In this document: positions 1 through 64,000 of the stretch, one piece after another | How positions within the stretch are numbered: the stretch's first letter is position 1 | How the letters are laid out: every line of letters begins with the position of its first letter | NCBI GenBank assembly: GCA_036229005.1 | Contig: JAZAMN010000070.1 | Coordinates: 22,267-86,266, forward strand | Length of the DNA: 64,000 nt | Direction: 5' to 3' | Source: Myxococcota bacterium | GTDB taxonomy: Bacteria > Myxococcota_A > UBA796 > CAJQPC01 | Translations under genes and position numbers: made by a program | Notes under the pieces: generated by a model | The model's database searches: none | Told to the model about the DNA's origin: nothing | Seen by the model: only the letters and a program-made list of their open reading frames with translations

Positions 1-2
1 AG

Positions 3-3000
3 CGCCTGAGCGGCCCCGTCGAGTCCGAGGTGGACGCCTACCAGGCCGCCCTGGAGCGTTTCCAGGGGCGGATGAGCGAGTTCAACGCGGATGTCCGGGC
101 CATCGTCGACCAGATGGAGTTCGAGGAGCGTGAGCGCCTTACGCTCATGTACAACGACAACATCGACGAGCTCGAGGCCTCCGAGCAGGACCTGCGGGAG
201 TTGGCCATCCAGCGCCTGGAGTACTTCCTGCAGAAGTACCCGGACACCGAGTACACCCCCCACGTCATGTTCCGCCTCGCGCAGCTCTACGTGGAGGTCG
301 CCTACGTCGACTGGTTGACCGCAGCGCAGGAGTACACCGAGCTCGAGATGGCCACCCCGGAGGACGAGCAGCTCTTCCTGCCCGACCCCCCGCGCATCGA
401 CTACGGCAAGGCCCTCACCCTCTACGAGGGCATCATCGCCAAGCACCCTGGGTACGAGTACCTCGACGGCACCTACTACATGATGGGGTTCATCTACTTC
501 GACTCGAACTCGGTGCAGGCCGAGGAGTGGGAGTCCGAGGACCTCGCCCGCGAGTACTTCCAGAAGCTCGTCACGGAGTTCCCCGAGAGCCCCTTCGCCA
601 TCGACGGCAACTACATCCTGGGGGATCTGCACTTCGCCAACAACGAGATCGAAGAGGCCATCCCCTACTTCCAGGCCGTCGTCGACCGCCCCCCCAGTGA
701 GAACCAGCGCTACGACGAAGGCGTCTACATGCTGGCCTGGTCGCACTACAAGCTCAGCAACTACCGAAAGACCCTGGACCTGTTCACCGGCCTGCTGGAC
801 TACAGCGAGGAGTCCTTCAAGGAGTCGGGCAACGAGTCCCCGCTGCGGCCCGAGGCCGTCAGGTATGCGGCCATCACCTTCTCCGACCTCGCGGACAAGT
901 CGGTCACCCTTGAGGATCCCGACTGGCGCGAGTACTCCGGCGAGGACATGGAGGGCGTCTCCTCCCTCTTCGACACCATGGGGCTTGGGCAGCAGCAGGC
1001 GACCCCGGTCGAGGTCACAGCGGCCTGGTTCAAGCTGGTGGGCCCCCGCAAGTACGAGGCTGATCTCTACAAGGCGCTGGCCGAGGTCCTGGTCGAGCAG
1101 GCCCGCTACGAAGAGGCGATCGCCACCTACGAGGCCATCCAGACCAACTGGCCCAACGACCCCGACAACCCCACCTTCCAGTGGGAGGTCACGCGCCTCT
1201 ACCTCAACCTGCCGATCCCCGACACCGCCGGGCAGTCCCAGGCGCAGGCCGTCCTCAACGAGCGCTACAGCGAGGAGTCCGCGTGGTGGGAGGCCAACCG
1301 CAACAACCCCGACGCTCAGGCAACAGCCCGGCGCTACATCGAGCAGTCGCTCTACAACGTCGCTGTGGAGTACCACCTGCGCGCTCAGCGCACAGGCAGT
1401 GTCGAGGACTACTCCCGCGCCGCTGACGGCTACCGGGACTACCTCCAGAAGTTCCCCTTCGCGGACAACTACTACGAGGTCCAGTGGTACCTGGCGGACA
1501 CCCTCTACGCCTCTGGGCGCTATGAGGAGGCCGAGGGCGAGTACCTGCAGCTCCTCAAGGCCGGTGGCCACCCCTACATGGATGGCACCCAGTACCAGCT
1601 CTTCATGGTCCGGCTCAAGCGCCTGGAGGCCGCCTTCGGCAACGTCGCCGTGGTCCCCGATGACGCCGTCGTCGACCGGGTCGAGAAGACCCAGACCGGC
1701 GATGACCGCAACATCTACAGGGTGGGGGAGCTCCAGCAGGCCTTCATCGAGGCCGCCGACGGCATGCGCGCTCACGAGTTCAAGGACCAGGCCTATCTGG
1801 ACGCCGCGACTGAGAACATGTCCGCGGCCGCCTACATCCCCGCGCAGATCTACTTCAAGCACGGAGACTACGCAGCGGCACGTCCGCGCCTCGAGCACAT
1901 CATCGAGACCTACTGCCGCACGGACGAGGGTGCCTTCGCCCAGGACATGATGGTCAAGACCTACGTGAACGAGGGCGATCTCGAGAAGGTGGTGGAGCTG
2001 ACCCGTCTCTACATCCCCATGGGCTGTGGTGAGACCAACGGCGGTCAGATCAGCGGGGAGTTCCGGAACCTCCAGGCCGGCGCCTCCTACAAGCTCGCCG
2101 ACAAGCTCTACGACGCCGGGGACTACCTCGGCGCCGCCCAGGCCTTCATGGAGTACCGCAGCACCTACGACGAGTACCAGAAGGAGGCCCTGTTCTCCGC
2201 GGCCAATGCCTACGAGCTCGGCGGAAAGGCGGACGAGGCCAACAAGCTCTTCGAGCAGTACATCAACGAGTACCCCGACGACGAGAACTCGGCGGGGCTC
2301 TACTTCCGTATCGCAACCAACTACGCCCAGATCCTGGAGCTGGACAAGTCGGTCACCTACTACGAGAACCTGTACCGCTACTTTGGTCCAGGCTCTCGCT
2401 ACGCCCAGAAGAACGGCGGCAAGGCCGACCCCAACGCCTCCGCGGCCCTCTACATGGCGGGCTTCCTGCGCACGGGAATGGGCGACCACAAGGGCGCGGC
2501 CGAGAACTTCCTCCGCTATGCCCAGCAGTTCCCCGAGGCTGCGGACGCAGAGCAGGTCCGTTGGTTGGCCACGGACGAGTGGGCCAAGGTCGGAGACCGC
2601 GAGGGCCGCGCCGCCTACCAGGACTACCTCAAGTGGTCCTCCCAGAACGGCGACCCCAAGCCTGATCACGTCATCGACGCCCACTACTGGCTGGTCCAGT
2701 ACTACCAGCGCCAGGGAGACAGGCGCCGCGAGGAGGCCGCCTGGGAGGAGCTCTCCAAGGCCTACGCGAGCCTCGCCTCCGCGGGCCGGATCAACAAGAG
2801 CTCTGTCGCCGCCAACCGCGCCGCAGAGGCCGCGTTCCGGGACCTCGAGGCCAGGTACAACGACTTCGCCGACGACGACTACCCGCGCAAGCAGGACTCT
2901 GAGACCCTCAAGGCCTTCCTGCTGGACGAGGGCTCCAAGCTCGACGAGTACATCGAGATCGAGAAGGGCGCCCTCAAGATCATCGAGACCTACGGCGACT

Positions 3001-3488
3001 TCGAATACAGCTCCGCCGCCATCTACATCTGGGGCAAGGCCTACCTGCGGATGGCTGAGTACCTCTTCAACGCGCCCATGCCCACGGACCTCGCCAAGCT
3101 CGCTCAGGGCGACGAGGACCTGCTCTGGGAGCTCGAGGTCGCCTGGCAGGATGCACTCTCCGAGCAGGCCATTCCCCTGGAGGAGAAGGCCATCGCCCGC
3201 TTCGAGGCCAACCTGGCCAAGTCCAAGGCCGAGAAGCGCAGCTCCGTGTGGATCGACAAGTCCATCGAGGCCCTCAACGGCATCAACCCCTCCGAGTACC
3301 CCCTGGAGAAGGCCGAGCTCCGTGGCCAGGCCGAAGCCGAGGTCATCCCCTCCGCCGACCAGCCGGTCCAGCAGCCTGATCCAGAGGAGGAGGAGGCTCT
3401 CAAGTCGGACGACACGGAGGCTTCCACCACCCAGGACTCTGGTGAGAGTGCCTGGGGAGCCGCTCAGCCCGAGGGAGGTGACCAGTGA
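3..3488 (+). CDS. Large TPR protein, GltD/AgmU-like gliding-motility/envelope motor component (5'-truncated)
   Basis: Frame is open from the window start; >1150 aa of acidic TPR/YfiO-like repeats (e.g. YLDGTYYMMGFIY, ALFSAANAYE); lies upstream of GltE/GltF/ExbBD/GltG-like genes. Confidence 0.75.
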   Translation, partial: RLSGPVESEVDAYQAALERFQGRMSEFNADVRAIVDQMEFEERERLTLMYNDNIDELEASEQDLRELAIQRLEYFLQKYPDTEYTPHVMFRLAQLYVEVAYVDWLTAAQEYTELEMATPEDEQLFLPDPPRIDYGKALTLYEGIIAKHPGYEYLDGTYYMMGFIYFDSNSVQAEEWESEDLAREYFQKLVTEFPESPFAIDGNYILGDLHFANNEIEEAIPYFQAVVDRPPSENQRYDEGVYMLAWSHYKLSNYRKTLDLFTGLLDYSEESFKESGNESPLRPEAVRYAAITFSDLADKSVTLEDPDWREYSGEDMEGVSSLFDTMGLGQQQATPVEVTAAWFKLVGPRKYEADLYKALAEVLVEQARYEEAIATYEAIQTNWPNDPDNPTFQWEVTRLYLNLPIPDTAGQSQAQAVLNERYSEESAWWEANRNNPDAQATARRYIEQSLYNVAVEYHLRAQRTGSVEDYSRAADGYRDYLQKFPFADNYYEVQWYLADTLYASGRYEEAEGEYLQLLKAGGHPYMDGTQYQLFMVRLKRLEAAFGNVAVVPDDAVVDRVEKTQTGDDRNIYRVGELQQAFIEAADGMRAHEFKDQAYLDAATENMSAAAYIPAQIYFKHGDYAAARPRLEHIIETYCRTDEGAFAQDMMVKTYVNEGDLEKVVELTRLYIPMGCGETNGGQISGEFRNLQAGASYKLADKLYDAGDYLGAAQAFMEYRSTYDEYQKEALFSAANAYELGGKADEANKLFEQYINEYPDDENSAGLYFRIATNYAQILELDKSVTYYENLYRYFGPGSRYAQKNGGKADPNASAALYMAGFLRTGMGDHKGAAENFLRYAQQFPEAADAEQVRWLATDEWAKVGDREGRAAYQDYLKWSSQNGDPKPDHVIDAHYWLVQYYQRQGDRRREEAAWEELSKAYASLASAGRINKSSVAANRAAEAAFRDLEARYNDFADDDYPRKQDSETLKAFLLDEGSKLDEYIEIEKGALKIIETYGDFEYSSAAIYIWGKAYLRMAEYLFNAPMPTDLAKLAQGDEDLLWELEVAWQDALSEQAIPLEEKAIARFEANLAKSKAEKRSSVWIDKSIEALNGINPSEYPLEKAELRGQAEAEVIPSADQPVQQPDPEEEEALKSDDTEASTTQDSGESAWGAAQPEGGDQ

Positions 3489-4852
3489 TGCTCTTTTCCC
3501 TGCTCTTTGTCGGCTGTCCCAAGCCGGTGGAGGTCGAGCCCCCTGTCACCACCGTCGAGTCGGTGCAGGGGACCGAGACCCCCGATGCCTGGGGCGTTGA
3601 GACCCCGAGCTCTCGGGGCCCTGTGCTCTCACCGGAGCAGCAGTCCCGCGCCAGCGTCAACGAGGCCGTCGCCTTGCTGACCAACAAGGACAACGCCCCG
3701 CAGGTGGCCAAGATGTTGGAGGAGGTCACCCAGGCCGATCCCAACAACCTCTACGCGTGGTTCAACCTCGGGCTGGCCTACGAAGCCCAGGAGGACATGG
3801 TTCGCGCCGCGACGGCCTACAACCGGGTGCTCCAGATCGACGACAGCTACGGGCCTGCCTACGTCAACCTCGCCGCCATGACCTTGGCGCAGGGGAGGGC
3901 GGTCGAGGCCGAGCGCCAGTACCGCGAGGGGCTCAAGCGCGTCCCCGATGAGATGGACCTCTGGGCCGGCCTGGTCGCCTCGCTGCGCGCTCAGGGCCGC
4001 TACGCCGACGCCGAGAACGAGGCCCGCAAGGCGCTCCAGATCGACTCCAACGCCAAGCAGGTCTACGCCGTGCTCGGCATGGTCTACGTCGACACCGACC
4101 GCCTGGATCTCGCCAACTTCATCGTCCAGAAGGCCCTCACAACCGTCCAGGGGGGCAATGACGCCCCGCTCTATCTGGTGCTGGGCCGCGTCTACCAGAT
4201 GCAGGACAAGCCGCTGTCCGCCAGGGACAACTACCTCAAGGCCCTGGAGATGGACCCCAACCTGGTGGCCGCCCGGATCTGGTTGTCCGACTACTACCTG
4301 GACAACCGGAACTTCGAGGACACCGTCCCGCTCCTGGAGACCGCGCGCGAGCTGGATCCCGACGAGCCCGCGATCTACTACAACCTGGGCATCGCCTACC
4401 GCGGGGTCGGTCGCTACGAGGACTCCGCCAAGGCCTACCAGACCGCGCTCACGCTCAACCCTGAGAGCCCCGAGCCGCACCTGAACCTGGGGATCCTCTA
4501 CGGGGACTACCTCAAGCAGTACGACCTCGCGGTCGGCGAGTACGAGAAGTACAAGTCGGCCGGCGGTGACGCCACCTTGGCGGATGGCTACATCGAGGCC
4601 ACGCTCAAGGAGCAGAAGAAGGTCCAGATGCTCGAGGAGCGCCGCAAGAAGCTTGAGGCGCGCAAGAAGGCCCAGGAGGAGGCAGCCCAGAAGAAGGCCG
4701 CCGAGGAGGCCGCTGCAGCCCAGCAGCCCGCTGAGCCCGAGCCTGCACCCGAGCCCGAGCCTGCCCCCGAGCCCGAGCCTGCCCCCGAACCTGTCGAAGA
4801 GTCGGGTACAGAGGAAGAGGCCGCCCCCAGCCCCTGGGGTGGTGCCCAATGA
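3485..4852 (+). CDS. TPR lipoprotein, GltE/AglT-like
   Basis: Lipobox LFVGC; many TPRs (AWFNLGLAY, YYNLGIAY, HLNLGILY); coiled coil and PAPEPE tail; GTGA overlap with the upstream gene. Confidence 0.75.
   Translation: MMLFSLLFVGCPKPVEVEPPVTTVESVQGTETPDAWGVETPSSRGPVLSPEQQSRASVNEAVALLTNKDNAPQVAKMLEEVTQADPNNLYAWFNLGLAYEAQEDMVRAATAYNRVLQIDDSYGPAYVNLAAMTLAQGRAVEAERQYREGLKRVPDEMDLWAGLVASLRAQGRYADAENEARKALQIDSNAKQVYAVLGMVYVDTDRLDLANFIVQKALTTVQGGNDAPLYLVLGRVYQMQDKPLSARDNYLKALEMDPNLVAARIWLSDYYLDNRNFEDTVPLLETARELDPDEPAIYYNLGIAYRGVGRYEDSAKAYQTALTLNPESPEPHLNLGILYGDYLKQYDLAVGEYEKYKSAGGDATLADGYIEATLKEQKKVQMLEERRKKLEARKKAQEEAAQKKAAEEAAAAQQPAEPEPAPEPEPAPEPEPAPEPVEESGTEEEAAPSPWGGAQ
4733..4792 (+). repeat. 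18-bp coding tandem repeat (~3.3 copies) encoding EPEPAP
   Basis: GAGCCCGAGCCTGC(A/C)CCC three times, read directly. Confidence 0.9.
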
Positions 4853-4875
4853 GCCTGGAGAAGGAGAAGCGGAAA

Positions 4876-5115
4876 ATGCGCCGACAGATCATCGCTGCAA
4901 CCCTCTCGATCCTGGGTGCTGGCCTCATCGCCTCCAGCGCTGTGGCCCAATCCCAGGTCACCATGTTCGAAGCCGAGGAGATCGTCGGCGAGGTGCAGCT
5001 GCCCTCCGTCCAGATCTTCGTGACCCGGCAGAACCTCAACACCGACTACGACCTGGAGCTGGAGGAGTCCTTCCTGCCCAAGATCGTGGAGTCGGTGGAA
5101 GAGCGACCTTTCTGA
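4876..5115 (+). CDS. Small secreted protein, GltF/CglF-like
   Basis: SD AAGGAG before ATG 4876 (alternative start 4849); signal peptide ending AVA; FEAEEIVGEVQLP...ESFLPKIVESV resembles CglF; follows the GltE-like gene. Confidence 0.65.
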   Translation: MRRQIIAATLSILGAGLIASSAVAQSQVTMFEAEEIVGEVQLPSVQIFVTRQNLNTDYDLELEESFLPKIVESVEERPF

Positions 5116-5151
5116 GCGGCAAGGGCCCAGTGGGTCCTCGCATGCACCCAG

Positions 5152-5180
5152 AGCCCGGCCCAGTGCCGGGCTTTCTGCTT
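5152..5180 (+). terminator. Probable intrinsic terminator
   Basis: Stem AGCCCGGC/GCCGGGCT followed by TTCTGCTT. Confidence 0.5.
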
Positions 5181-5529
5181 CCTTGGAGGGTGCGAACGGG
5201 CGTGCGCGCCGCCTGGATCAATGCCCCCCGCCCCCCCTCCCGAAAAACTTGGCGGGGGAGGGGAGTGGGCATTGCACATTCTCGACAAACCCGCATGCCT
5301 GCGCGATGTCAAGGGGAACAGGTCCTTCATCCGGCCTGGCTCGAAGCCCCGTCAACCCGCCGCTGACGGTCTCTTCACAATCCCCTCGTGAAAGAGCACC
5401 GCCACTGTTGTAGATTGCCGGGGTCCTGAAACACCTCGCCCAAATGAGGGAGCCAATCGGCATGACAGGACGCCTTGCCCAATAAAGGGCTCCCTCAACC
5501 AATACACCCCCCTCGGAGGTTGACTCCTC

Positions 5530-6189
5530 ATGAACTGGCTCGTCGACGCCATGCAGAAGGGCGGCCCCTTCATGTGGCCGCTTCTCGGGATCGCTGTTTT
5601 CGCCCTCGCCATCTCGGCTGAGCGCTTCTACTACATCCTGTTCCGCGCCAACATCAACGGCACCGCGTTCTTCGCCCAGATCCAGAAGCTGATCATGGCG
5701 AACAACATCGACCGCGCCATCAAGCTGTGCAACGCGGAGCCCAACGCGGCCCTGCCTCGCGTGCTCAAGAGCGGTCTCACCCGTGCGAACCGGAGCGACA
5801 CCGAGATCCAGAACGCTGTTGAGGAGGCAATCCTCGAGGTGTTCCCCCAGCTCGGCAAGCGCACCAACTACCTGTCCATGCTGGCCAACGTCGCTACCCT
5901 GACCGGTCTGCTCGGCACCATCCAGGGTCTGATCCTGGCGTTCGAGGCGGTGGCCCACGCCTCCGCTGAGACCAAGCAGACCCTGCTGGCCGCCGGTATC
6001 TCCACCGCGATGTTCACCACGATGTCCGGTCTGATCGTTGCTATCCCGACCCTGCTGTTCGCCAGCATCATCGTGGACCGCACCACCAAGATCATGGACG
6101 ACGTGGACCAGTACGCCCTCAAGACGGTCAACCTGTTGGCTGCTCGTCGTCGTGGCACGCTGGATCAGAAGGACGCCGCTGGCGCCTGA
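5530..6189 (+). CDS. aglR: MotA/TolQ/ExbB proton channel protein (AglR-like)
   Basis: GGPFMWPL, ERFYY, ANVATLTGLLGTIQGLI, GISTAMFTTMSGLIVAIP; SD GGAGGT. Confidence 0.9.
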   Translation: MNWLVDAMQKGGPFMWPLLGIAVFALAISAERFYYILFRANINGTAFFAQIQKLIMANNIDRAIKLCNAEPNAALPRVLKSGLTRANRSDTEIQNAVEEAILEVFPQLGKRTNYLSMLANVATLTGLLGTIQGLILAFEAVAHASAETKQTLLAAGISTAMFTTMSGLIVAIPTLLFASIIVDRTTKIMDDVDQYALKTVNLLAARRRGTLDQKDAAGA

Positions 6190-6274
6190 GCTGATTTCAA
6201 CCTTCTCGGGGCCCGCTCTTGGGCGGGTCCCTCCATCTCGGCACCGCTGAGATCCCCAAGTTGGAGACACCCTG

Positions 6275-6838
6275 ATGGCTGGAAAGGGGCGAAGGGAACA
6301 CCAGGAAGAACCCCTGGATCTTGTTCCTATCATGAACCTCGTCACCATCCTCATCCCCTTCCTGTTGATGTCTGCCCAGTTTGTTTCGCTGGCTGTCATC
6401 GACTCCACGCTGCCGGCCATTGGCCCGCCGCAGGAGACCCAGGAAGAGCCGGATGACGAGCCGCCGCTGATGCTCTCGGTCGCTGTGACCGACCAGGGCT
6501 TCACCATTCTTGGTGACAACGGCGTCGTGACTGGAGAGGCTGAGGAAGGTGGTGAGGAAGCTGCTGAGGGTGAGCCTGAGCCCACCGTGCCCTGCACGGA
6601 GAGGCCCTGCACCTCGGTCGAGTCCTACGACTACGAGGAGCTGACCCGGATGCTCGGCCTGATCAAGGACGAGTACCCGGACGATCAGAACGTCATCCTC
6701 GTTCCCGAGTCTCGCGTGCACTACGAGGTCATCGTTCGCACGATGGACGCAAGCCGCAACGATCCCAAGACCAAGGGCGAGGACGGCTCCTACCGTGAGC
6801 TCTTCCCCTTTGTCGTCATCGCCGGCGGCGCGCAGTAG
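6275..6838 (+). CDS. ExbD/TolR family protein (AglQ position)
   Basis: N-terminal TM LDLVPIMNLVTILIPFLL; periplasmic ExbD-like VILVPESRVHYEVIVRTMDA. Confidence 0.85.
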   Translation: MAGKGRREHQEEPLDLVPIMNLVTILIPFLLMSAQFVSLAVIDSTLPAIGPPQETQEEPDDEPPLMLSVAVTDQGFTILGDNGVVTGEAEEGGEEAAEGEPEPTVPCTERPCTSVESYDYEELTRMLGLIKDEYPDDQNVILVPESRVHYEVIVRTMDASRNDPKTKGEDGSYRELFPFVVIAGGAQ

Positions 6839-6850
6839 GAGCTCAGGTAC

Positions 6851-7381
6851 ATGGCACTCAAGAAGAAGAAGCGCTCGTCGAAGAAGGAAGAGCTCGCGAT
6901 CACTTCGATGATGGACATGATGACCATCATCCTGGTGTTCCTGCTCAAGAGCTACTCGACCACGGAGGTGTCTGTGACGCCTTCTGGGGAGATGGAGCTG
7001 CCTACCTCCACGGCGCAGCAGAACCCCGAGATGGCGGTGCAGCTGCTGGTCTCCAAGACCCAGATCCTGGTCGACGGAGCCCCGGTGCTGAACCTCACCA
7101 CCATGCCGGATGAGCAGAACCCTGGTCAGACCCTTGTCGTCGTCCCTGAGGACGAGAAGAAGGGCCAGATGATCACGGACCTGTACGACGTGCTGCTGGA
7201 CAAGGCCGAGCAGGCCAAGGCCCTGGGCGAGGCCTCGGGCAGCGATGAGCACGCGTTCAAGGGCCGGATCCTCCTGCAGTGTGACAAGACCCTTCCCTTC
7301 TCTGTGATCCGGGAGGTCATGTACACCGCTGGTCAGGCTCAGTTCAGCGAGTTCAAGTTCGTGGTCTACAAGCAGGAGTAA
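6851..7381 (+). CDS. aglS: ExbD/TolR family protein (AglS-like)
   Basis: ITSMMDMMTIILVFLLKSY; ILLQCDKTLPFSVIREVMYTAGQA. Confidence 0.85.
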   Translation: MALKKKKRSSKKEELAITSMMDMMTIILVFLLKSYSTTEVSVTPSGEMELPTSTAQQNPEMAVQLLVSKTQILVDGAPVLNLTTMPDEQNPGQTLVVVPEDEKKGQMITDLYDVLLDKAEQAKALGEASGSDEHAFKGRILLQCDKTLPFSVIREVMYTAGQAQFSEFKFVVYKQE

Positions 7382-7404
7382 TCCCCTGCTTTCCACGGGG
7401 AGAT

Positions 7405-7440
7405 GGGCGGGGTCGGCCGTGTGCCGGCTTCGCCCTTCTT
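7405..7440 (+). terminator. Probable intrinsic terminator
   Basis: GGGCGGGGTCGGC/GCCGGCTTCGCCC hairpin followed by TTCTT. Confidence 0.45.
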
Positions 7441-7657
7441 CGGTTCAGGCTCCAGGCCTCAAGCCAAGGGCTGAATGTCCGATCATCCCTACATGGGGCT
7501 TGCATGCGGTCTGATGCGGCGGGCCGGCCCCCAACCCACCTGCTACACTGACGTTGTTGCACTCTGAGGAGCTTTTGGTGAACCCAATCGGGAACAAATG
7601 GTCTGACGGGACGAAGGCGCGGTCGCCTTCTTGCAGCACTCATCGGGGATTCTAGGA

Positions 7658-9055
7658 ATGGCGAAGGCAAAGCGACAGACTCCTCCCCCCCTGCCCAAGG
7701 TGCTCCGCATTGGAGTCGTTCAGGACGGGAAGATCGTCCAGGAACGGCTCATCAAGGCGGGCGAAGCTGTGACAGTGGGCGAGTCCACGAAGAATTCCTT
7801 CGTGTTCCCCCCGACCAGCTTGCCGAAGCGCTACCAGATCTTCCAGCCCAAGAAGGGTGGGGGCTACATCCTCCACTTCACCGATGGGATGGAAGGGAAG
7901 ATCTCGTACAAGAACGCGATCGTCCCGCTGGAGCAGCTCAAGCAGCGCGGAGACGCGGTCCGGAAGGGGACTGACTACGTCCTGCCCCTGAGCGAAGGCA
8001 ACCGCGGCAAGGTCACGGTGGATGGGATCACCATCCTCTTCCAGTTCGTTCCTCCCCCTCCGGAGCCGCTGGCTGCGAAGGGCTCGATGGACTTCCGCCC
8101 CAAGCTGATCGACGACGACGACCCGGTCTTCTTTGGATTCCTGGGTCTGTTCACGGCGCTCGCGACCGTCCTGATGATCTACGTCTACACCGCCGAGCCG
8201 GTGGAGCGCGTCGACATCCAGGAGATCCCGGATCGCTTCACCGAGGTCATCCTGGAGCCTACCGAGCCCCCCGAGGAGATCGAGGTGCCGGAGCCCGAGG
8301 TCGACCCCAACGCCGAGGGCGAGAAGGTCAAGCGCAACGACGCGGACAAGCCTGCGGAGAACGCGGGTGAGAAGGCCAAGGCTGCGCCCAAGAGCGACTC
8401 CGAGCGTCAGGCTGAGGCCGCGGCCCGCAAGGCCAAGGCTCAGGCAGAGGTCGCGAACAACCCGCTGCTGATGGCCATCATCGGTACCCGGGGTGAGTCC
8501 GGCGCGGACGGCAAGGTCCAGGACGTGTTCGGCAGCGATGACTACGCTGGCCAGGATCTGGACGCTGCCCTCGCGACCGTGAACGGACTGGATGTCGCAT
8601 CTGAGGCGACCCTGAAGGCCAAGGAGGGCGCCGGAGGTGGCACCGGCCGCGGTACCGCCAGCATCGGAGAACTCAAGGGCGGTGATGTCGGAAGCACTTC
8701 CGTCGGCAGCGGCCCCGCGACCACTGTCAAGGGCGGTGTGAAGCTGGGTGCCGCTGAGGCGCTCCTCGAAGAGGGCGATGCGACCTCGGTCCAGAAGGTC
8801 GTGCGCAAGTACCAGGGTCAGGTCAAGTACTGCTACGAGGCCCAGCTCAAGACGGATCCCAGCCTGCAGGGCCGCGTCGAGGTCCAGTTCACGGTGGCCA
8901 ATGGCCGCGTTGCCAGCGCCTCGGTCTTCGGCAACACGACTGGCTCCGACGCCCTGGGCAAGTGCATCGTCGGCAAGGTGCGCCGCTGGAAGTTCCCCGC
9001 GGAGATTCAGGGTGACATCGTCTACCCCTTCGTCCTCACGCCCTCCAACGGCTGA
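7658..9055 (+). CDS. GltG/PglI-like TonB-like energy transducer (AgmX/PglI C-terminal domain)
   Basis: Cytoplasmic beta domain (LRIGVVQDGKIVQERLI), one TM, charged and Gly-rich linker, C-terminal VKYCYEAQLKTDPSLQGRVEVQFTV...CIVGKVRRWKFP. Confidence 0.8.
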   Translation: MAKAKRQTPPPLPKVLRIGVVQDGKIVQERLIKAGEAVTVGESTKNSFVFPPTSLPKRYQIFQPKKGGGYILHFTDGMEGKISYKNAIVPLEQLKQRGDAVRKGTDYVLPLSEGNRGKVTVDGITILFQFVPPPPEPLAAKGSMDFRPKLIDDDDPVFFGFLGLFTALATVLMIYVYTAEPVERVDIQEIPDRFTEVILEPTEPPEEIEVPEPEVDPNAEGEKVKRNDADKPAENAGEKAKAAPKSDSERQAEAAARKAKAQAEVANNPLLMAIIGTRGESGADGKVQDVFGSDDYAGQDLDAALATVNGLDVASEATLKAKEGAGGGTGRGTASIGELKGGDVGSTSVGSGPATTVKGGVKLGAAEALLEEGDATSVQKVVRKYQGQVKYCYEAQLKTDPSLQGRVEVQFTVANGRVASASVFGNTTGSDALGKCIVGKVRRWKFPAEIQGDIVYPFVLTPSNG

Positions 9056-9072
9056 GGCCGGCAGACTCTCTC

Positions 9073-9108
9073 AAGAGGGCGCTCCCTGCATGGGGGGCGC
9101 CCTTCTTG
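9073..9108 (+). terminator. Probable intrinsic terminator
   Basis: AAGAGGGCGCTCCC/GGGGGGCGCCCTTCTT hairpin after the stop codon. Confidence 0.55.
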
Positions 9109-9210
9109 CTCTGGGACGCCGCTGTGGAGTTGGTGTCCTGGATCAGCAGTTGTCTCAAGTCTCCCCAGTGGACGTCCGATGATCGAAATGCGAACTCTGT
9201 CCCCTATGGG

Positions 9211-9240
9211 TTGACACCCTGGGCCTTGAGCCACTAGGGT
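9211..9240 (+). promoter_or_regulatory. Putative sigma70-type promoter
   Basis: TTGACA-N18-TAGGGT upstream of SD GGAGG and ATG 9277. Confidence 0.5.
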
Positions 9241-9276
9241 ATAGGGTAGGATATTCAGCACCCTTGGAGGGTCTCC

Positions 9277-9840
9277 ATGACTCAGTTCACTCGTCTCGCT
9301 GTCGCGCTCGCACTGGTGGGTGGTCTGGCCTTCGCTGGCCAGGCGCAGGCCCAGGAGCTCGATGCGTCTGGCAACCTGGAGCAGTCGACCACGGCCTCCC
9401 CCAAGGAGATGGTCAGCTTCGCGACCGAGGCGGTCGAGGAGATGCGCACCGCGCAGTCCGAGGTCCAGCGCATGCTGGCCGATGCTGAGAAGGCTGGAGA
9501 CGTCTACCAGGTCCAGTGCTTGAACAAGAAGCTCTCGGCGATCGCCGCGCTGGCCGAGGTCAGTGAGTCCGCAAAGGCGTCCATGCAGGAGGCGCTGGCC
9601 TCCGGAGATGTGGAGGGGGCCCAGATCGAGTTCCGCCGCGTCGCTGTGGGGCAGTCCAAGACCCGGCAGTTCCGCGCTGAGGCTGAAGCGTGCACGCGCG
9701 ACGACGGCACCGCTCCTGGCGATGTCAGCGTGGACGTGAGCAATGAGGCCCTGGCAGACAGCAGCGGCGACACGGAGAGCATCGACGATGGGAACATCGG
9801 CGTTGGCTCCGAGCCCCCCAGCACGAGCCCCTTCGAGTAG
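9277..9840 (+). CDS. Secreted alpha-helical hypothetical protein with a Cys pair
   Basis: Signal peptide ending AQA; helical core with VQCLNKKL and AEAC; acidic tail; SD GGAGG. Confidence 0.75.
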   Translation: MTQFTRLAVALALVGGLAFAGQAQAQELDASGNLEQSTTASPKEMVSFATEAVEEMRTAQSEVQRMLADAEKAGDVYQVQCLNKKLSAIAALAEVSESAKASMQEALASGDVEGAQIEFRRVAVGQSKTRQFRAEAEACTRDDGTAPGDVSVDVSNEALADSSGDTESIDDGNIGVGSEPPSTSPFE

Positions 9841-9945
9841 AGACGCTCCGTCACTCCAGTGTCAGCCTAACGGGGTTGCGCGCTGACCTGGAAAGTGTGA
9901 GAGTGAGTCCCGCTATTGCAGACATCCACGCAGAGGCACGAACGA

Positions 9946-11346
9946 ATGGGAGCAGTCGGCTGGAGCCGAGCATCGATGGGCGCACTGTTGTGCGTGGTCG
10001 CTGCTGGCGCTTTCGCACCCGGTGCCGCCTACGCGGAGCCCGGTGACCACATCAAGGTCGGACAGGCGGAGGTCGTTCCTTCTCTCAAGCTTGGCTACGA
10101 GTGGCGCTCCAACCTCTACCTTGAGGAGCACGCGCTGTTCCCGGCTGCAGGGCAGCAGGGGACCGTGCGGGGGGCGGCGTTGGTCGTCCGCCCCGGTCTG
10201 ACGATTGCACTCCACACGCATGAGGTCGCGTTCGACGCAGGGGCCAACTACAACCTGCGGAAGTTCATCACGAGCTCCAAGAGCCAGAACACAGCGTACA
10301 ACGTCTCGAACCTCGACCAGTTCAACAACGTGGACCTCTTCGCGAAGCTCCACATCCTCCCCAACGGGGTTGTAGGCCTCAAGCTCGACCAGTCCTTTGC
10401 GATCTCGAACCGTCCGATTGAGTCGCAGTTTGCGGACAACGCGCTGATCACCCGCACCCGCAACGACACGGGCGCCTACTTTGTTGTGTCTCCGGGCAAC
10501 GCCCTGAACTTCGATCTCGGCGGCTTCCTGGTCTACGACCAGTACGACGGCAACGACGACAGCTCCACTGTCGTGCTCGGGTCCCGGCTCAACAACAAGC
10601 TGGGCTACGGCGCGGTGTTCCGCACCAACTGGGAGTTCTTCCCCCGCACGGCGCTGGTGGTCGACGCGCGCGTCGAGCGCTTTGACTGGGACCGCAACGT
10701 GGTGACCACGGCTGGTGGGGACCAGGCCAGCGAGAACCTCGGCAACGCGCTCCCCATGCCCGATGGCTGGGGCTGGCACGCTGAGATGGGCCTCAAGGGC
10801 CGCGTGACCAACAAGCTTGTGGTCAACGCGCTGGTTGGCTACGGCCAGACCACCTACGACGAGCAGTCGGTGCTGGACTACGTGTCGGGGAACAACTCCT
10901 CCCTCTGGGAGGGGGAGATCGACACCACCGGCGCGTGGACCCAGGACCTGCGGGGCCTGACGGGTCTCACCGCCGAGACCTCGCTGACCTGGACACCGGT
11001 CACCGGACAGTCCTTCTCGGCCGGATACAAGCGCTCCTACCAGGATAGCTGGTTCACCAACTGGGTGTCCTACAACAGCGGTTTCGCCCGCTACAACGGC
11101 GCGCTCGCCCGTCGCTGGGACCTCTCGGTGGAAGGCAACTACCGCCTCGAGGCCTACGAGGGCGAGGTCACCCGCAACGACCACGTCATCACGACCCGGG
11201 CTGGGTTGTCCTACGACGCGACCGACTGGCTCGCGCTGCAGGGCGGGACCGCTTGGCGTCGGCGCGTGTCGGCTGACACTCCGCCCCTGGCGAGCATCGA
11301 GTACGACGACGTCGCGATCAACGTCGGCATGAAGCTCACCTACTGA
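9946..11346 (+). CDS. Outer-membrane beta-barrel, possibly BBP2/EpsX/ExoB-type polysaccharide-export porin
   Basis: Signal peptide ending AYA; amphipathic beta strands (PSLKLGYEWRSNLY); C-terminal aromatic (MKLTY). Confidence 0.65.
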   Translation: MGAVGWSRASMGALLCVVAAGAFAPGAAYAEPGDHIKVGQAEVVPSLKLGYEWRSNLYLEEHALFPAAGQQGTVRGAALVVRPGLTIALHTHEVAFDAGANYNLRKFITSSKSQNTAYNVSNLDQFNNVDLFAKLHILPNGVVGLKLDQSFAISNRPIESQFADNALITRTRNDTGAYFVVSPGNALNFDLGGFLVYDQYDGNDDSSTVVLGSRLNNKLGYGAVFRTNWEFFPRTALVVDARVERFDWDRNVVTTAGGDQASENLGNALPMPDGWGWHAEMGLKGRVTNKLVVNALVGYGQTTYDEQSVLDYVSGNNSSLWEGEIDTTGAWTQDLRGLTGLTAETSLTWTPVTGQSFSAGYKRSYQDSWFTNWVSYNSGFARYNGALARRWDLSVEGNYRLEAYEGEVTRNDHVITTRAGLSYDATDWLALQGGTAWRRRVSADTPPLASIEYDDVAINVGMKLTY

Positions 11347-11436
11347 GCGTCTGCTCAGGACCAGAAGCGCCGCGCTCCATGCGCGGCGTTTGTGCTCTGG
11401 GCCCAGCAGGCTGGACTCTGGGGTGTGAGGGGAGGC

Positions 11437-12426
11437 TCAGTACTTGGGGGACTGCGCCCAGCGCCAGGCAGTGGCCAGGATCTCGTCCAGGTCAAGCCAG
11501 CGCGGACTCCACCCCAGCTCTCGCTGCGCAGCCGTCGGCTGGGCCCAGATCCGGGCAGGGTCCCCATCACGTCGGGGGCCGTCCTGCCAGGGCACGTCCT
11601 GCTGGGTGACGCGGGCGGCGGACTCCAGGATCTGCAGGACAGAGGTCCCGGTGCCAGTCCCCAGGTTCCATGCACCGCCCGGGTTTCCAGCCAGCAGGTA
11701 CTCCAGAGCGGCCAGGTGGGCATCGGCGAGGTCCATGACGTGGATGTAGTCCCGGATACAGGAGCCATCCGGCGTGTCGTAGTCCCGGCCGAACACCTGG
11801 AGCGGTGGGCGCTCGCCGCGAACAGCCTGGAAGACCAGCGGGATCAGGTGGGTCTCGTGGCTGTGGCTCTCACCCAGCAGCCCACTGGGATGGGCGCCGG
11901 CCGCGTTGAAGTAGCGGAGGCGGGCGGCCCGCAGGCCCTCGACTGCCGCAGCCTCGAGAACCTGCTCCGCCATCCACTTGGAGTGGCCGTAGGGGCTCTC
12001 GGGGGCCTTTGGGTGGGCCTCGGTGACGGGCACCTGAGCAGGCGTCCCGTAGACGGCGCAAGTGGAAGAGAAGACCAGCGGGGCGATGCCGCGCTCGCCC
12101 ATCAGGCGGGCCAGCGTGGCGGTCCCACCGACGTTCACCTCGAAGTAGCGGCTGGGCTGCTGGGTGCTCTCACCGACCAGCGCGAGGGCAGCGAAGTGCA
12201 TCACCGCCCCGATGCCGTGTTCGTCCAGGGTCTGGCCCAGGCGCCCGGCGTCGCGGATGTCCCCGAGGACCAGAGGCAGGCCCAAGGCCTCCACCGCCTC
12301 CCGGTGGCCTGTGGAGAGGTCGTCGTAGACCACCACGGGGTAGCCCGCCTCTTTGAGGCGGAGGGCACAGTGGGAGCCGATGTAGCCGGCTCCGCCAACA
12401 ACGAGGACGGTCGGTTTCACCTCCAC
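11437..12426 (-). CDS. galE: UDP-glucose 4-epimerase
   Basis: GGAGYIGSH, FSSTCAVYG, YGHSK, LRYFNAAGA, RDYIHVMDLA. Confidence 0.95.
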   Translation of the reverse strand: MEVKPTVLVVGGAGYIGSHCALRLKEAGYPVVVYDDLSTGHREAVEALGLPLVLGDIRDAGRLGQTLDEHGIGAVMHFAALALVGESTQQPSRYFEVNVGGTATLARLMGERGIAPLVFSSTCAVYGTPAQVPVTEAHPKAPESPYGHSKWMAEQVLEAAAVEGLRAARLRYFNAAGAHPSGLLGESHSHETHLIPLVFQAVRGERPPLQVFGRDYDTPDGSCIRDYIHVMDLADAHLAALEYLLAGNPGGAWNLGTGTGTSVLQILESAARVTQQDVPWQDGPRRDGDPARIWAQPTAAQRELGWSPRWLDLDEILATAWRWAQSPKY

Positions 12427-12553
12427 AACCTCACCTTGGAGGTGTCGCCTGTCAAGTGACAGCTCCTCAGAGCCCTCAGGTATTCAAGGAGCTTGAAGGA
12501 TGACGTGTCAAGGGTTTTGCGCTACCATGGGCCCAATCTCTCTGGGACAGACC

Positions 12554-15757
<3,204 letters not shown>

Positions 15758-15766
15758 GCGGTGTCC

Positions 15767-15803
15767 AAAGGCTGACGGTTCTTTCGGTGGGCTGTCAGCT
15801 TTT
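15767..15803. terminator. Hairpin, possible terminator between ftsK and lolA
   Basis: AAAGGCTGACGGTT...GGCTGTCAGCTTTT. Confidence 0.5.
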
Positions 15804-15905
15804 GTCACGCCTTGAATGCCCCTGGCCCTCCTGGCGTCTTGGCACTTGGAACGATTGCAGCGCCCGCCTCTGCGGGCTACCCCCACGATTCCAGGGAGGA
15901 TTCCC

Positions 15906-16580
15906 GTGAAGTCTCTGTCCAGCATCGCCCTCATCGCGACCGTCGGCGTCGTCCTCTCGGCCCCAGTCCTGGCCCAGGAGGCCAAGGGCCCGGCGAACGT
16001 GCAGGAGCTCGTCGCCGCGGTCGAGGCCACCTACGCGGGCGTAGACTCTCTGAGCGCGGAGTTCACCCAGAGCACCAAGTCCTCCGCCTTCGAAGCCACC
16101 ATGTCCGGCACCGTGTCCATGGAGCGCCCCCGCAAGGTGCGTTGGGACACGACCGGTTCCGCCGGTGGCTCCTTGGTGGTGTCTGATGGCGCCAAGCTCT
16201 GGATGTACATGCCCGAGCAGAAGCAGGTCATGGTCTACCAGGACCTCTCCGGCACCGCGTCCGGCGCGATGGCCATGGACATCCTCTCCGACATGACCAA
16301 GCTGGACGAGACCTTCGCCACCGAGATGGGCGCGGGGGACGCAGACAGCTACACGGTCGTGCTCAAGCCCAAGGCGGGCGCCGAGTCCAACTACAGCACC
16401 ATCGTGCTGGACGTGACCAAGGACGCCTACGTCCTGGAGAAGGTCGTCCTGACCGACCTCTTTGGCACCGTCACCACCTACGACTTCAAGAACCTCAAGC
16501 TCAACCCCGAGCTGGACGACGCGACCTTCACCTTCAAGGCCCCCGAAGGGGTCACGGTGATGGACGCGAGCCAGATCTGA
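15906..16580 (+). CDS. lolA: Outer-membrane lipoprotein carrier LolA
   Basis: SD GGAGG and GTG; signal peptide; LSAEFTQ, RPRKVRW, VSDGAKLWMY, FTFKAPEGV; follows ftsK. Confidence 0.9.
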   Translation: MKSLSSIALIATVGVVLSAPVLAQEAKGPANVQELVAAVEATYAGVDSLSAEFTQSTKSSAFEATMSGTVSMERPRKVRWDTTGSAGGSLVVSDGAKLWMYMPEQKQVMVYQDLSGTASGAMAMDILSDMTKLDETFATEMGAGDADSYTVVLKPKAGAESNYSTIVLDVTKDAYVLEKVVLTDLFGTVTTYDFKNLKLNPELDDATFTFKAPEGVTVMDASQI

Positions 16581-16598
16581 GCCCTGGAGCTGACCTCC

Positions 16599-17939
16599 GT
16601 GCAGCGCGTACACCTGATCAGCCTCGGCTGTCCCAAGAACCGAGTGGACTCCGAGGTCATGGTGGGGCAGCTGCAGAGCGGCCCCTTCGAGCTGGTTGAT
16701 GAGCCCGAGCGGGCCGACGTGATCGTCGTCAACACCTGCTCCTTCATCCAGCCCGCGACCGAAGAGTCCATCGAGACCGTCCTGGAGATGGCCCGCTTCA
16801 AGGAGGAGGGCAGCTGCTCCAAGCTGGTCGTGACCGGCTGCATGGTCCAGCGCTTTGGCCGCTCCCTGGAGGGCGAGCTCCCCGAGGTCGACCACTTTCT
16901 GGGCACCGGCGAATACCACCGCATCCTGGATGTGCTGGACAAGCCCCAGGCCCCCCGCAGCTTCGTGGATGTGCCCATGTACATCCACGACGAGATGGCT
17001 CCGCGGGTCAACTCCTGGGCGGGCCACAGCGCCTACCTGAAGATCTCCGAGGGCTGCAACCACCGCTGCACCTTCTGCATCATCCCGCAGCTCCGCGGCA
17101 GGCTCCGCTCCCGCAGCATCGAGTCCCTGGTGGTCGAGGCCGCCAAGCTCGCGGCCAGCGGCGTCAAGGAGCTGAACATCGTCAGCCAGGACAGCACCGC
17201 CTACGGGCGGGATCTCTACGGCAAGCCCCAGCTGGGCGAGCTGCTGCGCGCGCTGGCCAAGGTCGAGGGCATCGAGTGGATCCGCATCCACTACGCCTAC
17301 CCCATCGGGATGCCCGACACGCTGCTCCAGGCCATCGCCGAGGAGCCCAAGATCCTGCCCTACCTGGACATGCCCCTGCAGCACGCCAGCGGCCCGGTCC
17401 TCAAGGCCATGAAGCGGGGCGTGACCCGCGCCGGTCAGGAGCGCATCCTGGCCCGCGTGCGCGAGGCGGTGCCCGACATCGCCATCCGGTCCACCTTCAT
17501 CGTGGGCTTCCCCGGTGAGACCGAGGCCGACTACCAGGAGCTGGAGGACTTCATTCGCGACCAGCGCTTCTCTCGGGTGGGTGTGTTCACCTACTTCGAG
17601 GAGGAGGGCACCCCCGCGGCCGAGCTCCCCAACCAGGTCCCGGAGGAGGTCCGTCAGGAGCGCCAGGCCAAGCTGATGGCGCTGCAGGCGCAGATCTCCC
17701 GCGAGCACAACGAGTCCCTGGTCGGTCAGATCCTGCCCGTCATGCTGGACGGCGTCTCCAAGGAGTCCGAGCTGCTGCTCTCCGGCCGCCTGATGAGTCA
17801 GGCCCCCGATGTCGACGGCCAGGTGTTCGTGACCTCGGTGCCCAAGGGAGCCAAGGCGGGGGACATCCTGCCCTGCCGCATCGTCCAAGCCACCGACCAT
17901 GACCTGGTCGGAGAGATGGAGCTCGACCTCGAGATCTGA
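16599..17939 (+). CDS. rimO: Ribosomal protein S12 methylthiotransferase RimO
   Basis: SLGCPKNRVDSE, NTCSFI, radical-SAM CNHRCTFC, YLDMPLQH, TRAM domain (APDVDG). Confidence 0.95.
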   Translation: MQRVHLISLGCPKNRVDSEVMVGQLQSGPFELVDEPERADVIVVNTCSFIQPATEESIETVLEMARFKEEGSCSKLVVTGCMVQRFGRSLEGELPEVDHFLGTGEYHRILDVLDKPQAPRSFVDVPMYIHDEMAPRVNSWAGHSAYLKISEGCNHRCTFCIIPQLRGRLRSRSIESLVVEAAKLAASGVKELNIVSQDSTAYGRDLYGKPQLGELLRALAKVEGIEWIRIHYAYPIGMPDTLLQAIAEEPKILPYLDMPLQHASGPVLKAMKRGVTRAGQERILARVREAVPDIAIRSTFIVGFPGETEADYQELEDFIRDQRFSRVGVFTYFEEEGTPAAELPNQVPEEVRQERQAKLMALQAQISREHNESLVGQILPVMLDGVSKESELLLSGRLMSQAPDVDGQVFVTSVPKGAKAGDILPCRIVQATDHDLVGEMELDLEI

Positions 17940-18032
17940 GGGTCGCACCTCGCGGGTGAGGGGAGTCTCCGGGTGCAGGGCTGCACAGAATCCCAAGGGG
18001 TGGGCCCAGCCGTTTTGGGATACCCCACAGCC

Positions 18033-18818
18033 ATGGCCTCCCAGTCCATCAGCATCGTCTTCCCCGCCTTCAACGAGGCGGAGAACATCGAGCGCTCGGT
18101 GCAGAGCGCGGTGCAGGTGATGGAGGCGCTGGAGCGCAGCTTCGAGGTGATCGTCGTGGACGACGGCTCCTCGGACACCACGCGGGCCAAGGTCGACGCC
18201 TGCGCGGCCAAGGATCCCCGGGTGCGCTGCATCCACCACCCCTCCAACCGGGGCTACGGTGCGGCCCTGCGCACGGGCCTGCTCTCGGCGCGCATGGAGC
18301 TGGTGTTCTTCACCGACGCGGACCTGCAGTTCGACCTGCGGGAGATCAGCAAGCTGCTGACCTACGCGGACCACTACGACATCATCGCCGGCTACCGCAG
18401 CCCCCGGTCGGACCCCTTCCCGCGCAAGGTGAACGCCTGGGCCTGGGGCAAGCTGGTGGACCTGCTCTTTGATCTGCGCGTCCAAGACGTGGACTGCGCC
18501 TTCAAGATCTTCCACCGCCGCGTGCTCGAGGCCGTCCCCATCCAGTCCGTGGGCGCCTTCATCAACTCCGAGATCCTGGTCCGCGCTCGGGCCGAGGGCT
18601 TCACCCTCAAGCAGCTGCCCGTGCGCCACTACCCCCGCCAGGCCGGCACCCAGACCGGCGCGAACCCCAAGGTCATCGCCAAGGCCTTTGTGGAGCTGTC
18701 CCGGCTCTACGGCGAGCTGCGGGCCCTGGACCGCATCCCCGAGCGGGGTGCTACTGCCCGTCCAGCAAGGCCATCGCCTTCGCGAGCTGGGGATCCGACT
18801 GGATCCGCTCCAAGATAG
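18033..18818 (+). CDS. Glycosyltransferase family 2 (DPM1-like)
   Basis: PAFNEAENI, VDDGSSD, NRGYGAAL, FTDADLQ, DVDCAFK. Confidence 0.9.
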   Translation: MASQSISIVFPAFNEAENIERSVQSAVQVMEALERSFEVIVVDDGSSDTTRAKVDACAAKDPRVRCIHHPSNRGYGAALRTGLLSARMELVFFTDADLQFDLREISKLLTYADHYDIIAGYRSPRSDPFPRKVNAWAWGKLVDLLFDLRVQDVDCAFKIFHRRVLEAVPIQSVGAFINSEILVRARAEGFTLKQLPVRHYPRQAGTQTGANPKVIAKAFVELSRLYGELRALDRIPERGATARPARPSPSRAGDPTGSAPR

Positions 18819-20076
18819 GGCCCTTGAAGGAGGGGGAGAGGGAGGCGCGCTGGGGCGCCGGCAGGCTCTGGGCCAACCCCATCAGCTCCTGCTTCTCCGC
18901 CTCACTGAGTGAGGACTCCTGGATGCCAGCGAGGAGCGACTGGCGCGGATCCTGCGCGGACTCGTCCAGCAGCAGGACCTCGTGGTCGGGGACCACGCCG
19001 GAGCCGCGCTCGAAGTGCCGGCCGTCGGCCAGGTAGTAGCGCGCGATGGTGAGCTTGAGGGCGCCCCCGCTGGGGTACTCGTAGTAGCTCTGGACGGAGC
19101 CCTTGCCGTAGCTAGGCTCCCCGACAACCTGCGCCCGGCCGGCCACCTGGAGGCTGCCTGCGACGATCTCGGAGGCCGAGGCGGACATGCTGTTCATGAG
19201 CACGACCACGGGGGTCTGCAGGTCGGTGTCGGGGGCGGTGGCGTGGTGCTGCTCGTTGGTGGCGGCGTCCAGGCGCCCGCGGGTCTCCACGATGAGCCCC
19301 TGGTCCACGAAGTGGTCCACCACGGTGACCGCCTCTTCGAGCAGGCCGCCGGGGTTGGAGCGCAGATCCAGGACGAGCCCGGTGAGCTGGCCGCCGTTGA
19401 GGGCCTCCAGGCGCGCTTTCTCGGCCAGCAGCTCCTGGCCGGAGCGGCGCTGGAAGTGCTCCAGGCGGATGTAGCCGACGCCCCCGGGCACCAGGCGGCC
19501 GGAGACGGCGGCGGTGTGGACCTGGTCGCGGATCACGGGGACCTTGAGCTCGGCGTCGCGGCGCAGGACGGTGAGCACGACCTCGGAGCCGCGGGGGCCC
19601 TGGATGCGCCTGGCGACGCGCTCCAGAGTCCACGCCCCGATGGCCTCGCCGTCGATCTCCAGCAGCAGGTCGCCCTCGACCACCCCGGCCAGATCAGCCG
19701 GTCCACCCTGGATCACCTCGGTCACCAAGAGCCCTCCCTCCACGGTCTCCACGCTGAGCCCCACCCCGGAGCTCTCACCCTCGGTGCGCTCCTTGAGGCG
19801 CGCGTAGGTCTCGGGGTCGTAGTAGGCGGACTGCTCGTCCAGGGCGTCGGTCATGCCGGCGATGGCGGCCTCGACCAGCTCCTGGGTGCTGCGCTGCTCG
19901 ACGTAGTTGACCTGGATCTGGGTCAGCGCGCGCGTGAAGGTGTCCAGGCCGTCGTAGGGCGCCTGCTTCTGTGCGTGCACGACGCCGCCGGTGTACTGGC
20001 CGAGGGCGAGGCCCCCGCCGAGGGTGGCGAGGACGACCACGAAGGCGCGGACCAGAGGGTTCTTGTAGAAGGACAT
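18751..20076 (-). CDS. ctpA: C-terminal processing peptidase, S41 family
   Basis: PDZ domain; LDLRSNPGGLL, SASASEIVAG, YGKGSVQ. Confidence 0.93.
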   Translation of the reverse strand: MSFYKNPLVRAFVVVLATLGGGLALGQYTGGVVHAQKQAPYDGLDTFTRALTQIQVNYVEQRSTQELVEAAIAGMTDALDEQSAYYDPETYARLKERTEGESSGVGLSVETVEGGLLVTEVIQGGPADLAGVVEGDLLLEIDGEAIGAWTLERVARRIQGPRGSEVVLTVLRRDAELKVPVIRDQVHTAAVSGRLVPGGVGYIRLEHFQRRSGQELLAEKARLEALNGGQLTGLVLDLRSNPGGLLEEAVTVVDHFVDQGLIVETRGRLDAATNEQHHATAPDTDLQTPVVVLMNSMSASASEIVAGSLQVAGRAQVVGEPSYGKGSVQSYYEYPSGGALKLTIARYYLADGRHFERGSGVVPDHEVLLLDESAQDPRQSLLAGIQESSLSEAEKQELMGLAQSLPAPQRASLSPSFKGPILERIQSDPQLAKAMALLDGQ

Positions 20077-20081
20077 GGAGG

Positions 20082-21089
20082 CTATGACCCCAGCCAGTCG
20101 TCAGGGTTCTGGGGAGTGTTGCGATAGCGCACCTCGAAGTGCACGCGCGGTCCCCGCTGGTCGACCACGCCGGTCTCGCCGACGACGCCGATGTAGTCCC
20201 CCTGCTTGAGCTGCTGGCCCACGCGCACCTTGGACTGCCCCAGGTGGGCGTAGACGGTGGTGAAGCCGTCGCCGTGGTCGACCACGATGGTCATGCCCAG
20301 GCCGGCGATGGGCTCGCCGCGGATGACGACGCCATCGGCCACCACGCGGACGGTGGAGTAGGCGGGCGCCAGCAGGTCCACGCCCCGGTTGCCGCCGCCA
20401 AAGGAGCTCAGGCGGGTCCCGCGGGTGACGGGGGAGGGGAGGCGCCCCTGCTGGTCGCGGAAGCGCAGCGTGGGGGTCGGCGCGGCGGCCTGGGGGATGG
20501 GCTCGGCGTGCAGGGTCTGGGAGGCGCGGACGGTGCGGGCGTCGGCCTGGCGCATCAGGGTCTCGGAGGCGCGCACCTGTTCGAGCAGAGCACGCCGCGC
20601 CTCGCGCTCGGCCAGGAGCTCCGACTCTTTCTCCTGGAACTGTGCCTGGAGGGTGGAGAGCTCAGCCTGGCGGGCCTCGACCTCCTTCACCGCCTCCCGG
20701 CGCTTGTCGAGCTCGCCCCGGAAGCTCTCGACCATGCTGTCGGTGTGGGAGAGCAGGGAGAGCAGGTAGCGGGAGCGGCGGCGCAGATCGGAGGGGTCTT
20801 CCGCGGAGAAGAGGATCCGGGCGAAGCCGCGGCGGTTGATCAGGTAGGCGAGGCGGATGATCTGCCGCACCCGCTCGCTGCGGCCGTCCACCACCTCCTG
20901 TGCCTTGGCCAGCTCCAGCTGGTGGGACTGGAGCTCACCGTCGAGGTCACCCTTCTGCGCTTCGATGCGGAGCATCTCGGCCTGCACATCCAGGAGCTGG
21001 CGCTCGGTGTCGGCGAGCTGGTCGAGCACGGTCCCGGCGCTCTGGGCGCGGGCGGGGGACGCGAGCAGGGCCAGCAGGAGGGCGATCAC
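20082..21089 (-). CDS. envC: Coiled-coil M23/LytM protein, EnvC-like murein hydrolase activator
   Basis: GTG start overlapping the ftsX stop; coiled coil; degenerate LytM (NRGVD, YAHL, VHFEVR). Confidence 0.8.
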   Translation of the reverse strand: MIALLLALLASPARAQSAGTVLDQLADTERQLLDVQAEMLRIEAQKGDLDGELQSHQLELAKAQEVVDGRSERVRQIIRLAYLINRRGFARILFSAEDPSDLRRRSRYLLSLLSHTDSMVESFRGELDKRREAVKEVEARQAELSTLQAQFQEKESELLAEREARRALLEQVRASETLMRQADARTVRASQTLHAEPIPQAAAPTPTLRFRDQQGRLPSPVTRGTRLSSFGGGNRGVDLLAPAYSTVRVVADGVVIRGEPIAGLGMTIVVDHGDGFTTVYAHLGQSKVRVGQQLKQGDYIGVVGETGVVDQRGPRVHFEVRYRNTPQNPDDWLGS

Positions 21090-21976
21090 GGGGCGGCCTT
21101 CCAGAAGCGGGTGACGGACCAGAGGCAGCCCACGACGCCGAGCAGGACGCTCGCACCGATGAGCAGCAGGCACCAGCCGACGCTGAGGAAGGAGAGCTGG
21201 GCGCCGGCGAGGGCCAGGGAGAGGGCGTCCTCCAGGCGCACGACCAGCAGGCGGTGCAGGCCGTAGACGCCGGCGAGACCGAGCCCGCCGCCCAGCAGAC
21301 CCTGGACGAGGCCCTCCAGGGCGAAGGGGAGGGCGGTGAAGCCCCAGGTGGCGCCCACCAGCTTCATGGTCTCCAGCTCGTCCTTTCGGGCGTAGGCGAC
21401 CAGGTGCATGGTGTTGCCGACCAGGAAGACGGCGGCCAGGGAGATGAGCAGGCCCAGGACCAGCCCCAGGCCGCGGAGCAGGCTCAGGAAGGTGTGGAAG
21501 CGCTGCACCCACTGGCGGCCGTAGTCGATGACCTCGAAGGGGGGGCCGTCGATGGAGGCCACGAAGGCCTCGATGGCGTCGGGGGAGGCCTGGCCTTGGC
21601 TGAGGGTGATCTCCAGGCTGGCGGGCAGGACCTCGGGGCCCAGCTCGTCCAGGATGGGGCCGGCCTCCTCGACCGCCTCGGCCAGGTAGGCGGCGGCGTC
21701 CTCCTCGCTCACGTACTGGACGCTGGCGACCTCGGGGCGGGCGGCGAGCTGGTCCTTGGTGGAGAAGCGCAGCTCCACGGCGATGTCGGGGGCGAAGTAG
21801 GCGGAGACGTGGGCGTCGCGGTCCCAGGAGGAGACCACCCGGTCCAGGGTCCGGAGGGCGGTCAGGTAGACCCCGGCGAGCAGCACGGTGGCGGCGATGA
21901 CGCCGGCCGCGATGATGTTCAGGCTCAGGTTCTCGCGCAGGGAGCGCAGGGTGCGGCGCAGGATGTGGGGGATCAT
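21086..21976 (-). CDS. ftsX: Cell division permease FtsX
   Basis: LPASLEI, NTMHLVAYARKDELETMKLVGAT, PFALEG. Confidence 0.93.
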   Translation of the reverse strand: MIPHILRRTLRSLRENLSLNIIAAGVIAATVLLAGVYLTALRTLDRVVSSWDRDAHVSAYFAPDIAVELRFSTKDQLAARPEVASVQYVSEEDAAAYLAEAVEEAGPILDELGPEVLPASLEITLSQGQASPDAIEAFVASIDGPPFEVIDYGRQWVQRFHTFLSLLRGLGLVLGLLISLAAVFLVGNTMHLVAYARKDELETMKLVGATWGFTALPFALEGLVQGLLGGGLGLAGVYGLHRLLVVRLEDALSLALAGAQLSFLSVGWCLLLIGASVLLGVVGCLWSVTRFWKAAP

Positions 21977-22629
21977 TGGCCGGCCACCAGCCGCCCGGCC
22001 TCGAAGCGCAGGCGGCGCTGGGGGAAGCGCTCCATCAGGCCGACGTCGTGGGTGGCGACGAGCACGGTGGTGCCGCGCAGGTTGATGGAGAGCAGGATCT
22101 CCATGACCTCGATGGCCATGGCGCCGTCCAGGTTGCCGGTGGGCTCGTCCGCGAGCAGCACGGCGGGGTCGTTGAGGATGGCGCGGGCGACGGCCACGCG
22201 CTGCTGCTCGCCGCCGGAGAGGTCGCTGGGGAAGCGGGCCTCCTTGCCGGCCAGGCCCACCACGTTGAGCACCGCCTTGGCCTTGCGGTCGATCTGCTCG
22301 CGGGGAGTGCCGAGGACCTCGAGGGCCAGCCCTACGTTGTCCAGCACGGAGCGGTTGGGGATGAGCTTGAAGTCCTGGAAGACCACCCCGATGTTGCGGC
22401 GCAGGAAGGGCAGGCGCCGGTCGGGCAGCTTGGAGGCGTCCACGCCGCCCACCAGCAGCTTGCCGGAGCTGGGCTTCTCGGCCCCGTAGAGCAGGCGCAG
22501 CAGGGTGCTCTTGCCGGCCCCGGAGGGACCGGTCACGTAGGCGAACTCGCCCTTGGCCACGTGGAGGGTGACGTCCTTGAGGGCCTGGTGGTCGCCGTAG
22601 TGTTTGTCGATATGGTAGAGGCGGATCAA
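21973..22629 (-). CDS. ftsE: Cell division ATP-binding protein FtsE
   Basis: GPSGAGKST, IGVVFQDFKL, LSGGEQQR, LADEPTGNLD. Confidence 0.95.
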   Translation of the reverse strand: MIRLYHIDKHYGDHQALKDVTLHVAKGEFAYVTGPSGAGKSTLLRLLYGAEKPSSGKLLVGGVDASKLPDRRLPFLRRNIGVVFQDFKLIPNRSVLDNVGLALEVLGTPREQIDRKAKAVLNVVGLAGKEARFPSDLSGGEQQRVAVARAILNDPAVLLADEPTGNLDGAMAIEVMEILLSINLRGTTVLVATHDVGLMERFPQRRLRFEAGRLVAGQ

Positions 22630-23462
22630 GGCGCTGCGAAGGCTCCCTCAGGGTCCGGCAAATCTACCAGCATCACGCCCTGCGGGCGCTGTCCCAGGAA
22701 GCGCAGGCCCACGTGGGCGAAGCGTTCGAGGTTGTCGGTGACCAGGTAGCGGGTGGGCTCGGGGGTGCGCTCGGGGGCCATCAGCCCGCGCTCCCGGAGG
22801 ATCTGCTCCAGGGCCAGGGCGGTGGTCTGGGCGGAGTCCACCAGGCTGACCCCGGGCAGGGCCTTCTCGATGACCTCGCGGAGCAGGGGGAAGTGGGTGC
22901 AGCCCAGGATGGCGGTGTCGACCTGCCCCAGCAGGTGGCCCAGGTAGCGGAGCGCGGTGGCCTCGGCGACCTCACCGGAGGTCCAGCCCTCCTCGGCCAG
23001 CGGGACGAACAGCGAGCAGGCCTGGCCGAGCGCGTGGACGCCGGCGGCCTCCAGGGCGGCCTGGTAGCGGCCCGCCCGCACGGTGCCTTCGGTGCCCAGG
23101 ACGGCGACGCGGCCCCCCTGAGTGACCTGGAGGGCGGCCTGGACGCCGGGCTCGATGACGCCGAGCACGGGCAGGCCGATGGTCTCCCCGGCGCGCTGCA
23201 GGTGCTCCAGGGCGTGCGCGGTGGCCGTGTTGCAGGCGATCACCAGGGCCTTGATGTCCTCGCGTACCAGGCGACTGGCGACCCGCTGGCTGTAGCGGAC
23301 GACCGTCTCGGGGGAGCGGGTGCCGTAGGGGACGCGGGCGGTGTCGCCCAGGTAGACCAGGGACTCGCTGGGCAGGCGCTCGCGGATGGCCTTGAGGACG
23401 GTCAGGCCGCCGACCCCGGAGTCGAAGACACCGATGGGGGCCGTTGGGGAGGGCGCGGTCAT
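22626..23462 (-). CDS. murI: Glutamate racemase
   Basis: FDSGVGGLTV, PYG, IACNTA, LGCTHFP. Confidence 0.96.
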   Translation of the reverse strand: MTAPSPTAPIGVFDSGVGGLTVLKAIRERLPSESLVYLGDTARVPYGTRSPETVVRYSQRVASRLVREDIKALVIACNTATAHALEHLQRAGETIGLPVLGVIEPGVQAALQVTQGGRVAVLGTEGTVRAGRYQAALEAAGVHALGQACSLFVPLAEEGWTSGEVAEATALRYLGHLLGQVDTAILGCTHFPLLREVIEKALPGVSLVDSAQTTALALEQILRERGLMAPERTPEPTRYLVTDNLERFAHVGLRFLGQRPQGVMLVDLPDPEGAFAAP

Positions 23463-23488
23463 GGTGGCTCCGGGTTAGCCAGGGGTTC

Positions 23489-24013
23489 ATGCGGATAGCG
23501 GTGTACGGCGGCAGCTTCAACCCCCCTCATGTGGGCCACGCGATGGTGGCCTCCTGGCTGCAGCTCTGCGGCCGGGCGGACGAGGTCTGGCTGATCCCCA
23601 CGGCCTCCCACGCCTTCGCCAAGGAGCTCGCGCCCTTCGCCCAGCGGGTGGCCTGCTGCGAGGCCCTGGCGGGCAGCCTGGGGCCCTGGTGCAGGGTCTC
23701 CCGGATCGAGGCGGAGCTGCCCACCCCCAACTACACCTTCGACACCCTGAGCGAGCTCTCCCGGCGCCACCCCGAGCACAGCTTCCGGCTGGTGATCGGC
23801 GCGGACAACCTGGAGCAGCGCCACCTGTGGCACCGCTGGGAGGACATCGCCGCGGGCTTCGACCCCATCGTGGTCGGGCGCGCGGGCTATGCCGAGATCC
23901 CGGACGCTCCGACCTTCCCCGGTGTGTCCTCGACCCAGGTACGCCGCCTGCTGGCGGCTGGCTCCCCGGTCGACCACCTGGTCCCCCAGGCGGTGCTCCA
24001 GGTGTTGTCGTGA
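23489..24013 (+). CDS. nadD: Nicotinate-nucleotide adenylyltransferase
   Basis: YGGSFNPPHVGH, YTFDTL, IGADN, VSSTQVR. Confidence 0.92.
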   Translation: MRIAVYGGSFNPPHVGHAMVASWLQLCGRADEVWLIPTASHAFAKELAPFAQRVACCEALAGSLGPWCRVSRIEAELPTPNYTFDTLSELSRRHPEHSFRLVIGADNLEQRHLWHRWEDIAAGFDPIVVGRAGYAEIPDAPTFPGVSSTQVRRLLAAGSPVDHLVPQAVLQVLS

Positions 24014-24678
24014 AGCCGCTGATCCTCTTCGACATCGACGGGACCCTGCTCTCCACGGAGGGCGCGGGCCGCGCTTCCCTCACCCAGGCCTTCCAGGAGC
24101 GCTTTGGGGTCGAGGACGCGTTCGCGGGACTCTCGTTCGCCGGCGCCACGGATCTGGGCATCACAGGGCGGGCCTTCGCGCACGCAGGGCTGGAGCCAGA
24201 CTTCGCCGCCCTGGAGGAGGCCTATCTGCCCCTGCTCTCGGAGCGGCTCGGGATCCAGGCTCCCCGCTTGTGCCCCGGGGTGCCGGACATCCTGGCCCCC
24301 TGCGCTCAGCGAGCTCACCTGGCGCTGCTCACCGGGAACTGGCTCCAGGGCGCCAGGATCAAGCTGCAGGCGGCGGGTCTGCTGGAGCACTTCGACCCCT
24401 GGGTGGGGGCCTTCGGGGACGACGCCGCGGACCGGAACCTGCTGGTGCCCGTGGCCGAGCAGCGGGCGCGCGAGCAGGGGCTGCCCCTGGGCCGGACTGT
24501 CGTGATCGGCGACACGCCGCGGGACGTGGAGTGTGCACGCGCCGGGGGGGCCATCGCGGTGGCGGTGTGTACGGGCTGGAGCGATCGCGAGACCCTGGCG
24601 GCGACCGAGCCGGACCTGCTGATCGAAGACCTGCGCAGGGAGGGGAGCGCCCTGCTGCGGCTGTTGGAGAGTCTGTAG
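24010..24678 (+). CDS. HAD-superfamily hydrolase
   Basis: LFDIDGTL, LLTGN, IGDTPRDV; GTGA overlap with nadD. Confidence 0.9.
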   Translation: MKPLILFDIDGTLLSTEGAGRASLTQAFQERFGVEDAFAGLSFAGATDLGITGRAFAHAGLEPDFAALEEAYLPLLSERLGIQAPRLCPGVPDILAPCAQRAHLALLTGNWLQGARIKLQAAGLLEHFDPWVGAFGDDAADRNLLVPVAEQRAREQGLPLGRTVVIGDTPRDVECARAGGAIAVAVCTGWSDRETLAATEPDLLIEDLRREGSALLRLLESL

Positions 24679-24765
24679 GCCCAGCCTGTCCTCGCTGGTG
24701 TTTTCCAGTCCCTGACAGCTTGAGTGTGCGCGCCGTTGGAGAGTGGTGGGCAGGAGGGTTCCCAA

Positions 24766-25443
24766 ATGCACCTCAGCCTCTTTCTTTCCCTGGTGGGTTG
24801 CCGCGGCAACCTGGAGATCAACTCCGCCGAAGACCTGATCAACGCCTGCGAGGAGCTCAAGCAGGAAGACGAGACCGTGAACATGACCTTCCTGGGCCAC
24901 AGCGATGGCTGCGCCTGGGGGGAGGACGGCAACGGTGACCGAACGCAGGGCGTGATCAGCGCGCGCCGCGAGGACTACCAGTCCATGGAGCTGCCCGAGG
25001 GCGGCGTGGCCTGTGACCTGCAGTTCGACTTCTACGGGCTGAACCCGGATCTGGAGCAGGAGATCACCTACGACGACCACTTCATGCTCACCTTCAACGA
25101 CGTGATCCTGGCGAGCAGCTCCATCGAGATGATGGAGGACCTGGAGCAGAGCGAGGAGGGCTGGTACGTCTACGACTGGGAGCAGATCCGGGGCACAACC
25201 CTCGAGATGCAGGCCGAGACCTACTGTCTGGGCAGTGACTCCGACTGCGAGGTCCCCGCGACCGAGACCCCGGGCCCCATCCGTCTGAGCTTCTCCGGCG
25301 AGCTGGTCCAGCAGCTTGGCTACCTGGGTGTGGAGCAGGGGCGCTACGACTTCGGCTTCATCACCTTCGGCGACAACGACGACTCGGACTGCTACCACGA
25401 GGCCTTCACGTTCAAGGTGGGTGTGCCGGTGGTCTACCCCTGA
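24766..25443 (+). CDS. Acidic, Cys-rich hypothetical lipoprotein
   Basis: SD GGAGG; MHLSLFLSLVGC lipobox; six further Cys. Confidence 0.7.
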   Translation: MHLSLFLSLVGCRGNLEINSAEDLINACEELKQEDETVNMTFLGHSDGCAWGEDGNGDRTQGVISARREDYQSMELPEGGVACDLQFDFYGLNPDLEQEITYDDHFMLTFNDVILASSSIEMMEDLEQSEEGWYVYDWEQIRGTTLEMQAETYCLGSDSDCEVPATETPGPIRLSFSGELVQQLGYLGVEQGRYDFGFITFGDNDDSDCYHEAFTFKVGVPVVYP

Positions 25444-25495
25444 AAAAAGGGGCGCAACTTGGTTCCATATGTGGGTCAGTGAGTCAGGAGTTCTA

Positions 25496-26050
25496 ATGAC
25501 TGACCTGAAACTGACTGTATTGTGTGGAACCAACCGCCCCGGGGCCCGCAGCCGCCTGGTGAGCAAGCGCCTGATGGAGCGCTACGAGGCCTTTGAGGGG
25601 GTACAGGTCCGCCTGATGGACCTGGCCGACCTGCCGGTGGAGCTTGCCGCGCCGGAGTCCTTTGCCAACAAGCCGCCGGGCTTCGCGCCTTTCGTCGAGC
25701 AGATCCAGGAGAGCGACGCTGTGCACGTGGTCAGCCCCGAGTACAACGGCGGCTATCCCGGCATCCTCAAGCTCTTCATCGACCCCCGGCCCTTCCCCGA
25801 GAGCCTGGAGAAGCGGCCGGTGGCGTTCACGGGGGTCGCGGCCGGGCGCTTTGGGGCCCTGCGTCCCATCGAGCAGCTACAGGCCATCTTTGGCTACCGC
25901 AACGCCCACATCTACCCCGAGCGCATCTTCATCGCGGGCGCCGCCGACGCCCTGGATGAGCGCGGCGAGGTCATCGACGACTTTGTCCGGGGGCTGGTCG
26001 ACCAGCAGGTCTCGGGGTTCGTGGAGTTCGCCCGGAAGCTCAAGGGCTGA
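25496..26050 (+). CDS. NADPH-dependent FMN reductase
   Basis: GTNRPGARS, SPEYNGGYPGILK; SD AGGAG. Confidence 0.9.
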   Translation: MTDLKLTVLCGTNRPGARSRLVSKRLMERYEAFEGVQVRLMDLADLPVELAAPESFANKPPGFAPFVEQIQESDAVHVVSPEYNGGYPGILKLFIDPRPFPESLEKRPVAFTGVAAGRFGALRPIEQLQAIFGYRNAHIYPERIFIAGAADALDERGEVIDDFVRGLVDQQVSGFVEFARKLKG

Positions 26051-26057
26051 GCTTGGC

Positions 26058-27530
26058 TCACTCCCCGGGGACCGCCGGGAAGAAGCTGAGGTCGTCGACG
26101 GCTGCGAGGCGCTCGCTCTCGGCGCCGCCGATGATGAGCACGCCGTAGCGGAGGTCCGAGGCCACGCTCGGGTTGATCACGGCGTTGGGGGTCCCACCGG
26201 AGCTGTCGCTGGCGGTGCACCCGTCCAGCACGGCGAAGCTCTGGTCCGTGGGGTCGAAGCGCTCGACGCAGGAGATCTGGTCGCCGCCGGGGACCGGGAG
26301 CGTGTTGGGCTGGAGCTCCGCGGCGCCTCCGATCACCAGGGCGCTCCCGTCGGGGAGGGGGACGGTCTTGTGGCGGGCGCGCGCGATGTTCAAGGGCCCT
26401 GCCTCGGTCCAGGCGTCCTCGGCGACGTCGTAGAGCCAGGCGTCCGTCTCGGCCTCACCATTGACGCTGGCGCCGCCAGTCGCCAGGACCAGGCCGTCGG
26501 TCAGTTGGGTGAGCTGGAGGGCACCGCGGGGCGCGGGGAGCGGGGCTGCGTCGCTGAGGTTGCCGGAGAAGTCCAGGATGAAGCACTCGTCGGTGAACGC
26601 CTCATCGCCCAGGTCCATGCCGCCGCAGATCAGGATGCCCTCCAGGCCCAGCGGCGCGGCGCTCGGGTTGAAGGTGCCGAGCTGCGCCGCAGGCTCGATG
26701 CTGTCATCGGCGGCCCGGTAGATCTCGATCTGCCGGATGGCGTTCGACGCGCTGATGCCGCTGATGAGCGCGACGTCCCCGTTGTGGAAGGGGACGGCCT
26801 GGTGGTCCACGCGGGCCTCCTCCAGGTCCAGCAGCTCCGAGAAGGTCCCGGTGCTGGGGTCAAAGAGCACGGCCTGGGCGAGCGCGTCGTTCTCCATGTA
26901 GTCCAGGCTGGGGCCGCCACCCGCGATCAGCACGCGCCCGTCCTGCAGCAGGGTGGCGGTGGAGCCGGCCCAGGTGTCGGTGCCCGTGCCGTTGTCGGGC
27001 ATGGTGTAGTCCTGGGCGGTCAGCGTGAGCGCGTCGGGCCCGGTCAGGTCGATCGCCCGCACCAGGTTGCTGCCCTCTGTGCTGCCCGCGACGCCGTAGT
27101 CCATGCGCTTGGTGTCACCGCCAAAGACCCAGAACACGCCATCGATCGCGACGACCGCGCCGCCGACGAGCGGGGTGTCCATGGTCGGGAACCAGCCGAC
27201 CTGCTCCGTGGAGGCCACCAGCACCGGGGCCTCCAGCTTGCCGGTCTGGAGGGTGATGGGCTGGCTCCGACCGAACGCGGACAGAGCCGTGCCGCTGTAC
27301 CCCTTCACCGCGATCGTGCCGCCCTCCAGCGCGCCCATCTCACCCAGCGCGGGGCTGCCGGAGAGCTCGTCGAGCGTGTACGCCTCTTCGCTGCCGTCTG
27401 CGTGCTCGACCACCAGGTCGATGCGGGTGAGCCCATCGAAGGGGAGCTGGTTCTCCGGGACGATCGGGACGAGCTGGAGGTTGTAGTCTGCGCCCTCGCC
27501 ACACCCCAGCATCAGCATCAGCAGGCCCAA
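26058..27530 (-). CDS. Kelch-repeat (beta-propeller) lipoprotein
   Basis: SD GGAGG and TTG start; MGLLMLMLGC; kelch motifs ATLLQDGRVLIAGG, LTDGLVLATGG, LPDGSALVIGG. Confidence 0.75.
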   Translation of the reverse strand: MGLLMLMLGCGEGADYNLQLVPIVPENQLPFDGLTRIDLVVEHADGSEEAYTLDELSGSPALGEMGALEGGTIAVKGYSGTALSAFGRSQPITLQTGKLEAPVLVASTEQVGWFPTMDTPLVGGAVVAIDGVFWVFGGDTKRMDYGVAGSTEGSNLVRAIDLTGPDALTLTAQDYTMPDNGTGTDTWAGSTATLLQDGRVLIAGGGPSLDYMENDALAQAVLFDPSTGTFSELLDLEEARVDHQAVPFHNGDVALISGISASNAIRQIEIYRAADDSIEPAAQLGTFNPSAAPLGLEGILICGGMDLGDEAFTDECFILDFSGNLSDAAPLPAPRGALQLTQLTDGLVLATGGASVNGEAETDAWLYDVAEDAWTEAGPLNIARARHKTVPLPDGSALVIGGAAELQPNTLPVPGGDQISCVERFDPTDQSFAVLDGCTASDSSGGTPNAVINPSVASDLRYGVLIIGGAESERLAAVDDLSFFPAVPGE

Positions 27531-27687
27531 GTGGCCCTCCAGGCAATACCGACAGGGTAGGAGCGGCGAGCGGCCCCTGTCAACGCGCGCCCCGCAGCCT
27601 CTCGCGGCGCCCTCCGCAATCCCGGGGGCCAGGCGCGATATGGGGTCCCCGGCCGGCCACCCGTGCCCCAACCTTCGGAGTCCCCCC

Positions 27688-28431
27688 ATGGAGATGCAGC
27701 TCCAGAGTGCCCTGCTGTCCGAGCTCCCCGGCCTGCGGCACGGCTTCACGACCCGACACGGCGGCGTCTCCACCGGTCCCCTGTCCACCCTGAACCTGGC
27801 GCTCCGACAGGGGCAGGATCCCGAGGGGCTGGTGGAGAACTGGACCCGCGTGCTGCACCCCCTGGACCCTGCGGCCCTCGCCATCGCCGATCAAGTGCAC
27901 GCCGACGAGGTCATCCGTGTACAGACCGGCGCCGGACCGCTGGACACCGTCGGCGCCGCGGACGCCCTGATCACCGACCGCCCCGGGGTCCCCATTGCGG
28001 TCCGGACGGCGGACTGCGTGCCCATCCTGCTGGCTGCTCCGGGGGCTGTCGCAGCAGTCCACGCTGGCTGGCGCGGCACCACAGCTCCAATCATCCCGCC
28101 CGCGGTCGCCGCCCTCTGCGAGCTGGCCGGATGTCCCCCCTCGGAGCTCCGGGCGGCCATCGGCCCCTGCATCTCCCTGGCCAGCTACGAGGTCGGCCCA
28201 GAGGTGGTCCGCGCCCTCACCAACCTGGACCTGCACGTCTGCGTGGATCGCAGCGCGACCGGCCGCACCCACGTTGACCTCGCTCGGGCCAACCGACTGC
28301 TCCTGCATCGGGTCGGCGTCCAGCGGGTGGAGGTGTTGGGCCACTGCACCCTGCGCGACGACCGCTTCTACTCCCACCGCGGACAAGGCCCGAGCACCGG
28401 ACGGCAGGCGGCCTGGATCAGCCTGTGTTGA
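27688..28431 (+). CDS. pgeF: Peptidoglycan editing factor PgeF/YfiH (purine nucleoside phosphorylase-like)
   Basis: HGFTTRHGG, QVH, TADCVPILL, HAGWRG, IGPCI, FYSHR. Confidence 0.93.
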   Translation: MEMQLQSALLSELPGLRHGFTTRHGGVSTGPLSTLNLALRQGQDPEGLVENWTRVLHPLDPAALAIADQVHADEVIRVQTGAGPLDTVGAADALITDRPGVPIAVRTADCVPILLAAPGAVAAVHAGWRGTTAPIIPPAVAALCELAGCPPSELRAAIGPCISLASYEVGPEVVRALTNLDLHVCVDRSATGRTHVDLARANRLLLHRVGVQRVEVLGHCTLRDDRFYSHRGQGPSTGRQAAWISLC

Positions 28432-29453
28432 TGCTCCTGGCGCTGGCCTGCAATGAGCCCCAGGTGGACCCACTCAGGGCGGCGGTGCTCTCCTTCCAGG
28501 CGGGCAAGGAAGCGCTCTCGCAGGGGGACCCCCAGGCGGCGGCGGAGGCCTTCGCCCAGGCCCAGGCGCTGGATCCCCAGTCGGCGGAGCTCGCGCTGTG
28601 GCACGGGCAGGCGCTGGCGGAAGCAGGGGATCTGCCAGGTGCGATCGCGCAGGCGGACCGGGCTGTGAGCCTCCGTCCGGGGTTGGTGGAGGGCTGGTAC
28701 AATCGGGCGTGCTGGAAGGCGCGCGCCGGGGATCTGGAGGGCGCGGCCTCGGACCTGGCGCAGGCCCTGCGTTCACCGGAGCTGGACCCCCTCTCGGTCG
28801 CTGTGGACCCGGATCTGCAGGCGCTGCGCGAGCACCCCGAGTTCGCCTCCGTGATGCCCTCTGCGGAGCTCCCTCTGGCTGCGGAGATCGACCCCGGGCC
28901 GCACTTCCTGGGCGCCGGGCTCGAGCTGCGCCTGACCCTGGACAGGGGAGGGGAGCTGAGCCCCAGCCTGTCGTCCGCTTCAGAGCCCTCCGCTCTGTTG
29001 AGGCCGACCTCGGTGATCCAGGACCTGGATCCCAACCGTCCGGGCGCGCTGGGCCTGCGCGTACGCTTCAAGGCTCTGGGCCCCGGCGAGGTCACGCTGG
29101 GACCAATCACCGCCCAGGCCGGCGCGCTCCAGGGCCATTCCGAGGCGCTCGGGGTCCAGCTCCTGGCCCCCCCGGACACGCCGCTCCCTACCCAGGTGGC
29201 CTGGGCGCCCATCTGGAGCTTGCCTGCGTCCCTGCTCACCGGTGAGCCTGGAGCCCGGGCCGTGCAGGGCTGGTGTCTGGTGGAGCTGCTGCCTGGAGAT
29301 CGGGCGCGCTGGGAGGCCACCGGGGTCGTCGAGGTCGAGCTCCGGGAGGGGACCCGGGTCCTCCGGCGGGGACTGCTGGGCCAGAGCGAAGCCGGCGCGT
29401 CCGTGGTGATCGAGCGCGCCGGTCAGACGACCTGGTCAGGGAGCTGCCCCTAG
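28425..29453 (+). CDS. TPR-containing lipoprotein with a C-terminal beta-sandwich
   Basis: MLMLLALAC; TPR (WYNRACWKAR); GEVTLGPIT resembles a BatD/Ig-like strand. Confidence 0.65.
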   Translation: MLMLLALACNEPQVDPLRAAVLSFQAGKEALSQGDPQAAAEAFAQAQALDPQSAELALWHGQALAEAGDLPGAIAQADRAVSLRPGLVEGWYNRACWKARAGDLEGAASDLAQALRSPELDPLSVAVDPDLQALREHPEFASVMPSAELPLAAEIDPGPHFLGAGLELRLTLDRGGELSPSLSSASEPSALLRPTSVIQDLDPNRPGALGLRVRFKALGPGEVTLGPITAQAGALQGHSEALGVQLLAPPDTPLPTQVAWAPIWSLPASLLTGEPGARAVQGWCLVELLPGDRARWEATGVVEVELREGTRVLRRGLLGQSEAGASVVIERAGQTTWSGSCP

Positions 29454-29466
29454 GGGCGCCCGGGGC

Positions 29467-32400
29467 TCAGATCTCGCAGGCGGAGCAGCCGTCGGTGGTG
29501 CCGCTGCCGTTGCCGCTCAGGTCGTTGGAGTCGCAGCTGTCGAAGCTGACGCTCGCGTCACAGACCATGCCGTAGCCGCTGTTCCCGGTGATGGTGTTGG
29601 AGTCCACGTCGGCGTCGAAGCCGCCCAGGTAGACGCCGCCCAGGGTGTTGCCGGTGTAGCTGCCGCCGGAGAGCACCACGCTGCCGGACAGCGCGCCGGC
29701 CACGCCGTCGCAGTCGCCGTCGATGCCCGGAGTGTCGGTGCCGCCGGGGTTGCGGGCGGCGTTGTACTCGTCGCAGTCGCCGTCGCTCACCCCGTAGCCG
29801 TCACCGTCGATGTCGCTGGTGGTCCAGGTGCCGCTCCCGCTGAGGCCGTCGCAGTTGAGGTCCTCGTAGGAGTAGGTGGACTCGGATGCGCCGGGGTACG
29901 CGCCGCTGTCGAAGTCGTTGCAGTCACCATCGGCCACGGTGTAGCCGTCGCCATCGGCGTCCTGGCCAGACCAGAATCCGTAGCCGGCGTTGCCGCTCAA
30001 GATGGCGCCGCTCAGGGTCAGGTCACCGGAGTTCTGCACGCCGTGGGAGCTGGATCCGCTGACGCTCAACCCAGAGATGCTGGCCTGGCCCATGTCCATG
30101 AGCGTGAGTCCGACACCGGCGGCGTCGTCGATCGAGACGCCACTCAGAGCCACGGATCCGGTCTGGCCGTTGCCCTTGATGCTCATCGCGGAGCTGCCGG
30201 TGCTGCTGATCTCCAGGCCGCTCGCCAGGAGCACGGGGGACTCATCGCCCCAGCTCACGTCGACCGCAGCGTAGGAGGAGCTGCCCTTGCTGGACCCCTC
30301 GGAGACCGTCACGTCGTTCAGCTCCAGGGAGCCGCCCGTGGACAGCAGGCTGTGGTAGTCGGCCCCGGACACGGTGACCTCGTCGAGGCTCAGATCGCAG
30401 CCCTGGTTGTAGATGGCCGCGACGCCTGAGGAGTTGTAGGTGCTGCTGGAGATCTCCGTCCCGTCTGCTGCCTCGTACCGGGTCTGGCTGGTGCGCTGCA
30501 TGGTGCCGCTGACGCTGAGGCCGTCGACCTCCACCGTGGCGCCGGAGCAGCGCAGGGCCGTGTAGCCCAGGTTCGAGACGCTCAGGTCGCTGACCTCGAT
30601 GTCGCCGTAGGCCGGGTCGGTGTCCGACCGGTAGATGTAGAGCACCGAGTCGTTGTAGTCGGTGAAGCTCAGGTTGCTCAGGGTGACGTCGGAGTCACCG
30701 CCGATGATCTGGATGCCATCGGAGCCGGTGGTGAAGGTGGAGTTGCTGATCTCGGTGGAGATCGCGCCGTTGGAGACCACGTCCACGGAGTACCAGGCAG
30801 CGTAGGCGCGCACGGGCCGGTAGACCGCGAAGTTGGAGTCGGTGACGGCCGTCGCGGGGGGGCTGACGAGCTCGACCTCGGTGCCGCTGGTGATCGAGGC
30901 GACCTCCAGGTACTCGTAGGTGCTGTACATGTAGAGCAGATCGCCGACCATCAGCCCACCAGCGACCAGATCGGTGGTGCTCGTGAAGGTGGTTGAGTCC
31001 GTGGTCGCGTTCCCCCCGGTCCCGTAGAACTGGTACTGGTTGGAGTCGTAGCTGTACTCCCAGGTGTTGTCCTCGAACACCAGCCCGTCCGCGATCAGGG
31101 TGCCGAAGTAGTTGGCGATGCCGCCGTAGTTCGGGCTCTTGGAGAAGGTGGTGTTGCTGATGTCCAGGGTGGAGGAGAGGCCCCAGAGGCCGATGCCCAG
31201 CGTTCCGCCACCGTCCCAACCACCGTTGGACACCTCTGCGCCTTCCATCTTCCAGTTGGAGTTCTGGATGGTCGCCGAGGTCACCGCGGAGTCGACGATG
31301 CCGCCGCCGCTCCAGTCCACGTCCGCGTCGAAGGCCTGCACGCCGTAGCCTACGGACAGGGAGCCGCCGACGTTGACCAGCTCGGGGTTGTCGGCCAGGC
31401 GTAGCTGCTCGACCCAGGTGTCGGTCACCACGAAGTCGCCGCTGAGCAGGCGCACGCCGTAGCGCCCACAGTCGGTGACCGTCAGGCCGGAGATGTCGGC
31501 GGTGACGGAGTCTTCGCGCGCGCCGACCGCCACGCCCTGGGCGTTCCACCCGCTGACCGTGACGTTGTCGATGGTGACGGCGCCGTCGGTCTCTGCGATG
31601 AGGCCGCCGCCGCTCCAGGCTTCCGGGTCGTCGTAGGAGTCGAACGCGATCGCCGGGTCCGTGGTGAAGCTGCTGTCCACGACGGAGATGTCATCGCTCG
31701 TGCTGACGAGGAGGGCGCCGACCGTGACGGCATCGGTGACAGTCACCCCCTCCAGATCTGCGCTGCCGAACACCGCGTAGACGCCATAGAGGCCGCCGGC
31801 GAGGGCATCGCCGGTCATCACGACATCGCCCGTGTCGACCAGGACGTGGACGAAGTTGTTGGTCATCACGTTGTTCTCGGTGACGAAGTCGGCGTTCTCG
31901 CCCCAGAAGGCGAAGCCGTCGCTGACGCTGCCGTTCTCGTCCAGTTCGGTGTAGCTGACGCCCGTGATGGTGTTGTTGGTGGCGGTGGCCTGAGCGCCCT
32001 CGATGGCGTGGATGGCGAAGCCCAGCGCGTCGGTGATCTGGGAGTCCGACAGGGTGATGCTGCCGCCGGAGACCTCGATCGCGCCGTAACCAGGGGCGGT
32101 GAAGGTCGCGTTGCTTACGCTGACGCCCGTGCTGTCGGTGGACTTGAGCGCGGTGTTGGCGATGCTGTCGAACACGACCCCGTCGATGCTGACGTTGGAG
32201 GCGCTGGTGAGCTCGATACCGTTGCGCTCGGAGAGCAGGGTGAAGCCCTCGATGCGGACATCGCTGGCTCCAGCGACCTTGACCGCGGCCTCGTTGGTGG
32301 GGGCGGTCCAGGTCAGCAGCTCCGCGCCCGGGCCCTTGATGGTCACCGACTTGCCGACCTCTGCGGCCTGGTCCATGGACTCACACGCAGAGAGGTCCAG

Positions 32401-32610
32401 GGTGTCACCGTCTTCGGCGACGGTCAGGGCGTCTGCGATCAGGGCGTAGCCTTCGCTCCGCCCGCCCTCGATCAGGATGCATCCCTCCTCGTACCAGGCG
32501 TCCCCGGTGTCGTCGGGGGTGGTGCCGGTGTCGTCGTTGTTCTGGCCGTCCTTGTTGCAGCCGGCGAACACGAAGAGACCAGCGAGGAGGATCAGCGGGC
32601 GCTGGGACAT
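29467..32610 (-). CDS. Large surface lipoprotein with right-handed beta-helix repeats and Cys/Asp metal-binding (DxDGDG...DCND) repeats
   Basis: MSQRPLILLAGLFVFAGC; many PbH1-like repeats; DADGDGY..DCNDFD..YPGA..EDLNCDG type motif twice. Confidence 0.8.
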   Translation of the reverse strand: MSQRPLILLAGLFVFAGCNKDGQNNDDTGTTPDDTGDAWYEEGCILIEGGRSEGYALIADALTVAEDGDTLDLSACESMDQAAEVGKSVTIKGPGAELLTWTAPTNEAAVKVAGASDVRIEGFTLLSERNGIELTSASNVSIDGVVFDSIANTALKSTDSTGVSVSNATFTAPGYGAIEVSGGSITLSDSQITDALGFAIHAIEGAQATATNNTITGVSYTELDENGSVSDGFAFWGENADFVTENNVMTNNFVHVLVDTGDVVMTGDALAGGLYGVYAVFGSADLEGVTVTDAVTVGALLVSTSDDISVVDSSFTTDPAIAFDSYDDPEAWSGGGLIAETDGAVTIDNVTVSGWNAQGVAVGAREDSVTADISGLTVTDCGRYGVRLLSGDFVVTDTWVEQLRLADNPELVNVGGSLSVGYGVQAFDADVDWSGGGIVDSAVTSATIQNSNWKMEGAEVSNGGWDGGGTLGIGLWGLSSTLDISNTTFSKSPNYGGIANYFGTLIADGLVFEDNTWEYSYDSNQYQFYGTGGNATTDSTTFTSTTDLVAGGLMVGDLLYMYSTYEYLEVASITSGTEVELVSPPATAVTDSNFAVYRPVRAYAAWYSVDVVSNGAISTEISNSTFTTGSDGIQIIGGDSDVTLSNLSFTDYNDSVLYIYRSDTDPAYGDIEVSDLSVSNLGYTALRCSGATVEVDGLSVSGTMQRTSQTRYEAADGTEISSSTYNSSGVAAIYNQGCDLSLDEVTVSGADYHSLLSTGGSLELNDVTVSEGSSKGSSSYAAVDVSWGDESPVLLASGLEISSTGSSAMSIKGNGQTGSVALSGVSIDDAAGVGLTLMDMGQASISGLSVSGSSSHGVQNSGDLTLSGAILSGNAGYGFWSGQDADGDGYTVADGDCNDFDSGAYPGASESTYSYEDLNCDGLSGSGTWTTSDIDGDGYGVSDGDCDEYNAARNPGGTDTPGIDGDCDGVAGALSGSVVLSGGSYTGNTLGGVYLGGFDADVDSNTITGNSGYGMVCDASVSFDSCDSNDLSGNGSGTTDGCSACEI

Positions 32611-32765
32611 ATGAGGAACCTCGTCAGCGGGCGAAAGCCCGGTCATGACGGGCAGGGTAGCGCTGAGGCGTTCGCTCCACAAGCGGCTGGGCAGCACAGC
32701 TTGCGGCTGGTTAGGCCCCAAGCCCACCGGGGCCCGGACAACCCGCCCTGACAAGGAGCGACCGC

Positions 32766-34316
32766 GTGAACAAGGACCAGCAGCTCAAGCGACTGGAGCA
32801 GATGACCGAGCAGGCCCTGGCCGGAGGCGGCGAGGCGCGGATCCAGCGCCAGCACGACGCTGGGCGCCTGACAGCCCGTGAGCGCATCGAGCAGCTCCTG
32901 GATCCGGGCACCTTCCGGGAGCTGGACCGCTTCGTCACCCACCGCTGCACCGACTTCGGGATGGACGGCAACAAGCCCCTGGGGGACGGCGTGGTGACCG
33001 GCTCCGGCCGCATCGATGGCCGGCTTGTCTACGTGTTCGCTCAGGACTTCACCGTGTTCGGCGGCTCGCTGAGCTACGCCTACGCCGAGAAGATCTGCAA
33101 GGTCATGGACCTCGCGGGCCGCAACGGTGCCCCCTTGATCGGCCTCAACGACTCAGGCGGCGCGCGCATCCAGGAGGGGGTGGCGTCCCTGGGCGGCTAT
33201 GCGGAGATCTTCCTCCGCAACACGATGTACTCGGGCGTGATCCCGCAGCTCTCCGCGATCATGGGCCCCTGCGCCGGCGGCGCGGTGTACTCCCCGGCGA
33301 TCACCGACTTCGTCGCGATGGTGGACAAGACCTCCTACATGTTCGTGACCGGTCCGGACGTCATCAAGACCGTCACCCACGAAGAGGTGACCAAGGAGCA
33401 GCTCGGCGGCGCGACCACGCACTCCAGCAAGTCCGGCGTGGCCCACTTCATGACCCCGGATGAGCCGGCCCTGCTCGCGCTGATGCGGGAGATGCTCTCC
33501 TTCATGCCCCAGAACAACATGGAGGAGGCGCCCGCCAAGGCCACGGACGATCCCAGCGATCGGAGCTGCCCGGAGCTGGACGAGCTGATCCCCGACAACG
33601 CCAACAAGCCCTACGACATCAAGGAGCTCATCACCTCCGTCGCGGACGATGGGCACTTCCTGGAGGTCCAGGGGGACTACGCCGCCAACGTGGTGATCGG
33701 GTGGATCCGCCTGGGCGGGCGCAGCGTGGGGGTGGTGGCCAACCAGCCCGCGCACCTGGCCGGCGTCCTGGACATCGACGCCTCCCTCAAGGCCGCCCGC
33801 TTCGTGCGCTTCTGCGACGCCTTCAACACCCCCCTGCTGGTCCTGGAGGACGTCCCCGGCTTCCTGCCCGGCACGGCCCAGGAGTTCGGCGGCATCATCA
33901 AGCACGGGGCCAAGCTGCTCTACGCCTTCGCCGAGGCCACCGTCCCCAAGGTCACGCTGATCACCCGCAAGGCCTACGGCGGCGCCTACTGCGTGATGAA
34001 CTCCAAGCACATCCGCGCGGACGCCAACTTCGCGTACCCCACCGCAGAGATCGCGGTGATGGGCCCGGATGGTGCGGTCAACATCATCTACCGGCGGGAG
34101 CTCGCAGCGGCGGAAGACCCCGAGGCCCTGCGGGCCGAGCTGGTCGAGGACTACCGCGAGAAGTTCGCCAACCCCTACCAGGCCGCATCCTTGGGTTACA
34201 TCGACGAGGTGATCCTGCCGCGGGACACCCGGCGCCGCCTGATCGAGACCTTCGACAGCCTGGAGAACAAGCGGGACGAAAACCCGCCGCGCAAGCACGG
34301 GAACATCCCCCTCTGA
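32766..34316 (+). CDS. pccB: Acyl-CoA (propionyl-CoA) carboxylase carboxyltransferase beta subunit
   Basis: [47 protein letters not shown]. Confidence 0.93.
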
Positions 34317-34350
34317 CTCCCTCCGCTGGGCGGTGATCCTGGGCTCTTCG

Positions 34351-34377
34351 TTGACGGAAACCCAGGAATCCGATAAT
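34351..34377 (+). promoter_or_regulatory. Putative promoter of the rpsP operon
   Basis: TTGACG-N15-GATAAT; spacer is short. Confidence 0.4.
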
Positions 34378-34415
34378 CGCGCCCGGCTCAAACTTTCGAC
34401 ACCCTTGAGGTAAAC

Positions 34416-34667
34416 ATGGTTCGAATCCGACTGACCCGCATGGGCGCCAAGAAGCGGCCCTTCTACCGCGTGGTCGCAGCAGACTCGCGCTCCCCCCGCG
34501 ACGGCCGCTTCATCGAGCAGCTCGGCTACTACGACCCCATGAAGCAGCCCTTCGACCTGAAGCTCGATCTCGAGCGGGTCGACTACTGGCTCTCCAACGG
34601 CGCCCAGCCCTCCGACACCGTCGGCAACCTGATCAAGCGCGCCCGCGACGCCGCGGCCGAGGCTTGA
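34416..34667 (+). CDS. rpsP: 30S ribosomal protein S16
   Basis: [34 protein letters not shown]. Confidence 0.98.
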
Positions 34668-34669
34668 GC

Positions 34670-34927
34670 ATGGGCGCCGAGGAGCTGGTCAACTTCCTGG
34701 TCCGTGGCCTCGTCGACAACCCCGATGACGTGGATGTCCAGCCCCTCGAGGGCGACGCATCCCTGGTGCTCGAAGTGAGCGTCAACCCTGACGACATCGA
34801 GCTCGTCGAGGGTGACGACGGCGAGACCCTCCGGCACCTCAAGGCTGTGGTCTCCGCCGCTGCCGGCAAGCGCAAGACGATCGTCGAGCTGGTGGCTGCG
34901 AGTGGCGAGGCAGAAGAGGAAGAGTAG
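34670..34927 (+). CDS. khpA: KH-domain protein KhpA with a degenerate GxxG loop
   Basis: ELVNFLVRGLVDNPDDV...VNPDD; located between rpsP and rimM; alternative TTG start at 34664. Confidence 0.85.
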   Translation: MGAEELVNFLVRGLVDNPDDVDVQPLEGDASLVLEVSVNPDDIELVEGDDGETLRHLKAVVSAAAGKRKTIVELVAASGEAEEEE

Positions 34928-35447
34928 CGCCGCGAGGGAAGGCGAGCTGTCCTTTGGGCAGGTCGTCGGCTCTTTCGGCGTCAAGGGCGAGCTGCGGGTG
35001 CATCTGCACAACCGCAGCAGCACCTTGCTGCACTCTGGCGCACAGGTCGTGCTCGCTTCCCCTGGTGGGGAGCGGCGCACTGTCCAACTGCGCACCCGAC
35101 CCGGCGCGAAAGGGCGTGTCCTCGCCAGGATCACAGGCGTTGAGACCCCCGAAGCCGCGGTCGCTTTCCTGGACTGGGAGATCCTGGTCCCCGAAGATCT
35201 CCTCCCACCGCTTCGGGAAGGGGAGTTCTACCACCGTGACATCCTCCGATCCGCAGTCGAGGACACCACGGGCCGCGATCTCGGCAAGGTGATCGAGATC
35301 CACGACAACGGTCCGGTGGAGATCTGGGTCCTGGAGCTGCCCTCCGGCGAGCAGGCCTACTTCCCGGTCCTGCTGGACAAGCTGGTAGAGGTCGACCCCA
35401 AGGCCCGCCGCATCGTCCTCGCCGAAGGGAGCATCGCTTGCGGATAG
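34902..35447 (+). CDS. rimM: Ribosome maturation factor RimM
   Basis: [29 protein letters not shown]; start uncertain. Confidence 0.9.
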
Positions 35448-36130
35448 ACCTTCTGACCCTGCACCCCGAGCTGGTGCGCTCTCCGCTGGACAACAGCATC
35501 CTCAAGCGCGCCCAGGACGCCGGCGTGGTCGAGGTGGGCGTGCACGACATCCGGGAGCACGCGCCCGGCAAGCACCGGCAGTGCGACGACTCGCCCTATG
35601 GCGGCGGCGCCGGCATGGTGATGAAGGTGGACGTTGTGGACGCCGCCCTGGAGTCCATCCGCCGGCCGGAGAGCTGCGTGTTGCTCATGAGCCCCGCGGG
35701 AGAGCCCTTCAAGCAGGCGCTCGCCCAGGAGCTCAGCGAGCACGAGCACCTGATCCTGCTCTGCGGTCACTACGAGGGCATCGACGCCCGGATCGAGCAG
35801 GTCGTGGACCGCGAGGTCTCCATCGGGGACTTCGTGCTGACCGGCGGGGAGCTCGCCGCCTTGGTGATCGTGGACGCGGTCACGCGCCTGCGTCCGGGAG
35901 CCCTCGGGAACGCCAACTCAGCCGAGGATGAGTCCTTCTCGGAGGGGCTGCTGGAGTACCCCCAGTACACCCGTCCGCGCGTCTACAAGGGCATGGAGGT
36001 GCCGGAGGTCCTGCTCTCCGGCAACCACGCCCGGATCGACCGCTGGCGCCACGAGCAGGCCCTGGAGCGCACCCAGGACCGGCGCCCCGATCTGCTCGCT
36101 CCCCCCCGGAAGGTGGGGGAGGGCGATTGA
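35438..36130 (+). CDS. trmD: tRNA (guanine-N1)-methyltransferase
   Basis: [41 protein letters not shown]. Confidence 0.97.
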
Positions 36131-36243
36131 TGCTTGCCCACCGGGCGTCGCTGCGATAGTCGCGGGTGTCCGCGGCCAGAAGGGCGCCCCGAATCCAATC
36201 GGGTCGAAGGTCCCTGGGCCCACACTACCGGAGTTTTTTCGCC

Positions 36244-36606
36244 ATGGCGAACCTGCAGCAGATCGAGAAGTCGCTCGTTGAGCAGAAGGATGACGGCATC
36301 AAGATCGGAGATACCGTGCGCGTGCACGTGCGTATCCTCGACGGTGCAAAGGAGCGCATCCAGGTCTTCCAGGGCACTGTGATTGCCCGCAAGCACGCTG
36401 GCGTGCGCGAGACCATCACCGTCCGCAAGATCTCCAACGGCGTCGGCGTGGAGCGTATCTTCCCCCTCCACGCTCCCGTGATCTCCAAGATCGAGGTCAA
36501 GAGCCGCCACTACGTGCGTCGCGCCAAGCTCTACTACCTCCGCGAGCTGCGCGGCAAGAAGGCCCGTCTGCGCGAGATCAAGGACTTCTACTCCAAGAAG
36601 TCCTGA
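36244..36606 (+). CDS. rplS: 50S ribosomal protein L19
   Basis: [28 protein letters not shown]. Confidence 0.98.
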
Positions 36607-36612
36607 GCCCCT

Positions 36613-36981
36613 GTGGCTGGACTCCGCGCCAAGCGCGCTGCTCTCCAGAGCGGCGCCGACGCGGAGTCCGCCGTGGCTCGACTCCTCCAAGCCAACGGCT
36701 GGGAGGTCCTGGAGCGCAACTGGCGCGGCGGGAACGGTGAGCTGGATCTCATCGTTCGCGACCGTGCGCGCCTGCGCTTGGTCGAAGTGAAGCTCCGGCA
36801 GCCGGACGATCCGGTCGGCCTGGAGGCGATCGACGGCCGCAAGCTCAAGAAGCTCAGCCGCGCCGGCGAGGCCTGGTTGCAGGACTACGACGGCCCTGTG
36901 GACGAGGTCTGCTGGCTCGTGGCTTTGGTCCATCCTGGGGCCGAGGGCTACCGCATCCAACTCTTCGACGACCCGGTCTGA
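36613..36981 (+). CDS. yraN: YraN family PD-(D/E)XK protein
   Basis: LERNWR, GELDLIV, VEVK. Confidence 0.88.
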   Translation: MAGLRAKRAALQSGADAESAVARLLQANGWEVLERNWRGGNGELDLIVRDRARLRLVEVKLRQPDDPVGLEAIDGRKLKKLSRAGEAWLQDYDGPVDEVCWLVALVHPGAEGYRIQLFDDPV

Positions 36982-36982
36982 G

Positions 36983-37804
36983 ATGCCCCTGTCAGTGCTC
37001 GCGACGCCCATCGGCAACCTGGGGGATCTCTCCCCGCGGTCTCGGCAGGCCCTGCAGGAGGCGGACTTCATCGCCGCGGAGGACACCCGGGTCACCCGCA
37101 AGCTGCTCACGGCGCTGGAGATCTCGGCCCCGGAGCTGATCTCGTACCGCGGCCACGACGAAGCACGCCGAGCCATCCCCTTGGTCGAGCGCCTCGCGAC
37201 GGGGGAGAAGGGCGTACTGGTGAGCGACGCAGGGAGCCCTGGGGTCTCGGACCCTGGCCGCTTCCTGGTGGCCGCCTGCCACGCCGAGGGCATCCCGGTC
37301 CACGCCCTCGCAGGCCCCAGCGCGGTGGCAGCAGCGATCAGCGTGAGCGGGCTGCCAGCGGTCCCCTTCCACTTTGTTGGCTTCTCGCCGCGCAAGCCTG
37401 GGCCGCTGCGCCGCTGGCTGGTGGAGCAGGGACAGTTGCCGGGGGCCTTCGTGATCTACGAGGCGCCGTCTCGGACCATCGCGACCCTGGAGATGATCGC
37501 CTCGCTGATGCCTGACCGTCAGGTCTGCCTGTGCAGGGAGCTCACCAAGCTGCATGAAGAGGTGAGGCTCGGATCTGCAACAGAGCTTGTAGCCCACCTC
37601 TCTGAGCGGGAGAAGGTGCGCGGAGAGGTCGCGCTGGTCGTTGGCCCCGGCGAGGCCCCCAGCCTGCAGACCCAGCAGAGTGAAGCCGATGCGGGCTCCC
37701 TCAAGTCGGTGGCTGCGGCCCTGGCGGAGCGTTGGGGTGTGCCGCGCAGGGAGGCCTACCAGGCGCTGCTCAAGTTGGAGCGGGAGCTCAGCGGAAGAGG
37801 ATGA
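36983..37804 (+). CDS. rsmI: 16S rRNA C1402 2'-O-methyltransferase
   Basis: ATPIGNLGD, AAEDTR, VSDAGSPGVSDPG, RELTKLHEE. Confidence 0.95.
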   Translation: MPLSVLATPIGNLGDLSPRSRQALQEADFIAAEDTRVTRKLLTALEISAPELISYRGHDEARRAIPLVERLATGEKGVLVSDAGSPGVSDPGRFLVAACHAEGIPVHALAGPSAVAAAISVSGLPAVPFHFVGFSPRKPGPLRRWLVEQGQLPGAFVIYEAPSRTIATLEMIASLMPDRQVCLCRELTKLHEEVRLGSATELVAHLSEREKVRGEVALVVGPGEAPSLQTQQSEADAGSLKSVAAALAERWGVPRREAYQALLKLERELSGRG

Positions 37805-38825
37805 CCAGGTCCGCGCGGGCGTCGAAGCGCACCGTGTTCGAGCCGGTCTGCACCAGGTAGGGGTGCTCCAGTTGCGTGGGGAACACGTAGCTGGCGTCCG
37901 CCACGGTCTCGAGCTTGAGGTACTCAAAGATGCGCCAGTAGATGCCGATGCCGGCGATGGCGCGGCTCTGCTCCCCCATGGTGGACAGAGTGCCCTGGGA
38001 CGTGGACAGCACCGAGGGCAGGTACAGCCCGCTGGGGAGGTCGCCCCAGGACTGGTAGGCGTAGCCCAGGCGGAAGTCCACCGCGAACTCGGCGTGGGTG
38101 ACCGGGTCTGCGAAGGTGTGTACCTCGATGCCGCTCATGACGGTCAACGAGTCGGGGTTGATGACCGTCGCCGAGACCTCGGCGCCGGTGGCGTCGTTGA
38201 GGATGACGTCGGTGTCGCCCTGGCGCAGGTAGGTGGCCTCGATCCAGGGCTGGCTCTGGCCGAGCTTCTTGGAGAAGCCGCTGCGGAGTCGGAGGGCTGA
38301 GGAGCCGGTGCCCGCGCCGCGCTCGCCGCCTGAGGTGTCGTAGAAGTGCGTGCCGTCCGGGGTGCGGAAGCTCACGTCCAGAAGCCAGTTTGCGCGGTTT
38401 CCTCGCTCGGGGAGCTGCTCCCAGGAGAAGGGGGCGACCTGCGCGCCCAGCCAGACGCCGGAGAGGCCGGAGCCGGTCACCGGGTCGGTGCTCAGATCGC
38501 TGCCGGTGCGCATCGAGCCCTTGCCCAGAGTGGGGTCGAAGGCCATGGACTGGGCGTCCGTCCAGCCCACGGACTGCTGGACCGAGATGGGGAACTCCAG
38601 GGTCACGGCGGTCATGGGGGCCACGCCGAAGCTGCCGCCCACGTGGATGCGGTGATCCTGGGTGGTCAGTCGCCCGACGGCGACCTCTTCTCCGCCCACA
38701 GGCTCGATCATCGAGCCGGTCTGGTAGTTCATCCGGTAGCCCACCCAGGCGTCACCGCGCAGGAAGGGGGGCAGGTCGGTGGGTTCAGCGGCCTGGGCGG
38801 TCGCCATCAGCAGGGTGAGCAGCAT
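37788..38825 (-). CDS. Secreted protein, probable outer-membrane beta-barrel
   Basis: Short signal peptide MLLTLLMATAQA; alternating beta-strand pattern; C-terminal FDARADLVILFR. Confidence 0.6.
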   Translation of the reverse strand: MLLTLLMATAQAAEPTDLPPFLRGDAWVGYRMNYQTGSMIEPVGGEEVAVGRLTTQDHRIHVGGSFGVAPMTAVTLEFPISVQQSVGWTDAQSMAFDPTLGKGSMRTGSDLSTDPVTGSGLSGVWLGAQVAPFSWEQLPERGNRANWLLDVSFRTPDGTHFYDTSGGERGAGTGSSALRLRSGFSKKLGQSQPWIEATYLRQGDTDVILNDATGAEVSATVINPDSLTVMSGIEVHTFADPVTHAEFAVDFRLGYAYQSWGDLPSGLYLPSVLSTSQGTLSTMGEQSRAIAGIGIYWRIFEYLKLETVADASYVFPTQLEHPYLVQTGSNTVRFDARADLVILFR

Positions 38826-38867
38826 GCACAGAGCGTACGGCGGGCGGTCCCGAGGGGCAAGGGGGCG

Positions 38868-40232
<1,365 letters not shown>

Positions 40233-40367
40233 GTCAGGGGGCTAACCCGACGGCCCGGTGGCGGGGCGGGCATCTCTTGCCCTGCCTTTACATCACCCGC
40301 GCGACATCGAATACACTCCGGCATCGATGCGTTGTGGCTCTCGTCACGACCCCCGCTTGGAGATCTC

Positions 40368-40928
40368 ATGCGCAAGCTCGCTACCGCCCTCGTCCTGGCC
40401 GCCTCTGGTGTGGCCCTCTTCGCCTCCGCGCCGGCCGTGGACGCTGCAGACAACAAGGCGGCCGACTTCACCCTCCGGGACATCCAGAACCAGGAGGTCA
40501 GCCTCAAGGACCAGGAAGGCAAGGTCACGCTGGTCTCCTTCTGGGCCACCTGGTGCGCCCCCTGCATCGCTGAGCTCCACCACGTCCAGAAGCTCTACGC
40601 CGAATACGAGGACGAGGGCTTCCAGGTGCTGGCGGTGTCCATCGACGATGCCCGCTCCGCGTCCAAGGTCAAGCCGACCGTCAAGTCCAAGGGCTGGGGC
40701 TTCCCGGTGCTGCTGGACAAGCAGACCACCGTGGTCAATCAGTACTACCCCTCCAAGGCCATCCCCTACAGCGAGCTGCTCTCGCCCACCGGCGAGAGCA
40801 TCTGGAAGCACGCCAGCTACACCGCTGGAGATGAGTGCGAGCTGGCGCACAAGGTCATCGAGGCCCTGACCGCGCTCAACGGGAAGGCCCCTGAGAAGGA
40901 CATGGCCGCCGAACTCTGCAACGAGTAG
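40368..40928 (+). CDS. TlpA-family thiol-disulfide oxidoreductase
   Basis: Signal peptide; DFTLRD, FWATWCAPC, AVSID; SD GGAG. Confidence 0.92.
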   Translation: MRKLATALVLAASGVALFASAPAVDAADNKAADFTLRDIQNQEVSLKDQEGKVTLVSFWATWCAPCIAELHHVQKLYAEYEDEGFQVLAVSIDDARSASKVKPTVKSKGWGFPVLLDKQTTVVNQYYPSKAIPYSELLSPTGESIWKHASYTAGDECELAHKVIEALTALNGKAPEKDMAAELCNE

Positions 40929-40941
40929 CCAGGGAAGCGCT

Positions 40942-42624
40942 GTGATCCTCTCGCTCTGTCTGACCTGGGTGGCCCCGGCTGCCGCCCAGGAGGCCTCGTC
41001 CAGCCCCTTGTCCCAGGTCAACGTGACGGGGAGCTTCGACAGCGAGGGGCGCTACTACTTCTCGGACCGAGTGCTCTCGGACTTCCCCGATGAGAGCGGC
41101 GTCTTCAACTACATGGAGCTCGTGAGCCGCAGCAACCTGCTTGCCGACGCGGACGCCTACCAGCTCGGGATCCAGCTCGACCACGTGTCGATGGTCAACG
41201 CCTGGTACTACCTGGACGACGTCCGCACCTACGAGCTCGATCTGCTGGAGGCGGGCGTGATCTCCCCCTGGGAGATGACCCTGGTGAACCTCGAGAAGGC
41301 CTGGTTCACCGCCGATCTGGGGCCGGTCGAGGTGACTGTCGGTGACTCCTACATGAGCGTGGGGCGCGGGCTGGCCCTCAACCTCATCAAGAACACCCAG
41401 ATCGACGTCGACACCTCGCTGCGGGGCATCAAGGCGGAGTCCTCGCTGGGGGCCTGGGACCTCTCGGTGGTCACCGGCCTGACCAACCAGCAGCAGATCA
41501 TGCAGGACAACCCCAACCGCCTGATCCGCGCCAACCGGTCCAACCTGGTCAACGCGGTCCGGGTGGATCGCTACGGGCTCGGCCCGGTGAATGTGGGCGC
41601 GCACGGCGTGGTCTACAACTTCACCGAGGCGGTGGAGGGACCGGTTGAGGGCTTCCAGCGCTACGGGGAGCTGGGCGATCCCGATGCCCTCGTCGGTGGA
41701 GTGGGTGCCGAGGCGTTCCTGGGGCCCGTGGATCTCTTCGTTGAGGGCGACTGGTTCCAGTACCGGGATCCCGTCCTCTTTGGTGGAGAGGAGGTGGAGC
41801 CGGGCTACGCGGTCTACGGCACGGCCGCGTTCTATCCGGGGCGCTTCGCGGTGCTGGTCGAGGGCAAGCGCTACAAGGACACCGAGCGCCTGAACACCCT
41901 GACCTCCCTGCAGGGCTACGAGATCGCGACCGGGCCCTCGCTGGAGTACGAGCGCGTGATCACCGAGGACTCCTCGGCGGCCGTGAACTCCAACGACATC
42001 TACGGCGGCCGGGTGCGCGCGGACTTCATGGCCAAGCCGGGCGTGTTCATCCCCTACATCGACGTGGGGGTGTTCCGGGACCAGGAGCTGGGCGGCCTGC
42101 ACTTCAACCGCAGCCCCGAGACCATCGTGCACCCCGTGGTGGGCATGGATCTGCAGGGCGACCACGTCACGGCGCTGGTCAACGCGGGCTACCGCACCGA
42201 CATCCGCGATGAGCACGGGCGGGACCAGCTTGTGCACCTGGACGCGGCGCTCTCCTTCCCGCTGCCCGGCGAGCTGCACGGCGACGCCACCTGGGACATC
42301 TACCACTTCTGGTGGGGCGAGAACGCCAACCAGCAGCACGACTTCTACACCAGCACCCTGGCCCTGGCCGCGCACCACCCCAGCGGCGTGTCGGCCATCC
42401 TGTACAACGACTTCACCAACGATCCGCTGGCGCAGTCGCAGGCCAAGGGCAACATCACCGACGACATCTACATGGCCGGTGAGCTGCAGTACATGCCCAA
42501 CGACCGCACGCAGATCCGCGTGTTCTATGGCGCCTACAAGGCCGGCATCCGCTGCGCCGGTGGACAGTGCCGCCTGCTGCCTGCGTTCGAGGGCGCCCGG
42601 GTCGCAGTGACCACCAGCTTCTGA
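40942..42624 (+). CDS. Outer-membrane beta-barrel, DUF6029-like
   Basis: Signal peptide; VGDSYMSVGRGLALN, DTSLRG; C-terminal GIRCAGGQCRLLPAFEGARVAVTTSF. Confidence 0.7.
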   Translation: MILSLCLTWVAPAAAQEASSSPLSQVNVTGSFDSEGRYYFSDRVLSDFPDESGVFNYMELVSRSNLLADADAYQLGIQLDHVSMVNAWYYLDDVRTYELDLLEAGVISPWEMTLVNLEKAWFTADLGPVEVTVGDSYMSVGRGLALNLIKNTQIDVDTSLRGIKAESSLGAWDLSVVTGLTNQQQIMQDNPNRLIRANRSNLVNAVRVDRYGLGPVNVGAHGVVYNFTEAVEGPVEGFQRYGELGDPDALVGGVGAEAFLGPVDLFVEGDWFQYRDPVLFGGEEVEPGYAVYGTAAFYPGRFAVLVEGKRYKDTERLNTLTSLQGYEIATGPSLEYERVITEDSSAAVNSNDIYGGRVRADFMAKPGVFIPYIDVGVFRDQELGGLHFNRSPETIVHPVVGMDLQGDHVTALVNAGYRTDIRDEHGRDQLVHLDAALSFPLPGELHGDATWDIYHFWWGENANQQHDFYTSTLALAAHHPSGVSAILYNDFTNDPLAQSQAKGNITDDIYMAGELQYMPNDRTQIRVFYGAYKAGIRCAGGQCRLLPAFEGARVAVTTSF

Positions 42625-42729
42625 GCGGGGAATCCTTCGCCCGCCTTGCGGGTCACCCGCTTGCCACATGCAATTCGCCCCCGCAGGCCATACCCTTGTT
42701 CGCCGCGGACCCCCACTGGAGAAGACTTG

Positions 42730-43671
42730 ATGCGCGCTCGCCCCTTTGTGACCACCGTCGCCCTCACCCTCGGCCTGGTCAGCCTGCCGGCATTCGCTGG
42801 CGTCGTGAAGATCGTCGGTGCCACCTCCTCCAGCATCTACCCCGAGGGCGACGGCGTCCGGTACACCCCCGAGCAGTCCTACGACCACAAGGTCTCCGCG
42901 AACTGGACCGAGGGCGATGAGTCGGGCTCCGGCCTGGGCGAGTGGGTGCAGGTGGACTTTGACGGCGAGACCAACCTGACCGCCTTCCGCATCTGGAACG
43001 GCACCTTCACGTCCTACGACATGTGGAACCGCTCCAACCGCATCAAGGACCTGGAGATCGAGTTCTCCGACGGCTCCAAGCAGACCTTCACGCTCACCGA
43101 CGAGATGAAGAGCGAGTACATCGAGCTCAAGCCGGTCAAGGCGAGCTGGGCCAAGCTGCGCATCAAGTCGGTGTACTCCGGCACCACCTTCACCGACACG
43201 GCGGTGTCCGAGGTCGTGTTCTACGACGACGCGGACTCCGGCGAGGCCACCGTCAAGAGCTGGAAGGCCAGCAGCGTCTACGCGGCCGACGCCGACGGCA
43301 ACTACGAGCCCACCAACATGCAGGACACCGCGGTGGACACCATGTGGTGCGAGGGCGACAAGGCCGGCGACGGTGTGGGGGAGTGGGTGGAGGCGACCTT
43401 CGACGCGCCGACCCAGATCTCCAGCCTCAAGCTGGTCAACGGCAACGGCTACAACATCATGTACGCCATGAAGGGCAACCTCGCGACCGAGCTGACCCTG
43501 ACCTTCTCCGACGGCTCCACGCAGACCGTCGCGGTCAAGCCCAGCGGGATCCCCCAGAGCGTCTCCTTCCAGCCGGTGACCACCTCGTCCGTCAAGGTCC
43601 AGGTGAACACCATCCGCAAGGGCAAGGAGTTCAACGACCTGTGCTTCTCGGAGCTGCACTTCGTGAAGTAG
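42730..43671 (+). CDS. Secreted protein with two discoidin-like (NADase-type glycan-binding) domains
   Basis: Internal duplication: WTEGD..GLGEWV..NG..FSDGS and WCEGD..GVGEWV..NG..FSDGS. Confidence 0.75.
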   Translation: MRARPFVTTVALTLGLVSLPAFAGVVKIVGATSSSIYPEGDGVRYTPEQSYDHKVSANWTEGDESGSGLGEWVQVDFDGETNLTAFRIWNGTFTSYDMWNRSNRIKDLEIEFSDGSKQTFTLTDEMKSEYIELKPVKASWAKLRIKSVYSGTTFTDTAVSEVVFYDDADSGEATVKSWKASSVYAADADGNYEPTNMQDTAVDTMWCEGDKAGDGVGEWVEATFDAPTQISSLKLVNGNGYNIMYAMKGNLATELTLTFSDGSTQTVAVKPSGIPQSVSFQPVTTSSVKVQVNTIRKGKEFNDLCFSELHFVK

Positions 43672-43702
43672 TCTGTGCGGGGGGGGCCCGCTGGATGTCG
43701 CC

Positions 43703-44695
43703 ATGTTGTTCCTCACCTCCCTTCTGCTCGCCTGCACGCCGGACAATGAGATCCAGCGCCGCAGCCACACGGACGTGTTCGCCCAGGAGCCCCTGTCCGA
43801 GGTGGACATCCTGTGGGTCATCGACGACTCCAACTCGATGGCCGAGGAGCAGCTCCGCGTGGCGGATGGGTTCGAGGCCTTCATCCAGAACCTCGCGGAG
43901 ACCAACATCGACTTCCACGTGGGGGTGATCTCCACGGACATGGACATCGACAACCCCAACCGCGGGGTGCTCCTGGGCGACCCGCACTACCTGACCATCG
44001 ACACGCCGAATTACGTGAACAAGTTCGCCAATCGGGTGCAGGTGGGGACCGAGGGCTCGGACAAGGAGAAGGGGATCTCCGCCAGCGTCGCAGCGCTCTC
44101 CGAGCCGCTGGTGTCCGGCGTCAACGAGGGCTTCCTGCGCGAGGACGCCCACCTGAGCATCATCTATGTCAGCGACGAGGACGACTGCTCCGACAACGAC
44201 GCGCTCGCCGGGGAGTCCGCGGAGGCCTGCTACTCCCAGGAGGGCAAGCTGGTCGCGGTGAAGGACCTGATCTACGAGCTCAAGGGCACCAAGGATCCCG
44301 ACCGCCGGGTGCTCGCCAGCGCGATCGTCGGCCCCGAGGCCGGCCAGGGCTGCGCGGACTCCTGGCCCGGACACCGCTACCAGGGCGTCTCCGAGCAGCT
44401 CGGCGGGCAGGTCCACAACATCTGTGAGGGCGACTTCTCCGCCATCATGGAGGAGCTGGGCCTGGCGGTCTCCGAGCTCAACCGCAGCTTCCAGCTCTCC
44501 TACACGCCCGTGCTGGAGACCATGGAGGTCGTGGTCGAGAACGAGCTGATCGACCAGGACGACGTGGACGGCTGGTCCTACGACGACCAGGCCAGCCTGC
44601 TGGTGTTCGCCGGGGACTACGTGCCGCCGCGCGGTGCGCAGATCCAGGTCACCTACGAGGTCGCCGGGGCCGCCGCGGATCCCGAGGACGAGTAG
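43703..44695 (+). CDS. vWA-domain lipoprotein
   Basis: MLFLTSLLLAC; MIDAS-like DILWVIDDSNSM; VISTD; FLREDAHLSIIYVSDEDDCS. Confidence 0.8.
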   Translation: MLFLTSLLLACTPDNEIQRRSHTDVFAQEPLSEVDILWVIDDSNSMAEEQLRVADGFEAFIQNLAETNIDFHVGVISTDMDIDNPNRGVLLGDPHYLTIDTPNYVNKFANRVQVGTEGSDKEKGISASVAALSEPLVSGVNEGFLREDAHLSIIYVSDEDDCSDNDALAGESAEACYSQEGKLVAVKDLIYELKGTKDPDRRVLASAIVGPEAGQGCADSWPGHRYQGVSEQLGGQVHNICEGDFSAIMEELGLAVSELNRSFQLSYTPVLETMEVVVENELIDQDDVDGWSYDDQASLLVFAGDYVPPRGAQIQVTYEVAGAAADPEDE

Positions 44696-44728
44696 GGGCG
44701 TCTGCCTCAGCGTGTCCTCGCTGGTGGA

Positions 44729-45847
44729 TCAGGGGGCGAGGAGTGCGTCCAGGGCAGGGGCCAGGTGGTGGGCCAGCCGGGTGAGGGCGGCCAGATCGTG
44801 CACATCCTCGGCCAGCTCGGGGACGGGCCAGAGACCCACCGGGCCGTGGGCCTGATTCTGCAGGGCCTCCAGGGCGCCGCGCTCACCGTCGACCAGCGCC
44901 TGCTGGGTGGAGAAGGCCTGGAGCAGGGCTGCGGTGGCGGCCTCCCAGGCTTGGGGGGCCATGTCTGCGGGGGGATCCGGGAGGGAAGCGGCGGCGATCT
45001 GCGCGTTGTGCGGGGGCACAGGCACGACCCGGTTGACCACGAACCCACCGAAGGGCCTCTGGGTGTCGGCGAGGAGATCGGCAAACTCCTGGGCCTCGGC
45101 GCGGGCCGCGGGGGCGGGCGTGGTGACGAGCAGGAAGCGGGTCTCCTCGGAGCCCAGGAGCGCGTCGACGGCCTGGGAGCGCTCCTGGAAGCCACCCCAG
45201 AGGTCCTGCATGGCGTCGAAGAACTCGGCGATGTCGCCCATGGTGCCCGCGCCGATCAGCCGCTTGAGGATGCTGGTGACCATCTCGGAGCCGCGCTCCA
45301 GGGCCTTGAAGCCGCGGGTGTTGCGGGGGAGGGAGAGCCAGTGCATCACGCCCTCGTCGAAGAGGCCGGCCATGCGCTGGGGGGCGCTGAGGAACTCCAT
45401 GGCGTGGCGCGTGGGGGGCGTGTCCAGCAGGATGATGTCCCACTCGCGGGACTCGTAGAGCTCGAGCAGGCGCTGCATGGCCATGTACTCGTGGCTGCCG
45501 GCCAGGCGGGTGGAGGCGAGCTGGTAGTAGCGGTTGTCCAGGATGCGCTGGCGGGCCTTGGGGGAGGGGGCGAAGCGCTCGACCACGCCGTCCCAGGTGG
45601 ACTTCATGTCCAGCATCATGGCGTCCAGGTGGCCGCCGGGCGCGCCGGAGAGCCCGTCCAGGGGGACCCGCTGGGGATCGTTGGAGAGGGGGCCCACCGA
45701 GAGGGAGTCGGCCAGACGCCGGGCCGGGTCGATGGTGAGCACGGCGACGCGCTTGCCCCGCAGAGCCAGGCCCAGGGCCATCGCGGCAGAGGTGGTGGTC
45801 TTGCCGACGCCGCCGGAGCCGCAGCAGACGATCACGCGCGGGGTCAT
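44729..45847 (-). CDS. ArsA/Get3-family ATPase (Rv3680/BagB-like)
   Basis: GSGGVGKTT, TIDPARRLAD, LDTPPTRHA. Confidence 0.9.
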   Translation of the reverse strand: MTPRVIVCCGSGGVGKTTTSAAMALGLALRGKRVAVLTIDPARRLADSLSVGPLSNDPQRVPLDGLSGAPGGHLDAMMLDMKSTWDGVVERFAPSPKARQRILDNRYYQLASTRLAGSHEYMAMQRLLELYESREWDIILLDTPPTRHAMEFLSAPQRMAGLFDEGVMHWLSLPRNTRGFKALERGSEMVTSILKRLIGAGTMGDIAEFFDAMQDLWGGFQERSQAVDALLGSEETRFLLVTTPAPAARAEAQEFADLLADTQRPFGGFVVNRVVPVPPHNAQIAAASLPDPPADMAPQAWEAATAALLQAFSTQQALVDGERGALEALQNQAHGPVGLWPVPELAEDVHDLAALTRLAHHLAPALDALLAP

Positions 45848-46770
45848 TGGGCGCTCCCGCCGAGCTGGGTGTAGAGGCTGTCGGCCAGGGCTTGGATGTC
45901 CTGGGCGTGCAGGTCGCGCTGGCCGCGGAAGGGGAGCTCGGCGCGGGGGCAGGGGAGGGCGCTGAGGCGCTCGCGGGCTTGCTCCTGGCGGGCGATGCGG
46001 GCCATCTGACGGTCGGTGAGCGCGACGGCGGCCTGGAGCGCGGGGCTGTCCAGGTGGGGGCGGGCGGCCTTCCACTGGGCCCAGGTGGCTGGGCTGGCAT
46101 GCACCTCGTTGAGGACGCAGAGCTGGACCTGGCGCTGGTAGCTGCCCAGGCGGCTGTGCAGATCCAGGGTCTCGTTGACGGGCATCTGGCCGCTCAAGGT
46201 CACGAGCACGACGCCGGTGCGGACGGGGTCCTCCCACATCTCGCGCACCAGCCTGGCGTTGTCGTGGAAGGGGCCGGCGCCGGTGAGCTCCATCATGGAG
46301 GCGGGCGCGGAGAGCATGGTGAGCCCGTGGCCGGTGGCCGGCGCGTCCAGGATGATGAGGTCCCAGTCGGGGCGGCCCAGGGTGCGGCTGCGCTCCAGGT
46401 CCATGACCTTGCCGAGCTGGATGAGCTCGTGCAGGCCCGGGACGGCGTCCATGAAGGGGCCCATGATGCGGTTGCGGAACACCATCTTGTAGAGCGCCCG
46501 CACCTTGATGACGCCGACGATGTACTCCTCGAGCGCCTTCTCGCTGGTGATGCTCAGGTGGTGCAGGCTGCCCATCAGGGGCTGAACGCTGTAGTCCAGG
46601 GCCGGGCGGCCGAAGATCCCCGGCAGGCGCTGGGCCCCGTGGGTCTCGCAGACCAGCACCGTCTTGCCCATGCGGGCCGCGGCCAGGCCCAGGGTGAGGC
46701 TCAGGGTGGACTTGCCCACGCCTCCCTTGCCGGTGACCAGCAGCACGCGCTTGTCCAGGAGGCTCTTCAC
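45844..46770 (-). CDS. ArsA/Get3-family ATPase (Rv3679/BagA-like)
   Basis: TGKGGVGKST, PGLHEL, DAPATGHG. Confidence 0.88.
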   Translation of the reverse strand: MKSLLDKRVLLVTGKGGVGKSTLSLTLGLAAARMGKTVLVCETHGAQRLPGIFGRPALDYSVQPLMGSLHHLSITSEKALEEYIVGVIKVRALYKMVFRNRIMGPFMDAVPGLHELIQLGKVMDLERSRTLGRPDWDLIILDAPATGHGLTMLSAPASMMELTGAGPFHDNARLVREMWEDPVRTGVVLVTLSGQMPVNETLDLHSRLGSYQRQVQLCVLNEVHASPATWAQWKAARPHLDSPALQAAVALTDRQMARIARQEQARERLSALPCPRAELPFRGQRDLHAQDIQALADSLYTQLGGSAQ

Positions 46771-47633
46771 TCCTCTGCTCCGCTGCTCTTGGTGGGGGTG
46801 CTCTCGGTGGGGGCGTTCTGGGGCGGGGCGCTCAGCAGCGCGCAGACGCGGTCCAGGGACTGGGTGTTGCCCAGCAGATCCAGGTGGCCGACCAGCCGCA
46901 GCGCGGTCTGCCCGTGGGGGGCGCGGTCCAGCCAGTCCGGGGCGGCGCTGTGCGTGGGGACCACGAGCTGGTCCTGGTAGCTCCAGATCGCGTGGGTGGG
47001 GACCTGGGGCTCTCGGAGTTCTTGGACCACCTTCGAGCCTGGGACCAGCAGATCACTGTCCGGCAACCAGGGCACCAGCGAGGCCATGCGGGTGCCGCCC
47101 CAGGGGGTGCCCAGGGTGACGAGGCGTCGGACGCGGGCTGCGCCCCCCAGCTCCTGGATGTACCAGGCCGCGATCAGCCCGCCCATGGAGTGGGCCACGA
47201 TGTCGACCTGCGGGCTGTGGGCCACGCGGCAGAGGCGCTCGACCTCGGCGGCCAGGGCCCGGGCGTGGGGATCGATGCCGCCCCCGGGGCGGGCGCGGTT
47301 GATGGCGTGCACCCAGCGCCAGCCGCGGCGGCGGAGCAGGGCCTGGAGCGCCCAGAGGCAGCTCCGGTTCATGCCGAAGCCGGGGACCAGGATCACGGGG
47401 ACCTTTCGGGGGCCTCCGGGATCGCCCAGCTCGGGGTGGCGGTCGCCGCTGCCCAGGGGCCAGATTGCGAGGGCCAGCATGTTGGCGCTGATCTCGCGCA
47501 GCAGCATGCTCAGCCAGGCCAGGGTCAGGCGCGGCGGGTGTCCGCGCTCGGCGGAGAGGACGAGGAAGCCGGCGAGCACGGGCACTGCGCAGCCCAACGC
47601 GAACAGGGCCAGCAGTGTCATCGTCACAGGCAT
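46767..47633 (-). CDS. Membrane-anchored alpha/beta hydrolase (lipase/esterase)
   Basis: N-terminal hydrophobic segments; VAHSMGG nucleophile elbow; TLGTPWGG; D and GH triad candidates. Confidence 0.85.
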   Translation of the reverse strand: MPVTMTLLALFALGCAVPVLAGFLVLSAERGHPPRLTLAWLSMLLREISANMLALAIWPLGSGDRHPELGDPGGPRKVPVILVPGFGMNRSCLWALQALLRRRGWRWVHAINRARPGGGIDPHARALAAEVERLCRVAHSPQVDIVAHSMGGLIAAWYIQELGGAARVRRLVTLGTPWGGTRMASLVPWLPDSDLLVPGSKVVQELREPQVPTHAIWSYQDQLVVPTHSAAPDWLDRAPHGQTALRLVGHLDLLGNTQSLDRVCALLSAPPQNAPTESTPTKSSGAEE

Positions 47634-47721
47634 GTGCCGGACCTAACCCGAACGGCGCAAGCGGTCCCTTGAACGGGTGCCGGGTCGATGGTTAGCGGCA
47701 AGGCATCCAAGGAGCGTTCCC

Positions 47722-48024
47722 GTGCCCATCTACGAGTACCGGTGCCCGGACTGTGGCCACCAGTTCGAGGCCATCCAGAAGATGTCGGACGACCCCATCA
47801 AGCTCTGCCCCGAGTGCGGGAAGGAGCAGGTCACCAAGCTGCTGTCCCAGACGGCCTTCCACCTCAAGGGTGGGGGCTGGGCCACGGACAACTACGGGCT
47901 CAAGTCGGGCAGTGGGTCCTCGTCTGCGGGCTCGAGTGGCGGGGAGTCCGGCGGGAGCAGCAGCTCCAGCGGTGGGGCCGCGAGCTCTACCAGCACCCCT
48001 TCTTCCTCCTCTTCCGGAGACTGA
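47722..48024 (+). CDS. FmdB-family zinc-ribbon protein with Ser/Gly-rich tail
   Basis: MPIYEYRCPDCG...CPECG...FHLKGGGW; SD AAGGAG. Confidence 0.92.
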   Translation: MPIYEYRCPDCGHQFEAIQKMSDDPIKLCPECGKEQVTKLLSQTAFHLKGGGWATDNYGLKSGSGSSSAGSSGGESGGSSSSSGGAASSTSTPSSSSSGD

Positions 48025-48026
48025 CC

Positions 48027-48878
48027 ATGGCGACCCTGCTCGACGGCCGCGCGCTGGCCAAGCGCCTGAATCAAGGCAGCGTGAAGCCCCAGGCGGCGAC
48101 TCTTCGGGAGTCCCTGGGCCGCCCCCCCGGGCTGGCCGTCGTGCTGGTGGGCGAGGACCCCGCCTCCGAGGTCTACGTGCGCCGCAAGCACCTGGTCGCC
48201 GAGCGGGTGGGCTTCCTGCACCGGCAGATCACCAAGCCGGCGGACATCAGCCAGCAGGAGCTGATGGACCTGGTCTCCGCGCTGAACAATGACCCGGAGA
48301 TTGACGGCATCCTGGTTCAGATGCCGCTGCCCAGGCACCTGGACGCGACCGAGATCCTGGACCACATCGACCCCGCCAAGGATGTCGACGGCTTCCACCC
48401 GGTGAACACCGGGCTGCTCTCCCAAGGCCGCCCGGCTTTCGTGGCCTGCACGCCGCTGGGGGTCATGAAGCTGATCGAGTCCGCGGAGATCCCGCTGTCC
48501 GGCAAGGAGGCGGTCGTGGTCGGTCGCTCCAACATCGTGGGGCGCCCCATGGCCATGCTGCTGGAGCAGGCGGGCTGCACCGTGACCGTGTGCCACAGCC
48601 GCACCGCCGACCTGGAGGCCCACGTGCGCCGGGCCGAGGTGCTCGTGGTCGCCATCGGCCGCCCGGACTTCATCCCCGGGGAGTGGGTGCGGGAGGGCGC
48701 TGTGGTGCTGGACGTCGGGATCAACCGCCGGGAGGACGGCAGCCTCTGCGGCGACGTGGACTTCGAAGGTGCCAGCGAGCGCGCCGGGTGGATCACCCCG
48801 GTCCCGGGCGGCGTGGGGCCCATGACCATCGCCATGCTCATGCACAACACCCTGCGCGCAGCCCAGCAGCGCGCCTGA
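48027..48878 (+). CDS. folD: Methylenetetrahydrofolate dehydrogenase/cyclohydrolase
   Basis: ASEVYVRRK, KDVDGFHP, GRSNIVGRP, TPVPGGVGPMT. Confidence 0.97.
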   Translation: MATLLDGRALAKRLNQGSVKPQAATLRESLGRPPGLAVVLVGEDPASEVYVRRKHLVAERVGFLHRQITKPADISQQELMDLVSALNNDPEIDGILVQMPLPRHLDATEILDHIDPAKDVDGFHPVNTGLLSQGRPAFVACTPLGVMKLIESAEIPLSGKEAVVVGRSNIVGRPMAMLLEQAGCTVTVCHSRTADLEAHVRRAEVLVVAIGRPDFIPGEWVREGAVVLDVGINRREDGSLCGDVDFEGASERAGWITPVPGGVGPMTIAMLMHNTLRAAQQRA

Positions 48879-48967
48879 TTCGGTCAAGGCGTCGTCTGGC
48901 TTGCCCGGGCGCGCCGACCTGCACCGCTGGCCTTGATAGGCTGCGCCTCCAAGCCAAGGAGCCCCCC

Positions 48968-50068
48968 GTGTCGCTTCGCCGCACGCCCTTCTTTGAGGAA
49001 CACCAGGCCGCGGGCGCCAAGCTCGTGGACTTCGCTGGCTGGGAGATGCCCGTCAGCTACGCCGGGACCCTGGCGGAGCACAAGCAGGTGCGCGAGAGCG
49101 TCGGCCTCTTCGACGTCTCCCACATGGGCGAGATCCGGGTCGCCGGTCCGCACGCGCTGGACGCCCTGCAGCACCTGGTCTCCAACGACGTCTCCAAGGT
49201 GGCCGTCGGGCAGAGCCAGTACGCCGCGCTGATGAACGCCGACGGCGGCATCGTGGACGACCTCTTCCTGTACCGCCTGGCGCCGCAGGACTGGCTGGTG
49301 TGCGTGAACGCCTCCAACCGCGAGAAGGACTTCGCCTACATCCAGGAGAACAACCCCTTCGGCGCCACTCTGGTGGACGAGGGCGATGCCTGGGCCCAGG
49401 TCGCCATCCAGGGCCGCAACGGCCCCAAGGTCGTGCAGCTCTTGATGGACCGCCCCGTGCTGGACATGGAGCGTGGGGCCATCCGCCAGGGGACCTTCGC
49501 GGGGGTGCACGGCTGCTTGGTCGCCCGCACCGGCTACACCGGCGAGGACGGCTTCGAGATCTTCATCCCCGCGCCGGACGCGGCCCCGACCTGGCAGCGC
49601 ATCCTGGGGGTCGGCAAGGAGTTCGGCATCGTGCCGGTGGGCCTGGGCGCGCGGGACACCCTGCGCCTGGAGGTCCGCAACGTCTTGTACGGCAACGACA
49701 TCGACGACGGGACCAGCCCCCTGGAAGCCGGCCTCGGCTGGATCACCAGGTTGGACAAGGGAGACTTCATCGGGCGCGAGGCCCTGGTGAAGCAGAAGGA
49801 GGAGGGCGTGCCCTTCCGCCTGGTCGGGCTGGTGGTCGACAAGCGCATCGCCCGCCAGGGCTGCACCCTACTGAACACGGACGGCGACCCCGTGGGTCGA
49901 GTGACCTCCGGTACGCGCAGCCCCAGCCTGGGAACCAACATCGCCTTGGGCTACGTCAAGGCCGAGAAGGGCAACGCCAAGCCCGGAAACACCTTGCTGG
50001 TGGACATCCGGGGGAAGCAGGCCCAGGCCACCGTCGTCAAGGGACCCTTCTACTCCCGCCCCTACTGA
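48968..50068 (+). CDS. gcvT: Glycine cleavage aminomethyltransferase T
   Basis: FAGWEMPV, FDVSHMGE, RTGYTGEDGFE, GLGARDTLRLE. Confidence 0.96.
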   Translation: MSLRRTPFFEEHQAAGAKLVDFAGWEMPVSYAGTLAEHKQVRESVGLFDVSHMGEIRVAGPHALDALQHLVSNDVSKVAVGQSQYAALMNADGGIVDDLFLYRLAPQDWLVCVNASNREKDFAYIQENNPFGATLVDEGDAWAQVAIQGRNGPKVVQLLMDRPVLDMERGAIRQGTFAGVHGCLVARTGYTGEDGFEIFIPAPDAAPTWQRILGVGKEFGIVPVGLGARDTLRLEVRNVLYGNDIDDGTSPLEAGLGWITRLDKGDFIGREALVKQKEEGVPFRLVGLVVDKRIARQGCTLLNTDGDPVGRVTSGTRSPSLGTNIALGYVKAEKGNAKPGNTLLVDIRGKQAQATVVKGPFYSRPY

Positions 50069-50084
50069 GCATCAGGAGCATCCG

Positions 50085-50480
50085 ATGAGTGACGTGAACT
50101 ACCCCACCGATCGCAAGTACAGCCAGGAGCACGAGTGGGTCACCGTCGACGGTGACATCGCCACCGTGGGCATCACCCACCACGCGCAGGCCGCCCTGGG
50201 CGACATCGTGTTCATCGACATGCCGGAGGTCGGCGCCGACATCGAGGCCCACACCAGCGTGGCCGAGATCGAGTCCGTCAAGGCCGTCTCCGACGTCTAC
50301 ACCCCTGTCAGCGGCAACGTGACCGAGGTCAACGAGGCCCTGGACGGCGAGGAGGAGACCGTGAACAGCGACCCCCACGGCGCCGGCTGGCTCTTCAAGG
50401 TCAAGCTCTCCGACCCCGCTGAGATCGACACGCTGATGGACGCCGCTGGCTACGCCGCGTTCTTGGCCGACCAGGACTGA
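50085..50480 (+). CDS. gcvH: Glycine cleavage H protein
   Basis: HEWV, LGDIVF, lipoyl site ESVKAVSD. Confidence 0.97.
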
Positions 50481-50586
50481 AAGGCACAGGGCGTGCCCTG
50501 CGGGGTGCGCCCGGGTGACCTCGCTTGGGCCCCGAACCAGTTCCCACATTCCGACCGCTCGAGCAGCCCTCGAGGGTGAGGCCGAT

Positions 50587-53463
<2,877 letters not shown>

Positions 53464-53483
53464 GGGCCGCCTGCGCCGGGGGG

Positions 53484-53527
53484 AAGAGAGGGCGTCGGGG
53501 CTTGCATCCCGGCGCTCTTTTTTCTTT
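53484..53527 (+). terminator. Intrinsic terminator after gcvP
   Basis: AGAGGGCGTCGGG/CCCGGCGCTCT hairpin followed by a T-run. Confidence 0.7.
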
Positions 53528-53539
53528 GGGGCCGGTTAG

Positions 53540-53571
53540 TTATTGACCACTCAATAAGGGTTTGCTATCGA
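53540..53571 (+). promoter_or_regulatory. Putative TetR operator overlapping a promoter
   Basis: Perfect inverted repeat TTATTGA-CCAC-TCAATAA (53540-53557) over -35 TTGACC; TGc-TATCGA 17 bp downstream. Confidence 0.7.
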
Positions 53572-53596
53572 GGGGTCAGTAACCCTGGAGGCCGCC

Positions 53597-54187
53597 CTGG
53601 CCAGACCCCGCGAGACCACTGACGAAGAGATCCTGGAGGCCGCCCGCGAGGTGTTCCTGGAGCACGGGGCTGGCGTCGCGACCGCCGTGGTGGCCCGGCG
53701 TCTGGGCGTGAGCGCAGCGGCGCTCTTCCACCGCTTTGGGAGCAAGCGCAACCTGGTGTTGCGGGCGCTGACCCCCCAGCTCCCGGACTTCGAGGCGATC
53801 GAGGCCGGCCCGGACGCCCGGCCCATCCCAGAGCAGCTCCGGGAGATCGGCCTGGAGGTGAGCCAGCGGCTGCGCAAGATGGGGCCCCGAATGGCGGCGC
53901 TGCGGTCGGCGGGGCTCAGCCCAAAGGACTGCTTCGACCACTTTGAGGAGCCGCCCCCGCTGCGGCTGCACAAGAGCCTGACGCGCTGGTTCCAGCTCGC
54001 GATCGAGCAGGGGAGGGTGCGCCCCGGGGACGCCGGGTGCTATGCCATGGCCTTCCTGGGGGGCCTGAACAGCCGACACTTCTTCACCCACTTCCTGCAG
54101 GTGGAGCCTGAGCTCCCGCAGGAGGGATTCGTCGACAGCATCGTCGACACCATCTGCGCAGGGTGCCTGCCGCCGGAGGACCGCTGA
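53597..54187 (+). CDS. TetR/AcrR family regulator (probable CTG start)
   Basis: ARPRETTDEEILEAAREVF...VARRLGVSAAALFHRFGSKRNL HTH. Confidence 0.85.
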   Translation: MARPRETTDEEILEAAREVFLEHGAGVATAVVARRLGVSAAALFHRFGSKRNLVLRALTPQLPDFEAIEAGPDARPIPEQLREIGLEVSQRLRKMGPRMAALRSAGLSPKDCFDHFEEPPPLRLHKSLTRWFQLAIEQGRVRPGDAGCYAMAFLGGLNSRHFFTHFLQVEPELPQEGFVDSIVDTICAGCLPPEDR

Positions 54188-55611
54188 TGGGCGTGAGCCT
54201 GCTACTCCTTTCCCTCGCGACGGCGCTCGCCGGCTACGGGGACCGCATCGTCATCATCGAAGGCGGGGAGGCCTTCTCGGCCGGCCCCTCCCAGGAGGTC
54301 AGCCAGGCCCCCTGGTGGCAGAGCTTCGGTGAGCCCACCCTGCAGGGCCTCGTGGAGTCCGGCCTCTCCGACAGCCCCGCGCTGGCCTCCGGGCAGGCGC
54401 GCGTGGACGCGGCCCAGGCTCAGTCCTGGGCGGTGCTCTCGCCGGTGCTCCCGCAGGTCAGCGTGGACTTCGGGCACCAGATCAAGCCCTGCCCGGAGAT
54501 CGGCTTCGCGATCTGTGACTTCACCGTCCCCACCGACGAGAACGGCATCCCCACCCAGGAGGTCCCGGACACCTACGCGCAGGGCAGCCTGTACCTGAAC
54601 GCGGGGATGAACCTGGATCTCTTCGGGGCCTCCTACAACAGCAACAAGGCCTCCCGCCTGGAGGCCGCGGCCGCCGGTGGCGACGTGGAGGCGCAGGCCC
54701 TGATGCTCTCCGTTCAGGTCGGCGGGGCCTACCTGGACTGGCTCACCGCCGCCGAGCAGCTCGCCCTGGTCGAGCGCCAGCTCCGGCTCAACCAGGAGCT
54801 GCTGGAGATCGTGGAGCTGAACTACCAGGCCAGCACCTCCACCGCGGTGGACCTGCTCCAGCAGCGGCAGTCCCTGGCCCAGGTGCAGACCTCGCTGCCC
54901 TCGGCGCAGGCCCAGCTCCGCCTCCAGGAGCAGCAGCTCGCGGTGCTCACGGGGCAGGACCCCTCCCAGCGCATGGATCTGTTGGTGCAGCCACTGCCGG
55001 AGCTGCCGGCCAGCCCCGCGCTCGGCGCTCCACGGGATCTGTGGGAGAACCGCCCGGATCTGCGCGCCGAGATGGCCCGCCTGGAGGCCGCCCAGCGCCG
55101 CGAGAAGGCCAGCGTGCGCGGCGCGCTGCCCACCGTGGGCGTCAGCGGCCAGACCGGCTGGTCCTACCAGGACATCTACGACATGGAGAGCCAGCAGCAG
55201 TGGACCGTGGGCGCGAGCGTCTCGGTGCCCATCCTCTCCGGAGGCGCCAACGCCTCCGCGGTGTCGGCAGCCCGCGCCAGCACGGACGCGGCCGCGCACA
55301 CCGCGAACAACGCCTTCCTCAGCGCTGTCGCCGAGGTCGAAGGGGCCATCGCCCAGGAGCAGGCCGCCGTGGCCGCCTGGCAGGCCGCCCAGACCCAGGC
55401 CGAGGCCGCTGAGCTCGCGTACCAGGCCGCCCTGACCCAGTACCAGAACGGGCACGGCAGCTACCTGCAGCTCTCCCAGCTGCTCGCCACCCACTTCCAG
55501 GCGGAGCTCTCTGAGCTCTCCGCACACCGCAGCGCCCTGGGCGCGCGCCTCACCCTCCACCAGGCCCTCGGTGGGTCCTGGACCGCCACCTGGACGGAGT
55601 CCGCAGAATGA
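54187..55611 (+). CDS. TolC-family outer-membrane efflux protein
   Basis: PWWQSFGEPTL, NRPDLRAE, LHQALGGSW. Confidence 0.9.
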   Translation: MGVSLLLLSLATALAGYGDRIVIIEGGEAFSAGPSQEVSQAPWWQSFGEPTLQGLVESGLSDSPALASGQARVDAAQAQSWAVLSPVLPQVSVDFGHQIKPCPEIGFAICDFTVPTDENGIPTQEVPDTYAQGSLYLNAGMNLDLFGASYNSNKASRLEAAAAGGDVEAQALMLSVQVGGAYLDWLTAAEQLALVERQLRLNQELLEIVELNYQASTSTAVDLLQQRQSLAQVQTSLPSAQAQLRLQEQQLAVLTGQDPSQRMDLLVQPLPELPASPALGAPRDLWENRPDLRAEMARLEAAQRREKASVRGALPTVGVSGQTGWSYQDIYDMESQQQWTVGASVSVPILSGGANASAVSAARASTDAAAHTANNAFLSAVAEVEGAIAQEQAAVAAWQAAQTQAEAAELAYQAALTQYQNGHGSYLQLSQLLATHFQAELSELSAHRSALGARLTLHQALGGSWTATWTESAE

Positions 55612-56741
55612 AGACCGCAGTCAAGATCCTGGCCGCCCTCGGGACCGTCGCTTCGGGCGTCGCGGTCACCGCCATGCTCGTGGCCTTCAAGGACAAGGGC
55701 ACCCCGCAGGACGTCGAGCCCCCCATTCCCGTGGTCACGGCCGTCGCGCTGGAGCGGGGGAGTGCGCCGGCGAGCGTGCACGCCACCGGCCAGGTCCAGG
55801 CCCGCAAGCAGGTGGTGATCGTCCCGCAGATCAGCGGCAAGGTCCTCAGCGTCGCGGAGCACCTGGAGCCGGGCGGTCGCTTCGGCAAGGGCGAGCGCTT
55901 CGCCCAGGTGGACGCCCGCGACTACCGCGCCCAGCTCTCCCAGGCGGAGGCCGCGCTGGCCGCCGCCGAGCTCGAGCTCTCCGTGGAGCAGGGCCGCCAG
56001 GTCACCGCCAAGCGCGAGTGGGAGCTGGTCGGTGGGCAAGGGCAGGGCGCTCTGGCCCGCCGCGAGCCCCACCTGCAGGTCGCCCAGGCCAACAAGGCCT
56101 CCGCGGAGGCCGGCGTGGACGTGGCCAAGGCCAACCTGGGGCGCACCACCCTGAGCGCGCCCTTCCCGGGCGTCGTGCTCAGCGAGTCCCTGGACGTCGG
56201 TCAGGTCGTAGGGCCCAGCACCCAGGCCGTGACCTTCGCGGGGACCGAGGCCTTCCGGGTGCAGGTCTCCGTCCCGGTGGACCAGCTCGGGCTGGTGGAC
56301 ATCCCTGGCGTGACCTCGACGGCGGGCTCCAGTGTCACGGTGACGCAGCCGGGCGCCGATGTGAAGCGGTCTGGACGGGTCGTGGGGATGGCCGGATCCC
56401 TCGACACCGAGACCCGCACCGCGACCCTGCTCGTGGACGTCCCCAACCCCCTGGATCCGCCCCCGGGGCAGCTCCCCCTGCTGCTCGGCGCCTTCGTGGA
56501 CGTGGAGATCCAAGGGCGTGAGGTGCAGGAGGCCGTGGCCATCCCCCGCGAGGCCCTGCGCGACGGCGGCAAGGTGTTCGTGGCCCAGGCCGACAACACC
56601 CTGCACATCGAGGAAGTCCAGGTCGCGTGGTCGGGCCCCGAGCGGGTGTTCGTTTTGGGCGAGTTCGGCGAGGCGGACCGGGTCGTGACCTCGTCTCTGA
56701 GCTACCCGCTGGAGGGCATGGCCCTGCAGGTGCAGGAGTAG
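55608..56741 (+). CDS. RND efflux periplasmic adaptor
   Basis: N-terminal TM; PQISGKV, LSAPFPGVV, LDTETRT. Confidence 0.92.
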   Translation: MKTAVKILAALGTVASGVAVTAMLVAFKDKGTPQDVEPPIPVVTAVALERGSAPASVHATGQVQARKQVVIVPQISGKVLSVAEHLEPGGRFGKGERFAQVDARDYRAQLSQAEAALAAAELELSVEQGRQVTAKREWELVGGQGQGALARREPHLQVAQANKASAEAGVDVAKANLGRTTLSAPFPGVVLSESLDVGQVVGPSTQAVTFAGTEAFRVQVSVPVDQLGLVDIPGVTSTAGSSVTVTQPGADVKRSGRVVGMAGSLDTETRTATLLVDVPNPLDPPPGQLPLLLGAFVDVEIQGREVQEAVAIPREALRDGGKVFVAQADNTLHIEEVQVAWSGPERVFVLGEFGEADRVVTSSLSYPLEGMALQVQE

Positions 56742-56744
56742 GCC

Positions 56745-59700
56745 ATGGCGCAGCACAAGCCCAAGAAGGCCCGCCAGACGGGCCCCATCGCCTTCATGGC
56801 GCGCAACCCGGTGGCGGCCAACCTGGCCATGCTGATCCTGATGATCGGCGGCCTGCTGGGCCTGACCCGCGTCAAGCAGGAGGTCTTCCCGGCCTTCGAG
56901 CTGGACACCGTGTCCATCACCGTGCCCTACCCGGGCGCGAGCCCCGACGAGATCGAGCAGGGCATCGTGCTGGCGGTCGAGGAGGCCGTGCGCGCCGTGG
57001 ACGGCGTCAAGCGCGTGACCTCGCTCTCCAGTGAGGGCGTCGGATCGGTCAGCGTGGAGCTGCTGTTGGACGCCGATCCGCAGCAGGCCACCGCGGACAT
57101 CAAGAACGAGGTCGACCGCATCACCAGCTTCCCGGACGACGCCGAGGAGCCCACGGTCAAGCTGCTCTCGACCCGCTCCAAGGTCATCGAGCTGGTCATC
57201 GCCGCCCCCGGTGAGGCGGGGGACTCCCGCGACGGGGACCTGGCCACGCTGCACCAGGTCGCCGAGACCACCCGCGCCGCGCTGCTCGCCAAGGAGGGCA
57301 TCACCCAGGTCGAGATCACCGGCGTGCCCGAGCTGGAGATGGCCATCGAGGTCCCGCGCGAGCGCCTGGACGCCTACGGCATGAGCCTGGAGCAGATCGC
57401 CGCCCAGGTCGCCCTCTCCAGCGTGGAGCTGCCCGGCGGTGAGCTTGAGACCCGAGGAGGGGAGCTGCTGGTCAAGCTGGACGATCGGGCCACCGGCGCA
57501 CAGCACTTTGCCGACATCCGCCTCAAGGGTCTGGGCGGCGCCGAGGTGCGGCTGGGCGACATCGCCGACATCCGTGACGGCTACGCCGACGACGACCTGG
57601 CCTTCTACTACCAGGGCAGCCGCGCGGTGCAGCTCACCGTCTACCGCGTGGGCGACGAGACGCCCCAGACCGTGTCCGACGCCACCCACGAGGTGCTGGC
57701 CGAGATCGAGCCCACCCTGCCTGGAGAGCTCGCGTTCGTGGTCTGGGACGACGACTCCGAGATGCTGCGCGGCCGCATCGACCTGCTGGTGCGCAACGCC
57801 CGCATGGGCCTGCTGCTGGTGCTGGTCGTCCTGGCGCTCTTCCTTGACCTTCGCCTGGCCTTCTGGGTCGGCATGGGCATCCCCATCACCTTCCTGGGCA
57901 CCTTCTTCATCATGCCGGGCCTGGACCTGTCGGTGAACATGGTCAGCCTGTTCGCCTTCATCGTCACCTTGGGCCTGGTCGTCGACGACGCCATCGTGGT
58001 GGGCGAGGCCGCCTTCCAGCGGCACGAGGACGGCATGCCCTGGGCCGAGGCCGCCACCGCCGGCGCCTCCAAGATGATGGTCCCCATCACCTTCGCCATC
58101 CTCACCACCGTCGCGGCCTTCGGGCCTCTGCTCTTCGTGCCCGGCTTCATCGGCAAGATCTTCGGCGTCATCCCGCTGATCGTCATCTCCGTGCTGGTTT
58201 TCTCGCTGGTCGAGAGCTTCTTCATCCTGCCGGCCCACCTGGCCCACGACGGCGGCTTCTTCAACGCCCGCATCTTCCGCCCCATCAACCGGGCCCGGGA
58301 GCTGGTCGGAGGCCGCCTCAAGGCCTTCATCGAGGGCCCCTTCGAGCGTCAGCTCCGCTTTGTCCTCGAAGGCAGGCTGATCGCTGTCGCGGCCGCGAGC
58401 GCCCTGTTCATCGTGACGGTGGGCCTGGTGGCCTCGGGGAAGGTGCCCTTCTCCTTCTTCCCCAAGCTGGAGAGCGACTCCGTCAGCGTCAGCGCCCGCC
58501 TGCCCTTCGGCCCCGCCGAGCAGGACGTCCGTCGGGTGCGGGCCGAGCTCGAGCGCAGCCTGAACGCCACCATCGCCGAGGTCGGGCCTGAGCTGGTCGA
58601 GGGGCAGATGACCTGGCTGGGGCAGGGGGGCCAGTCCGGTGGTCCAGGGGGTGGCTCAACCTCCCAGGGGGCGCACCTGATCACCGTGCGTGCGGCTCTG
58701 GTCCCAAGCGAGGAGCGGGAGCTGTCCTCCCAGCAGTTCGCCGACATGTGGAAGGCCAACACCCCGGAGATCCCGGGCGTGGAGTCCCTGGTGTTCGGCT
58801 CCAGCGCGGGGCCCGGCGCTGGCGCGGCGGTGGATCTGCAGATCTCCCACCCGGACGAGGCCGTGCTCGCCGAGGTCTCCGACCGCTTCGAGGAGATCCT
58901 GCGCGGCTATGGCGACCTGTCGGACGTGGAGAACACCTACGCCTCCGGCAAGGCCCAGCTCAGCTTCTCCCTGCTCCCGGAGGCCACCCAGCTCGGGCTC
59001 AGCTCCAGCGACGTCGCCCGTCAGATCCGCGGGGCCTTCTACGGCGCCGAGGCTCTGCGTGAGCAGCGAGGCCGCAACGAGCTCAAGGTCATGGTGCGCC
59101 TGCCCCAGGACCAGCGCAGCTCCGAGTACGACCTGGAGGCCTTCAAGATCCGCACGCCCACCGGCGCCTTCGTGCCCCTGGGCAGCGTGGCCCGCTTCGA
59201 GCGCACCCAGGCCCCCACGACCATCACGCGCGAAGACGGCATGCGCATCATCAACGTCTCCGCGGAGCTCGCCGCCGGCGTCCGCTCCAACCAGGCGGTG
59301 ATGGAGTCCCTGAACGACGACGTCATCCCCAAGATGCAGGCGGAGTACCCCGCGCTGGAGGTGGGCTTCGCGGGCTCGCAGCGGGAGCAGGCCGAGGCCT
59401 TCGGGTCTCTGGGCCCCAACTTCCTGATCGCCCTGGTGATCATCTACACGCTGCTCGCCATCCCCTTCCGCAGCTACCTGCAGCCGCTGGTCATCATGGC
59501 CGCCATCCCCTTCGGGTTCGTGGGCGCCATCTTCGGCCACCTGGTCATGGGCTACAGCCTCTCGGTCATCTCCTTCATGGGGATCATCGCGCTGACCGGC
59601 GTGGTCATCAACGACTCGCTGGTGCTCATGGACGCCGTCAATGAGTACCGCCGCAAGGGCTTGCCGGCCTTCGAAGCCGTGGTCACCGCCGCCCAGAGGC

Positions 59701-59984
59701 GCTTCCGGCCCATCCTGCTGACCTCGCTGACCACCTTCTTCGGCCTGGCCCCGATGATCCTCGAGACCAGCATGCAGGCCCGCTTTTTGATCCCCATGGC
59801 CCTCTCCCTGGGCTTCGGCGTGCTCTTCGCGACCGTCATCGTGCTGCTCATCATCCCGGCCCTCTACCTGCTGATGGAGGACGCCCTGGGCTGGATCGGC
59901 AAGAGCCTGCAGCCCGAGCCCCTGGACGACGACGAGGACGAGGGCCAGGACCCCACCCCGGTGGAGCCGGTCCCCGCCAAGTAG
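56745..59984 (+). CDS. RND efflux permease (AcrB/AcrD/AcrF family)
   Basis: NPVAANL, YPGASPDEIE, GLVVDDAIVVGE, RFRPILLTSLTT. Confidence 0.95.
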   Translation: MAQHKPKKARQTGPIAFMARNPVAANLAMLILMIGGLLGLTRVKQEVFPAFELDTVSITVPYPGASPDEIEQGIVLAVEEAVRAVDGVKRVTSLSSEGVGSVSVELLLDADPQQATADIKNEVDRITSFPDDAEEPTVKLLSTRSKVIELVIAAPGEAGDSRDGDLATLHQVAETTRAALLAKEGITQVEITGVPELEMAIEVPRERLDAYGMSLEQIAAQVALSSVELPGGELETRGGELLVKLDDRATGAQHFADIRLKGLGGAEVRLGDIADIRDGYADDDLAFYYQGSRAVQLTVYRVGDETPQTVSDATHEVLAEIEPTLPGELAFVVWDDDSEMLRGRIDLLVRNARMGLLLVLVVLALFLDLRLAFWVGMGIPITFLGTFFIMPGLDLSVNMVSLFAFIVTLGLVVDDAIVVGEAAFQRHEDGMPWAEAATAGASKMMVPITFAILTTVAAFGPLLFVPGFIGKIFGVIPLIVISVLVFSLVESFFILPAHLAHDGGFFNARIFRPINRARELVGGRLKAFIEGPFERQLRFVLEGRLIAVAAASALFIVTVGLVASGKVPFSFFPKLESDSVSVSARLPFGPAEQDVRRVRAELERSLNATIAEVGPELVEGQMTWLGQGGQSGGPGGGSTSQGAHLITVRAALVPSEERELSSQQFADMWKANTPEIPGVESLVFGSSAGPGAGAAVDLQISHPDEAVLAEVSDRFEEILRGYGDLSDVENTYASGKAQLSFSLLPEATQLGLSSSDVARQIRGAFYGAEALREQRGRNELKVMVRLPQDQRSSEYDLEAFKIRTPTGAFVPLGSVARFERTQAPTTITREDGMRIINVSAELAAGVRSNQAVMESLNDDVIPKMQAEYPALEVGFAGSQREQAEAFGSLGPNFLIALVIIYTLLAIPFRSYLQPLVIMAAIPFGFVGAIFGHLVMGYSLSVISFMGIIALTGVVINDSLVLMDAVNEYRRKGLPAFEAVVTAAQRRFRPILLTSLTTFFGLAPMILETSMQARFLIPMALSLGFGVLFATVIVLLIIPALYLLMEDALGWIGKSLQPEPLDDDEDEGQDPTPVEPVPAK

Positions 59985-60021
59985 GGGCCGGCCGGGCACG
60001 GGAGAGCCAGTAGACTGCGGC

Positions 60022-61356
60022 ATGCTCTGCAAGACCGCGACCTTGGCCTCCCTGCTCATGCCCGGCTGGCGCCCCGCCGCCGTCGGCTTCCAGGACAGCG
60101 ACACCCACCCCATCCGCTGCAACTACAGCCTGGAGGAGGACGCCGGGCGCTGTGACATCGTGCTCGCCGCGGTCGAGCAGGCCTGGGACGTGCAGGTCAA
60201 CCAGATCGGCTTCCCCGCGCCCATCCCGGACGAGGACGGTCTGCTGGACATCTACCTGCATGAGGACCCCGACGGCGGCGCCTACGCCTGGTGCGGCACC
60301 TACGGCGATGACGACCCCGACGACGGTCGCAGCGGCTGCGCCGCCATCATCGCCATCGACCGGCAGATCCCCGACAAGATCCTGCCCTGGTACCTGGCCC
60401 ACGAATTCAACCACGCCCTGCAGTGGGCCACCGACTTCAACGAGGCCACCACCGCCGTCTGGGAGGGCACCGCCACCGCCGCCGAGCCCTGGACCGACGC
60501 CAGCGCCTTCAAGGTCGATCTGTCCTACCTGGAGGACTTCCAGGCGACACCCTGGCTGGGCATCCTGGGCGACGGCACCTTCCTCTGGGACGAGCACCAG
60601 CTCTGGTCCTACTACGAGTACGGCGCGGCCCTGTGGGTGCTGCATCTGGACCACGCCTACGGGGACGGCGCGGGCAGCGGCGGCCGGGACCTGTGGCTCG
60701 CCCTGGCGCAGGAGGGGCTCCCCAACAGCCCCGACGTCATCGACGGCTACGACACCCTCAGCGGGGACTGGCGCGCGGCGCTGATGGACTTCTCCCTGGA
60801 GCGCACGCGCGTGGGCACCGAGCACGCCCCCGAGTGGGCTGACTTCCCGGTGGGGCGGGTGACCCTGAGCCCCGATGCGGTCGTCGCCTGGCCTACCGGT
60901 GACCTCGTTCCGGCCGTTCAGCCCTATGAGACGGGGGCGGTCTACTGGGTGTTGGAGGGTGTGCCCGCCGACCAGCGGGTGCGCATGGACCTCTCCTCCA
61001 CCCGGGAGGGCGAGTGGGGCCTGCTCTGGAGCCAAGGGGACGCCGGCCAGTGGGTGCGCGGACAGACCCTGGAGTTTCAGGCCCCCGGGGGGGATCTCTG
61101 GGTGGGAGCGGTGAACCTGGATCACCCCACATACGCCCGCACCGCCGCCCTGCCCGCCTTGCGGGCCGGCCAACAGGACATCACCCTGCACATCTCTGAG
61201 CTGGAGCCCGCAAGCGAGGACACCGGCAGCGACTCCGCAGCGGACACTGGGACGCAGGAGTCTGAGGGCGGCTGCGGGGGCTGCGGTGGGGCCGGTGGCG
61301 GCGGGCTGTGGGGGCTGGCTGGGTTGGGGCTCTTGTGGCGAAGGCGGCGGGCCTAG
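60022..61356 (+). CDS. Putative zinc metalloprotease with MYXO-CTERM-like sorting signal
   Basis: AHEFNHALQ plus downstream WEGTA; C-terminal GGCGGCGG-hydrophobic-RRRR. Confidence 0.75.
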   Translation: MLCKTATLASLLMPGWRPAAVGFQDSDTHPIRCNYSLEEDAGRCDIVLAAVEQAWDVQVNQIGFPAPIPDEDGLLDIYLHEDPDGGAYAWCGTYGDDDPDDGRSGCAAIIAIDRQIPDKILPWYLAHEFNHALQWATDFNEATTAVWEGTATAAEPWTDASAFKVDLSYLEDFQATPWLGILGDGTFLWDEHQLWSYYEYGAALWVLHLDHAYGDGAGSGGRDLWLALAQEGLPNSPDVIDGYDTLSGDWRAALMDFSLERTRVGTEHAPEWADFPVGRVTLSPDAVVAWPTGDLVPAVQPYETGAVYWVLEGVPADQRVRMDLSSTREGEWGLLWSQGDAGQWVRGQTLEFQAPGGDLWVGAVNLDHPTYARTAALPALRAGQQDITLHISELEPASEDTGSDSAADTGTQESEGGCGGCGGAGGGGLWGLAGLGLLWRRRRA

Positions 61357-62129
61357 CGGAAGCCCGCCTCGTCGATCTCCACGCTCACCGGGCAGTGGTC
61401 GGAGCCGAGCACCTGGTCGTGGATCTCCGCGTCGGAGATGTGCGGCTGCAGGCCCTGGGACGCCCAGAAGTAGTCCAGGCGCCAGCCTACGTTCCGCTCG
61501 CGGGCGCCGCCGCGGTTGCTCCACCAGGAGTAGCGCTCGGGCTCGGGGTGGAAGAGGCGGAAGGTGTCGACCAGCCCGGCCTCGGCGTAGCGGTCCATCC
61601 ACTTCCGCTCGATGTCCATGAAGCCGCTCTTTTTGCGGTTGTCCTTGGGGCGAGCGAGATCGATCTCCTTGTGGCTGGTGTTCATGTCACCGGTCACCAG
61701 GACCTGCAGCCCCTCGCTGTGGAGCTGCTCGATGCGAGCGAGGAGATCGCGGTAGTAGTCCAGCTTGTACGCCAGGCGCTCCGGTCCCTTTCCGCCGTTG
61801 GGGAAGTAGCCGCCGATCACGCGCAGCTTGCCGATGGAGACCACCTGGGTGCGGCCTTCGACGCTGTAGCGCTCGTGCCCGAAGCCGGCCTCGACGTGGT
61901 CCAGGGGCACGCGGCTGAGCACGGCGACGCCGGAGTAGCCCTTGCGCTCGGCGTGGTGCCAGTGCCATCCGTACTCGGAGAGCTGGTCGAGCTCTTTGGG
62001 CTCCTGGCCTGGCTGCAGGCGGGTCTCCTGGAGCAGCACCACGTCGGCGTCCAGGGCGCGGATGCTCTCGACGAAGCCCTTGCGGGCGCAGGCGCGCAGC
62101 CCGTTCACGTTCCAGCTTACGAACTTCAC
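61353..62129 (-). CDS. xth: Exodeoxyribonuclease III
   Basis: SWNVNGLRA, LQET, GYSGV, YFPNG, GDMN, GWRLDY, GSDHCP. Confidence 0.96.
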   Translation of the reverse strand: MKFVSWNVNGLRACARKGFVESIRALDADVVLLQETRLQPGQEPKELDQLSEYGWHWHHAERKGYSGVAVLSRVPLDHVEAGFGHERYSVEGRTQVVSIGKLRVIGGYFPNGGKGPERLAYKLDYYRDLLARIEQLHSEGLQVLVTGDMNTSHKEIDLARPKDNRKKSGFMDIERKWMDRYAEAGLVDTFRLFHPEPERYSWWSNRGGARERNVGWRLDYFWASQGLQPHISDAEIHDQVLGSDHCPVSVEIDEAGFR

Positions 62130-63145
62130 TCGGCCTCCAGGTCCACCTGGCGCATGCCGGGGACTTCCTTCTCAAGTCGGGATTCGATGCGGTCCACCTC
62201 GACCGCGAGCTGCTGGGCCACCCGCTCGCCGAACTCGTGCAGGTAGACCTGCAGGGCCGCCGGGCTGTCCAGGGTCTTGAGGGTGGCCTTGAGGTCCTCG
62301 CCCACCAGGGCCCGCTGCGCGAGCACGCGCCCGTCGAAGTCGATCTGCGCCCGGAGCTCGGCGCTCGCGGCGCCCGTCACGGTGGCCCGCAGCTCGTCGA
62401 CCTCTTCGATGACGGGGTCGGAGTTGAGGATGTTCTCCAGGTTCTCCTTCACCTTGGGGTCCACCGACTGGCCGATCAGGAAGTTCCGGTTCTTCTGGAT
62501 CAGGAAGATGGCGAGGGCACCCATGAGCAGTCCGATGGCGATGGAGCCGGCGCCGTCCCAGACGGCGTTGTGGGTCCAGGCGGACATCCCCATCGCGGCG
62601 GCGGCCAGGAGCACGCCGAACACGGCGGCGGAGTCCTCGAACACCACGGCCACGCCCATGGGGTCGGGGCCGCGCATCAGGTAGCCCCCCAGGGTCATCT
62701 GGGCCTTCTGGGCGGCCTTGCGGACCTCGATGACGGCGACGATCAGGGACCACCCCTCGACCACGAAGGCAAGCACCAGGACGATCCAGGCGACGAGCAG
62801 GCTCTCCTGCTCGTGCGCGTGTCCGGCGAGGGCATCCTGGATGGTGTGGATGCCGTGGACCACCGTGACGCCGCAGCCCAGGAAGAAGATGCCCACGGCC
62901 GAGATCAGCGCCCAGAGGAACTGCTCCTTGGTGTAGCCGTAGGGGTGCTCGTCGTCGGGGGCCTTCTTGGAGCGGGCGATCCCGAGCGCGAGCAGGGACT
63001 GGTTGCCCACGTCCGCGGCGGAGTGGATGCCCTCCGAGAGCATCGCGCCGCTGCCCGTCACGAAGAACGCGGCGAACTTGGCGATGGTGACGACGGTGTT
63101 GGCCGCGATGGCCGAGTAGACGGCCTTGGTGCTGCCGCTGGCCAT
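62126..63145 (-). CDS. Cation diffusion facilitator (ZnT9/MTP7-like bacterial clade)
   Basis: SGAMLSEGIHSAADVGNQ, HPYGY, FEDSAA, WDGAGSIAIG. Confidence 0.9.
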   Translation of the reverse strand: MASGSTKAVYSAIAANTVVTIAKFAAFFVTGSGAMLSEGIHSAADVGNQSLLALGIARSKKAPDDEHPYGYTKEQFLWALISAVGIFFLGCGVTVVHGIHTIQDALAGHAHEQESLLVAWIVLVLAFVVEGWSLIVAVIEVRKAAQKAQMTLGGYLMRGPDPMGVAVVFEDSAAVFGVLLAAAAMGMSAWTHNAVWDGAGSIAIGLLMGALAIFLIQKNRNFLIGQSVDPKVKENLENILNSDPVIEEVDELRATVTGAASAELRAQIDFDGRVLAQRALVGEDLKATLKTLDSPAALQVYLHEFGERVAQQLAVEVDRIESRLEKEVPGMRQVDLEAE

Positions 63146-63307
63146 GGGGCCTCCGGGGTGGGGGAGGGGGCGTGGGCCCCCGCGAGGGGGGCTTAACGTT
63201 TCGAGGTTGTGCGGGGGCCGCCGGTCTGGGAGGGAGAGGTGGCTTGGTCTGGAGACGAGGTTGCTCGCTGGGTGGACGAGTGCCGCGGCGGTCGGGTGGT
63301 GCCGGGG

Positions 63308-63535
63308 AGGAGCGCCTGGCTGTGTTTTTTGAGTAGGGGGCAAGCCCCCTACGCCGGCGAAGCCGGCTGGACCCCCAGGGGGGACCTTCGCCAGTCCCCC
63401 CAGGGCCCCCCCACGGCGTCGGGTCGCGTTCCGCGACCTGCACTTCGCCTCCATTTGCCACCGAGGCCCCCAGGGGGGCCCCTCTCCCCTTCGGGTCGGG
63501 CAAATGAAGGCGCAATGCAGCCCGAGGGGCCGACA
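63308..63535. repeat. Palindrome-rich ~228-bp non-coding repeat, copy 1
   Basis: Near-identical to 63625-63853; several nested hairpins. Confidence 0.9.
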
Positions 63536-63624
63536 GGGTGCAGAGGTGGAGGTTGTGGTGGTTCGACCCGAAGACGACGCTGCTCTTGGGCGGACGGGTG
63601 GCTTGGTGAGTGGGGGTGTCGGGT

Positions 63625-63853
63625 AGGAGCGCCTGGCTGTGTTTTTTGGGTAGGGGGCTTTGCCCCCTACGCCGGCGAAGCCGGCTTACCCCCAGGGGGG
63701 ACCTTCGCCAGTCCCCCCCAGGCCCCCCCCACGGCGTCGGGTCGCGTTCCGCGACCTGCACTTCGCCTCCATTTGCCACCGAGGCCCCCAGGGGGGCCTC
63801 TCTCCCCTTCGGGTCGGGCAAATGGAGGCGCAATGCAGCCCGAGGGGCCGACA
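63625..63853. repeat. Palindrome-rich ~229-bp non-coding repeat, copy 2
   Basis: Direct repeat of 63308-63535 at a 317-bp offset. Confidence 0.9.
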
Positions 63854-64000
63854 CGCTCCATGGTTGGAGGTGGCTGGGGGCGGACGGGGCTGGTCGTGGT
63901 GGTTCGCCAACAAGTTGTTGGGATTGGCAGGCCGGCGCGCCCGCCTCTGGCGGGCAGGTCGCCGCGCCGGCCGCGAAGCCGCGAGGCCCATGCCTGGGCC

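Follow-up and report, generated by a model that had tools for sequence, protein, structure and literature searches.

The window, the whole 64-kb stretch of DNA analyzed here, encodes five predicted lipoproteins with uncharged lipobox leaders, in which the Cys lies at residue 9 to 12 and no Lys or Arg precedes it. The first leader, of 11 residues (3485..3517, plus strand; Cys11), belongs to a 455-aa TPR protein whose GTG start overlaps the upstream stop (GTGA) and has a GGAGG ribosome site. A 225-aa protein without a Pfam match carries a 12-residue leader (24766..24801, plus strand; Cys12) with an AGGAGG site; starting instead at the upstream GTG at 24724 would lengthen the leader only by an acidic stretch without basic residues. 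The leader of a Kelch-repeat protein is 10 residues long (27501..27530, minus strand; Cys10), with a TTG start and a GGAGG site, and here in-frame starts exist farther upstream (open reading frame from 27884). Another TPR protein has a 9-residue leader (28425..28451, plus strand; Cys9), which begins at the first start past an in-frame stop and overlaps the end of the upstream gene. The fifth leader, of 11 residues (43703..43735, plus strand; Cys11), heads a 330-aa protein. Public gene calls for relatives of this protein (n = 120) are bimodal, with 36 at Cys 8 to 12 and 42 at Cys 15 to 17. Some of the relatives are named VWA domain-containing.

Four further leaders lack an n-region. Two are uncharged and of SPase I type: a 12-residue leader with an A-Q-A end on a 345-aa protein without a Pfam match (38790..38825, minus strand), and a 15-residue leader on a DUF6029 protein (40942..40986, plus strand). 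An M23 peptidase has a 15-residue leader (21045..21089, minus strand) whose GTG overlaps the upstream stop (GTGA), and an outer-membrane efflux protein of the TolC family, encoded close to an AcrB-family gene, has an uncharged 15-residue leader (54187..54231, plus strand) whose ATG overlaps the upstream stop (TGATG); its ribosome site is of the same GGAGG/AGGAGG kind as those at 3485, 24766, and 27530. The earlier note had read these nine leaders in the same way, and all nine sequences were confirmed; the M23 leader does carry an Arg, its only one, at residue 14, but this is c-region rather than n-region. The starts at 3485, 28425, 38825, 40942, and 43703, which the note held cannot be lengthened, are each indeed the first ATG, GTG, or TTG after an in-frame stop. 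Canonical leaders provide the contrast: a lipoprotein leader with Arg at residue 4 and Cys18 on a beta-helix protein (32557..32610, minus strand), and a leader with Arg-Lys at residues 2 and 3 on a thioredoxin-like protein (40368..40445, end approximate, plus strand). Strand had been left unstated for 38825, 21089, and 32610, which are all minus. The window also holds lolA (15906..16580, plus strand), whose own leader is Lys-bearing; it is the sole LolA match in the genome, so that the outer-membrane lipoprotein carrier is present.

Ultra-short uncharged leaders are real and genome-wide in this bacterium. Using our own gene calls and a lipobox rule, we predicted 798 lipoproteins among 5,313 genes. 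The lipobox Cys falls at residue 7 to 13 in 594 of them, and Lys and Arg are absent from 590 of these short leaders. Normal leaders occur alongside, as had been proposed: 204 lipoboxes lie at residues 14 to 26, and 147 of those leaders contain Lys or Arg. The excess of Cys near the N-terminus far exceeds chance. Genome-wide, 808 Cys occur at residues 8 to 12 against 329 expected (from residues 30 to 60), and the peak is also seen in unfiltered data, in agreement with the lipobox-filtered set. A canonical lipoprotein Cys lies at about residue 15 to 35 (PROSITE PS51257), and these leaders are about half the length of a textbook export signal. Only 139 of the 798 lipoboxes combine a Cys at 15 to 35 with Lys or Arg within the first seven residues; rule-based predictors would thus miss most of them, and about 11% of the genes in this genome break the textbook rule.

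We find that most short starts are not miscalled. In 104 of the 594 short leaders, an in-frame stop limits the leader to at most 14 residues whatever start codon is assumed, and 504 carry translational coupling, a ribosome site, a -10 box at -12/-13, or a stop cap. An upstream ATG, GTG, or TTG would give a canonical leader in only 93 cases, with a ribosome site at 11 of those. ATG frequency anchored on the Cys, which is independent of start calls, is 2.4 to 4.1% at positions 3 to 7 and 14 to 17% at positions 8 to 10, while 115 internal control motifs show 0 to 7.8% at every position. Upstream of residue 11, GC3 is about 65%, down from about 89%. It is highly improbable that the class is an artefact of real starts lying upstream at non-standard codons, or of a caller picking internal Met, Val, or Leu codons: 196 of the 594 could be extended to a canonical leader if CTG, ATT, ATC, and ATA count as starts, and some starts from our own script are probably misplaced (Lnt looks truncated), but a better upstream ribosome site exists for only 10 of the 196, the stop caps and start signals reject such starts for most genes, and public gene calls contain the same short-leader class.

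The distribution among relatives supports a lineage-specific trait. In sampled DNA, short lipoboxes make up 36 of 52 in family members and 0 of 26 in class-mates from outside the order; the latter count, obtained with the same lipobox rule in a companion script, comes from genomes of similar GC (0.63 to 0.74) and rejects GC or the caller as the source. None of 190 genomes outside the order exceeds a short-leader index of 0.30. Inside the order the trait is patchy, with indices of 0.11 (G035) and 0.10 (G025) in two genomes that have mostly normal leaders. Our literature searches, in which subscription journals were thinly covered, found no paper describing such leaders.

The typical short leader is a bare core of six to eight mostly Leu residues without a basic n-region, and it is found on about three-quarters of the predicted lipoproteins and on many secreted proteins. 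Positions -2 to -6 are 58 to 69% Leu and contain no Asp or Glu, which is partly imposed by the filter, and the core is more hydrophobic than that of long leaders (mean KD 2.62 versus 2.36). Of the 594 short leaders, 94 match the strict lipobox [LVI][ASTVI][GAS]C, as do 96 of the 204 long ones. In the short class the misfit comes mainly from Leu at -2 (69%), the usual form being L-L-A-C. The mature regions of the short class resemble those of the long class (Asp 9.5 versus 10.6%; Arg 4.1 versus 3.4%), and other proteins differ from both (Asp 6.0%, Arg 7.3%). A later membrane helix occurs in 6 of 569 short-leader proteins. Basic residues after the Cys do not replace the n-region, since net charge is -1.3 over the first 10 residues, and the short leaders, being without Arg, have no twin-arginine motif (a Tat-like motif occurs in 19 other genes). 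The earlier note had suggested a non-canonical export or lipidation code. However, 13 of 51 paralog families hold both leader types, and this mixing favors a single tolerant pathway over a distinct code. We consider it reasonably likely that bare-core leaders pass through the standard Sec, Lgt, LspA, and LepB pathway, probably aided by a relaxed SecY channel.

Leaders without an n-region are also found on 5 of 5 Omp85 genes (BamA included), 8 of 13 OEP-matching genes, and 12 of 21 OmpA-domain genes. Among 515 SPase I-type candidates, a set drawn by a rough heuristic that visibly admits false positives, 288 lack Lys and Arg (45 of the 288 end in Phe), and median cleavage is at 14 versus 23. SPase I signals are usually about 18 to 30 residues long. 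Like them, the leaders here have a hydrophobic core followed by A-x-A, and LepB-family genes are present; unlike them, they lack the N region and have predicted cleavage near residue 11 to 16. The usual organization is a basic N, a hydrophobic H, and an A-x-A C region (as excerpted from PMC12445088). Family matches place several short-leader families outside the cytoplasm (BamA/Omp85, TolC-family, OmpA-domain, and M23), and CXXCH motifs occur in 34 of 594 short-leader proteins, 16 of which have two or more. Because BamA, TolC-family, and multi-CXXCH proteins cannot work in the cytoplasm, it is very likely that short-leader proteins cross the inner membrane. BamD, considered as a test lipoprotein, has no lipobox Cys in this genome, and inspection of 30 class loci by eye showed the same for nearly all of them.

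After crossing, Lgt would diacylglycerylate the Cys and LspA would cut the stub, and the leader would sit within the periplasmic leaflet without reaching across the bilayer; we regard this step as quite probable. Leaders of this length raise the question of how Lgt and LspA engage a substrate that cannot extend from one face of the membrane to the other. The leaders might instead be retained as uncleaved anchors after export, or the Cys acylated by another enzyme. The lipobox is atypical at -2, and a helix of 7 to 12 residues is too short to span a bilayer. Yet -1 is Ala, Gly, or Ser (part of the filter), the tether after the Cys resembles the long-class one, paralogs that share the Cys carry either leader type, and beta-barrel and TolC proteins whose leaders end in A-x-A must be released, all of which makes this alternative very unlikely. 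The short leaders resemble Sec/SPase II signals of the E. coli Lpp type (defined by DOLOP, quoted in an excerpt of PMC6930937) in several respects: a hydrophobic stretch, a small residue at -1, Cys, and an acidic low-complexity tether, with Lgt, LspA, Lnt, and LolA present. The leaders here differ in having no basic n-region, a Cys at 7 to 13, and Leu at -2, and in being the majority class.

The earlier note had proposed a search for divergent or duplicated lspA, lgt, secA, and ffh, and the first two are indeed duplicated in this genome (two lspA; four lgt, of which two, C21 and C52, are divergent), whereas secA and ffh are single-copy, as are FtsY, the SRP RNA, and a full-length Lnt. It is quite unlikely that dedicated Lgt or LspA paralogs handle the short class. 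The extra copies might suggest as much, but class-mates with normal leaders have one to seven lgt, along with a comparable lspA-lgt cluster in which the catalytic residues are identical, and this also rejects the duplication as the cause; moreover, family members with one LspA match each (G006, G008, and G013) still have indices of 0.36 to 0.38. All four Lgt keep the equivalents of Arg143 and Arg239 in alignment, and both LspA keep those of Asp123 and Asp141 (the LspA at C8:68311 was judged from its own sequence); we take these to be the catalytic residues. His103 of Lgt is replaced in all four copies, as in most class-mates. The idea of a special Lgt/LspA set was not supported. Three CDP-alcohol phosphatidyltransferases are also present. 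Deformylase loss is rejected by two genes in the genome, and SRP loss by a complete SRP.

As for the other suggested adaptation, of SecA or SRP, SRP is complete, and candidate changes were found in SecA and in SecY. SecY Ile187 is a member of the pore ring (excerpt of PMC2171872), where substitutions often yield super-active translocons (excerpt of PMC13537251). It is Ala or Ser in 28 of 31 order genomes and in 0 of 190 others, although kin are not independent cases; among aligned sequences, all 14 order members have Ala or Ser at this position and all 16 class-mates have Ile. In SecA, all 13 order members compared have Tyr at position 372, and all 17 class-mates have Leu or Val. This L372Y change adjoins the known suppressor site 373, at which bulkier residues give Prl phenotypes (excerpt of bioRxiv 2021.08.31.458331). 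The family shows no change at the other SecY prl sites checked (67, 68, 69, 274, 278, and 408), and the SecA scan flagged none at 134, 373, 484, or 488. The stretch with the SecA acidic groove (E289/D293/E294) is uninformative, being shorter in this genome, its class-mates, and most of the outgroup alike. Since 23 SecY columns differ between family and class, a chance change at one of six ring positions is not unlikely. The two substitutions are not confined to short-leader genomes: G035 carries both I187S and L372Y and G025 carries L372Y, although the leaders of these order members are mostly normal. Thus, they are candidate adaptations in a correlative sense and at most permissive.

Alternatively, no translocon change may be needed, a Leu-rich core sufficing for SRP or SecA in any bacterium, and the lineage may simply have drifted. 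The SecY change does not track the trait inside the order, Ffh, FtsY, and SRP RNA are intact, the short core is the more hydrophobic one, and a search of 31 class genomes found SecB in none of them, although its absence from short- and normal-leader genomes alike is uninformative. Against drift, the trait seems rare without the background of the order, and SRP usually binds cores longer than seven residues. We consider drift unlikely. In our preferred reading, of an ordinary pathway aided by a relaxed channel, the SecY pore change may be what tolerates short leaders. Tentatively, SecY I187A/S, perhaps with SecA L372Y, might behave as a naturally occurring prl mutation and make the proofreading of signals less strict; n-regions could then be lost gene by gene, and targeting would rest on the Leu-rich core and the mature domain. 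The E. coli prlA (SecY) and prlD (SecA) suppressors are similar in that they involve the SecY Ile ring and SecA A373, and such mutants export clients whose signal peptide is faulty or missing (excerpts of PMC2171872, PMC13537251, and bioRxiv 2021.08.31.458331). Unlike them, the candidate changes here are natural and fixed order-wide, and I187A/S and L372Y are not among the alleles tested in those excerpts.

It is possible, if doubtful, that an order-wide fixed prl-type translocase (I187A/S plus L372Y) allowed most export and lipidation signals in some families to contract to a seven-residue hydrophobic core, the n-region and membrane-spanning length being dispensable for Sec, Lgt, and LspA, and the minimum being Met, six residues, and Cys. 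The genome offers hundreds of test substrates, short and long paralog pairs, and two named substitutions for probing the role of the n-region. A cell-free SecYEG assay able to test this directly is already published (excerpt of PMC13537251); in its library, which as excerpted is without I187A/S, I187M gave +0.47 log2 (p = 0.054). The lower edge of the short-leader distribution is sharp, at Cys8, and provides a natural gauge of the minimal signal.

Lipobox-like Cys positions form two peaks in G000, the genome that carries the window (G000:C70:22267-86266; 6.4 Mb, 70% GC, and 94% complete). Genes (5,313) were predicted with a custom caller whose start model is blind to signal features. Short leaders, with Cys at residues 7, 8, 9, 10, 11, 12, and 13, occur in 11, 123, 141, 157, 82, 57, and 23 genes, respectively; 590 of these 594 genes lack Lys or Arg in the leader. 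Cys at 14 to 26 defines a long class of 204 genes, 147 with Lys/Arg, and 22 further lipobox-like Cys at 27 to 44 were excluded from both classes. Even when no lipobox filter is applied, Cys occurs 808 times at residues 8 to 12, versus 329 expected. The earlier note had described nine ultra-short leaders from sequence alone, five with a lipobox Cys and four of SPase I type, and called for a survey of all genes: each leader reads as claimed, and the short uncharged class recurs genome-wide. The nine proteins match TPR, Kelch, M23, DUF6029, and TolC-family models in Pfam, with no match for three; sites 38825 and 21089, and the canonical contrast 32610, lie on the minus strand.

The commonest short leader is Met, then five to seven residues that are mainly Leu, then Ala and Cys. 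Cys8 leaders have a large, hydrophobic residue 2; in leaders of greater length, Thr, Ser, or Pro also occurs. Both short and long leaders occur in 13 of 51 paralog families of G000. Lys/Arg leaders are slightly more frequent among genes with ribosomal protein–like codon use (top decile, 13% versus 7%; P = 0.005), a small effect.

Short leaders might instead be longer ones with misplaced starts, and the caller does err: the Lnt start in G000 appears placed too far downstream. The five window genes claimed to have no upstream start do each begin at the first start after a stop. A ribosome site precedes the start in 63% of the short class, 70% of the long class, and 53% of other genes in G000, and 22% of short starts overlap an upstream stop. 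An in-frame stop holds the Cys at residue 14 or less in 104 of 594 short genes. Lengthening to a canonical leader with ATG, GTG, or TTG is possible in 93 of the 594, only 4 of which have a better ribosome site upstream; allowing four more start codons gives 196, only 10 with a better site. When 701 motifs are aligned on the Cys, the ATG frequency is 2.4% at position 7 and leaps to 15% at position 8, and coding bias falls away upstream of position 11; 115 internal control motifs show neither feature. Public annotations covering 120 relatives of the protein at 43703 place Cys at 8 to 12 in 36 (Lys/Arg in 3) and at 15 to 17 in 42 (Lys/Arg in 36), with no such Cys in 3. Of the short genes, 205 have no ribosome site; in 49 of these, a TAnnnT box lies at -12 or -13, probably the spacing of leaderless transcripts. 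Across G000, TAnnnT lies exactly at -12 in 198 and at -13 in 52 of 1,358 ATG genes with no ribosome site, which suggests that leaderless transcription is common in this genome.

Short-leader proteins are very probably exported. The composition of their mature regions is close to that of the long class, and membrane helices are rare. CXXCH occurs in 34 of them, with at least two motifs in 16 and at least four in 5; c-type heme attachment takes place outside the cytoplasm. Read by eye in G000, leaders lack Lys/Arg in 5 of 5 Omp85, 8 of 13 OEP-matching, and 12 of 21 OmpA-domain proteins. A crude SPase I screen with visible false positives gives 288 of 515 candidates lacking Lys/Arg. The BamA ATG of G000 sits directly after an in-frame stop. 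By eye, the BamA leader has no basic n-region in G000, G007, and G011; that of G005 contains Arg, and those of G006 and G013 are unreadable. Outside the order, Arg/Lys comes before the hydrophobic stretch in each of 16 class-mates.

Two further observations concern the Bam proteins. BamA (G000:C52:398577-400991; loci L348-L361) matches TIGR03303 in two pieces in order genomes, breaking near model position 256-263, and mainly in one piece in class-mates, which suggests that the POTRA region carries an insertion specific to the order. In most bacteria, BamD is a lipoprotein; here (G000:C7:59629-60267; loci L187-L216) its leader is, by eye, of SPase I type and has no lipobox Cys, both in G000 and at nearly every one of the 30 class loci, G035 being an exception.

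The short-leader trait seems to have arisen within the order and to be strongest in the family of G000. We used a DNA index, the fraction of lipobox patterns with an ATG 3 to 15 bases upstream, which includes out-of-frame background. Its median is 0.40 (0.36 to 0.64) in 9 family genomes, 0.28 (0.10 to 0.50) in 22 other order genomes, 0.16 (0.06 to 0.22) in 11 other class genomes, and 0.16 (maximum, 0.30) in 179 other genomes of the phylum. When 80 to 140 kb per genome was read directly, four family genomes had short leaders at 36 of 52 lipoboxes, and seven other genomes of the order had them at 11 of 43, with 6 of 11 for G033. The counts were 0 of 26 for five class-mates (three ties) and 3 of 25 for distant SecA loci. 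These small samples are noisy, since G023 has 0 of 3 although its index is 0.50. Relatives of one window protein are labeled Myxococcota, Deltaproteobacteria, Alphaproteobacteria, or Pseudomonadota bacterium, and a quick tree places an Oligoflexia bacterium record within the order's SecA clade.

We propose that these leaders have been cut down to the hydrophobic core and would be exported by ordinary Sec, through a translocase permissive toward core-only leaders, with processing by Lgt/LspA or LepB; lipidation of the predicted lipoproteins is likely. By charge and length, they fall outside canonical Sec signals (n-h-c definitions: PMC6930937, PMC12445088), although they would function alike. 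Mature domains hold targeting signals of their own (PMC5412566). The consulted portions of the SignalP 6 paper (PMC9287161) contain nothing on ultra-short uncharged leaders, and no description of the trait was found in the literature searched.

The earlier note proposed a search for divergent or duplicated lspA, lgt, secA, and ffh. G000 has four lgt and two lspA copies; secA and ffh are single-copy, as are ftsY, SRP RNA, secY, full-length lnt, and lolA. G000 also has two deformylases and one LepB plus weaker S26 matches. Class-mates hold one to seven lgt copies with the same catalytic residues; thus, the duplicated lgt/lspA set is not specific to this lineage. Two divergent Lgt paralogs (G000:C21:84375-85220 and C52:307944-308822) have HDHxG where the other two have CCxG, and both retain the two catalytic Arg equivalents. 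One cluster (G000:C8:68311-71829) comprises lspA, a membrane-protein gene, a second lspA, and lgt, and lspA and lgt are found together in tandem clusters repeatedly within the class. SecB was found in none of the 31 class genomes searched.

SecY and SecA substitutions might be linked to short leaders. We treat this link as a hypothesis because 23 SecY columns split family from class and because order members with normal leaders carry the same changes. In the alignment, SecY residue 187 is Ala or Ser in all 14 order members, whereas all 16 class-mates and E. coli have Ile. A pattern search, in which a miss does not prove Ile, found a small residue there in 28 of 31 order genomes and in 0 of 11 others from the class; elsewhere in the phylum, 4 of 179 genomes matched, all four with Thr. 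At SecA 372, the 13 order rows all have Tyr, and 17 class rows have Leu/Val. I187 belongs to the isoleucine ring, whose positions are tied to prlA suppressors (PMC2171872) and which has been described as six Ile (PMC8082313). Ring variants are often super-active (PMC13537251); among the variants listed from the table of that paper, I187M scores +0.47 log2 (P = 0.054) and I187A/S is absent. SecA A373V/I/F gives Prl phenotypes (bioRxiv 2021.08.31.458331), and the portion of that preprint consulted makes no mention of L372.

Two further observations concern window loci. At 12500-17939, ftsK is followed by the only lolA match of G000 and a gene that resembles rimO by sequence. At 44732-46770 (minus strand) lie two neighboring ArsA-type ATPase-like genes, the one scanned matching Pfam ArsA_ATPase; such proteins are tied to membrane-protein targeting in other organisms.
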